Shown piece after piece: positions 1 to 36,928 of a stretch of 36,928 nucleotides of DNA (positions are counted from its first letter, which is position 1; every line of letters begins with the position of its first letter). Source of the DNA: Sphingomicrobium sp. GTDB lineage: Bacteria; Pseudomonadota; Alphaproteobacteria; Sphingomonadales; Sphingomonadaceae. Where the stretch lies: positions 1-36,928 of the forward strand of contig JBDTZJ010000001.1 in NCBI GenBank assembly GCA_040005255.1, read 5' to 3'. Under the pieces are notes generated by a model, which searched no databases, had not been told where the DNA came from, and saw nothing but the letters and a program-made list of their open reading frames with translations. The translations under genes and the position numbers were made by a program.

Positions 1-641
1 TCGTCGTGATCGACGATTTCAGCGGCTCGCTCGAACACATTCTCGAAATTGCGGAAGAGCTCGCACCCTACCCTCGCCACACCAATTACTACCCGGGCCT
101 TAGACGTATCTTCACGGCCGCCGACACGGCCGCGAACGCCTATGCCGAAGAGGCTTGCGAGCACGCCGCGCAGTTCATCGCCGGCGCCTTCGACATCGAC
201 GACTTCGATCTCCTCGAAGCCAGCTTCTCGATGGTGACGCTGAAACCGACGGAGTTGTCTCCGCCGCAGCGAGCGCCGCATTTCGACACGACTGACCAGA
301 AGCAGCTCGCTTTGCTGCATTACCTTCGCGCGCCGCCCAATTCGGGGACGGCTTTTTACCGCCAGCGCGCAACGGGTATCGAGCGAGTGACCGAACTAAA
401 TGTCTCAGTCTTCGTCCCGGTCGCGGAAGTTCAGAATGCGCAGCTGCCCGCGGACTCGGGCTACTTCCACGGCTCGGACGAATTTTTCGAGCAGATAGGC
501 GCAGTCGAGGCGGTCCCGGACCGGATGATCATCTTTCAAGGCAGCCTGCTCCATTCGGGGATCATTCCGCCCGACATGCCGTTGACTGGCGACCCGCGTC
601 AGGGCCGGCTGACCGCCAACATCTTCGTTCGCGGCCATTGA
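1..641 (+). CDS. DUF6445-like protein (2OG-Fe(II) oxygenase-like), 5' end outside window
   Basis: Open from window edge; motifs VIDDF, YPGLR, PHFD, GTAFYR, HSG and RLTAN recalled from DUF6445 family. Confidence 0.7.
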   Translation, partial: VVIDDFSGSLEHILEIAEELAPYPRHTNYYPGLRRIFTAADTAANAYAEEACEHAAQFIAGAFDIDDFDLLEASFSMVTLKPTELSPPQRAPHFDTTDQKQLALLHYLRAPPNSGTAFYRQRATGIERVTELNVSVFVPVAEVQNAQLPADSGYFHGSDEFFEQIGAVEAVPDRMIIFQGSLLHSGIIPPDMPLTGDPRQGRLTANIFVRGH

Positions 642-652
642 AGGGAGCCAGG

Positions 653-733
653 ATGCGCAAGACGATGATGATGCTCGCAGCCGGTGCGGCCTTTGCGACT
701 GCGCATCGCCCATCAACAATCCCCAAGGCACGT
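653..733 (+). pseudogene. Probable truncated 5' fragment of a secreted protein (MRKTMMMLAAGAAFATA...)
   Basis: RBS AAGGGAG, ATG 653 and signal-peptide-like start; protein-like character is lost near the degenerate site at 734. Confidence 0.35.
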
Positions 734-761
734 TGTGCCATTTGCCGCCCATGGCGATCCC
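734..761 (+). repeat. Degenerate copy of the 28-bp site
   Basis: TGTGCCATTTG-CCGCCC-ATGGCGATCCC. Confidence 0.4.
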
Positions 762-968
762 GTTTTTGTCACGAGGGCCGAGAGCAGAGACTATTACCTC
801 CTTTGGGCATCCACCATTTTGATCGGACTAATCGGCGGATGGGTGTGCGTTCTGTATGACGTGCGGGTTCGAAAGTCTGAACCGCCGCAATGGCCACTAG
901 CCTCGATTGTCACAGCAGGTGGGGCCTATTTCGTTCTGTATTATCTGAACTTGGCGTTCAATGCGTAA
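735..968 (+). CDS. Small membrane protein (2 TM), start uncertain
   Basis: Two hydrophobic segments; TAA 966-968 overlaps the 28-bp site. Confidence 0.5.
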   Translation: MPFAAHGDPVFVTRAESRDYYLLWASTILIGLIGGWVCVLYDVRVRKSEPPQWPLASIVTAGGAYFVLYYLNLAFNA

Positions 969-995
969 CGTCCGCTTTCCACCCTTTGCCGACGT
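968..995 (+). repeat. 28-bp 11-6-11 site
   Basis: ACGTCCGCTTT-CCACCC-TTTGCCGACGT. Confidence 0.9.
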
Positions 996-1109
996 CGTTA
1001 CGCGATCGAGCTGGGTGTGGTACGGAAAGCCTACCGCGCCCCATCACCGCTGGCCCGAGCGCCGCTGAGAGACCCGACCAGCGCTCCCGCCCATCGAAAG
1101 GAGCAAATC

Positions 1110-1628
1110 GTGGCCTCAACGATCGCCAGCGCTGACATCGCTCAAACTGTCACTCTAGACGATCCCGTCACCGGCGGGCCGCCACCTGCGCTTCATCGCG
1201 GTGATAGCGACTTGCCATTCGTGCCATATCAGGAGGGTGTCACCTTTCAGCTCATCCAGGTCGACATAGAAGCAGGCTTCTTTGTGGTTCGGGTGCGCGG
1301 CGAGCCGGGCATGACGATCCAGCGGCACAAGCATACCGGCGAGATCTTTGCGTTCACCTCGGCGGGGTCGTGGAAGTACCTTGAATATCCTGAGGTCAAT
1401 ACCGCCGGATCATATCTCTACGAGCCCGCCGGATCGGTCCATACCTTGCACTTCCCCGAGACAAACACAGAAGTCACTGACGTCTCGTTTGTGCTGCATG
1501 GAGCCAATCTCAACCTCGATAGCGAAGGCAACGTTGAATCCGTGCTCGATGCGGGCGCAGCGCTCGCGGTCTATTATGCCGGTTGCAAGAATGCTGGGCT
1601 GCCGCACCCCAACGTCATCGGTGCATAA
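1110..1628 (+). CDS. 2,4'-dihydroxyacetophenone dioxygenase-family (ChrR-like) cupin
   Basis: RBS AAGGAG before GTG 1110; cupin motifs RHKHTG, GSWKYLEY, GSYLYEPAGSVHTL. Confidence 0.8.
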   Translation: MASTIASADIAQTVTLDDPVTGGPPPALHRGDSDLPFVPYQEGVTFQLIQVDIEAGFFVVRVRGEPGMTIQRHKHTGEIFAFTSAGSWKYLEYPEVNTAGSYLYEPAGSVHTLHFPETNTEVTDVSFVLHGANLNLDSEGNVESVLDAGAALAVYYAGCKNAGLPHPNVIGA

Positions 1629-1629
1629 G

Positions 1630-1657
1630 GCGTCCGCCTTCGACCCGTTGCGGACAA
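1630..1657 (+). repeat. 28-bp 11-6-11 site
   Basis: GCGTCCGCCTT-CGACCC-GTTGCGGACAA, 1 bp after the cupin stop. Confidence 0.9.
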
Positions 1658-1665
1658 AGCTCGCG

Positions 1666-1830
1666 TCATTTCTCCTTCGGAAACCAGTAATCGTCGCCCG
1701 TGACAGTCTCGATGCGCTCTTCGTAGCGCCTGGCGAGTTCCTCGTGCGCAGTCCGCGCCTGCTGGGTCCCGGCCGTCTCTGACCGCCTTCGCTCTACCTG
1801 CTGTCGATGGAACAGGTAATTGAGATCCAC
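1666..1830 (-). CDS. 54-aa small helical protein MDLNYLFHRQQVERRRSETAGTQQARTAHEELARRYEERIETVTGDDYWFPKEK (not in ORF track)
   Basis: Translated by hand; GTG start with GGAGG RBS; lies between two 28-bp sites. Confidence 0.75.
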   Translation of the reverse strand: MDLNYLFHRQQVERRRSETAGTQQARTAHEELARRYEERIETVTGDDYWFPKEK

Positions 1831-1922
1831 AAAAACCTCCGCTCAAGTGGAGCGAGGGATAGGCAGGCGATAGCTGTTCGTCTCCTCGGTAACGACCGGT
1901 AGAGCCCCGCTTGGGTCGGGTA

Positions 1923-1950
1923 AGGTCCGCCTCCGACCCATTGCGGACAT
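1923..1950 (+). repeat. 28-bp 11-6-11 site
   Basis: AGGTCCGCCTC-CGACCC-ATTGCGGACAT. Confidence 0.9.
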
Positions 1951-1988
1951 TGGGTGCGCAGGCGATACGTACGTCGGTGCGGAAAGGT

Positions 1989-2396
1989 ATGTTCCTGGAT
2001 GTGCTCTCCAAGCGGGCTCCTCGGATGGTGGTACTCACGTTGTGTGCCGCGCTTGTGGGCGCGTGGACCAGCGTACCTGTTGAGTTGACCGACGGTCTTG
2101 CGATCCTGGTCGGCAGCTTGGCCCTGGTGCTATTGGCTGCAAGAGGGCGGCGGAATCAGTTCAAGACCGCGGAAGAATTAGGCTTCACTCGATTCAGCGA
2201 CAGGATTGCCTACGAACTCGCCGGGAAGGGGTCGCCTCCGGGCTTCTACCTGCTCGGTTTCTTTGGCGTCATCACCATTTTCTTGACCGGCTTCCAGTCG
2301 CCATACTCGAGGCTCGCTTGGGCAGGGTTCTTCCTCGGTGTCGCTTGGGGCATCGCGAACGCGCATTATCCGGCGGACGAAGCTTCGGAACACTAG
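1989..2396 (+). CDS. Hypothetical membrane protein (about 4 TM)
   Basis: GGAAAGG before ATG 1989; hydrophobic segments; TAG overlaps the next site. Confidence 0.7.
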   Translation: MFLDVLSKRAPRMVVLTLCAALVGAWTSVPVELTDGLAILVGSLALVLLAARGRRNQFKTAEELGFTRFSDRIAYELAGKGSPPGFYLLGFFGVITIFLTGFQSPYSRLAWAGFFLGVAWGIANAHYPADEASEH

Positions 2397-2423
2397 CGTC
2401 CGCTTTCCACCCATTGCCGACAT
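2396..2423 (+). repeat. 28-bp 11-6-11 site
   Basis: GCGTCCGCTTT-CCACCC-ATTGCCGACAT. Confidence 0.9.
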
Positions 2424-2448
2424 TCCAAAGCCAATTACAGTCCGCGCC

Positions 2449-3624
2449 ATGAAGGCTTGGCTCGCATCGTTCCTGTTCCTGTTTCCGGCTGTAGCGGCAC
2501 CGAGCCGCGCGCTGCCTCCCGCGCCCTTAGTCGACGCGGCGGTTCACAAGGTCATGGTCGACACGGGCGCCAGAGGAGTTGCGCTGGCAATCATCGACGG
2601 CGGCCGGGTGCGGTACGTCCAAGCTTATGGCGTGCGCGACTCCCGCAATGATCCGTTGCGGACGGACACCGTCATGTACGGGGCGTCGCTGACGAAAGTT
2701 GTTTTTGCCTACACGGTTCTTCAGCTTGTCGATCAGCGGAAGCTCTCGCTCGACACGCCGCTCGCGGCCTATCTCGATAAGCCATTGCCGGAGTACGATA
2801 CCGAGGCGATCTATCCCGACAAATATGGGCCGTACCACGACCTCGCCAATGATCCGCGATGGAAGCAGATCACAGCGCGGATGGTGCTCACTCACTCCAC
2901 CGGCTTTGCGAACTTCTGGTTTATCGAGCCGGACCAGAAGCTGCGCATCCATTTCGATCCGGGTACGCGCTACAGCTACTCGGGCGAAGGCATGAGCCTG
3001 CTCCAGTTCGTCATCGAGAACGGCCGCAAGGACAAAGGTCTCGGGCTTGATCTCGGCCAACTCACGCAGGCCAATTTCGACAGGCTCGGGATGACGCGCA
3101 CGAGCCTCCAATGGCGGCCCGATTTCAGGCCCAATTTAGCCGACGGGTTCAACGACAGAGGTGAAGCCATTGCCCACGATGAGCGATCGAAGGTGCGCGC
3201 CGCCGGGTCGATGGACACGACGATTGCCGATCTGTCGAAGTTCGTCGCCGCTTTCGCTCGACACGAGGGGCTGAGTGCCGCGTCTTATGCGGAGATGTTG
3301 AAGCCGCAATTGCACATTGGAACGGCCACTCAATTCCCGAATTTCGGGACCGAGCTCCCACCGGATCGCCAGCGGAAGGATCTCTTCGCCGGACTTGGAC
3401 TTGTCGTGTTCGAAGGCCCTCGAGGCTCGGGCTTTTTCAAGGGCGGGCATGACGGTCAGACGGCCAATACGTTGGTCTGCATCAAACGGTCCAAACGCTG
3501 CGTCCTCATCCTGTCGAATGACGTGCGCGCTGAGGCTGGCTTTGCGAAGCTCGTCCGGTTCATTCTTGGCGACACCGGCGTCCCGTACGATTGGGAGTAT
3601 GGCGATCGAGCTGGAAAATCCTGA
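2449..3624 (+). CDS. Secreted serine hydrolase, beta-lactamase/AmpC-like family
   Basis: Signal peptide; SxxK (ASLTK), LTHSTG, YSYSGEG, KGGHDG. Confidence 0.88.
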   Translation: MKAWLASFLFLFPAVAAPSRALPPAPLVDAAVHKVMVDTGARGVALAIIDGGRVRYVQAYGVRDSRNDPLRTDTVMYGASLTKVVFAYTVLQLVDQRKLSLDTPLAAYLDKPLPEYDTEAIYPDKYGPYHDLANDPRWKQITARMVLTHSTGFANFWFIEPDQKLRIHFDPGTRYSYSGEGMSLLQFVIENGRKDKGLGLDLGQLTQANFDRLGMTRTSLQWRPDFRPNLADGFNDRGEAIAHDERSKVRAAGSMDTTIADLSKFVAAFARHEGLSAASYAEMLKPQLHIGTATQFPNFGTELPPDRQRKDLFAGLGLVVFEGPRGSGFFKGGHDGQTANTLVCIKRSKRCVLILSNDVRAEAGFAKLVRFILGDTGVPYDWEYGDRAGKS

Positions 3625-3630
3625 CACTTG

Positions 3631-3670
3631 AAAAAAAGGGGCGGGAGTCTGGCTCCCGCCCCAATCTTTT
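3631..3670. terminator. Intrinsic terminator, probably bidirectional
   Basis: A7-GGGGCGGGAG-tctgg-CTCCCGCCCC-aatctttt between convergent genes. Confidence 0.85.
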
Positions 3671-3683
3671 AGCGTAAAGTTCG

Positions 3684-3899
3684 TTAAATCGTCTTTTCGA
3701 GGTTCAGCGCGACGGGCTTGCTGTTGCTGTCGGTACCGATCTCATAGGACAGGCGCTGGCCGGTCGTCGGCGGGTTCGCCTTGATATCCCACTTAAACGC
3801 GCTCTTCTCGAACGGCAGATTGTCGCCGCCGGCTTCCGGCTTGATCGAGCCGCGGCCCTGATCGGCGTTGAATTCATTGACGGTGCCAAAATTTTTCAT
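3684..3899 (-). CDS. Cold-shock domain protein with atypical RNP motifs
   Basis: 71 aa; FGTVNEFNADQGRGSIKP...GQRLSYEI...ALNL; GAAGGAA RBS. Confidence 0.8.
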   Translation of the reverse strand: MKNFGTVNEFNADQGRGSIKPEAGGDNLPFEKSAFKWDIKANPPTTGQRLSYEIGTDSNSKPVALNLEKTI

Positions 3900-4144
3900 G
3901 CTGGGTTCCTTCGTTTCCAGGCACCGGAATTGGCGCCTGTTGGCTAGGAGACGTTGAAGATAGGCGGAAGGCTCGGCCCCGTTTCGCGTGAGGCGTTTCT
4001 TGTCAGGCCGGGCGCCCAATACCGTCTTGCGACTGGTAGCCCCTGTATAACGATCGCAGGCCTATAAGGGGGCCTCCATTCAGCCCGGTTACTACTCCGG
4101 CGGGGCCGTTTGCGGTGGAAGCGGTCGCCCAGGGGGAGAGTGGC

Positions 4145-5554
4145 TTAGAGCGGCACGCCGTAAAGGTCGTGCTCGTCCGCGTCCTCGACTTCGACCGAAA
4201 CGATGTCTCCCGGCTTGAGGTCGCCGGCGTCGCGCAGGTGGACCTCGCCGTCGATCTCGGGAGCATCGGCCTTGGAGCGGCCGGTGGCGCCGACCCCTCC
4301 ACCATAAGAGGCCCCTCCACCGCCTTCGGCGGTCCCCCTCCCCTCGAAATCGAGGGGAGGATGTTCATCGACGCGGTCGATCAGGACGTCGATGGTCGAA
4401 CCGACCTTGGCGGCGAGCTTCTCGGCTGAAATGCGGGCGGACAGGGCCATCACCGCCTCGTATCGCTCCTGCTTCACATTCTCGGGAACCTGGCCGTCCA
4501 TCGACGTCGCCGGAGCGCCCTCGACCGCCTCGAACTTGAACGCGCCGACGCGGTCGAGCTGCGCTTCCTCGAGCCAGGCGAGGAGGTAGGCGAAATCCTC
4601 TTCGGTTTCGCCGGGGAAGCCGACGACGAATGAGGAGCGGATCGCGAGCTCGGGTACCTGCGCCCGCCAGGAACGGATGCGCTGCAGCACCGTGGCGTCG
4701 TTCGCTGGGCGGCGCATGCGCCTCAGGACATTCGGACTCGCATGCTGGAACGGGATGTCGAGGTAGGGGAGGACCAGTCCCTCGGTCATCAGCGGGATCA
4801 CATTGTCGACGTGCGGGTAGGGATAGACGTAGTGCAGGCGGACCCATGCCCCGAGCTTGCCCAGCTCGCGCGAGAGGTCGGTCATGTGGGCGCGGACTTC
4901 CTCACCCTTCCACTGGCGAGGCTCATGCCGGATGTCGACGCCATAGGCCGACGTGTCCTGGCTGATGACCAGCAACTCCCTGGTGCCGGCGGCGACGAGC
5001 TTCTCCGCCTCGCGCAGGATCGCGTCGGGACGGCGGCTGACGAGGTCGCCGCGGAGGTGCGGGATGATGCAAAAGGCGCAGCGGTGGTTGCAGCCCTCGG
5101 AAATCTTCAAATAGCTGTAGTGGCGCGGGGTCAGCTTGAGGCCCGGCCCAAGGTCTCGGGCTGGCACGAGGTCGATGAACGCGTTCGGGATTGGCGGCGC
5201 CGCCTCGTGGACCGCGGCGACGACTTCCTCATATTGCTGCGGCCCGGTGACGGCGAGCACTTGCGGGAAGCGGGCCCGGATGACGTCGGCTTCCTTGCCC
5301 ATGCAGCCGGTGACGACGACGCGGCCGTTCTCGGCAATCGCCTCGCCAATCGCCTCGAGGCTCTCCGCCTTGGCGGAATCGAGAAAGCCGCAGGTGTTGA
5401 CCAACACCACGTCGGCCCCGGCATAGTTGGGCGACATGTCGTAACCGTCGGCGCGCAGCTTGGTCATGATCCGCTCGCTGTCCACGAGGGCCTTGGGACA
5501 GCCGAGCGAGACCAGCCCGACGCGCGGGGGCTTGGGGAGAGTTGTGACGTTCAT
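4145..5554 (-). CDS. rimO: Ribosomal protein S12 methylthiotransferase RimO
   Basis: [17 protein letters not shown], radical [15 protein letters not shown] domain [12 protein letters not shown]. Confidence 0.96.
4294..4363. repeat. Partial palindromic repeat element inserted in frame in rimO
   Basis: CCCCTCCACCGCCTTCGGCGGTCCCCCTCCCC-tcgaaatcga-GGGGAGGATG is nearly identical to 33659-33710. Confidence 0.88.
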
Positions 5555-5601
5555 CGGAAGGGCCGCGCCAATATAGGGTTTTCGCCGCGAAAACCAGACG
5601 C

Positions 5602-5976
5602 CTAGCCTTTGACCTCCACGGCGATGATGTGGAGGTCGTCCCCGCCGATATTCTCGACCGAATGCGGCGGAAGCGGATCGATCCAAAGACCGGCGCCTGG
5701 TGGCGGAGCGGATCGCTCGCGACTGTCGACCAGAATGATGCCATCCGCATCGCGGCGCAGGAAGTCGCTCCAGCTCAAAACGTAGAGAGCGGCAGGCCAT
5801 CCGTGTGCATGGACCGGCGTCCGTTCGCCGGGCGCGAGGCGAGTGTCGAGAATTCGCACCAGGTCGTTTTCAAACAGCACGCCGTGGTGATCCGGCGCCG
5901 CCGTCATTGCGTCGAGTACATGGCTGGCCATGTGACAAATATCCGCGAGCACGGCGGCTTCGGCAAGCTTGTTCAT
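5602..5976 (-). CDS. Cupin domain protein
   Basis: [29 protein letters not shown]; start may lie further downstream. Confidence 0.75.
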
Positions 5977-6026
5977 CGTGGTGCACGGCGGCTAAAGCGC
6001 CCCGCCAAGCCTGACGGAGTTTTCGA

Positions 6027-7343
6027 ATGCACATCGCGATGATCGGTACAGGTTATGTCGGGCTCGTTTCCGGGGCCTGCTTCGCCGATTTCGGGCACCG
6101 CGTGTGCTGCGTCGACAAGGACGCCGCCAAGATCGACGGCCTCAACGCCGGGCTGATGCCGATCTGGGAACCCGGGCTCGAAGCCCTGGTCAAGGCCAAT
6201 GCCGAGCGCGGCCGCCTGACCTTCACCACCGACGTCGCGGCTGGAGTCAAAGACGCCGAAGCGGTGTTCATCGCCGTGGGCACGCCGGCACGGCGCGGCG
6301 ACGGGCACGCGGACCTCACCTTTGTGTTCGAAGCCATACGCGAGCTCGCGAAGATGATCCGGCCGGGCGCGGTGGTTGTGACCAAGTCCACGGTGCCCGT
6401 CGGCACCGGTGACCGGATCGAAGAAATCCTTCACGAGGAAGGCGTCACCGACGTTTCCGTCGCATCGAACCCCGAATTCCTGCGCGAAGGCGCGGCGATC
6501 GCGGACTTTAAGCATCCCGACCGCATCGTCGTCGGCGCCGAAGACGACCGCGCGCAGGAGGTTCTGCGCGAAATCTATCGCCCCTTGTTCCTCAACCGCG
6601 CACCGATCCTGATCACCAGCCGCCGCACCGCCGAGCTCACCAAATATGCCGCCAACGCCTTCCTCGCGGTCAAGATCAGCTTCATCAACGAGATTGCCGA
6701 CCTGTGCGAAGCGGTCGATGCCGACGTCCAGGATGTCGCGCGCGGCATCGGCCTCGACAACCGCATCGGGCCCAAATTCCTCCACGCGGGCCCCGGCTAC
6801 GGCGGCAGCTGCTTTCCCAAGGACACCGTCGCGCTGCTGCAGACCGCTGAACTCGCCGGTGTCGAGCAGCAGATCGTCCGCACCACGGTTGCGGTCAACG
6901 ACCAGCGCAAGGCCAAGATGGTCGATCGCGTCGCCCGGGCGCTCGGCGGCGAGGTCAAGGGCAAGCGCGTCGGCGTGCTCGGGCTCGCCTTTAAGCCCAA
7001 CACCGACGACATGCGCGAAGCGCCGTCGATCCCGATCGTGCAGGCCCTCGTCGAGCGCGGCGCCGAGGTCTCGGCCTACGACCCGGTCGCACGGCAGCAG
7101 GCGGAGCAGGTGCTGTCCGGTGTCGAGTTCGCCGACGACGCTTATGCCGCTGCGAACGGCGCCGACGCGCTGGTCATCGTCACCGAATGGGATGAGTTCC
7201 GCGCCCTCGATCTCGACCGCATTGCCGCCTCGCTCAAAGGCAAGATCCTGATCGACCTGCGCAACGTTTACGACCGCAGCGAGGCGGAGGCGGCCGGCCT
7301 GACCTATTACGGGATCGGCCGCGGACGCCCCGTGAACCCCTAG
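6027..7343 (+). CDS. ugd: UDP-glucose 6-dehydrogenase
   Basis: GTGYVG, SNPEFLREG, GYGGSCFPKD, FKPNTDDMR. Confidence 0.93.
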   Translation: MHIAMIGTGYVGLVSGACFADFGHRVCCVDKDAAKIDGLNAGLMPIWEPGLEALVKANAERGRLTFTTDVAAGVKDAEAVFIAVGTPARRGDGHADLTFVFEAIRELAKMIRPGAVVVTKSTVPVGTGDRIEEILHEEGVTDVSVASNPEFLREGAAIADFKHPDRIVVGAEDDRAQEVLREIYRPLFLNRAPILITSRRTAELTKYAANAFLAVKISFINEIADLCEAVDADVQDVARGIGLDNRIGPKFLHAGPGYGGSCFPKDTVALLQTAELAGVEQQIVRTTVAVNDQRKAKMVDRVARALGGEVKGKRVGVLGLAFKPNTDDMREAPSIPIVQALVERGAEVSAYDPVARQQAEQVLSGVEFADDAYAAANGADALVIVTEWDEFRALDLDRIAASLKGKILIDLRNVYDRSEAEAAGLTYYGIGRGRPVNP

Positions 7344-7411
7344 CTGGATTTAATTCATCCGTTTCGGTGGAGGTGTGTCCGAAACGGATTAACTGGGTAT
7401 AGTCCGGCTCA

Positions 7412-8680
7412 ATGGCCGGTCATCCGCGTATCGTCGTCATCGGTCTTGGCTATGTCGGGCTTCCGCTCGCCGTTGCGCTCGCCCGGCAGTTCGAGACGAT
7501 CGGGTTCGACATTGACGAGGGCCGCGTCGCTGAGCTTCGCAGCGGCCACGACCGCACGCACGAGGTGGACTCCGACGCACTTCGGGCAAGCGAGCTCAAG
7601 CTGACCGCGGATCGCTCCGACTGCGCCGGCGCCGACGTCTACATCGTCACCGTGCCCACTCCGGTAGACCAGGCCAACCGGCCCGACCTCGGCGCCGTGA
7701 TGAGCGCGACGCGCATGCTGGCCGGACTGATCGACGCCGAGCGGAGGCCGACCATCGTCTACGAAAGCACGGTCTATCCCGGCGTGACCGAGGAGATGTG
7801 CGGGCCGGAAATCGAGCGGACGGCCGGGCTCAAGCGGGGCCGCGACTTCCGCCTCGGCTACAGCCCGGAGCGCATCAACCCCGGCGACCGCGAGCACACG
7901 ATCGACCGGATCACCAAGGTCATCGCCGGCGAGGACGCGGAGGTGGTCGGGCAGCTCGCCACCATCTACGGAGCGGTGACCAGCGGCGGCGTCTTCCGTG
8001 CCGCCTCGATCAAGACCGCCGAGGCCGCAAAGGCGATCGAGAATGCCCAGCGCGACATCAACATCGCCTTCATCAACGAGGTGACGCAGATCTTCTCGAA
8101 GGTCGGCGTGTCCGTCTGGGACGTGCTCGACGCGGCACGGACCAAGTGGAACTTCCTCGGCTTCGAGCCGGGGCTGGTCGGGGGCCACTGCATCGGCGTC
8201 GACCCTTATTATCTCAGTCATTTGGCGCAGCAGGTCGGGCATGACCCGCAGGTCATCCTCGCCGGGCGCCAGACCAATGACGGCATGGGCGGCTGGATCG
8301 CCGACGCACTCCACGGCCGCCGCGGCAAGGCGGGCAGCGCGTTGGTCCTCGGCCTGACGTTCAAGGAGAATGTCCCCGACCTCCGCAACAGCCGCACCTT
8401 CGATCTCGTCCGGCGGCTGATCTGGCTTGGCCACGACGTCGAGGTCGCGGACCCCATCGCCGCCGCCGACGAGATCGAGCGCGAGCATGGGCTCAAGGTC
8501 ACCGCGCCCGATGGCCGGCGCTATGATTTGGTGGTCGGCGCCGTGGCCCACAGCGCCTACCGCGACCTTCCCGACGACCGCCTCGCGGCGCTGGTGGCGC
8601 CGGACGGAACGCTGGCCGACCTCAAGGGCATGTGGCGCGGCCGGGCGCTCGACCCCGGCCTCGACCGGTGGACCTTGTGA
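7412..8680 (+). CDS. UDP-N-acetylhexosamine dehydrogenase (TviB/WbpO-like)
   Basis: GLGYVGLP, YSPERINPG, GGHCIGVDP, FKENVPDLRN. Confidence 0.88.
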   Translation: MAGHPRIVVIGLGYVGLPLAVALARQFETIGFDIDEGRVAELRSGHDRTHEVDSDALRASELKLTADRSDCAGADVYIVTVPTPVDQANRPDLGAVMSATRMLAGLIDAERRPTIVYESTVYPGVTEEMCGPEIERTAGLKRGRDFRLGYSPERINPGDREHTIDRITKVIAGEDAEVVGQLATIYGAVTSGGVFRAASIKTAEAAKAIENAQRDINIAFINEVTQIFSKVGVSVWDVLDAARTKWNFLGFEPGLVGGHCIGVDPYYLSHLAQQVGHDPQVILAGRQTNDGMGGWIADALHGRRGKAGSALVLGLTFKENVPDLRNSRTFDLVRRLIWLGHDVEVADPIAAADEIEREHGLKVTAPDGRRYDLVVGAVAHSAYRDLPDDRLAALVAPDGTLADLKGMWRGRALDPGLDRWTL

Positions 8681-8690
8681 GGGCCTGGTA

Positions 8691-9965
8691 ATGCTCCACG
8701 ACCCGGTCCGCGCAGCGGCCCCATCGCTCCTGGTTCGCCGGCGATTCCAGTTCGCTGGGGCGCTCGTCGTCGGCGCGCTGCTGCCATGGTTCGCGCGCGG
8801 CCCGCTGCTCCCCGGCACGATGTTCGAGGCTGCCAGCCTCAACACGTTGGTCGGCAATGCCGTGGCGGTGATGATCGCCTTCTGGACGCGCCTGTCGATC
8901 GAAACCTACCCGGGCATTCGCCGAAGCTCGGTGATCCTGCCGGCCGCGTTGACCGGCCATGGCGTGGCCGTCGTCTGGTTCGTCCTCACGCGCTTTCCCT
9001 ATGACCGCGTCGGCCTCGCAGCGGGGTTCCTGCTTCACGTCGCCTGGCTGTATGTCCTCTACATCCGCGCCGAGCGGAAAGTCCGGCGGCGGATCGCGGT
9101 AGTTCCGTTCGGCGCGACCGACCGTCTGATCCAGATCGAAAGCGTCGACTGGCACGTACTTAAGCGGCCTATGCTGCACGACACCCGTTCCTGCAACGCG
9201 ATCGTCGCCGACTTCAGCGCCGAGCTCCCGGATGAGTGGGAGGCGTTCCTGGCCGATGCGGCGCTTGCCGGGCGGATCGTCTACCAGGTCAAGCAGCTTG
9301 CGGAATCGCTGACCGGCCGCGTCGAGCTCGAGCATCTATCCGAGAACAGCTTCGGCTCACTCGTCCCTGCCTTGGGCTATTTCTATCTCAAGGGCCTCGT
9401 CGACTTTGCCTTCGCCTTGCTGCTGTTGCCGTTGGTGCTGCCGCTAATGGCGGTCGTTGCCGTCGTCATACGCCTCGACAGCAAGGGCCCGGTCCTGTTC
9501 CGGCAAGAGCGCGTCGGCCACGCCGGCCGGTCCATCATCGTCTACAAATTTCGGACCATGCGGACGGTCGAGGAGGACGATGAACGAAGCTCCGCCATGA
9601 CCAAGGCCGATGACGCCCGCATCACCCGGCTCGGCCACCTCCTGCGCAAGCTGCGCATCGACGAGCTGCCGCAGCTCATCAACATCCTCAAGTGGGAGAT
9701 GAGCTGGATCGGCCCGCGCCCCGAGGCTCAAATTCTGTCGCTCTGGTACACCAGCGAAATCCCCTTCTACCGCTACCGCCACGTCGTGAAGCCGGGCATC
9801 TCCGGCTGGGCGCAGGTCAACCAGGGCCATGTCGCCGAGGTCGGCGAGGTCCACCGTAAGCTGCAGTACGACTTCTACTACATCAAATATTTCTCGCCGT
9901 GGCTCGACGCCTTGATCTTGTTCCGAACGATCAAGACGATGCTGACGGGCTTCGGATCACGTTAG
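8691..9965 (+). CDS. Priming polyprenyl-phosphate sugar transferase (WcaJ/GumD-like)
   Basis: N-terminal TM helices; YKFRTM, RIDELPQL, GPRPE, KPGISGWAQV. Confidence 0.9.
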   Translation: MLHDPVRAAAPSLLVRRRFQFAGALVVGALLPWFARGPLLPGTMFEAASLNTLVGNAVAVMIAFWTRLSIETYPGIRRSSVILPAALTGHGVAVVWFVLTRFPYDRVGLAAGFLLHVAWLYVLYIRAERKVRRRIAVVPFGATDRLIQIESVDWHVLKRPMLHDTRSCNAIVADFSAELPDEWEAFLADAALAGRIVYQVKQLAESLTGRVELEHLSENSFGSLVPALGYFYLKGLVDFAFALLLLPLVLPLMAVVAVVIRLDSKGPVLFRQERVGHAGRSIIVYKFRTMRTVEEDDERSSAMTKADDARITRLGHLLRKLRIDELPQLINILKWEMSWIGPRPEAQILSLWYTSEIPFYRYRHVVKPGISGWAQVNQGHVAEVGEVHRKLQYDFYYIKYFSPWLDALILFRTIKTMLTGFGSR

Positions 9966-11232
9966 GCGCGGATTCGCGCAACATCAGCATGACCGGCAGC
10001 ACGCAAAGCGCCACAGCTGCGATCATGATCCCCGGCGCGGTCGACCAGCCGGTCCGTTCGACCAGCAGCTGGGCGGCGTAAGGGGTGAGCCCGCCGAAGA
10101 TCGCGGTCGCCATGGTCGCGCCAAGCGCGAGGCCGGTGATGCGGCCCTCGCCGGGAAACTGCTCGGCAGTCGCGACCGCGCCGACCGCGCTGACCGCACC
10201 GGCGAGCATCGCCAGCACCACGGCACCAGCAAGCGCCTGGCCGTGGACGCTGCTCGCCATCAGGGAGAACATGGTGATCGGCAGCGCTGCGCTGCCGAGG
10301 CACAAAGCGACGAGCACCGGCTTGCGGCCGATGCGGTCGCTGAGCGCCCCGGTCAGCGGCGTGACGGCGATTACGGCGACGGCGGCGATGGTCGAGAGCC
10401 ACAAGGCCTCGCTCTCGCTCAGCGACCCCGCCGAGGTCAGGAACGCCGGCACGTAGGTGATCCCGACATAATAAGTGATCGAGCCGAGCGCCGAGATGGC
10501 AAAGCCACGGGCGATGCCGCTGCGGTGATTGGCCAGCGCATGGCGGAGCGGCACTTGCGGAACGGTCCCTTCGTCGCGCTGCCGCTGGAACTCCGGGCTT
10601 TCGTGCATGGTCGAGCGGGCGATCCACACCGATGCCGCGAGCGCGGCGCCGACGAAGAAGGGGATGCGCCAGCCCCAGCGGTCGAGATCCGCGGAGCTCA
10701 TGAGGCTGACGGTCAGCGCCGACACGCCGACCGCTAAGAGCGCGCCGACCTCGCTCGCGGCAGAGGCGGACGAGGTGATGAGGCCCCGCCGCCGCACCGG
10801 CGCGCCCTCGAGCAGGTAAGCGACGACGCCGGTATATTCGCCGCCGACCGAGAACCCCATCACACAGCGCAAGGCGAGCAGCAGCCAGCCCGCCGCCGGA
10901 CCGGCCATAGCCCGGGTCGGCAGCAGCGCCGTCGCCAGCATCGCCGCGGTCATCAGCGCGACCGACATCAGCAGCATGCGCCGCCGCCCGTATTTGTCGC
11001 CGATGTGACTGAACACGACCGCGCCGAGCGGCCGCATCAGATAAGCGATGGCGAAGCCGCCGAGCGTGAGCAGCAGCGAGCCGCTGCCGCCGCCGTAGAA
11101 CACCCTCGCCAGGACCGTCGCGAAATAGAGGTAGAGGGTGAAATCATACCATTCGACGATGGTCGAGAAGGCCGCGACGGCAAGCGAGCGGGCGGGAAGG
11201 ACGGGTGTCTCGCGGTGGGTCACCGATGGCAT
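9931..11232 (-). CDS. MFS transporter, ProP/MHS family
   Basis: EWYDF, RPLG..GD.YGRR, GFSVGGE, WGWRIPF; 3' end overlaps the convergent gene by 35 bp. Confidence 0.9.
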   Translation of the reverse strand: MPSVTHRETPVLPARSLAVAAFSTIVEWYDFTLYLYFATVLARVFYGGGSGSLLLTLGGFAIAYLMRPLGAVVFSHIGDKYGRRRMLLMSVALMTAAMLATALLPTRAMAGPAAGWLLLALRCVMGFSVGGEYTGVVAYLLEGAPVRRRGLITSSASAASEVGALLAVGVSALTVSLMSSADLDRWGWRIPFFVGAALAASVWIARSTMHESPEFQRQRDEGTVPQVPLRHALANHRSGIARGFAISALGSITYYVGITYVPAFLTSAGSLSESEALWLSTIAAVAVIAVTPLTGALSDRIGRKPVLVALCLGSAALPITMFSLMASSVHGQALAGAVVLAMLAGAVSAVGAVATAEQFPGEGRITGLALGATMATAIFGGLTPYAAQLLVERTGWSTAPGIMIAAVALCVLPVMLMLRESAPNVIRSPSASS

Positions 11233-11333
11233 CGTTTCGGCCTTAGCATGGCCGCGCCGTTTCCATTTCGTCAACCAATCGGCCGGTACACCGAGGGCGG
11301 CGTGGCGGTGGACCTGAAAAGGGGACCCCGTCG

Positions 11334-11465
11334 ATGAGATTGTTCAAGGCGAACCGACCCGCGCAGTCCGAAGCGGACCGGGCGCGCGACCTCCGGCTGA
11401 CGTCGATCGCCAGCCGCTACCGTGTGCGGTCCGAGGCCGCGCCGCAGCCCGAAAAGAGCGAATGA
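11334..11465 (+). CDS. 43-aa hypothetical protein MRLFKANRPAQ... (not in ORF track)
   Basis: AAAGGGGA RBS, ATG 11334, TGA 11463-11465. Confidence 0.45.
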   Translation: MRLFKANRPAQSEADRARDLRLTSIASRYRVRSEAAPQPEKSE

Positions 11466-11475
11466 CCGCGATCGC

Positions 11476-11661
11476 ATGACACGTCCCAGGCTGAGCATGG
11501 CGGCGGCCGCTGCCCTGGCGCTCGCGGCCGGCGCCTGCGACCGTCTGCCGCAGCGGAGGGGTCCGAGCGCGGTGACCGTGAAGCTGCCGCCGCCACGGGC
11601 GGCCGCGCCCGGCTTTGCGTTCGGCGGTGCACAGCATGCCGCCAAGACGGGGCTTCGCTAA
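11476..11661 (+). CDS. Small putative lipoprotein
   Basis: Hydrophobic stretch ending in lipobox-like LAAGAC. Confidence 0.55.
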   Translation: MTRPRLSMAAAAALALAAGACDRLPQRRGPSAVTVKLPPPRAAAPGFAFGGAQHAAKTGLR

Positions 11662-11720
11662 ATGGCGCGCGAGGGGTAAGATGCGGCGGAACCCCGAACG
11701 CATCGCACTGGAGGGGGATC

Positions 11721-11891
11721 ATGAAGCTGTTCATCGTCTTCGCATTGTTCGTCTGGCTGCTGTGCGGGTTTGTCGGCGCATGGTGGCAGGACGGCATCGG
11801 CCACATGCACTTCAAGGCCATCGCCAGGGGGCCGATCACCCTGGTCCACGCCTTCAATGAGAATCCGGTGACCTATCCGGGACCGACTTGA
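11721..11891 (+). CDS. 56-aa membrane protein MKLFIVFALFVWLLCGFVGAWW... (not in ORF track)
   Basis: GGAGGGGG RBS, ATG 11721, TGA 11889-11891. Confidence 0.7.
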   Translation: MKLFIVFALFVWLLCGFVGAWWQDGIGHMHFKAIARGPITLVHAFNENPVTYPGPT

Positions 11892-11905
11892 TTTGCTCTA
11901 GAGGC

Positions 11906-12478
11906 TCAGGCGGCCTGCAGCGCTTTCGACCGACGGCGGCGCATGGCGACGCCCATCGCGCCGAAGCCGAGAAGCATCATCGCCCATGTCGAGGGTTCGG
12001 GCACGCCCCCGCCGACGTTGATCACGAAATCGTCGAGATAGGTCGGGCCGGAGGTGGTCCCGTAAATCCCGAAGCCGACGAGGTTCTTGCCGGCCGCGAG
12101 GTTGCTGGTGACATTATACTGGTTCCAGCCCGACGCGCCGATGGCGTTGAGGATGAAGTCTTGCGACGTACTGTCGCTGTAGAAGAAGGTGTAGAGGTCG
12201 AATGGACCGCCGTCGCGCAACGCCCAGAAGGACACTTCGGTGATCTGCGACGTCGCAACGGCGCCGAAGGTCTGCTTGATCTGGTCCTCCGCGAACGCCG
12301 CGTCGGAATAAGTGCCGCTGTGCGCCTGGGCGCTGCTCACCGTCGGGGTGCCATTGGCGATCGTCCACGAAGCGAAGGTGCCGGTTTCGAAGCCGGGGTT
12401 GGACAGAACGTTCGATGCCTGGGCCGGAACGGCGAGCGAGCCCAGAACAAGCGCCGGGATCAAGAATTTGCGAAGCAT
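11906..12478 (-). CDS. PEP-CTERM (PEPxxWA) sorting-domain surface protein
   Basis: Signal peptide, NPGFETG, C-terminal VPEPSTWAMMLLGFG-TM-RRRR. Confidence 0.92.
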   Translation of the reverse strand: MLRKFLIPALVLGSLAVPAQASNVLSNPGFETGTFASWTIANGTPTVSSAQAHSGTYSDAAFAEDQIKQTFGAVATSQITEVSFWALRDGGPFDLYTFFYSDSTSQDFILNAIGASGWNQYNVTSNLAAGKNLVGFGIYGTTSGPTYLDDFVINVGGGVPEPSTWAMMLLGFGAMGVAMRRRRSKALQAA

Positions 12479-12512
12479 GTCGGCCCCCGTTAACGCGAAA
12501 GAGCCAGTGGAG

Positions 12513-12528
12513 TTAACAGAAGATTAAC
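12513..12528. promoter_or_regulatory. CtrA-binding box
   Basis: TTAA-cagaaga-TTAAC, 35 bp upstream of the PEP-CTERM start. Confidence 0.6.
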
Positions 12529-12767
12529 GCTAGTCAATGAAGCAGCTCGCAATTGGGTATTTTCCGCCGGTCCGTTGGCCCGGTCGACCAGCTCCGGGGC
12601 CGGATCGAGAGCATTGAGCGTCAATCCGGTCTGAATGTTCACGAAAGTTCGCGCTAACGGCGGGCGAAACCCAGCGCGTGTCACAAGCGCCGGCATTGGC
12701 CCCTGCCGTGAGGAGACGTCAAAGAGGGAGGAAGGTGCGGTTTAGCGCCCAAACCGTCGATTTCTAC

Positions 12768-12795
12768 TAGTAGCATAATCTATGTTATGCGGCGC
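12768..12795 (-). other. dif-like XerC/XerD site
   Basis: Minus strand GCGCCGCATAA-CATAGA-TTATGCTACTA versus E. coli dif GGTGCGCATAA-TGTATA-TTATGTTAAAT; intergenic, AT-rich flank. Confidence 0.7.
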
Positions 12796-12948
12796 GCCAA
12801 AAAACGACAATAGACGAGCAGAAACAATCAAATAATGATGGACCGTCTTTGGTCAAAAATCTTGCGAAATAAATAGACTTTTCGATGAAGAATGCGTAAG
12901 TAAACCTGTCGCTATTTTCGATACGGGCATTTTAGCGGTTGAGAGTGT

Positions 12949-13236
12949 ATGTGCTCCCGCCTGCCGAAGGTGATTCAAATGAGCGGATTGATCCATTCCC
13001 AGCTGATGGAAGTCAGGGCTTCCCCCAGGATCTCTGCCAAGCGGGACACGCCGGACAAGTGCCGCGAGCGCGCGAGCGAGGACCTCCTCAAGTCGGTCAC
13101 CATGGTGACCGCCAACCAGCGCATCATCCTCGAGCGCAGCGCGGCCAGCTGGACCGAGCGCGCGCATTTGCTTGACCGGGTCGCAAGGGGCGCAAGCGAC
13201 AATGACGGCTCCGCCCCGGAAGGGCTGAGAGCATGA
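12949..13236 (+). CDS. Small helical hypothetical protein, start uncertain
   Basis: ORF stop overlaps the next start (ATGA). Confidence 0.6.
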   Translation: MCSRLPKVIQMSGLIHSQLMEVRASPRISAKRDTPDKCRERASEDLLKSVTMVTANQRIILERSAASWTERAHLLDRVARGASDNDGSAPEGLRA

Positions 13237-13457
13237 GCCGCGCCATCCTGCTTTCCATGGAGGAAGCCCAGGTCCGCGCCAAGTGCCTTGCTTCCAATGT
13301 CGGGGTGTCGGCGATCGAGCGCCTTGTCGACGGCGGAGTCCGCCTGGTGTGCATGAGCGGAAATGGCGCCGAGCTCATCCGCAAGCAGCTCAAGTCCCAT
13401 CTGATCAAGGGCGAGGCGACCAGGGAGCGGTTTCGGCCAAGAACTCTGTTGTGGTGA
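13233..13457 (+). CDS. Hypothetical protein, 74 aa
   Basis: Coupled to upstream ORF; GVSAIERL..GGVRLVC. Confidence 0.7.
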   Translation: MSRAILLSMEEAQVRAKCLASNVGVSAIERLVDGGVRLVCMSGNGAELIRKQLKSHLIKGEATRERFRPRTLLW

Positions 13458-13565
13458 GCCGCCGCTAACCCGGCGCACCATCGGCGGCGCGTCAGCGGCT
13501 TGACCGAGCCTCACCCGTAGAATCTTCGGCTCCACCGTGCGATATGGGCCTCCGGAGGCCGGCCA

Positions 13566-14245
13566 TGATCTACTCTCTGTCGCTGGTAGCCGCCACGGCC
13601 CTGATCACCTTCTTCATCATGCGCTGGCACAGGTCGCCGATGCGCCTTTCGCGGCCGCAGACTGGCGAGGAGAAAGAAGCGGGCCGCGCCAAGGCCATCG
13701 GTGAGCAACTCGATGACGCGCGCGACCGGCTGAGCGACGCCGCGAGCGAGGGCAACAAGGTCGCGCTGGCGAAAGCGGTCAAAGCCGCGCTGTGGGTCAC
13801 CGAAGCCCGGCTGAACTTCGCGGTCCCCGAGCTTCTCGAGATCATGCAGCTGTGGCCGGGCCTGGCGAAACTGCCCGAATGGGAACCGCCCGAAGGTGTC
13901 ACGAACATCGACGGCCTCGACGATGCCAAGTCGCCGTGGGCGGCGTGGCGCTGGAACGATATCGACTGGCGGGTCGAGGCCGAATGGCGTCCCTCCATCC
14001 TGCCCGACGAGGCCGGGATCGAGATCGGCACCTGCAAGGTGTTGGTCGACCGCGAACTCGTGCTCGACATGACGATCAGCAGCAAGGACCTGCACGTGAT
14101 GTGGATCGACGCCCTGAGAGTGGGGCCGTGGGTATCCGAGCTGCTGGCATTCACCGGCGCGCGAAGGTCCGACGCCCAGGCGCTATCGAGCGAGAAATCC
14201 GCGCGGCAGTATCAGGACCGCGCCGACAAGATCCACTGGTCATAA
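13566..14245 (+). CDS. Hypothetical protein with N-terminal membrane anchor
   Basis: GGAGG RBS before ATG 13566; host-like codon usage. Confidence 0.7.
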
Positions 14246-14269
14246 GCGAGGGCGCTAAGGCGGAGGGCG

Positions 14270-14458
14270 CTAAAGCTCGATCTTCGCCACCAGCTGGTGA
14301 CCGTCCCATAGTTCGCATTTCGACGCATCGTGATTGTTCGTCTTGACGGCGGCGACCGCATCCTCATCGCTGTCGGCGTCGAGTTCATCAACGCTGAGGA
14401 ACATGCCGAGGTGATCCAGAATGTAGACGCGGTACCTGGGTTCGCGCTCTTCAGACAT
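14270..14458 (-). CDS. 62-aa hypothetical protein
   Basis: YRVYILD...ADSDEDAV...ELWDG pattern of small alphaproteobacterial proteins. Confidence 0.7.
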   Translation of the reverse strand: MSEEREPRYRVYILDHLGMFLSVDELDADSDEDAVAAVKTNNHDASKCELWDGHQLVAKIEL

Positions 14459-14593
14459 GAGGCCCCCGATCCAGCGGGAGCGCTACGCAGTCTCTCAGTC
14501 GCCGACTCGCTACGACCAGTGACGGCGATGGGGGATTACGGCACCGAATCAAATCATCTGCAAGTGGGGGTGCGCAAGGTCGCAATCCCCGCA

Positions 14594-14622
14594 TTATCCG
14601 CTTTTTCATTCATTACGGACAT
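14594..14622 (+). repeat. Degenerate copy of the 28-bp site with one extra T
   Basis: TTATCCGCTTT-TTCATTC-ATTACGGACAT. Confidence 0.65.
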
Positions 14623-14827
14623 GAGTTCCCCCCGAAGGGCGGAACGTAACCCGAGGCGGTTCGCTCTCCCTTGGGTGAAAGCCGACGCCGACGCATTTCG
14701 TAAACGCGCTGACCATTGTCGCCGTCTGGCTGACGGTACCAGGGACACGAATGCGCAACGGGAGCTTCGCACCATGGCGGTGGATCTGGATGACGAGGCG
14801 GTGAAGATTGATAGTGACGACGCCTGA
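14621..14827 (+). CDS. Small helical hypothetical protein (start 14621 or GTG 14675)
   Basis: FRKRADHCRRLA...QRELRTMAVDLDDEA. Confidence 0.55.
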   Translation: MSSPRRAERNPRRFALPWVKADADAFRKRADHCRRLADGTRDTNAQRELRTMAVDLDDEAVKIDSDDA

Positions 14828-15914
14828 ACCGACGGCCGAGACTAGTCCCAGCATAGCTAAGGTTGAGAACGAGATCCCGCAGGAGCAAGCTGTCGTCCGC
14901 GCGCTTCCAAAAGCGGAGGCTCTCGGACCGATATTGTCTCGCCGATTCAAACCCTATCGCGCCGATGTCAGGCGAAGCATCTTTCAGCTGGTTACGACCG
15001 CGACGCCGTTCATCGCGTTGCTCGTGGTGATGGCGGTAGCATCGCCTGGCCGCTACTGGCTGACCCTGTTGCTGGCGATTCCGACGGCTGGACTGCTCGT
15101 TCGCCTTTTCATCATCCAACATGACTGCGGTCACGGCTCGTTTTTCAAATCACGAGCCGCCAACGACTTCCTCGGGCGCGCGCTTAGCGTGCTGACGCTC
15201 ACTCCCTACGGCTGCTGGAAGCTAAGTCATGCCGCGCATCATGCCTCCGCCGGCAATCTGGACCGCCGTGGGCGTGGGGATGTGGAAACCTTGACCGTTG
15301 CCGAATATCAAGCCTCGGCGCCGCTCAAGAAGCTCGTTTATCGACTCTACCGCAATCCGTTCGTGATGGTCATATTGGGTGCGCCGATCAACTTCATCCT
15401 ACTGCATAGATTGCCGCTGGGCCACGAGTTCCGGGACCGTAAATCGCGCCGCAGCATCCTGTCGCTGGATCTCGCGTTGCTCGTGGCGTTCGGTCTTCCC
15501 TGCGCTATGTTCGGCGTCCTTCCAGTCCTGGGAACGTATCTCCCCGTGATGATCATTGCATCCTGGGTCGGGAACTGGCTGTTTTACGTGCAGCACCAGT
15601 TCGAAGGGACACATTGGGAGCGCGACGGCGAATGGGATTTCCACGAAGCCGGCGTAGGCGGCAGCTCATATTTTAAGCTTCCGCCGATCCTGCAATGGTT
15701 TTCCGGGAACATCGGGCTGCACCACGTGCACCACTTGTCTAGCCGGATTCCCAACTACCGCCTTCAGGCCTGTCTCGACGCCGCTCCGGAACTGCACGGC
15801 GTCTCCAAACTCATAACTCTGCGTGAGAGCCTGGGATGCTGGCGGCTGGCGCTTTGGGACGAGAGCAGCCGCTTGTTGGTGGGATTTCGGGATCTAAAGC
15901 CTCGGCTCGCTTAG
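14808..15914 (+). CDS. Membrane fatty acid desaturase
   Basis: His boxes HDCGH, HAAHH and HHVHH; WLFYVQHQFE. Confidence 0.93.
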   Translation: MIVTTPEPTAETSPSIAKVENEIPQEQAVVRALPKAEALGPILSRRFKPYRADVRRSIFQLVTTATPFIALLVVMAVASPGRYWLTLLLAIPTAGLLVRLFIIQHDCGHGSFFKSRAANDFLGRALSVLTLTPYGCWKLSHAAHHASAGNLDRRGRGDVETLTVAEYQASAPLKKLVYRLYRNPFVMVILGAPINFILLHRLPLGHEFRDRKSRRSILSLDLALLVAFGLPCAMFGVLPVLGTYLPVMIIASWVGNWLFYVQHQFEGTHWERDGEWDFHEAGVGGSSYFKLPPILQWFSGNIGLHHVHHLSSRIPNYRLQACLDAAPELHGVSKLITLRESLGCWRLALWDESSRLLVGFRDLKPRLA

Positions 15915-15938
15915 CCGATACATCCGTAAGACGGGCGT

Positions 15939-16220
15939 CTAACGGGTCTGGCGTTTTGGGCGAGACGGCCGCTTTTCTGCCTTCTCTTGCGCCCTCGCGA
16001 TCTCCCGCTGTTCATCCCGATGAGACTTGTAGCGGAATCCCATTCCAAGGATTGAGGTGGCCATGCCCGCGATCAAGGCTGGCAAGTACCACCAGGGCGC
16101 GTCTGCCTTAAGCGCCGCAACCGCGCCCAGGAACAACACGCTGACAATGGAGGTGAGATAGCCGATCGCCTTCCAATCGACGCCTTTGGTTGCGGGCGTG
16201 GTTATGCGTCGCTGACTCAT
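15939..16220 (-). CDS. Small membrane protein (2 TM)
   Basis: ATG 16220; two hydrophobic helices and a charged tail. Confidence 0.65.
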   Translation of the reverse strand: MSQRRITTPATKGVDWKAIGYLTSIVSVLFLGAVAALKADAPWWYLPALIAGMATSILGMGFRYKSHRDEQREIARAQEKAEKRPSRPKRQTR

Positions 16221-16419
16221 GATTTCTAAACGAGCGCTGGCCGGGTGTGTTTCCTCGGCCCCAGGCGAGAGGGGCTGAGCACGACCCACTGCGGCGATTT
16301 GAAACCTAGGATAGGTCCAATGTGACCGACGACACCCGCGAGCGGCGGTGCTCAAACTCGCAGGTTGTCGGCCGCGCCAAGCACGCGCATGATCGGTTCG
16401 TTTTGCAGGAGGCTAGAGC

Positions 16420-16998
16420 ATGATCTTGATGCCAGGAACGCTGGTCGTGGTTGCCGGAGCAATGCAGGTCGCGGTGCCGGTCTTGCGGGTTCCGCCGGCG
16501 GTCACGCGTCCGCCAAACGCCGCCATCGCGCCGTCTACCGCGATCCAGGCGAATATTCTTCCCGACCTGGTCGTATCCGAAGTGCGGATCGAAGATGATC
16601 ATACCGCCCATATCCGCATCACCAACCAGGGGACCGCGGACGCGAAAGGGTGGATCCAGGTCGAATCCAGCGTGTCGAAAGGCTACCATCGCGGATACAC
16701 ACTTCCCGCATGGGTCAACGACCTTGCAGCGGGCGAGAGCAAGTGGGTGACAAGCGGAAACTACGTGGATCGCGACGAAACCTTCGTGCCAGGCAAAGAC
16801 ATGAGCATGCCGCTGTCGACGGTGACCGGGTTCAGCGCCACCGTTGACCCCGGCGCTCCTCCGCAGAGCATGGAAGATTATCTGCTGCAAGGAAAATCCC
16901 CGTGCACGGCGCAGGCGGGCTGCATTCGCGAGCTTGACGAGACGAACAACAACCGCGGTTTCACGGCTGACCAAATCGGTCACGGCAAACCGGATTGA
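16420..16998 (+). CDS. Secreted CARDB/Ig-like domain protein
   Basis: AGGAGG RBS; PDLVVS, ITNQG, VDP...IRELDETNN. Confidence 0.65.
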   Translation: MILMPGTLVVVAGAMQVAVPVLRVPPAVTRPPNAAIAPSTAIQANILPDLVVSEVRIEDDHTAHIRITNQGTADAKGWIQVESSVSKGYHRGYTLPAWVNDLAAGESKWVTSGNYVDRDETFVPGKDMSMPLSTVTGFSATVDPGAPPQSMEDYLLQGKSPCTAQAGCIRELDETNNNRGFTADQIGHGKPD

Positions 16999-17151
16999 GT
17001 TCGGAGGCCAGGCGCCCCCCTCTCCCTCATCAACGCACCGCGTCATGCGTCATTCATCGCTATTCTGCGAGGGTCAGCCATCACCTGAGATCGCAACCGA
17101 GCGCCCTGTGACAGAGAGACACTTCCGTGCTCTCGCTCGCAGGAGACGGTC

Positions 17152-17373
17152 ATGGAAAAGACACATTGGCTCAGCCGTAAGCGCGCGTCGCTGAAGCTGG
17201 CGAAAGAGGCGGCCAACTCCGAAGCGCGGCTGGTGCATTACGATCTCGCCGGCCGCTACAGTTTGAAGGCGCTTTCGGCCGAGAGCCAGGCGACCGATCT
17301 CGCCGATGCGCTGCCGCCCGCGATCTACGCCATCGGCGCCGATGCGTCGGGCAAGGACGCTTCCGATGCTTGA
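17152..17373 (+). CDS. Small helical hypothetical protein
   Basis: AGGAG RBS; RKRASLKLA...EARLVHYDLAGRY. Confidence 0.7.
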   Translation: MEKTHWLSRKRASLKLAKEAANSEARLVHYDLAGRYSLKALSAESQATDLADALPPAIYAIGADASGKDASDA

Positions 17374-17590
17374 GGCTGGAGGGATTTTCGGGCTGTTCGC
17401 GGCGCTCTTGCTGATCGCATCGGTGGTGATCTGGGCAAAACGGCTTCGCGGACCTTTGCTGCAACGGCTCAACGGCCGGCGGACGTCGAACGTGCGTCCA
17501 ACCGAGCTGGCATCCCAAGTGCTGGTCTTCGCTTTGGGGCTGAGCGCGCTCGCCGCTGGGCTGGCGATCGTCGGGTGGATTTTCGCGTAA
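17366..17590 (+). CDS. Small membrane protein (2 TM)
   Basis: ATG overlaps the end of the upstream gene; two hydrophobic segments. Confidence 0.55.
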   Translation: MLEAGGIFGLFAALLLIASVVIWAKRLRGPLLQRLNGRRTSNVRPTELASQVLVFALGLSALAAGLAIVGWIFA

Positions 17591-17834
17591 GCGAACTAGG
17601 CATGGATTGCGCTTCCAGGCGGACAAGGTCCAGCAGCAGCTGCGTCGCCAGTTACGCCAGTGCCGGTTGATCGTGAGGCACGGTCGTCAGCTACTCATGC
17701 TTGCGCAGGCTATCCCGACCGTCGCTAACCTGAGATCGCAGTAACAAGACCGAATTCCGACCGCCGCTCCTCGGCGTCCTCTCGCAGCCTGACCGCATTA
17801 CTTTGCCGCATTGGTTGTCCGCCCAGGCGCGCCG

Positions 17835-18698
17835 CTACTTGCGGCGATGAGATGAGCGGCGGTGCTTCTTGGATCGCGGCTTCGCCACGGTTTTGTACCG
17901 TGTGACGTACTTCGTGACGACGTTTTTAGTAGTCGTTGCGGCACTGGTCGACTGCACAGCTTGGGAAACGCTGTTCGAGGCAGGTGCGCCATACGCGGTT
18001 GAGCGGGAGATCCACCGGCCTTGCGTATCATAGTACCCCCAAGTGCTCCCGGCGTGCCAACGCCCGTACGCGTCGTAATAGCCTGGCTCTGGATCCGGCA
18101 CCCAGCGGCCGCTGCTGTCCTGGTGCCAAGCGGGTGCGCCCGAGATCCACCTACCGCTTTGGTCATAGTGCCCGACAGCGGGGCCGGGCACCCAGTGACC
18201 ATTGACGTCATAATAGCCGCTCGCTTCAGGGGGCGCGGGCTCGCCGTTGGCCTCGTAATAGCCGTCTGTAGCAACTGGAATCCAGTGACCGTGGGCGTCG
18301 TAGTAGCCACTCCTCGAAGGATCCGTCCCCGTCGGGACCCACTGGCCATTGGCGTCATAATAGCCATTGGGCAGGCCGGTCACCCAGTTGCCGTTGCGGT
18401 CGTAATAGCCAGTCGCAGGAGCGCGGTTGGCTACTCCGACGTGCCAAACCCCGCTCTGATCATAATAGCCATACGCGTCGGGGCGCCTTTGATCGTATGG
18501 AACGCAACTCACTGTTGCACTGGCCCCGGTCACGGCATCACTGATCGCTCCAATAATTGCGCCGGCAGTGCCGCCCACGGCATTACCAATTGTTGAGCCA
18601 GTGTTGGGGGACGTCGGTGCGCAAATCGGCTGAGCCGACGCTGCAGCCGGCATCACCGTCGCGGCGAACAGACCGCCAAACAGGACGGACTTGAGCAT
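17835..18698 (-). CDS. Secreted glycine-zipper protein with about 10 GYYDxxGxW repeats and basic tail
   Basis: GGAGG RBS before ATG 18698; signal peptide; visible repeats. Confidence 0.85.
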   Translation of the reverse strand: MLKSVLFGGLFAATVMPAAASAQPICAPTSPNTGSTIGNAVGGTAGAIIGAISDAVTGASATVSCVPYDQRRPDAYGYYDQSGVWHVGVANRAPATGYYDRNGNWVTGLPNGYYDANGQWVPTGTDPSRSGYYDAHGHWIPVATDGYYEANGEPAPPEASGYYDVNGHWVPGPAVGHYDQSGRWISGAPAWHQDSSGRWVPDPEPGYYDAYGRWHAGSTWGYYDTQGRWISRSTAYGAPASNSVSQAVQSTSAATTTKNVVTKYVTRYKTVAKPRSKKHRRSSHRRK

Positions 18699-18725
18699 GG
18701 AAGCCTCCAATAGAATTCCCCCGGA

Positions 18726-18751
18726 AACGTTCAGAAGGTGATTGCCGTTCC
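18726..18751 (-). promoter_or_regulatory. EcfG/sigmaT general-stress promoter motif
   Basis: Minus strand GGAAC-N17-CGTT, 27 bp upstream of ATG 18698. Confidence 0.65.
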
Positions 18752-18888
18752 AAAACAAGGACTAAGTATCGTCCGGTGGCCAGCTCATCAGGCCAGATGC
18801 CGTCATCACCAAGGTAGATGTTCCGATCCTCCTGACCGACGTCGTCCGCGGAGCCATTATCGGTTGGGCCCCGCTCAGTTCGTACTCT

Positions 18889-18916
18889 AGGTCCGCTTTC
18901 CACCCATTGCGGACAT
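18889..18916 (+). repeat. 28-bp 11-6-11 site
   Basis: AGGTCCGCTTT-CCACCC-ATTGCGGACAT. Confidence 0.92.
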
Positions 18917-18926
18917 CGCAGCGCAT

Positions 18927-19166
18927 TCAACGTGACACTCTGATGGCTGGCGCTTCCACCGCGTTGAACTGGAGCGTGAACAGCGTAAGACCTTTGTCGT
19001 CGGCAACCGTCATCATGAAATCGCCTGTGTTCCAGAACTCGCTAGCTCGGTCACAGAGCAGGCGGCCCGCGTAGCGGACGGCTTCGCATTTCGCGGACGC
19101 GAGGTTGGGGAGGTCTATCCCTAACTCCTCCGGCGGTCCGTCCACTTGGAAGTAGAAGCGAGGCAT
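18927..19166 (-). CDS. DUF6894-like small protein
   Basis: MPRFYF...GIDLPNLASAKCEA...VADDKGLTLF. Confidence 0.75.
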   Translation of the reverse strand: MPRFYFQVDGPPEELGIDLPNLASAKCEAVRYAGRLLCDRASEFWNTGDFMMTVADDKGLTLFTLQFNAVEAPAIRVSR

Positions 19167-19265
19167 TGTCGGGTAACCGACATACACGACAGAAGTGCCA
19201 ATAGTGATACGATTGGGAGCGAGTGGGTGAAAAAAGACACAATCTCAAGCTGTGACGGCTGTTCG

Positions 19266-19293
19266 ACGTCAGCGTTCCACCCGTCCATGACAC
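19266..19293 (+). repeat. 28-bp 11-6-11 site with diverged arms
   Basis: ACGTCAGCGTT-CCACCC-GTCCATGACAC. Confidence 0.7.
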
Positions 19294-19307
19294 TAGCGAG
19301 TTAGGTT

Positions 19308-19335
19308 AGGTCTGCTTTCGACCCAAACCCGACAT
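19308..19335 (+). repeat. 28-bp 11-6-11 site
   Basis: AGGTCTGCTTT-CGACCC-AAACCCGACAT. Confidence 0.8.
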
Positions 19336-19677
19336 AAGATCGCACCCCTTAGACTGTGCCGCCATGGCTGGACCTACCAGCTGCTTGGATCCACTCTCCC
19401 GGCGCGGTTCAGGAAACGCGAAATGCCGCAGATCAAGATGAGTCCCGCTTCCCCACGCATTCTAAAAATTCGTCCAGTGATTGCGTTTCCGCCCGACGAA
19501 CCGCTTGTTCGGGGGCATGGTGACATCGATTACATTATGTCCGAATTAGAATGGCCCTGCCCCGCTTCCTGAGCGTTGAGATACCTAAGTTGGGTGCGGT
19601 CTGCTTCGTAACTTCGCCCCTGCCGTGATGGCGCTCATTCCTCACGGCCGAATCCTCCGCGAAGCGGGAGATAAGTA

Positions 19678-20289
19678 ATGAACTCGGAACAGATGCTGCA
19701 ACAGACGGGCGCTGTCGAAGCGATCTCGCGCGAGCTCGGAGTAGACCCGGCAACGGCGCAGGCGGGAGCAGCGGCGTTAATGCCGTCCATCCTTTCCGGC
19801 TTCAAGAACCCAGCCTCATCGACGGAGTCGCAACCCGCGACTGGAGAGGGAGCAAGCGACAGTGCTTTTCCAGGGTTCGGCGGGCTCAACGGATTGCTCG
19901 GGACGATTGGCGGATTGGGCGGCAGTGGCCTGCTTGAAAACGTGACCTCGAACGAGCCGACCGAACTCAGCAAAGGCAATCAAATCCTGGGGCAGATCTT
20001 CGGTTCGAAGGATGGTAGCCGCGCTGTTGCGGCACAGGCGGCCGCGCAGTCGGGCGTCGAGCCTTCTCTCCTAAAGAAAATGCTGCCTATCCTCGCGATG
20101 GTTGCTGCCGGCTACGTCATGAAGCGCGCGGGCCAGGGCGGCGGCGGGCTTGGCGGGGGATTCGGAAGCGTGCTCGGGGGGCAACCTTCACCTGAGGGTT
20201 CGGCGCGTGCCCAGCGAGCGGAGCCGACGGGCTCGAACGACATTCTGGGCGAGCTGATTGGTGCGGCTGGCAAGTTCCTCGGCCGCTGA
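19678..20289 (+). CDS. DUF937-like glycine-rich protein
   Basis: GNQILGQIFGSKDGSRAVA, LLKKMLPILA. Confidence 0.8.
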   Translation: MNSEQMLQQTGAVEAISRELGVDPATAQAGAAALMPSILSGFKNPASSTESQPATGEGASDSAFPGFGGLNGLLGTIGGLGGSGLLENVTSNEPTELSKGNQILGQIFGSKDGSRAVAAQAAAQSGVEPSLLKKMLPILAMVAAGYVMKRAGQGGGGLGGGFGSVLGGQPSPEGSARAQRAEPTGSNDILGELIGAAGKFLGR

Positions 20290-20324
20290 CGCGGTCAAAG
20301 CAATTTCGATAAAGGAGACTAACA

Positions 20325-20726
20325 GTGAGCATTTTCGGAAAAATCAAAGACGCGATCTTCGGTCATAAGACCGCTTCAGCTCCCGCCGGTGGCGGGCAAA
20401 TCCCCGTAGGTGGACCATCCCCAGGCAATGCTGCGGCCCCGGCGCCGACGTTGGAGCCTGCTGTGGCTGTCGATGTCGAGCAGGTCCTGACGAGTATTGC
20501 CGCCTCGAAGGGCAATGCAGGCCTCAACTACAGAACTTCGATCGTCGATCTGATGAAGCTGCTTGGCATGGATTCGAGCCTCGAGAACCGCAAGGAATTG
20601 GCCACCGAGCTTGGCTACACCGGCGAAAAGGACGGCAGCGCCGAGATGAACATTTGGCTACACAGGGAAGTGATGCGTCAACTGGCCGCAAATGGCGGCA
20701 AGGTTCCTTCCAGCATGACCGACTAA
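20325..20726 (+). CDS. DUF3597-like protein
   Basis: AAGGAG RBS; SIVDLMKLLG.DSSLENRKELA.ELGY.G, MNIWLH. Confidence 0.85.
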   Translation: MSIFGKIKDAIFGHKTASAPAGGGQIPVGGPSPGNAAAPAPTLEPAVAVDVEQVLTSIAASKGNAGLNYRTSIVDLMKLLGMDSSLENRKELATELGYTGEKDGSAEMNIWLHREVMRQLAANGGKVPSSMTD

Positions 20727-20784
20727 CCTGAACGATTACAGGCGGGGCTGTGGCACGGAAGCCGCCGCCCCGCCCGGCGGGCCA

Positions 20785-20812
20785 ATGTCCGCTTTCCACC
20801 GAAATCGGACAC
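20785..20812 (+). repeat. 28-bp 11-6-11 site at the right edge of the accessory patch
   Basis: ATGTCCGCTTT-CCACCG-AAATCGGACAC, 5 bp from the parE stop. Confidence 0.88.
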
Positions 20813-20817
20813 TGGGC

Positions 20818-22797
20818 TCAAGCGTCGATCGCATCCTCATCCACCGCCGCCGCGCTGTTCTGGATGAACTCGAACCGCGGTGCGGGATCGCGGCCCATGA
20901 GCCGCTCGACGAGGTCCTTGATCGGCTGGCGGTCCTCATAGGCTGAGGGCAGCGTGACTTTGAGCATGGACCGGCTCGCCGGGTCCATGGTGGTTTCCTT
21001 GAGCTGGTTGGGGTTCATCTCGCCGAGGCCCTTGAAGCGGCTGACCTCGACCTTCTTGCCCTTGAACTCGGTGGCTTCGAGCTCGGCGCGGTGGGCGTCG
21101 TCGCGGGCGTAGAGCGTCTTGGCTCCGCTGGTGAGGCGATAGAGCGGCGGCTGGGCGATGAAGAGGTGGCCGCGGCGCACGAGCTCGGGCATTTCCTGGA
21201 AGAAGAAGGTCATCAGCAGGGTCGCGATGTGGGCGCCGTCAACGTCGGCGTCGGTCATGATGACGATGCGCTCGTAGCGCAGCGCCGCCTCGTTCCAATT
21301 GTCGCGGGTGCCGCAGCCCAGGGCGAGCTGAAGGTCGGCGATCTCGCTGTTGGCGCGGATCTTTTCGGCCGTCGCGCTGGCGACGTTGAGGATCTTGCCG
21401 CGCAGCGGGAGGATCGCCTGCGTCTTGCGGTCGCGCGCCTGCTTGGCCGAGCCGCCGGCGCTGTCGCCCTCGACGATGAACAATTCGGTGCCTTCGGGAT
21501 CGTCGGAGGAGCAGTCGGTGAGCTTGCCGGGGAGGCGGAGCTTGCGCGCCGAGGTCGCGGTCTTGCGCTGGACTTCGCGCTCGGCGCGGCGGCGCAGGCG
21601 CTCGTCCATCCGCTCGAGGATCGAGCCCAAGAGCGCGCGGCCGCGGTCCATATTGTCGGCGAGATAATGGTCGAAATGGTCGCGGACGGCGGCCTCGACG
21701 AAGCGCGCCGCCTCGAGGCTGGTGAGGCGGTCCTTGGTCTGGCTCTGGAAATGCGGATTGCGAATGAAGATGCTGAGCATCAGCTCGACGCCGTTGAAGA
21801 CGTCGTCGGCGGTGATGTCCTTCGCCTTTTTGTTGCCGACCAGATCGCCGAAGCCGCGGATGCCCTTGGTCAAAGCGGCGCGCAGGCCCGCTTCGTGGGT
21901 GCCGCCGTCGGGCGTCGGGATGGTGTTGCAATAATAGCTTTCTTTGGCGTCCGAAAAGAGCGGCCAGGCCACCGCCCATTCGGCGGACCCTTGATCGTTG
22001 GGGAAGTCCTGGCGCCCGGTGAAAGGCTGGTTGGTGACTGCGGGGCGTTCGCCCAATTGCTCGGCGAGATGGTCGGCAAGGCCGCCGGGGAATTGGAACA
22101 CGGCCTGTTCCGGGACTTCGGGCGAAGTGAGCGAGGGGTCGCAGCGCCAGCGGATCTCGACGCCGGCGAAGAGGTAGGCCTTGGAGCGGGCGAGCTGGTA
22201 GATGCGCAGCGGATCGAACGCCGCGTCGGCACCGAAGATCTCCGGGTCGGGCGTGAAGCTGGTGGTGGTGCCGCGACGGTTCGGCGTGGGCCCGACGGTT
22301 TCGAGCGGCGAGGTGGCGACGCCGCGCGAGAAGGTCTGGCGGTAGAGCGTGCGGTCGCGCGCGACCTCGACGATGGTGTCGATCGACAGCGCGTTGACGA
22401 CGCTGACGCCGACGCCGTGGAGGCCGCCCGAGGTCGAGTAAGCCTTGCCGTCGAACTTCCCGCCCGAGTGGAGCGTGGTCATGATAACTTCGAGCGCCGA
22501 CTTGCCGGGGAAGCGTGGGTGCGCGTCGACGGGGATGCCGCGGCCGTTGTCGCTGACGGTCAGGCGGTTGCCGGGGTCGAGCGTGACCTCGATGCGCGTG
22601 GCGAAGCCGGCGACGGCCTCGTCCATGCTGTTGTCGATGACTTCGGCGGCGAGGTGGTGGAGCGCGCGCTCGTCGGTTCCGCCGATGTACATGCCGGGGC
22701 GGCGGCGGACGGGCTCTAAACCCTCGAGAACCTCGATCGCAGATGCGTCATAGCTGTCGGGGGTGGAGGACGCGGAAGACGAGAACAGATCGGCCAT
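20818..22797 (-). CDS. parE: DNA topoisomerase IV subunit B
   Basis: LEGLEPVRRRPGMYIG, DNSMDE, GGLHGVG, VEGDSAGGSAKQAR, DADVDG, RFKGLGEM; 659 aa without the GyrB insert. Confidence 0.93.
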   Translation of the reverse strand: MADLFSSSASSTPDSYDASAIEVLEGLEPVRRRPGMYIGGTDERALHHLAAEVIDNSMDEAVAGFATRIEVTLDPGNRLTVSDNGRGIPVDAHPRFPGKSALEVIMTTLHSGGKFDGKAYSTSGGLHGVGVSVVNALSIDTIVEVARDRTLYRQTFSRGVATSPLETVGPTPNRRGTTTSFTPDPEIFGADAAFDPLRIYQLARSKAYLFAGVEIRWRCDPSLTSPEVPEQAVFQFPGGLADHLAEQLGERPAVTNQPFTGRQDFPNDQGSAEWAVAWPLFSDAKESYYCNTIPTPDGGTHEAGLRAALTKGIRGFGDLVGNKKAKDITADDVFNGVELMLSIFIRNPHFQSQTKDRLTSLEAARFVEAAVRDHFDHYLADNMDRGRALLGSILERMDERLRRRAEREVQRKTATSARKLRLPGKLTDCSSDDPEGTELFIVEGDSAGGSAKQARDRKTQAILPLRGKILNVASATAEKIRANSEIADLQLALGCGTRDNWNEAALRYERIVIMTDADVDGAHIATLLMTFFFQEMPELVRRGHLFIAQPPLYRLTSGAKTLYARDDAHRAELEATEFKGKKVEVSRFKGLGEMNPNQLKETTMDPASRSMLKVTLPSAYEDRQPIKDLVERLMGRDPAPRFEFIQNSAAAVDEDAIDA

Positions 22798-22894
22798 CAG
22801 TGTCGGGTATAAGGACACGTCGCGAACCGTGCCAACGAGCGGTCTTGGCTTTAGCAGCGTTTTCCACAGCTTTGAGGTGGTGTATGGTCGACCG

Positions 22895-23077
22895 ATGACG
22901 ACCGAGCGCGGCCCCGACCACGATTTCGAAAGGCAAATGGCCATAGCTCGCCACGTCATGAAAAAGGATTGGGTCGCCCTGCGAGCATTGGCTTTGGGAG
23001 ATCAGCATCCCGGCGTCGACATCGAGGCGCTCTTGGAGATGGCGCGGAAGCAACGGAGTGGGCAGGCGGACACTTAG
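22895..23077 (+). CDS. 60-aa hypothetical protein resembling an antitoxin C-terminus
   Basis: FERQMAIARHVMKKDWVALRALA. Confidence 0.5.
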   Translation: MTTERGPDHDFERQMAIARHVMKKDWVALRALALGDQHPGVDIEALLEMARKQRSGQADT

Positions 23078-23241
23078 GTTGTCCACCGTGGTTCGGCACG
23101 TTTTCCACGAGCGAACCCGCGAAGGCGATCAAGGAGCCCCGGGGAGCCATGCTCTCCAGGGCTTTTGTCACCACAAGCGGGCTGCATCCATGTCGAGCCT
23201 GGCAAGGGTCGCGGGGATGCTCTCGGCGAACTCGCCGAAGC

Positions 23242-23892
23242 TTAGCGGACCCGCGGGCCGCCGAATGGCAGTGGCGGCGGCGGCCGGCGGTCGCGGCGCG
23301 GGAGCTGCGCCTGATAGGCGACGCCGCAGTGGGCGACGCAATAGGGAAAGCCGGGGTTGGCCGCTTCGCCGCAGAAGTGGAAATCGGGCTCGCCGGGATG
23401 GCCCATCGGCCACTTGCAGATGCGGTCGTTCAAATCGAGCAGGCCGGTCTTGTCGGCGACCTCGGGACTGGGCTTGGCCGGAACGAGGCGCCGCGGCGGG
23501 GCCGGCGGAATCGGCGGCTGCTGATCGCCCGGACCCTGGCGAATGAAACCGCCGGGGCCGATCGACCGGTACTGGATTTCGGGCCGCTGTTGCTGGGGAG
23601 CGGGATGGGTAGCGTGTGGGGCCGCTGCAGCGGTTCCGGCGGGCGCCTCCCTGTGCGTATCCGCCCTGGGCGCAGCGGCTTTGGGCGCAGCGGCCGCCGG
23701 AGCCGCCTTCTTGACGTCCTTTTCCTCGCCCGGCTTGACCGGGGAGGGGCGTTGCTCGAGCCCCAGGCGGTGGGCCTTGCCAATCACCGCGTTGCGGCTG
23801 ACTCCGCCGAGCTCCTCGGCGATCTGGCTGGCGGTGGCGCCGTCGTGCCACATCTTCTTCAGGCGGTCGATCCGCTCTTCGGTCCAGGACAT
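23242..23892 (-). CDS. gcrA: Cell cycle regulator GcrA
   Basis: MSWTEERI, SRNAVIGKAHRLGL, CKWPMG.P, FHFCG, PYC..H. Confidence 0.95.
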   Translation of the reverse strand: MSWTEERIDRLKKMWHDGATASQIAEELGGVSRNAVIGKAHRLGLEQRPSPVKPGEEKDVKKAAPAAAAPKAAAPRADTHREAPAGTAAAAPHATHPAPQQQRPEIQYRSIGPGGFIRQGPGDQQPPIPPAPPRRLVPAKPSPEVADKTGLLDLNDRICKWPMGHPGEPDFHFCGEAANPGFPYCVAHCGVAYQAQLPRRDRRPPPPLPFGGPRVR

Positions 23893-23947
23893 ATAATCTT
23901 CGCTCCAAACTTGCCCGGCCGGTCCCCAGCCGATAGGCGCCTCATCC

Positions 23948-24781
23948 GTGAACGACCAAGCGAGCAATTGGGTGCGCTTCGCACCCGGCAAGCCGGTGCT
24001 CAAGGGCGTCAATTGGGGAGGCCTCAGGACTCTCTATATCAAGGAGGTGCGGCGGTTCTTCAAGGTCCAGACGCAGACTGTCTGGGCACCGGCGATCACG
24101 ACCCTGCTGTACCTTGCGATTTTCACCGTCGCGCTGGGCCGCGGCGGCAAGACGGTGATGGGCGTGCCCCTCGCCAATTTCCTCGCGCCGGGGCTGATCG
24201 TCATGGCGATGATCCAGAACGCCTTCGCCAACGCGAGCTTCTCGCTGCTGGTCGGCAAGATCCAGGGCAATATCGTCGATTATCTGATGCCGCCCTTGTC
24301 GACCGGCGAGCTGATTACGGGACTGATCGGGGCGTCGGTAACCCGCGCCTTCCTGGTCGGCGGCGCGGTGTGGCTGGTGATGCTGCTGTGGCCGGGCGTG
24401 TCGGTCGACGTGCGCCGTCCCGACCTCGTCTTATGGTTCGGGCTGATGGGCGCGCTGATGCTGAGCTTCCTCGGGCTCCTGACGTCGATCTGGGCCGAGA
24501 AGTTCGACCATGCCGCGGCAGTCAGCAATTTCGTCGTGACTCCGCTGTCGCTGCTCAGCGGCACCTTTTATTCGGTCCACCAGCTATCCCCGGCCTTCCA
24601 GAAGGTGAGCCACGCCAATCCCTTCTTCTACGTGATCTCGGGGTTTCGCACCGGGTTCCTCGGGCCGGAGACGAGCGACTCGCCCCTGTGGGTCGGCGCG
24701 GTCGGGCTGCTGCTGCTCAACATCGCACTGTGGGCGGCGTGCTATGCGCTGCTCAAGAGCGGCTGGAAGATCAAGAATTAG
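23948..24781 (+). CDS. ABC-2 type permease (YadH-like)
   Basis: KEVRRF, FLAPGLI, LSGTFYS, NPFFYVISGFR. Confidence 0.9.
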   Translation: MNDQASNWVRFAPGKPVLKGVNWGGLRTLYIKEVRRFFKVQTQTVWAPAITTLLYLAIFTVALGRGGKTVMGVPLANFLAPGLIVMAMIQNAFANASFSLLVGKIQGNIVDYLMPPLSTGELITGLIGASVTRAFLVGGAVWLVMLLWPGVSVDVRRPDLVLWFGLMGALMLSFLGLLTSIWAEKFDHAAAVSNFVVTPLSLLSGTFYSVHQLSPAFQKVSHANPFFYVISGFRTGFLGPETSDSPLWVGAVGLLLLNIALWAACYALLKSGWKIKN

Positions 24782-24898
24782 AAAAAACAGTCGCTTAGCG
24801 AATTAAGATAGTTGAACAATCGATAACGCGACCGTTCAGGCCCGTAACAACCGCAACGGCGCACAAGACACGCATCAACCGCTCAACCAAGGAGAGCC

Positions 24899-25426
24899 GT
24901 GATGCGTAAGATCGTTCTTTCCATTGCCACGGCAGGCGCGGCGCTCATCGCCGCCAGTCCCGCCGCAGCCCAGTACTACCCGCAGCCGCAGTCCTACGGC
25001 TATGGCGGGCAGCCCTACGGTTATGGCCAGCAATATGGCTACGGGTTCCAGAACAACTACGGCCAGGTCCGGGCGTTGCAGGCGCGGCTGAACAACGTCG
25101 AGCGGCAGATCAACCGCCTCGACCGCCGCGACCGCATTGGCGACCGCAGCGCGGACCGGCTGCGCTACGAGGCGAACCGGCTCGAGCAGCGGCTCCGCTA
25201 TTCGGCCCGGGGTGGGCTGAACCCCTACGAGATGCGTGACATCGAGGTGCGGATCGCGCAGCTCGAACAACGCGTTCAATATTCGCTCGCCAATGGCTAC
25301 GGCCGTTACGGCTATGGCAACGGCTACAATGGTTACGCTTATGCCGACCGGGACGGTGACGGCCGTGACGACGCGATCGAGCATCAGCGCTGGCACCAAA
25401 ATCACGACGGCGACCGCGACGATTAA
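24899..25426 (+). CDS. Secreted Tyr/Gly/Arg-rich coiled-coil protein
   Basis: AAGGAG RBS; signal peptide; DRDGDGRDD near the C-terminus. Confidence 0.85.
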   Translation: MMRKIVLSIATAGAALIAASPAAAQYYPQPQSYGYGGQPYGYGQQYGYGFQNNYGQVRALQARLNNVERQINRLDRRDRIGDRSADRLRYEANRLEQRLRYSARGGLNPYEMRDIEVRIAQLEQRVQYSLANGYGRYGYGNGYNGYAYADRDGDGRDDAIEHQRWHQNHDGDRDD

Positions 25427-25451
25427 ATTGTGGCGTTAGTGCGCGTAAAGG

Positions 25452-25481
25452 AAGGCGCTCCGGGAGACCGGGGCGCCTTTC
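25452..25481 (+). terminator. Intrinsic terminator
   Basis: AAGGCGCTCCGG-gaga-CCGGGGCGCCTTT. Confidence 0.65.
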
Positions 25482-25564
25482 GCGTTTCGGCTGGCTTTGC
25501 CCTCGCGCGGGCCGCTGGCTATAGGCGCGAAAACCGCATCATCGCTGCAAACAGGGAGCCCGCC

Positions 25565-26755
25565 TTGGCCACCACTCCGCTCATGCCCGTTTACCCGCGT
25601 TCGCCGGTCCGCCCGGTCCGCGGCGAGGGAGTCTATCTCTACGGAGAAGAGGGCGAGCGCTATCTCGATTTCGCCGCTGGCATCGCGGTCAACATCTTGG
25701 GTCACGGCCACCCGCACTTGACCAAAGCGATCCAGGAGCAGGCGGCGACGCTGATGCACGTGTCGAACCTGTACGGATCCCCGCAGGGGGAGGCGTTCGC
25801 CAAGCGGCTTTGCGATTTGACCTTCGCCGACACGGTCTTCTTCACCAATTCGGGCGTCGAAGCGGTCGAGTGCGCGATCAAGACGGCGCGCAAATATCAT
25901 CACGCCAAGGGCAACCCGCACAAGCACGACCTCATCACTTTCTCCAGCGCCTTTCACGGCCGCACGATGGCGGCGATCAGCGCCACCGACCAGGGGAAGA
26001 TGATCGACGGCTTCGCGCCGCTGCTGCCGGGCTTCAAAGTTGTCGAGTTCAACGACCTCGACGCGGCGCTGGCCGCGATCGACGAGAATACGGCCGGCTT
26101 CCTGCTCGAGCCGATCCAGGGCGAGGGCGGCATCCGCCCGGGCACCCACGAGTTCCTGTCGGGCCTGCGCGCCGCATGCGACGAGCATGACCTGATGCTG
26201 GTGTATGACGAGGTCCAGTGCGGGGTCGCGCGCAGCGGGCATCTCTACGCCTACCAGCATTACAATGTCGCCCCGGACATCATGGCGACCGCCAAGGGCA
26301 TCGGCGGCGGCTTCCCGATGGGCGCGTGCCTGGCGAGCGAGAATGCCGCGGCGGGGATGGTGATCGGCACCCACGGGTCGACCTTTGGCGGCAACCCGCT
26401 GGCGATGGCCGCGGGCCAGGCGGTGTTCGACATCGTCGCCAACGAGGAGTTCCTGAGCGAGGTGCGGCAGAAGGGTGAGCGGCTGCGCTCGGCGCTCGAG
26501 CAGATGATCCCCAACCACGACCATATTTTCGAGAGCGTGCGCGGCGTCGGGCTGATGCTCGGCATTCGCATGACGACCGACAGCCGGGCGTTCGTGAATT
26601 ACCTCCGCACCAAGGGGCTGCTGACGGTCGCGGCGGGCGACAATGTGATGCGCGTGCTTCCGCCGCTCGTCATCGAGGAAAGCCACATCCGCGAGTTCGT
26701 CGAGACTCTGTCGGCCGCGGCAGGCGAATATGAGGTGCCGGCCGAGGCGGCCTGA
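25565..26755 (+). CDS. argD: Acetylornithine aminotransferase
   Basis: TTG start after AGGGAG; FHGRT, EPIQGEGG, DEVQCG, AKGIGGG, HGSTFGGNP. Confidence 0.92.
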   Translation: MATTPLMPVYPRSPVRPVRGEGVYLYGEEGERYLDFAAGIAVNILGHGHPHLTKAIQEQAATLMHVSNLYGSPQGEAFAKRLCDLTFADTVFFTNSGVEAVECAIKTARKYHHAKGNPHKHDLITFSSAFHGRTMAAISATDQGKMIDGFAPLLPGFKVVEFNDLDAALAAIDENTAGFLLEPIQGEGGIRPGTHEFLSGLRAACDEHDLMLVYDEVQCGVARSGHLYAYQHYNVAPDIMATAKGIGGGFPMGACLASENAAAGMVIGTHGSTFGGNPLAMAAGQAVFDIVANEEFLSEVRQKGERLRSALEQMIPNHDHIFESVRGVGLMLGIRMTTDSRAFVNYLRTKGLLTVAAGDNVMRVLPPLVIEESHIREFVETLSAAAGEYEVPAEAA

Positions 26756-26790
26756 AGCGCATGCCCTTTGCTGGATCGTTCTGTAGCAGT

Positions 26791-26819
26791 CGTCATCCCG
26801 GCTCAAGGCCGGGATGACG
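26791..26819. repeat. REP-like hairpin
   Basis: CGTCATCCCGGC-tcaag-GCCGGGATGACG, perfect 12-bp stem. Confidence 0.7.
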
Positions 26820-26877
26820 GGTTGTTGTCGCCCCGCTCAACCAATCCTTCTGAGCGATGAGTGCTCGATCAACCCCT

Positions 26878-27168
26878 TCACATCTTGTGATGCATCATTC
26901 GATGGTGGTGACGCATCATCTTCCGGCATTGCTTGTTGCGCATCATTCTGGCGCGACTTAGCCGGTGGCATGACTTCATCGACATCATCATGGTCGAATG
27001 CGACATCCGATGAGTAGCCATGGTGTGGCTCTTCGGCATGGTTTTGTGCATCTCCGCCGCACTCGGACTCATATTGTTGCCCATCGCGCTGTTGGTCATT
27101 TGCGCGCCGAGTGGCGTGCTCATTGCGACCACAGCCGCCAGCGCAAGTGCGCCTTTCAAACCGATCAT
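26878..27168 (-). CDS. Secreted Met/His-rich small protein
   Basis: AGGAG RBS; signal peptide; Met/His-rich mature part with two Cys. Confidence 0.75.
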   Translation of the reverse strand: MIGLKGALALAAVVAMSTPLGAQMTNSAMGNNMSPSAAEMHKTMPKSHTMATHRMSHSTMMMSMKSCHRLSRARMMRNKQCRKMMRHHHRMMHHKM

Positions 27169-27399
27169 AGGATAGCTCCTCACAGCCGCGTCTTCTCAAG
27201 CATCCACCATGAAGCGGTCACAGGGTGAAACTCTACCCAAAGTGAGGTCGGAACGGTAGCGGGTCCGCGCTCGAATGCACTTGGCGACTCGAGTATTTCT
27301 CAAAGATAGAAAGATGACTGCAGAACACATTCGGCCCGTTGAAGTTGCACACTGGGCGGTGAATACGGGCTCGGGTAGGCGTTGCTCACCTACTTAGTA

Positions 27400-27427
27400 A
27401 TGTCCGCTTTCCACCCAAAGTAGACGT
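27400..27427 (+). repeat. 28-bp 11-6-11 site
   Basis: ATGTCCGCTTT-CCACCC-AAAGTAGACGT. Confidence 0.85.
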
Positions 27428-27505
27428 TAGGCGGGCGCCCGCATTCTCGCGAAAGAAGAACGGGGGTCGGTTGTCCCTTTGCGCCGACTTTCCTATCTTC
27501 GCCCC

Positions 27506-28417
27506 ATGCCGACAGTAGAGCTCAACACGGACGCCGCGCTCGGCGTCGCGATCCCGTCGCGCGATGCGCGCGGCCGGGTCGCGCGCCTGGGGCCGGTGAT
27601 CGATGCCATCCTCGCCAGTCACAATTATCCGCCGGTCATCGAGAAGCTGCTGGCGGAAGCGCTGACCCTGACCGCGCTCCTGGGCTCGTTGCTCAAGGAG
27701 GCGGAGGGACAGCTGACGCTGCAGGCGCAGACCGAGGGCGGCGCGATCGACCTGATGGTGTGCGATTATCTTGGCGGCGAGCTGCGCGGCTATGTCCGTC
27801 ACGACGCCGAGCGGCTCGCCGAGTTGCCGGCAGAGCCGACGCTTAAGGAGCTGTTCGGCGACGGCTATCTCGCCATCACCTTCGACCAGCCGGTGGCCAA
27901 GGAACGCTACCAGGGCATCGTTCCGCTCGAAGGCAAGAACCTCGGCGAAGCGGCGCAAAGCTATTTCGGCCAGTCCGAGCAGATCCCGAGCCTGGTTCGC
28001 CTCGCTGCCGAGAAGCGCGGCGAACACTGGTTCGCCGGCGGGCTGCTGCTTCAGCATCTGCCCGAGGGCGAGGAAGGACGCGATCGGCTGCACACGCGGC
28101 TCGACCACCCCGACTGGCCGCATATCGCGATCCTCGGCGGCTCGGTGAAGCCGGATGAGCTGACCGACCCCGAGCTGCCGCTCGATGACCTCATCTGGCG
28201 CCTGTTCCACGACGAAGAGGAGGTCAGGACCCTGGCTGCGACCACGCTCACGCGGGGCTGCCGTTGTGACCCGGACTATGTCCGCTCGGTGATCGCGCGA
28301 TTCCCGGAGGACGAGCGAGCGGAGATGGTCGGCGACGATGGCATGATCCGGGTCGACTGCGCCTTCTGCTCGTCGAGCTTCGCGATCGAGCCTCAAGCCC
28401 TGAGTCGAGGGCGCTGA
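27506..28417 (+). CDS. hslO: Hsp33 redox chaperone
   Basis: RYQGIVPL, YF.QSEQIP, CRC...CAFC zinc motif. Confidence 0.93.
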   Translation: MPTVELNTDAALGVAIPSRDARGRVARLGPVIDAILASHNYPPVIEKLLAEALTLTALLGSLLKEAEGQLTLQAQTEGGAIDLMVCDYLGGELRGYVRHDAERLAELPAEPTLKELFGDGYLAITFDQPVAKERYQGIVPLEGKNLGEAAQSYFGQSEQIPSLVRLAAEKRGEHWFAGGLLLQHLPEGEEGRDRLHTRLDHPDWPHIAILGGSVKPDELTDPELPLDDLIWRLFHDEEEVRTLAATTLTRGCRCDPDYVRSVIARFPEDERAEMVGDDGMIRVDCAFCSSSFAIEPQALSRGR

Positions 28418-28479
28418 GCTGAGCCGCGCTGCGATTTTGCCTCTACGGCTGTTAACCGCGGCGTGATATTGGCGCCGGG

Positions 28480-28884
28480 ATGACTCGGAGACTCACCCTT
28501 GTCCTCGTCGGCGGCGCGGCAGCGCTCGCGCTGTCAGCCGCGGTACAGCCTTCGGCGCTCGGCCAGGCCCAGCCCGGCCTGTGGGAGGTCAGCGGGGTTC
28601 CCGGGGCGGGGGCGCCCGTTCGGCAGTGCGTGGCGGACGTCGGCGTGCTGGCGCGGTTCGAGCATCGGATGAAAAATTGCAGCGCGAAGACGTTGAGGGA
28701 CGCCGGCAGTTCGGTCGCGATCGAATATAGCTGCGGCGCGGCCGGCTTCGGCCACAGCGAAGTGACCCTGCTGACGCCGCGGTCGCTAAGGATCGGAACG
28801 CAGGGGATCTCCGACGGTCTGCCGTTCAATTATGTGCTGCAAGCGCACCGAATCGCGGATTGTCCGGTAGCCGCGCGCCATTAA
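28480..28884 (+). CDS. Secreted DUF3617-like protein
   Basis: Signal peptide, QPGLWEV, four Cys, C-terminal RIADC. Confidence 0.7.
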   Translation: MTRRLTLVLVGGAAALALSAAVQPSALGQAQPGLWEVSGVPGAGAPVRQCVADVGVLARFEHRMKNCSAKTLRDAGSSVAIEYSCGAAGFGHSEVTLLTPRSLRIGTQGISDGLPFNYVLQAHRIADCPVAARH

Positions 28885-28914
28885 GGCGGCGTTTAGCGAA
28901 TGTGAGCTATGGGA

Positions 28915-29010
28915 TGGTTGTGCCGGATTTGGCACGCTTTCCTCCCAATCGGGCAGCGATGCCCGATTAACTGGGCCGCTTGATCCCCCGGGATCGGCGG
29001 CCCTTCTTTT
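28915..29010 (+). ncRNA. Candidate small RNA (suhB/MmgR-like); 5' end approximate
   Basis: Hairpin, TTTCCTCCC, second hairpin, GC-rich terminator with T tail. Confidence 0.5.
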
Positions 29011-29040
29011 GTCGGCGGCGAAGCCTTAAGGGCGCGCGCC

Positions 29041-29391
29041 ATGCTCTACCTCTTCATCAAGGCCGCGCTGTCCGGGGTCATTGTCGCCGCGGTGTCGGAG
29101 ATCGCGCGGCGCTATCCCGGTTGGGGCGGGCTGGTCGCCTCGCTGCCGCTGACGTCGCTGCTGGCGATGATCTGGCTGTTCCGCGACACGCATGACGCCG
29201 GGCGCGTCGCCGAGCTGTCGATGAGCACCTTCTGGTTCTTCCTGCCCTCGGTGCCCATGTTCGTGGCACTGCCGCTGCTGATCCGGTCGGGCGTGCCCTT
29301 CTGGATAAGCATGGTGATCGTCGTAGCCGGAACGCTGGCGCTCTACGCGGGCTGGTTCTGGGCAGCGCCGAGGCTCGGCATCAAGCTGTGA
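29041..29391 (+). CDS. DUF3147-like membrane protein
   Basis: [17 protein letters not shown]. Confidence 0.8.
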
Positions 29392-30053
29392 AGAGCGCGG
29401 TCGTCCTCCTCTCCGGCGGGCTCGATTCGATGGTCTGCGCGGGCATTGCCCGCGAACAGGGCTATTCGGTCATCGCGCTGACGGTCGATTACAACCAGCG
29501 TCACCGGGTCGAGATCGACGCCGCGCGGCAGATCGCGGCCGAGCACGCCGACCGGCACATCGTCCTGCCCCTGGATCTGCGGGCGTTCGGCGGATCGGCG
29601 CTGACCGGCGACATCGCCGTGCCGAAGGGCGGAGTGGGTGAGGGGATTCCGGTCACATATGTCCCGGCCCGCAACACGATCTTCCTCAGCCTCGCGCTCG
29701 GGCTGGCTGAGGCGAGTCACGCGCGCGACATCTTCATCGGCGTCAACGCGCTCGACTATTCCGGCTATCCCGACTGCCGGCCGGAGTTCGTTGCGGAGTT
29801 CGAGAAACTGGCAAATCTGGGAACCAAGGCCGGCGTCGAGGGCGAGACCTTCAAGATCCACGCGCCGCTCCAGCACATGACCAAGGCCGACATCGCGCGC
29901 GAGGCGGCTCGGCTCGGTCTCGACGCCGCGCTCAGCCACAGCTGCTACGATCCGTCGCCGGACGGCGGCGCGTGCGGGCAATGCGACGCATGCCGGCTGC
30001 GCGCCCGGGGCTTTGCCGACGCGGGGATCGCGGACCCGACGGTTTACGCATGA
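29388..30053 (+). CDS. queC: 7-cyano-7-deazaguanine synthase
   Basis: SGGLDS, YVPARN, YPDCR, SCY...CGQCDAC. Confidence 0.96.
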
Positions 30054-30682
30054 CCTACGCGGTCAAAGAATGCTTCCTGACGCTCCAGGGCGAAGGCGTA
30101 CAGTCGGGCAGTCGGGCGGTGTTCCTGCGCTTCGCCGGCTGCAACCTGTGGTCGGGCCGCGAGCAGGACCGGGCGAGCGCCGAGTGCCGCTTTTGCGATA
30201 CGGACTTCGTCGGCACCGACGGCGAGGGCGGGGGCAAGTTTCGATCGGCCGACGAGCTGGCGGCGCAGGTCGAGGCGCTGTGGGGTGAAGGACGGGACGG
30301 CCGGCTGGCGGTGATCACCGGGGGCGAGCCGATGCTGCAGCTCGACGCGGCGCTGGTCGAGGCACTACACGCGCGCGGCTTTCGGGTCGCGGTCGAGACC
30401 AACGGCACGCTGCCGGCGGTCGCCGGGCTCGACTGGATCTGCGTCAGCCCCAAGGCGGGCACCGACGTCGTCCAGCGCCGCGGCAATGAGCTGAAGCTGG
30501 TCTGGCCGCAGGCGGGGATCGACCCCAGCGACCTCGAAGGCTGGGCGTTCGACCATTTCCTGGTCCAGCCGATGGATTGCGAAAAGCGCGAAGCGGCGCT
30601 CGAAGCGGCGATCAAGCTGGCGATGGAGCGGCCGAAATGGCGCCTGTCGCTCCAGGCGCACAAGGTCGCCGGGCTGCCCTAA
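30050..30682 (+). CDS. queE: 7-carboxy-7-deazaguanine synthase
   Basis: [14 protein letters not shown]-x-CRFCDTDF (Cx14Cx2C), TGGEP, ETNGT. Confidence 0.95.
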
Positions 30683-30683
30683 G

Positions 30684-30708
30684 CCCTTCGACTTCGCTCA
30701 GGACAGGC
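30684..30708. repeat. Fragment of an intergenic repeat family
   Basis: CCTTCGAC-ttc-GCTCAGGA is shared with 35419-35443. Confidence 0.6.
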
Positions 30709-31044
30709 TTACTCGGAGTTTGCCGCGGCGTTCGCGGTGCTGCTCGCTGGCGGAGCGGTTGACGGCTTCGCCGCTGCCCGTCGTGACGGCTTGGGCGCGG
30801 CCTGGTTTAAGCTTGGCGCCGCGCCGTTTTGATCGAGGCCGCCGAAATTCATGTCGACGTCGGCCGCCATGTTGGCCGCGTCGCCGGTGACGGCGTCGAT
30901 CGCGGTCACGTCGTTCGACACGATGTCCGCGGCGGTCAGAGTGTCGTCGGCGTTCTGGGTCTTGTCGGACTGGTCGTTCTTGCCGCAGCCGCCGAGCGCG
31001 AGCGCGGCTCCGGCAATGAGGAGAAGGGCACGCATCCAGTTCAC
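30709..31044 (-). CDS. Putative lipoprotein
   Basis: Lipobox LGGC; low-complexity tail. Confidence 0.75.
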   Translation of the reverse strand: MNWMRALLLIAGAALALGGCGKNDQSDKTQNADDTLTAADIVSNDVTAIDAVTGDAANMAADVDMNFGGLDQNGAAPSLNQAAPKPSRRAAAKPSTAPPASSTANAAANSE

Positions 31045-31056
31045 TCCCGGTCAGGC

Positions 31057-31093
31057 AAAAAAAGAGGCTGCCGGCAAGTACCGGCAGCCTCTT
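31057..31093 (-). terminator. Intrinsic terminator
   Basis: AAGAGGCTGCCGG/CCGGCAGCCTCTT stem with A7 run on the plus strand. Confidence 0.85.
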
Positions 31094-31132
31094 CAAAAGC
31101 CAACGCCCCCGCGAACGGAAGCGTCAAGACGA

Positions 31133-31369
31133 TTACATTGCGTTGTTGGTTGTCGTGGTCGACGTCGTGTTGGTCGTCGTCGTCGCGTTCATGTCCGTGC
31201 CGTTCATGGCGTTCATGTCCGTCGCGTTCATGTCCGTCGTCGTCGTCGTCGTGTTCATGTCCGTCGTCGTGAGATTCTCGTCGACGTTCATGGTGTTATT
31301 GGCGTTGTCGTTGCTGCTGCACGCGGCAACCGCCAGGGCCGCACCAGCGACCAGGATAAGAGCACGCAT
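31133..31369 (-). CDS. Thr/Asn/Met-rich lipoprotein with TDMN repeats
   Basis: GGGAG RBS, lipobox VAAC, four TDMN units. Confidence 0.85.
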   Translation of the reverse strand: MRALILVAGAALAVAACSSNDNANNTMNVDENLTTTDMNTTTTTTDMNATDMNAMNGTDMNATTTTNTTSTTTTNNAM

Positions 31370-31452
31370 TCAAGACTCCCTATTTATTGCGATCTGCAAC
31401 GGTTTCCCGTCCCGCAAATCGGGCGGACAATAGTCTGAAGCGCAAGCATCCA

Positions 31453-32118
31453 TCAAGACTCTTTGCACTGTCGTTCCAAACTACTGAGAAACGGCCAGAA
31501 ACCGCGCTTCAAGCACGTATCAACCCCTGTCATGGCGATTTGTTTCCCAAGCTCGGCCAGGCTGGTGACGCCATATTCGGCGATGCCGCACGGCACGATC
31601 CCGCTGAAATGCGCGAGGTCGGGCGCGACGTTGAGAGCAAAGCCGTGGAGCGTCACCCAGCGCTTCACGCGCACCCCGAGCGCCCCGATCTTCTTTTCGT
31701 CGGCGCCGTCGCCGACCCAGATGCCGATGCGGCCCTCGGCCCGGTGGGCGGAGACGCCGACCTCGGCCAGCGCGCCGATCATCCAGCCTTCGAGTCCATG
31801 GACGAAGCAGCGGATGTCCTTCCCGCGCTTTTCGAGGTCGAGCATCACGTAGACGATGCGCTGGCCTGGCCCGTGATAGGTGTAACGGCCGCCGCGGCCG
31901 GCTTCGAAGACCGGGAAGTCCATGGGATTGGTGAGCTCGGCGGGGTCGGCGCTGGTGCCGGCAGTGAACAAAGGCGGGTGCTCCAGCAGCCAGACGCACT
32001 CGTGCGCGCTGCCGGCGCGGATCGCCGCCGCGCGTTCCTCCATGAAGCGCAGCGCCTTGTCATAAGCGACCGGCGCAACGCTTACTCGCCATTCGATGTC
32101 GGCCGGAATGTCGTCCAC
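31453..32118 (-). CDS. lipB: Lipoyl(octanoyl) transferase
   Basis: LLEHPP, RGG..TYHGPGQ, KIGALG, HGFALN, IVPCG. Confidence 0.95.
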   Translation of the reverse strand: MDDIPADIEWRVSVAPVAYDKALRFMEERAAAIRAGSAHECVWLLEHPPLFTAGTSADPAELTNPMDFPVFEAGRGGRYTYHGPGQRIVYVMLDLEKRGKDIRCFVHGLEGWMIGALAEVGVSAHRAEGRIGIWVGDGADEKKIGALGVRVKRWVTLHGFALNVAPDLAHFSGIVPCGIAEYGVTSLAELGKQIAMTGVDTCLKRGFWPFLSSLERQCKES

Positions 32119-32212
32119 GCCCGCGGAAATGGCGACCGCTGCTCCACAGAGCAAGCGTTGCGCGATCGGCGGCGGCTCCGCATAAGCGCGGCAGCAGTGG
32201 GAGGATTCGAAG

Positions 32213-33022
32213 ATGAGCAGCCTGTCGATCTCTGAGGCCTGGGAAGAAACCCGGTCGATCCTCGGTCGCGACGGCCAGTTGTTTGCGTCGGTGGCGTTGG
32301 CTCTGATCGTCCTCCCCGAGGTGGTTTTCGCGGTCGTCGGCGCGCCGGTCGGGCCGCAAGCGACGTTGCTGGCGGGGTTGACCTACGCCGTGGTGGTGCT
32401 GCTGGGCTTCGTCGCTCAAATTGCGCTGAACCGCCTCGCAATCGGGCCTTCGGTCACGGTTGGAGGCGCGATCGCAAGGGGATTCGCAAGGCTGCCCGCG
32501 GTCTTGGGGGTGTTGGCTCTGCTGTTGGCCGCGCTCATGATTGTTGCGGTCGTGCTGCTGATGATCCTGAGTGCCGCGCGGCTGATCGTGCTTCCAACTC
32601 CGGGCCAGCCGCCACCACTTTCCCTCATCGCCCTGCTGATCCTGCTGGCCGCGCTAACATTCGCGATTGTTCAGCTGATCTTCCCGGTCGCTGCGGCGGA
32701 GACGGGAAATCCGCTCCGGCTCATCTCCAGAAGCTGGCGCCTGGCGAAAGGACATTATCCGCGGCTGCTGGCCTTCATCATCATCATTTTCTTCTGCTTC
32801 GGCGTGGTGGTGATCGCGAGCCAATTGGGCGTGGGCAGCGCGGTCGCCCTCCTCCTCGGGCAGCCCAGGCCGGGAAGCCTCTCCGCATTGGTGTTGGGAC
32901 TGGCTGTCGGCCTAATCCAGGCGCCCTTCACGGTGATTGCGGCGACAATGCTTGCCCGCATCTATGTCCAGCTCGCCGGGCGCGGCGAGGCTCAGGTGTC
33001 GGTGCCGAGCAGCGGGACCTGA
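32213..33022 (+). CDS. Integral membrane protein
   Basis: GGAGG RBS; about 6 TM segments. Confidence 0.8.
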   Translation: MSSLSISEAWEETRSILGRDGQLFASVALALIVLPEVVFAVVGAPVGPQATLLAGLTYAVVVLLGFVAQIALNRLAIGPSVTVGGAIARGFARLPAVLGVLALLLAALMIVAVVLLMILSAARLIVLPTPGQPPPLSLIALLILLAALTFAIVQLIFPVAAAETGNPLRLISRSWRLAKGHYPRLLAFIIIIFFCFGVVVIASQLGVGSAVALLLGQPRPGSLSALVLGLAVGLIQAPFTVIAATMLARIYVQLAGRGEAQVSVPSSGT

Positions 33023-33582
33023 GGAGCGCAGTCCTTCGGCAGGACGCCGAGCAGGCGCGGATCGGGGAAGCGCTCGATCGCCCGCTTGAAGGGCGTGAAG
33101 CCCGCGCGACGGTAGGCGGCGAGCGCGGCAGGATGGTCGAGCGAGCAGGTGTGGACGTGGACCCGGCTCACCCCTTCGCGCCAGGCGCGGCGGACGGCCT
33201 CGGCGAGGAGCCAGCGGCCGAGGCCTTTGCCTGAGAGCTCGGGCACGAGCCCAATGAACGCCAGTTCGCATTCGCGGGGCTCGCGGAAATCGAGCTCGAG
33301 CATGCCGACATCACGGCCACCTTCGTCCGCGACAGCGTAAAGCTCGACCCCCGGGTGCTGGATGATCGCGGCGAGCTTGGCGTCGTCCATGAGCAGCCGG
33401 GAGAACCACAGCCACGGCGCGCCAATCAGCAGGAACAGTTCGCGGTAGGCTTCGGGTTGCGGCACATCCACGCGCCTTAAGAACAGCGGGGAGGGCGGTA
33501 CCCGCTGGTCCGGGGGAGCCCGCATTTCGAGGTAAGTGACGATGGTCGCCAGCTGGCCGTCGGCGACGGGTTCGTAACTCAT
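32992..33582 (-). CDS. GNAT acetyltransferase
   Basis: GLVPELSGKGLG, VHTCSLDHPAAL..Y...GF. Confidence 0.88.
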   Translation of the reverse strand: MSYEPVADGQLATIVTYLEMRAPPDQRVPPSPLFLRRVDVPQPEAYRELFLLIGAPWLWFSRLLMDDAKLAAIIQHPGVELYAVADEGGRDVGMLELDFREPRECELAFIGLVPELSGKGLGRWLLAEAVRRAWREGVSRVHVHTCSLDHPAALAAYRRAGFTPFKRAIERFPDPRLLGVLPKDCAPQVPLLGTDT

Positions 33583-33712
33583 ACATCCTCCCCGGCATTT
33601 GCTGGGGAGGGGGACCATGCGCAGCATGGTGGAGGGGCCCTCTCGCGGCCGAGCAGAACCCCTCCACCGCCTTCGGCGGTCCCCCTCCCCACGAAATCGT
33701 GGGGAGGATGTA
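33582..33712. mobile_element. MITE-like palindromic intergenic repeat, about 130 bp
   Basis: Ends TACATCCTCCCC and GGGGAGGATGTA; two inverted halves, each with two hairpins. Confidence 0.8.
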
Positions 33713-33721
33713 GCAAAGCGC

Positions 33722-34582
33722 TCATTTCCACTTCGCCGCGGGCGGCAGACTCATCAGGATCGCGTCGATATTGCCGCCGGTCATGAGGCCGAACAGGGTC
33801 CCGCGATCGTAGAGCAGGTTGAACTCGACGTAGCGGCCGCGGAAAGTGAGCAGGCGATCCATGTCCGCGTCATCGAACGGCGTGTCCATCCGCTCGCGGA
33901 CGATCTGCGGGAAGATCTCCAGGAAGGCGTCGCCGACGTCCTTCGCGAAGGCGAAATGGGCATCGAAATGGCCTTCGAGATGGTCGTAGAAAATGCCGCC
34001 GACGCCGCGCGGTACGCCGCGGTGGGGCAGCCAGAAATATTCGTCGGCCCATTTGGAAAAGCGCGGATAGAAGGTCGGGTCGTGGGCCGCGCAGGCGGCG
34101 CGCAGCCGCGCGTGGAACGAGTCGGTGTCCTCCGCGTAGGGGATTGCGGGGTTAAGGTCGGCGCCGCCGCCGAACCAGCGCTTGGTCGTCGTCAGGAAGC
34201 GCGTGTTCATATGCACTGCCGGCACGTGCGGGTTGGCCATGTGGGCGACGAGGCTGATGCCGGTCGCGAAGAAGCTCGGGTCCTGCTCGGCGCCGGGGAT
34301 CGACTTGGCGAACTCGGGGCTGAACTGGCCGCCCACGGTCGAGACGTTGACCCCGACCTTTTCGAACACCTTGCCGGTCATCTGGCCGCGAACGCCCCCT
34401 CCACCACTCTTGGCGTCTCCGGGCTCGCCGCTGGCGTCGGTCCGGTCCCACGGCGTGTAGACGAACGCGGAATCGGAGCCGGCGTCGCGCTCAATCTGCG
34501 CGAAGGCAGCACAAATCCGGTCGCGCAGGCTCTCAAACCAGTCGCGGGCGGCCTGCTGTTGGTCGTCGAGCTCAATCATCAC
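33722..34582 (-). CDS. hemF: Oxygen-dependent coproporphyrinogen III oxidase
   Basis: FEKVGVN, HMNTR, WFGGGADL, RGVGGIFYD, RGRYVEFNLLYDRGT. Confidence 0.96.
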   Translation of the reverse strand: MMIELDDQQQAARDWFESLRDRICAAFAQIERDAGSDSAFVYTPWDRTDASGEPGDAKSGGGGVRGQMTGKVFEKVGVNVSTVGGQFSPEFAKSIPGAEQDPSFFATGISLVAHMANPHVPAVHMNTRFLTTTKRWFGGGADLNPAIPYAEDTDSFHARLRAACAAHDPTFYPRFSKWADEYFWLPHRGVPRGVGGIFYDHLEGHFDAHFAFAKDVGDAFLEIFPQIVRERMDTPFDDADMDRLLTFRGRYVEFNLLYDRGTLFGLMTGGNIDAILMSLPPAAKWK

Positions 34583-34719
34583 CCCGCCTCTTTGCGGTCA
34601 CGGGCGATGGACGCAAGGCCAGGAATGACAGCATTGTAATGTGGGCATAAATCCGCGGTTCACGCCGCGACAGGCAGTCGCTTGCGCCGACAGGGGCAGA
34701 TCAAAGGAATCTCAGCGGC

Positions 34720-35172
34720 ATAAAGAAGTTGCTTGTCACGCTCGCGTTCGGCGCGGCCTTCATTTCAACGCCGGTGCTGGCGCAGGCGCCTGGCGGCGGT
34801 GGCTGGACGCAGCGGGACCAGACCCGCGCCGAAGCGCAGCAGCGCGCCGACACGATGTTCCAGATGCTCGACGCCAACAAGGACGGCACGGTCACCCGTG
34901 CCGAGGCCGAGCAGGCGGTCGCAAAGTTCCAGGCGGCGCGCGGCGGCGACGACCAGGGCGGCCGCGGCGGCGGGCGGATGCAGCGGATGATCGGCGAGGC
35001 GTTCGGCACCGCCGATTCGCTTAGCCTGCAGCAGTTCGAGGCCCTGGCGCTGGCGCGATTCGACGCGTCCGACCTCAACCATGACGGCACTTTCACTGCG
35101 ACGGAACGGGAGCAACTGCGCGCGCAGCGGCAGGGTCAGGTCGTTCCGAACAGCCAGCCGAAGGCTCAGTAG
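34720..35172 (+). CDS. Secreted EF-hand protein; in-frame ATA at 34720 or TTG at 34729 as start
   Basis: DANKDGTVTRAE and DLNHDGTFTATE loops; signal peptide. Confidence 0.8.
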   Translation: MKKLLVTLAFGAAFISTPVLAQAPGGGGWTQRDQTRAEAQQRADTMFQMLDANKDGTVTRAEAEQAVAKFQAARGGDDQGGRGGGRMQRMIGEAFGTADSLSLQQFEALALARFDASDLNHDGTFTATEREQLRAQRQGQVVPNSQPKAQ

Positions 35173-35396
35173 GCGCGCCGCTGCGCGTTCACTAACATCC
35201 GGAGCAGCATGGCGACGGGGCGAGGCACGCCGACCTTGCCCTCGAGCCACAGGCTGACCGCCGAGCGCGAGACGCCGATCGCCTGGGCGAGGTCGTTCTG
35301 GGTGCGGTAGCCGAGCGTGCGCATCGCCGAGCGCAGCTCGTCGGGCGACAGCGAGGCCAGCATTTCGCGAGACTGTGTCCCCTGGTCGCCCATCAA
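35166..35396 (-). CDS. XRE/Cro-type HTH protein
   Basis: TQNDLAQAIGVSRSAVSLWLEG. Confidence 0.8.
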   Translation of the reverse strand: MMGDQGTQSREMLASLSPDELRSAMRTLGYRTQNDLAQAIGVSRSAVSLWLEGKVGVPRPVAMLLRMLVNAQRRAY

Positions 35397-35418
35397 ATCG
35401 CGTCGGCTCCCCGATCGT

Positions 35419-35443
35419 CCTTCGACAGGCTCAGGATGAGCGG
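35419..35443. repeat. Fragment of an intergenic repeat family
   Basis: CCTTCGACAGGCTCAGGATGAGCGG, related to 30684-30708. Confidence 0.6.
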
Positions 35444-35450
35444 ATGGGGA

Positions 35451-35795
<345 letters not shown>

Positions 35796-35875
35796 TCACC
35801 TCGACAGATTCGAGGATTCCCATAGCTTCGGCTTGGCCGGTCCACCATCCCGCATCGGGGCGGTGAGGGGCGGCG

Positions 35876-36265
35876 TCAGGCGCTGGGCGGAAGGAAGCGG
35901 CCGACGACGTCGCGGGCGAGGCGCGCCGGGCGCTTGGTCACAGCATCGAGGCAGCACCAGCTGCTCTTGATCTCGCTTAGCACCTCTTCCCCGCGGCGAA
36001 CGACGGTGGTGAACATGGCGCGGGCGCCCTCGACCTTTTCGGCGATGACCTCGGCCACCACGACGTCCTGGAGAAAGGTCGGCCTGAGGAAGGTGATCTC
36101 ATGCTTGAGGGCGACCCACAGGTGTTGAGCCACGGCCTCCGGCGGGGCGACACTGCTCCAGTAATCGACCACCGCCTCCTGCACCCATTTGAGGTAGACG
36201 GCATTGTTGACATGACCCATTTGGTCGATGTCCGCGGGGTCGATCGCGATCGGGTGACGGAACAT
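35876..36265 (-). CDS. Acyl-CoA thioesterase (4HBT/YbgC hotdog fold)
   Basis: DIDQMGHVNNAVY. Confidence 0.88.
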   Translation of the reverse strand: MFRHPIAIDPADIDQMGHVNNAVYLKWVQEAVVDYWSSVAPPEAVAQHLWVALKHEITFLRPTFLQDVVVAEVIAEKVEGARAMFTTVVRRGEEVLSEIKSSWCCLDAVTKRPARLARDVVGRFLPPSA

Positions 36266-36394
36266 CGCTGAAGTGTCTCGATTCAGTTGCGCGGAAGCAC
36301 TAACTGACAAACATGTCAATAACTAAAGCCGGCTGTCACCCGCCACCCAGCTGGACGGGTTTAGAGCCCCCGTGTACATCGTGCGATCAAGCAC

Positions 36395-36847
36395 ATGTTT
36401 GGAAAGCCGCAGAAAGCCGCGGCCGAGATCGACCGCGAGGTCAGCAACGTTCTCGATCTGCACTGGCTGCTCATCTTGGGCCGGGTGGCGATCACCTTCA
36501 TGTACTGGTTCGCCGGAATTGGCTTCCTGCTCGATTTCCCTGGCGCGGTTGCGATGGTGCACAGCTTCGGACTCGAGCCAGCTGCCTGGCTCGCCGGGCT
36601 CATGATCTTCGTCTTGCTCATCGGCTCGGCTCTTGTCATTGATGGCCGGCTGGTGTGGCTAGGCGCGGGGATGCTGGCCGTGTTCACCCTCGCCACGATC
36701 CCCCTGATCCATCATTTCTGGACGATGACCGGCCAAGCAGCGGTGCAGGCCCGCCTCGAAAGCGAAGAGCATCTGACCGTAATTGGCGGCCTGCTACTGG
36801 CCTCGATCCTGGCGCACCTCGAAAATCGAAGGCGGCGTCGGACGTAA
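36395..36847 (+). CDS. DoxX family membrane protein
   Basis: LAVFTLATIPLIHHFW, EHLTVIGGLLL. Confidence 0.85.
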   Translation: MFGKPQKAAAEIDREVSNVLDLHWLLILGRVAITFMYWFAGIGFLLDFPGAVAMVHSFGLEPAAWLAGLMIFVLLIGSALVIDGRLVWLGAGMLAVFTLATIPLIHHFWTMTGQAAVQARLESEEHLTVIGGLLLASILAHLENRRRRRT

Positions 36848-36860
36848 GGCGGACGATCGG

Positions 36861-36928
36861 TCAGCTCGCGGTCACCTCCTTCACATTGTCGTCGCTGTTG
36901 CGGTCGATGTAGAAATTATAGGGGTCGA
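36861..36928 (-). CDS. 3' end of a gene entering from the right, possibly an M1 aminopeptidase/ABC-permease fusion
   Basis: Minus strand reads DPYNFYIDRNSDDNVKEVTAS-stop. Confidence 0.55.
   Translation of the reverse strand, partial: DPYNFYIDRNSDDNVKEVTAS

What the first reader, a model, noticed from the sequence alone, without database searches (positions are those of the whole stretch)
734..27427. Dispersed, co-oriented 28-bp 11-6-11 sites delimit accessory genes: candidate cassette recombination system
Seen: nine clear copies (968, 1630, 1923, 2396, 18889, 19266, 19308, 20785, 27400) and degenerate copies (734, 14594) of ATGTCCGCTTT-C(C/G)ACCC-ATTGCGGACAT. The arms are imperfect inverted repeats and vary, while the asymmetric core and the GTC/GAC positions are nearly fixed. 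All copies have the core on the + strand. I found them only in accessory patches, not between consecutive housekeeping genes. Established: 11-6-11 with an asymmetric core is the layout of tyrosine-recombinase sites such as dif/pdif, and direct repeats give excision/integration. Inference: these are att-like sites of a gene-capture system analogous to integrons or pdif modules, with a different site and a recombinase encoded elsewhere. I do not recognise it as a named system but cannot exclude prior description.
Basis: partly seen in the sequence, partly recalled or inferred. Interest (0 to 1): 0.92.

Follow-up and report, generated by a model that had tools for sequence, protein, structure and literature searches.

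The report
Tiny recombinase, two converging cassette arrays
The 28-base repeats are real and mark the swap points of mostly single-gene DNA cassettes across a soil bacterial genus; they are likely cut and rejoined by a very small recombinase whose gene sits where two cassette arrays meet, which would make this an integron-like gene-collecting system in a bacterial class that almost lacks integrons.

Summary
Nine sites are confirmed; 734 is chance and 14594 fits only with a one-base gap. The genome holds 92 copies, 91 outside well-supported genes, and 70 of 72 neighbouring pairs are co-oriented; 178 of 201 genus genomes carry them. Shared cassettes keep only their inner arm, so exchange occurs in the core. 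The arms do not covary, which argues against an attC hairpin. A 203-aa, catalytic-domain-only tyrosine recombinase sits where two arrays converge: 29 of 29 intervals holding it are convergent, against 0 of 575 co-oriented ones. This genome's copy is outside the window and broken. Against: only 25 of 178 site-bearing genomes have an intact copy, empty argD-hslO alleles keep no site, and activity is untested. It fails integron, pdif and REP tests, and ten literature searches found no description. The scan reported this system before on other DNA, including this genus.

The parts
968..995 (+). site, core CCACCC (C type)
   Evidence: score 34.5
996..1629 (+). cassette 1 body: one cupin gene (1110-1628, PF12973); its stop ends 1 bp before the next site
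   Evidence: Pfam; 13 homologues elsewhere confined to this interval
1630..1657 (+). site, core CGACCC (G type)
   Evidence: score 29.5
1658..1922 (-). cassette 2 body: one 54-aa ORF (1666-1830), no Pfam family
   Evidence: my ORF caller; one homologue confined to this interval
1923..1950 (+). site, core CGACCC (G type)
   Evidence: score 34.8
1951..2395 (+). cassette 3 body: one 135-aa ORF (1989-2396) with no Pfam family; its stop overlaps the next site
   Evidence: 12 homologues elsewhere confined to this interval within 10 nt
2396..2423 (+). site, core CCACCC; last of the left array, followed by a beta-lactamase-family serine hydrolase gene with no closing site found
   Evidence: score 41.1; PF00144
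14594..14622 (+). probable decayed site with one extra base
   Evidence: chance level ungapped, 22.2 with a one-base gap
18889..18916 (+). site, core CCACCC
   Evidence: score 45.5
18917..19265 (-). cassette body: DUF6894 gene (18927-19187)
   Evidence: PF21834
19266..19335 (+). doublet: worn C-type site (19266) then G-type site (19308), 42 bp apart; same C-then-G order as 88 of 119 doublets spaced 33-38 bp
   Evidence: scores 14.9 and 36.6
19336..20784 (+). cassette body: DUF937 gene (19678-20289) and DUF3597 gene (20325-20726)
   Evidence: related pair also in contig C140 and L223
20785..20812 (+). site, core CCACCG, 5 bp from the parE stop
   Evidence: score 33.8; sites in the same orientation in this region in 9 of 20 relatives
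27400..27427 (+). lone site, core CCACCC, 78 bp before hslO, at the edge of an insert between argD and hslO
   Evidence: score 38.5; gap 751 bp here against 31-43 bp in 9 relatives without a site

Best explanation
The repeats are the junctions at which mostly single-gene cassettes have been exchanged, and they are likely double-stranded recombination sites of a dedicated 203-aa tyrosine recombinase that would add cassettes on both sides of its own gene. Shown: the crossover lies in the central core, because a cassette travels with the right arm of its upstream site and the left arm of its downstream site. Shown: the recombinase gene is bracketed by two inward-facing sites, nearly always with core CCACCC, with an array on each side in opposite orientation. 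Shown: the protein keeps all six catalytic residues and has no core-binding domain. Inferred: two protomers bind the arms of each site and four synapse two sites, as for Cre/lox or Xer/dif; sites in direct repeat excise a circle and a circle integrates into a site. Inferred: the two gene-flanking sites are the main entry points, like two attI sites. Inferred: base 13 (C or G) lies in the exchanged overlap and partners with the same base are preferred, which would keep the C-then-G doublets and the excess of G-to-C cassettes; a cassette carrying a doublet could then enter either site type. Inferred: arrays without the gene, such as those in this window, are orphans, like CALINs, served in trans or frozen; this genome's only copy found is broken.
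For: Breakpoints: among 819 distinct sites, 19 groups share only the downstream flank (right-arm mismatches 21 vs 61.6 expected, left-arm 41 vs 48.7) and 13 share only the upstream flank (left 15 vs 33.3, right 42 vs 42.2); no pair shares both flanks at 76% or more after identical contexts were collapsed. A 390-bp, 100% identical segment occurs on two contigs of this genome with both ends inside sites; same-length cassettes with matching ends also occur twice in G104 and in G122. The three left-array cassettes match 26 places in 20 of 270 genus genomes, each within one interval to 10 nt. Enzyme: I predicted a gene at the orientation switch of G034 and found an intact copy there. A 31-row clade of 101 recombinases (SH-aLRT 98, quick tree) has a site within 600 bp in 30 rows; the nearest upstream site is co-oriented in 25 of 25 and the nearest downstream site opposite in 28 of 28; 12 of 25 lie 45-48 bp before the start, 11 of 28 within 7 bp of the stop; base 13 is C in 51 of 53. 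All 29 intervals holding the gene are convergent, against 0 of 575 co-oriented and 0 of 9 divergent intervals. All 25 genomes with an intact clade copy have sites; none of the 23 site-free genomes has a full-length one (counted by hand). R54, K82, H151, R154, H177 and Y186 are invariant in 38 sequences; the model (pLDDT 86) matches XerA, XerH and Cre. No cross-arm covariation beyond expectation.
Against: No activity was tested, and reads gave no circle or clean excision joint. Only 25 of 178 site-bearing genomes have an intact clade copy; of five site-rich, near-complete genomes re-searched, two had short remnants and three only Xer-level matches. Eight convergent junctions have no recombinase. 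At argD-hslO, 9 short empty alleles keep no site, and sites in filled alleles lie 46-155 bp from hslO, so the first insertion at a new place is unexplained. The region behind parE is hypervariable with or without sites. 14 of 26 cassette homologues have no site scoring 10 or more at either expected end, and one (L247) has a piece of another window cassette nearby. A 235-bp exact duplicate (C47/C96) has ends outside sites. Positions 6/23 covary weakly (p 0.012). Strict core matching is broken in 6 of 32 shared-flank groups. Outside the genus, 1 of 5 site-rich genomes had a full-length family member, with no site in its 2.7-kb locus. How a protein without a core-binding domain reads an 11-14-bp arm is not explained.
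Confidence: 0.78

Rival explanations
1. The recombinase gene with its two inward-facing sites is a selfish, insertion-sequence-sized module. Arrays are pile-ups at its sites, and most later shuffling is by double crossover with incoming linear DNA between unlike C and G sites, or by host homologous recombination between the repeats, not by circle excision and integration.
For: The module is about 700 bp in many loci and sits at different places, twice in G104 and in G213. G-to-C cassettes outnumber C-to-G ones 213 to 62 of 563, as expected if unlike sites bracket a unit that cannot excise itself. Most site-bearing genomes lack the enzyme. An earlier scan note (e1-5128486) reads a relative this way.
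Against: Arrays on both sides face the gene (109 + to 13 - upstream, 122 - to 2 + downstream), which random landing in existing one-way arrays would not give. 273 of 563 cassettes have like cores. 28 bp with variable arms is short for RecA (general knowledge).
Confidence: 0.12
2. The sites are pdif-like and are recombined by host XerC/XerD or another housekeeping recombinase; the short recombinase is cargo.
For: 28-bp 11-6-11 layout. Xer-sized recombinases are present in this genome and in the site-rich genomes that lack the short enzyme.
Against: The inner arms are CTTT and AWWG, not the ATAA/TTAT of dif (dif consensus recalled). Sites are co-oriented, not alternating. 23 genus genomes have no site. 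Cargo would not sit only in convergent intervals at fixed distances.
Confidence: 0.06
3. The repeats act as single-stranded DNA or RNA hairpins (attC-like, REP-like, terminator or operator), and cassette boundaries are a by-product.
For: Imperfect palindromes, 91 of 92 outside well-supported genes, often at stop codons (129 of 259 and 61 of 136 within 15 nt).
Against: Watson-Crick pairing across the arms equals expectation from base frequencies, and the commonest form has T-T mismatches at 9/20 and 10/19. Arms are inherited separately. No IntI over cut-off and no Y1/RAYT in 5 genomes. No Rfam match in the window.
Confidence: 0.04

Closest known systems
Integrons and CALINs (IntI, attI, attC)
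   Same: Tyrosine recombinase next to arrays of mostly one-gene cassettes separated by co-oriented sites; stop codons abut sites; many arrays lack the enzyme; cargo is diverse (22 of 49 cassette ORFs have no Pfam family).
   Different: Enzyme is 203 aa with no core-binding domain and is not IntI; the site is a conserved 28-34-bp sequence with crossover in its centre and no hairpin covariation; arrays lie on both sides and converge; a third of single genes face the other way. Only 6 complete integrons were found in Alphaproteobacteria (PMC9024848, passage).
pdif modules recombined by XerC/XerD (Acinetobacter; features recalled)
   Same: 28-bp 11-6-11 double-stranded sites around gene modules, crossover in the spacer.
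   Different: No Xer arm consensus, direct instead of alternating orientation, chromosomal arrays, own recombinase, up to 140 pattern matches per genome.
Inverted repeats around the Z/fun locus of P2-like coliphages (Nilsson et al. 2004)
   Same: Short repeats said to allow site-specific exchange of single genes (seen only as a sentence in review PMC8987985). Earlier scan notes link that repeat to small recombinases like this one.
   Different: No enzyme, array or two-sided platform in the passage read. The paper is not held, so identity of the sites was not tested.
FimB/FimE-type short tyrosine invertases
   Same: About 200 aa, catalytic domain only (recalled for FimB/FimE); inverted sites are present, here around the gene itself.
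   Different: Scores 23.6 and 22.6 bits against cut-offs of 221 and 222; dozens of direct-repeat sites, not one switch.
Pseudomonas rulB 'integron-like elements' (PMC4542609, passages)
   Same: Tyrosine recombinases beside variable cargo.
   Different: Three recombinases, one insertion site, and the authors found no repeats or attI.

Membership tests
Integron | IntI integrase | tested here: not met
   0 of 5 genomes over the TIGR02249 cut-off; P0002 has no IntI hit in NCBIfam and is 203 aa
Integron | attC: structure-conserved single-strand hairpin, crossover at its edge | tested here: not met
   no cross-arm covariation in 363 sites; crossover between the arms
Integron | one attI at the integrase and one array | tested here: not met
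   two inward-facing sites and two arrays
Integron | arrays of mobile, mostly one-gene cassettes between co-oriented sites | tested here: met
   395 of 524 cassettes hold one ORF; median spacing 731 bp; duplicates and shuffled neighbours
Integron | cassette genes in one orientation, read from Pc | tested here: not met
   259 with, 136 against the site strand; promoters not examined
Integron | cassettes excise as circles | not testable with these tools
   only assembled contigs were available; no informative joint
pdif / XerCD | 28-bp 11-6-11 layout | tested here: met
   (13-8-13 fits too)
pdif / XerCD | XerC and XerD arm consensus (recalled) | tested here: not met
   consensus; the recalled dif core pattern matched one unrelated place and none of the sites
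pdif / XerCD | alternating, inverted site orientation around modules (recalled) | tested here: not met
   70 of 72 neighbouring pairs co-oriented
pdif / XerCD | dependence on XerC and XerD | not testable with these tools
   needs a bench assay
REP / RAYT | Y1 HUH (RAYT) gene in the genome | tested here: not met
   0 of 5 genomes; G000 is 71% complete
REP / RAYT | conserved hairpin with GTAG/GGAG foot (recalled) | tested here: not met
   flank consensus CTA...TAG, no covariation
Tyrosine recombinase superfamily (candidate enzyme) | R-K-H-R-H-Y catalytic set and fold | tested here: met
Simple YRs of PMC8138268 (CB + CAT domains) | core-binding domain | tested here: not met
   model has one short helix before the catalytic domain; passages; its supplementary datasets were not read
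FimB/FimE invertases | family model cut-off | tested here: not met
P2 Z/fun inverted repeat | same site sequence and enzyme | not tested
   paper not held

The most novel reading that the evidence does not exclude
This is a third, undescribed class of bacterial gene-cassette platform besides integrons and pdif: a catalytic-domain-only recombinase with two entry sites feeds two converging arrays, uses heterospecific C and G cores to sort cassettes, fills the integron niche in Alphaproteobacteria, and belongs to a family spread across Proteobacteria with lineage-specific cores.
Probability: 0.6. Interest if true: 0.93.

Novelty: new variant of a known kind. Interest (0 to 1): 0.85.

Why it matters
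A large soil genus (178 of 201 genomes) appears to store and shuffle accessory genes in arrays that have neither IntI nor attC-type sites, so integron searches would be expected to miss them. That offers an explanation for the near absence of integrons in Alphaproteobacteria. Cargo includes detoxifying and signalling genes, TIR-TPR proteins and a rifampin ADP-ribosyltransferase homologue, so the system may feed environmental gene flow. The enzyme is about two thirds the size of Xer and lacks the domain that the classification of PMC8138268 gives to all simple recombinases. If active, it is a compact lox-like tool with natural heterospecific sites. Enzyme, site and crossover point are now defined well enough for a direct plasmid test.

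Tried and rejected
Rfam scan of the window: 0 matches. Reads: only Logan contigs exist; joints were short repeat matches and were set aside. One contig from another study follows the window from 824 to 993 and then diverges at site 968, which is a single contig and only a hint. Contigs of run X1 cover the broken recombinase without change, but X1 may be the source sample. Replication-strand bias was not tested formally; listed places in G034 and G035 show both orientations along the chromosome. A dif-like 16-mer at 12774 was not recovered convincingly in five relatives. IntI and RAYT searches were negative. Only 3 of 50,697 phage records hold a family member at E 1e-30. PADLOC gave 2 partial TIR hits in 28 proteins, so the cargo is not mainly defence. 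The out-of-genus prediction of a recombinase at orientation switches failed in G374. The careful tree did not finish; the quick tree is used. Literature searches found no description; one search used recalled labels and returned only unrelated papers. PMC3091744 and PMC13586616 passages were not relevant.
Full report
Observation. The nine clear sites are real and all on the + strand. A matrix built without window sites scores them 14.9-45.5, against a maximum of 10.3 in 3.4 million shuffled positions; 734 is chance and 14594 fits only with one base skipped. The window is contig C36 of G000, a 1.7-Mb, 71% complete genome of 65.7% G+C. The nearest named relatives of its short recombinase are Sphingomicrobium and soil Sphingomonas, so I take the host to be Sphingomicrobium (inference). 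G000 has 92 sites on 15 contigs in 20 clusters; 70 of 72 neighbouring pairs are co-oriented. One of 92 lies inside a well-supported ORF where 83% of the DNA is coding, and 51 cassettes average 59.3% G+C (gene calls are from my own ORF scorer). The pattern occurs in 178 of 201 genus genomes, up to 140 times, with 0 matches for the reversed control.

Site anatomy. In 363 distinct sites the core is C[C/G]ACCC, the arms are imperfect inverted repeats and the symmetry extends to about 34 bp. Watson-Crick pairing across the arms equals what base frequencies predict (for example 0.33 vs 0.31 at 9/20, where T-T is commonest). The strongest correlations are within an arm; 6/23 covaries weakly (p 0.012). 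That is the pattern of a protein-read double-stranded site whose arms are reshuffled, not of a conserved hairpin.

Cassettes move, and the crossover is in the core. A 390-bp segment is 100% identical on C96 and C179 and both ends fall inside sites. Among 819 distinct sites from G000 and fetched loci (identical contexts collapsed first), no pair shares both 50-nt flanks. 19 groups share only the downstream flank and keep the right arm (21 mismatches vs 61.6 expected) but not the left (41 vs 48.7). 13 groups share only the upstream flank and keep the left arm (15 vs 33.3) but not the right (42 vs 42.2). Five of the 19 are recombinase-proximal sites. Cassettes of equal length with matching ends occur twice in G104 (343 bp) and G122 (352 bp); only the ends were compared. 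Base 13 differs in 6 of 32 groups, against 16.4 expected, and is swapped at both ends of the G122 pair. So it lies in the exchanged region and a mismatch is sometimes tolerated (inference). The three left-array cassettes of the window match 26 places in 20 of 270 genomes, each within one interval to 10 nt. Twelve of the 26 have a site at one or both expected ends, 14 have none scoring 10, and one has a piece of another window cassette nearby.

Array grammar. Of adjacent pairs within 5 kb, 702 are co-oriented, 36 convergent and 6 divergent; loci were partly chosen around the recombinase. Median spacing above 100 bp is 731 bp; 395 of 524 cassettes hold one ORF, 259 on the site strand and 136 opposite; about half end within 15 nt of a site. 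Doublets 33-38 bp apart run C then G in 88 of 119, while longer cassettes run G to C in 213 and C to G in 62 of 563. A genome of another family (G374) has similar arms, two other cores and doublets in a fixed order in 4 of 5 close pairs. Of 49 cassette ORFs, 22 have no Pfam family; the rest are varied.

Candidate enzyme. On C5 the orientation switches between 9325 and 9895, across a broken tyrosine-recombinase gene that is 121 bp shorter than the intact copy in L029 and frameshifted. I predicted a gene at a switch in G034 and found an intact 203-aa copy. It has the six catalytic residues invariant in 38 sequences, models as a catalytic domain with one short helix before it, resembles XerA, XerH and Cre and reaches no NCBIfam cut-off. 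Of 101 distinct family members, a clade of 31 (SH-aLRT 98 in the quick tree) has a site within 600 bp in 30. The nearest upstream site is co-oriented in 25 of 25 and the nearest downstream site opposite in 28 of 28; within 8 kb the counts are 109 to 13 upstream and 122 to 2 downstream; base 13 is C in 51 of these 53 sites. All 29 inter-site intervals holding the gene are convergent, against 0 of 575 co-oriented and 0 of 9 divergent intervals; 8 convergent intervals lack it. All 25 genomes with an intact clade copy have sites, and none of 23 site-free genomes has a full-length one (counted by hand; kin are not independent). Only 14 of the other 70 family members have this exact site within 8 kb, but several lineages show related half-sites at fixed distances with other cores (read by eye).

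Results against. Activity is untested, and contigs of six runs gave no usable joint. 153 of 178 site-bearing genomes have no intact clade copy with this query; of five re-searched, two had remnants. Behind parE, 9 of 20 relatives have sites (24 in the window's orientation, 1 opposite; 4 of the 20 were chosen because their match reached the site), but the region varies in all. At argD-hslO, 3 of 29 relatives have sites, in the window's orientation; 9 short empty alleles have none. So seeding of new arrays is unexplained; entry at worn, unrecognised targets is my guess. A 235-bp exact duplicate has ends outside sites. Across the class, 23 of 300 other genomes match, mostly with core TGACCC; 1 of 5 site-rich ones had a full-length family member, with no site beside it.

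Mechanism. Best reading (0.78): lox/dif-type recombination by the short enzyme at the core, with two entry sites beside its gene, growth of two converging arrays, preference for matching base 13, and orphan arrays elsewhere, including this window. Junction position, geometry and catalytic residues are shown; catalysis, circles, entry order and core preference are inferred. Rivals are a selfish module with double-crossover or host-driven shuffling (0.12), host XerCD (0.06) and a hairpin or regulatory role (0.04).

Comparison with what is known. It works like an integron or pdif array but fails their defining tests: no IntI, no attC behaviour, no Xer arm consensus or alternating orientation (dif and pdif features recalled), no RAYT. 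Papers: PMC9024848, passages (6 complete integrons in Alphaproteobacteria); PMC8138268, passages (simple recombinases have CB and CAT domains); PMC8987985, passages (P2 fun gene flanked by inverted repeats, citing Nilsson 2004); PMC13586616, PMC4542609 and PMC3091744, passages; PMC4889954, search listing only; Nilsson 2004, not held. No supplements were read; the datasets of PMC8138268 may already list this family. Ten searches found no description, but most subscription papers are not in the library. The scan's own unchecked notes report the same kind of system on other DNA, including this genus. My reading was stated before the first look-up, and the notes are not counted as support. Tallies include unpublished genomes (G020, and in some G105 and G129); G020 is one of the 25 with an intact copy, and L020 enters.

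Verdict. Observation confirmed, interpretation supported and extended. New variant of a known kind (recombinase-driven cassette platform), possibly a class of its own. Interest 0.85.

Noticed in passing
window 12769-12796: A dif-like site in an AT-rich gap, the only match to a recalled XerC/XerD core pattern in G000 and absent from four relatives; a looser search of five relatives gave only two-mismatch hits. Unverified.
   Followed up: partly
window 4312-4364, 33583-33616, 33659-33712: A second, unrelated palindromic repeat family (53 nt, 96% identical copies), also on other contigs; looks like an alphaproteobacterial REP-type repeat (recalled).
   Followed up: no
L005:4204-4620: A rifampin ADP-ribosyltransferase (PF12120) gene fills a cassette between sites 4162 and 4673.
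   Followed up: partly
G000 C5:6146-7927, C179:5999-7774: TIR-TPR proteins of about 590 aa as single-gene cassettes, with similar starts on C47 and C105; PADLOC matches only the TIR part.
   Followed up: partly
L272-L274 (G374): Similar arms with two other cores, doublets 45-55 bp apart, and no recombinase at the switches examined.
   Followed up: partly
L072, L074-L076, L080, L082, L087, L096: Rhizobial family members have related sites 25-27 bp after the stop and 63-67 bp before the start, with two different cores and a fixed gene-side arm.
   Followed up: no
L008:6561-6646, L126:1721-1786, L154:1052-1132: Convergent site pairs only 38-58 bp apart, possibly platforms that lost the recombinase gene.
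   Followed up: no
G104 and G213: Two clade copies of the recombinase per chromosome, each with its own converging arrays; inversion of the gene between its flanking sites is possible but was not examined.
   Followed up: no
window 11334-20800: Many small accessory ORFs without bounding sites; homologues of the 226-aa gene at 13565-14245 are site-bounded in C5 and L196.
   Followed up: partly
window 31144-31270: Low-complexity coding repeat.
   Followed up: no

Follow-up and report, generated by a model that had tools for sequence, protein, structure and literature searches.

It is probable that the left part of the window, by which we mean the whole 36,928-nucleotide stretch of Sphingomicrobium DNA analyzed here, carries a short cassette array whose modules are exchanged at a 32-bp site, likely by a miniature tyrosine recombinase acting in trans. 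The genes lying between the sites are unrelated to one another, and between strains, single modules have been gained, lost, and swapped at these sites, with the crossover in the site's core. The first-pass annotation had proposed sequential accretion of single-gene cassettes, and this is supported by an exact empty allele and by junctions that fall inside the sites in near-identical strains. The array represents only a minor portion of a system that extends throughout the genome.

The site is palindromic: an asymmetric 6-bp core, C[C/G]ACCC, which occurs in two types (G-core and C-core), is flanked on each side by a 13-bp arm. Four direct copies (repeat family D1) lie at positions 966, 1628, 1921, and 2394 and score 22 to 44 bits with a matrix trained without these four. 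A fifth copy had been claimed at 734. That segment scores −22 bits ungapped and −11 bits gapped (best background, +3 to −9) and encodes a stretch conserved in all five protein homologs of the first open reading frame (ORF1); it is coding sequence of a 5′-truncated gene. Genome-wide, 88 sites score at least 16 bits, versus 1 in the reversed genome used as a control, and they form co-oriented arrays between accessory genes. Neighboring sites are co-oriented in 69 of 71 pairs in this genome, and the same holds for 173 of 187 pairs across three genomes assembled as single contigs. The order of core types is also polar, with a G-core first in 46 of 52 arrays and a C-core last in 40 of 52. The modules between sites have a median length of 745 bp and mostly hold one gene (131 of 196) in either orientation. 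Of 121 genomes in the genus, 107 contain the site, in up to 140 copies. Three genomes flagged as unpublished (G170, G247, and G271) are included in this genus-wide tally and in the cupin-context count below but excluded from the 410-site covariation, parE-end, close-clade site-count, and close-homolog orientation statistics.

The array is preceded by a DUF6445 gene (Pfam PF20043; 1 to 641, plus strand, 5′ end outside the window), which has a 93% identical ortholog in G159. In relatives, a glycoside hydrolase family 43 gene follows. Here a deletion has cut this gene to a 5′ remnant (653 to 697, plus strand), and the join carries no site; homology to G159 stops at 697, the family was assigned from the G157 gene at the same position, and a search of the 71%-complete assembly did not recover the remainder of the gene. 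Cassette 1 (ORF1; 700 to 968, plus strand) is a 5′-truncated small membrane-protein gene that has lost its upstream site and is probably frameshifted near position 725. ORF1 was found in 0 of 250 genomes of the genus; five protein homologs nonetheless exist (63 to 95% identical), three of them with longer N termini. A C-core site follows (966 to 997, plus strand, 36 bits), and alignment with G238 indicates that its right-arm end was shortened by a deletion of approximately 22 bp. Cassette 2 (1110 to 1628, plus strand) encodes, by homology, a ChrR-type cupin related to 2,4′-dihydroxyacetophenone dioxygenase, and is succeeded by the weakest of the four sites (G-core, 1628 to 1659, plus strand, 22 bits). 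Cassette 3 (1666 to 1830, minus strand) is a 54-amino-acid gene inverted relative to the sites, as had been noted earlier. It is conserved at the protein level: a homolog in G284 is 83% identical, and 17 of the 28 differences fall in third codon positions, although it carries an internal stop. Beyond a G-core site (1921 to 1952, plus strand, 38 bits) lies cassette 4 (1989 to 2396, plus strand), a 135-amino-acid membrane-protein gene with homologs, and then the last site of the run (C-core, 2394 to 2425, plus strand, 44 bits). The first-pass observation that genes abut sites was borne out, as were its gene identities (cupin, minus-strand ORF, membrane proteins, and serine hydrolase). The stop codons of ORF1 (966 to 968) and of the cassette 4 gene (2394 to 2396) are the first three bases of their sites, and that of the cupin lies two bases off.

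The serine hydrolase gene (2449 to 3624, plus strand; beta-lactamase fold, scoring far below all class C beta-lactamase cutoffs) had been listed as part of the array. It is the DNA past the last site, with no closing site downstream, and is thus not closed as a cassette would be. Farther right is a cold-shock-domain gene (3684 to 3899, minus strand; weak PF00313 match), which had been named, opposite the DUF6445 gene, as the right bound of the interval to compare between genomes. This gene is itself flanked by sites in three of eight relatives examined (G157, G264, and G278) and does not adjoin rimO in five of five; it is a mobile passenger rather than a fixed flank, and a fixed interval is rejected. 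None of the six relatives examined at the DUF6445 gene carries the array, contrary to what would have refuted the first-pass reading (relatives keeping the five genes in order but lacking the sites). Each gene of the array was found in other neighborhoods, and the same site surrounds some of them there. The cupin, present in six other genomes in other contexts, has full sites on both sides in G238, and the cassette 4 gene is also site flanked in that genome, whereas no scoring sites were found beside homologs of the 54-amino-acid gene or of the hydrolase (G273, G277, and G169). A minus-strand site considered near position 4130 scored within background.

Contigs from runs X1 and X2 bridge the site junctions, and the array is therefore not a misassembly. 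Exactly the module between 1921 and 2394 is missing, and one site is kept, in contigs from two studies (runs X7 and X9); site 1921 forms the left edge of this empty allele. A model in which both whole sites are the ends of the element was dropped because the empty allele retains one. Strain L290 is 98.0% identical over positions 1 to 981 and departs from the window sequence inside the core of site 966, at site position 16; a run X9 contig diverges at position 19 of the same site, and a run X8 contig has different DNA upstream of site 2394. Within this assembly, two contexts share a 390-bp module at 100% identity, and the identity ends inside sites. Across 9 pairs sharing upstream DNA and 12 sharing downstream DNA, the left arm stays linked to the upstream sequence and the right arm to the downstream sequence; together with the strain junctions, this maps the crossover to site positions 14 to 19. 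Position 15 usually accompanies the left arm (one of nine pairs disagrees). Joints in run X5 have fewer than 30 letters on one side and were treated as site copies and not as excisions, and a search of metagenomes for the exact junction pattern found nothing.

These features could also be produced if the 32-mer were a selfish REP- or MITE-like repeat, with homologous or microhomology recombination between scattered copies swapping the genes. The high copy number, tandem doubles at a spacing of 35 to 37 bp, degenerate copies, and arrays that persist without a linked enzyme would all suit such a repeat. Co-orientation, the G-first and C-last polarity, and crossovers limited to the core argue otherwise, as does the length of the homology, since 32 degenerate base pairs are short for RecA; no Y1/RAYT transposase (PF01797) turned up in the genome, which is 71% complete. 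We consider this explanation improbable.

We instead favor site-specific recombination, in which a module would exit as a circle bearing one site and enter at another site, so that arrays would grow and keep one direction. The substrate would be double stranded, as for loxP or dif, rather than a folded strand as for attC. The G-core copy may be the entry site and the C-core copy the cassette-borne site, roles that would yield the G-first, C-last order. This rule is tentative because one of the nine position-15 pairs disagrees and the empty-allele contigs give no core base.

The array resembles integrons, sedentary chromosomal integrons, and CALINs (integrase-less integron cassette clusters): single-gene modules alternate with a site in one direction per array, stops abut sites, arrays occur as orphans, tyrosine chemistry is predicted, and there may be a pair of entry and cassette sites. 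The attC site, however, is approximately 55 to 140 bp long and folds single stranded, with complementarity kept by covariation. Across 410 sites of the present family, arm complementarity equals the expectation from base frequencies at every arm pair, and no covariation between symmetric arm positions was found. Only site 966 folds better than shuffled sequences (two of nine folds), and an Rfam search of the window gave no match; the weak folds and absent covariation led us to reject a single-strand hairpin model. It is very improbable that the array is a CALIN whose attC sites are extremely short. Although one-gene modules predominate, the stop codon falls on the end of the site in 24 of 131 single-gene modules, and the outer bases bear a loose resemblance to attC R boxes, the site is only 32 bp long, about a third of the genes (42 of 131) are inverted, and the crossover is central rather than in an outer box. 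The linked enzyme described below also lacks an IntI-type insertion, and no match above the TIGR02249 (IntI) cutoff was found in the 71%-complete genome. The earlier likening to attC holds as an analogy only. A promoter scan found none and was uninformative as to a shared promoter for cassette genes.

The candidate enzyme is a tyrosine recombinase of approximately 205 residues with a catalytic domain only. The catalytic set R-K-H-R-H-Y (R59, K87, H156, R159, H182, and Y191) is invariant in 42 of 42 sequences, and PF00589 matches above its cutoff. It aligns only to the catalytic domain of XerD and XerH, and an alignment-based structure model (pLDDT 88) matches XerA, XerH, and Cre. Some 40 residues precede this domain; the N-terminal core-binding domain of "simple" recombinases is absent, and there is no long IntI-type insertion relative to XerD. 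The enzyme thus differs from IntI in both respects (IntI domain layout as given in PMC8138268). Within 1.5 kb of 17 close homologs, all 56 sites point at the recombinase gene (inward for 24 of 24 upstream and back toward the gene for 32 of 32 downstream), and the nearest site is a C-core in 14 of 14 upstream and 15 of 15 downstream cases. The same layout recurs in another genus (G015) and on contig C5 of this genome. The gene would anchor arrays on both sides from between two converging C-core sites, and with this geometry it could invert, but not excise, by its own action. Such arrays, on both sides of the recombinase gene and at many other chromosomal places, further distinguish the system from integrons. 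Because the only recombinase copy found in this genome is broken and lies on contig C5 rather than on the window contig, the array studied here is likely orphaned, having been assembled at an earlier time or by a copy that was present only transiently.

All 18 close-clade genomes contain sites, with a median of 30 versus approximately 10 in the other 99, although these kin are not independent. Linkage of site and gene is evident around close homologs but not evident family-wide, as there is little excess around 53 distant homologs (<66% identity): 8 matrix matches, and 17 arms-only matches versus 9 in the control. This matrix scan covered 73 of 80 loci after removal of 7 short ones; because of its overlap with the genus set, it and the close-homolog count are not independent results.

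The sites could be true recombination sites served by host XerC/XerD or another unlinked recombinase, with the miniature enzyme a passenger surviving where arrays converge. Xer-like genes are present in this genome, and a 6-bp core fits Xer geometry. At least 15 sites occur in 40 of the 99 genomes without a close-clade member, and near-complete, site-rich genomes without any family member exist: G229 (50 sites), which encodes only three tyrosine recombinases, G226 (21), and G283 (18). G244 retains a fragment of the recombinase, and G210 has a split distant copy. These genomes weigh against the miniature recombinase as the enzyme, as does the broken copy in the present genome. Yet a passenger has no need to sit where polarity switches, as the 56 of 56 inward-pointing sites place this gene; the arms are unlike a dif-like sequence on contig C161; and Xer is near universal, while the exact site (1 mismatch) occurs in only 11 of 151 genomes of the family. 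An unlinked enzyme is accordingly unlikely, if somewhat less so than a selfish repeat, and the linked miniature recombinase remains our preferred candidate.

Related site-specific systems differ in other ways. The pdif (XerC/D) modules of Acinetobacter plasmids have short palindromic sites with a 6-bp core and one-gene modules; the present arms are unlike dif, neighboring sites are co-oriented rather than alternating, and the arrays are chromosomal with their own linked recombinase. The enzyme is similar in size (approximately 200 amino acids) to FimB/FimE-type tyrosine invertases and matches two NCBIfam "tyrosine-type DNA invertase" models, which we take to be FimE and FimB, weakly but across the greater part of each model (25 and 22 bits, where the cutoff is approximately 222); such invertases flip one promoter segment and build no arrays. 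GMT islands insert into inverted-repeat sites by a tyrosine recombinase but require three proteins and move whole islands, a layout not seen here (bioRxiv 10.1101/2023.03.28.534373).

According to two papers citing Nilsson et al. 2004 (PMC8987985 and PMC9122126), fun(Z) is flanked in P2-like coliphages and enterobacteria by inverted repeats, through which P2 and enterobacteria are said to trade fun. In phage P2, the two best site-matrix matches bracket fun(Z). The match at 15331 to 15362 scores 16.6 bits in full and 22.7 bits by arms only, above all shuffles (0 of 30 reach 16.6), and that at 17428 to 17459 scores 3.6 bits, which is not significant alone. From their position, these are presumably the published fun(Z) repeats, in keeping with PMC8987985. 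They share the arms, the 13-6-13 layout, and two core types with the window sites but differ in core sequence and in being two inverted copies at one locus rather than long co-oriented arrays. Enterobacterial homologs of the recombinase (56 to 59% identity) have same-arm sites just before the start codon in five of five loci and just after the stop in four of five, and 312 plasmid records carry homologs, with Escherichia and Klebsiella among the genera represented. The balance tips slightly toward a second, integron-independent cassette system across Proteobacteria, in which a catalytic-domain-only recombinase between converging sites would build polar arrays to its left and right as well as at dozens of orphan locations, a one-base core dimorphism would set direction, and the same recombinase family would act at the repeats that swap anti-phage genes at P2 fun(Z). 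A literature search found no published account of this site and enzyme, most subscription papers, such as the 2004 and 2006 P2 papers, lying beyond its reach. If true, the proposal would place a second gene-cassette system beside integrons, name a candidate enzyme for the repeats around the P2 fun gene, and explain accessory gene shuffling in soil sphingomonads without a detectable integron. A recombinase of approximately 205 residues with a directional 32-bp site could serve as a compact engineering tool, and it raises the question of how DNA is held without a core-binding domain.

Elsewhere in the window, the site forms a second array (copies at 18887, 19264 [weak], 19306, and 20783; 18887 to 20814, plus strand, by the site matrix), which ends 4 bp from the stop of a parE-type gene; in relatives, 23 of 26 parE ends have no site within 1.5 kb. 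A solo copy lies upstream of the Hsp33 gene (27398 to 27429, plus strand, 48 bits). Among the cargo carried between sites in this genome are five TIR-TPR proteins, histidine kinases, an SRAP protein, and a Flp pilin.

A repeat search over window positions 1 to 6000 returned one repeat family with four 28-nt copies, beginning at 966, 1628, 1921, and 2394. A weight matrix trained on the genome minus the window sites scored these copies at 36, 22, 38, and 44 bits, respectively, and at a threshold of 16 bits detected 88 copies on 14 of 204 contigs (1.7-Mb assembly, 71% complete, with the window as contig C36), compared with 1 in the reversed-genome control. The consensus, TAATGTCYGCTTT-CSACCC-AWWGCRGACATTA, places 13-bp arms on either side of an asymmetric 6-bp core, and position 15 divides the sites into G-core and C-core types. 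The site was present in 107 of 121 genus genomes (2 mismatches allowed; control, 0) and, with 1 mismatch allowed, in 11/151 genomes of the family. A fifth, degenerate site proposed at 734 by the first-pass annotation did not hold up: it scored at background (−22 bits ungapped, −11 gapped) and is a coding stretch conserved in 5/5 homologues of the membrane gene ORF1. ORF1 itself is a genuine gene; one deletion took away its 5′ part and most of the GH43 gene, which follows DUF6445 in relatives.

Modules, the DNA between neighboring sites, move, and they do so at sites. The proposal that the array consists of sequentially accreted cassettes was borne out, with the array absent from all six relatives examined at DUF6445. 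The cold-shock gene lay beside rimO in 0/5 relatives (we take this neighbor to be rimO; its domains were found by search). In a genus-wide search, the cupin, 54-aa, 135-aa, hydrolase, and cold-shock genes matched separately in other neighborhoods, and homology stopped near sites. In G238, the cupin and 135-aa genes were flanked by full sites. Remnant sites came after the end of the cupin gene in G269, G208, and G231; no site was seen at the cupin in G260 or G214, or next to the hydrolase homologues of G273, G277, and G169. Contigs of metagenome runs X1 (possibly the source sample) and X2 spanned the array junctions. An empty allele in contigs of X7 and X9, from two studies, linked 1919 to 2398 across four letters (shorter side of the join, 36 letters in X7 and 123 in X9), omitting 478 bases so that the 135-aa module was gone and a single site kept. 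At site 966, record L290 (98.0% identity over 1 to 981) became unrelated from site position 16, and contigs of X9 and X6 departed at positions 19 and 28; an X8 contig carried different DNA upstream of site 2394. At the left edge of the array, strains parted at 647, 651, and 691 without any site, so this edge is a general hotspot.

Single modules were exchanged with crossover within the core. A 390-bp module, 100% identical in two contexts of the assembly (a duplication that may reflect co-assembled strains), began at position 9 of its first site and ended at position 28 of the following one. The 389 sites with flanks included 9 pairs with upstream DNA in common and 12 with downstream DNA in common, some being tandem doubles that carry little information; each arm kept to the flank on its own side, left with upstream and right with downstream. 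Position 15 was identical in 8/9 shared-upstream versus 7/12 shared-downstream pairs, so exchange does occur between G-core and C-core sites, and the switch usually falls to the right of this position. Across 410 unique sites, complementarity at symmetric arm positions equaled the base-frequency expectation, as fits half-sites that exchange freely and speaks against conservation of a hairpin; only site 966 folded better than shuffles. Although the array works in a way similar to an integron, it departs from one in having no IntI match above the cut-off in the 71%-complete genome, in the structure expected of attC, in where the crossover lies, and in how its genes are oriented; we consider an attC variant very improbable.

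Neighboring sites were co-oriented in 69/71 pairs in this genome and in 173/187 in three single-contig genomes. In 52 runs of at least two sites, which are not independent, a G-core came first in 46 and a C-core last in 40 (Fisher P = 2e−12). Both regularities tell against the site being a selfish repeat, which we consider quite unlikely. The window run has lost its first site and now reads C, G, G, C; tandem doubles at 35 to 37 bp were ordered C then G in 20/25. By a rough gene call, 131 of 196 modules (median, 745 bp) held a single gene, 89 co-oriented with the sites and 42 inverted; the stop codon formed the site's first or last triplet in 17/89 and 7/42, respectively. Five different 590- to 650-aa TIR-TPR genes formed site-bounded modules (L291 to L294; arrays on C5, C179, C47, and C105), possibly with anti-phage or signaling function. 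The 3′ end of a parE-type gene (18887 to 20814) is a variable spot, with the same sites in 3/26 relatives. The G171 array likewise stops 4 bp from a parE-type stop and shares with the window's parE-end array a right-arm variant present in only 3/410 sites; L255, L282, and L267 carry short tandem duplications beside this stop, including the gene's last codons. At L082, from another genus (G015), doubles carry a distinct left arm on their second site, suggesting that the two site types come in variants specific to a lineage.

Four genes of this genome matched PF00589: two Xer-like genes and one 420-aa integrase, so labeled by sequence inspection, and one broken short gene; the last lies on C5, right at the point where the sites reverse direction. 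Its closest relatives lay in records named Sphingomicrobium and Sphingomonas, and intact homologues are about 200 to 210 aa. R59, K87, H156, R159, H182, and Y191 (G015 numbering) were invariant in 42/42 homologues. The G015 protein aligned with XerD starting at residue 44, showed no long insertion, and is predicted to fold as a lone catalytic domain. This recombinase is linked to the sites, which are polarized around its gene. For 17 homologues of at least 67% identity, 24/24 upstream sites faced the gene, 32/32 downstream sites faced back, and the nearest site was a C-core in 29/29. A wider, overlapping set (at least 66% identity) followed this orientation in 68/68 downstream and 38/48 upstream sites; 11 distant homologues had 5 sites in total, and 53 distant loci only 8 matches. 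Genomes carrying the close clade all had sites (n = 18; median, 30, versus about 10 in others). Against the link, 40/99 genomes without the close clade carried at least 15 sites, and no family member was found in G229, G226, or G283, as would be expected if Xer or another recombinase were the enzyme; given that every upstream and downstream site around the 17 close homologues points at the gene, we regard that as unlikely. Module exchange by the linked mini-tyrosine recombinase is the best explanation and, judged from sequence, quite probably correct. Recombination would be double stranded, as at loxP or dif, and modules would travel as one-site circles, with the G-core as entry site and the C-core as cassette site. 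Inverted flanking sites may guard the recombinase gene against self-excision; site-rich genomes without it may have lost the gene after array building or been acted on by a transient copy. In G229, near-complete with 50 sites, many sites carry a symmetric arm change at positions 6 and 27.

The window array is a real cassette array of a non-integron and apparently undescribed type; a literature search found no description of the enzyme link, arrays, or polarity. The repeats around phage P2 fun(Z), reported by Nilsson et al. (2004) as cited in PMC8987985, are probably a published relative of the site family. In P2, fun(Z) lies between the two best matrix matches, of which the first exceeded 30/30 shuffles and the second was not significant alone. 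Five enterobacterial plasmid loci with recombinase homologues (56 to 59% identity) had 2 to 9 arms-only matches each, versus 0.3 to 1.1 in shuffles, and carried the two P2 core types; a site, partly read by eye, lay just before the start codon in 5/5 and just after the stop in 4/5. At L285, L287, and L288, the ribosome-binding site and start codon of these recombinase genes lie within a perfect inverted repeat.

Elsewhere, two dif-like sequences lay at about 12766 to 12797, within a low-GC stretch, and near 3393 of C161, which looks like the chromosomal dif. A PEP-CTERM protein gene (11906 to 12478) adjoins the lowest-GC part of the window. An approximately 72-bp palindromic repeat (4293 to 4366), absent from several relatives, forms an in-frame insertion within the rimO-type gene and has about a dozen related copies in the genome.
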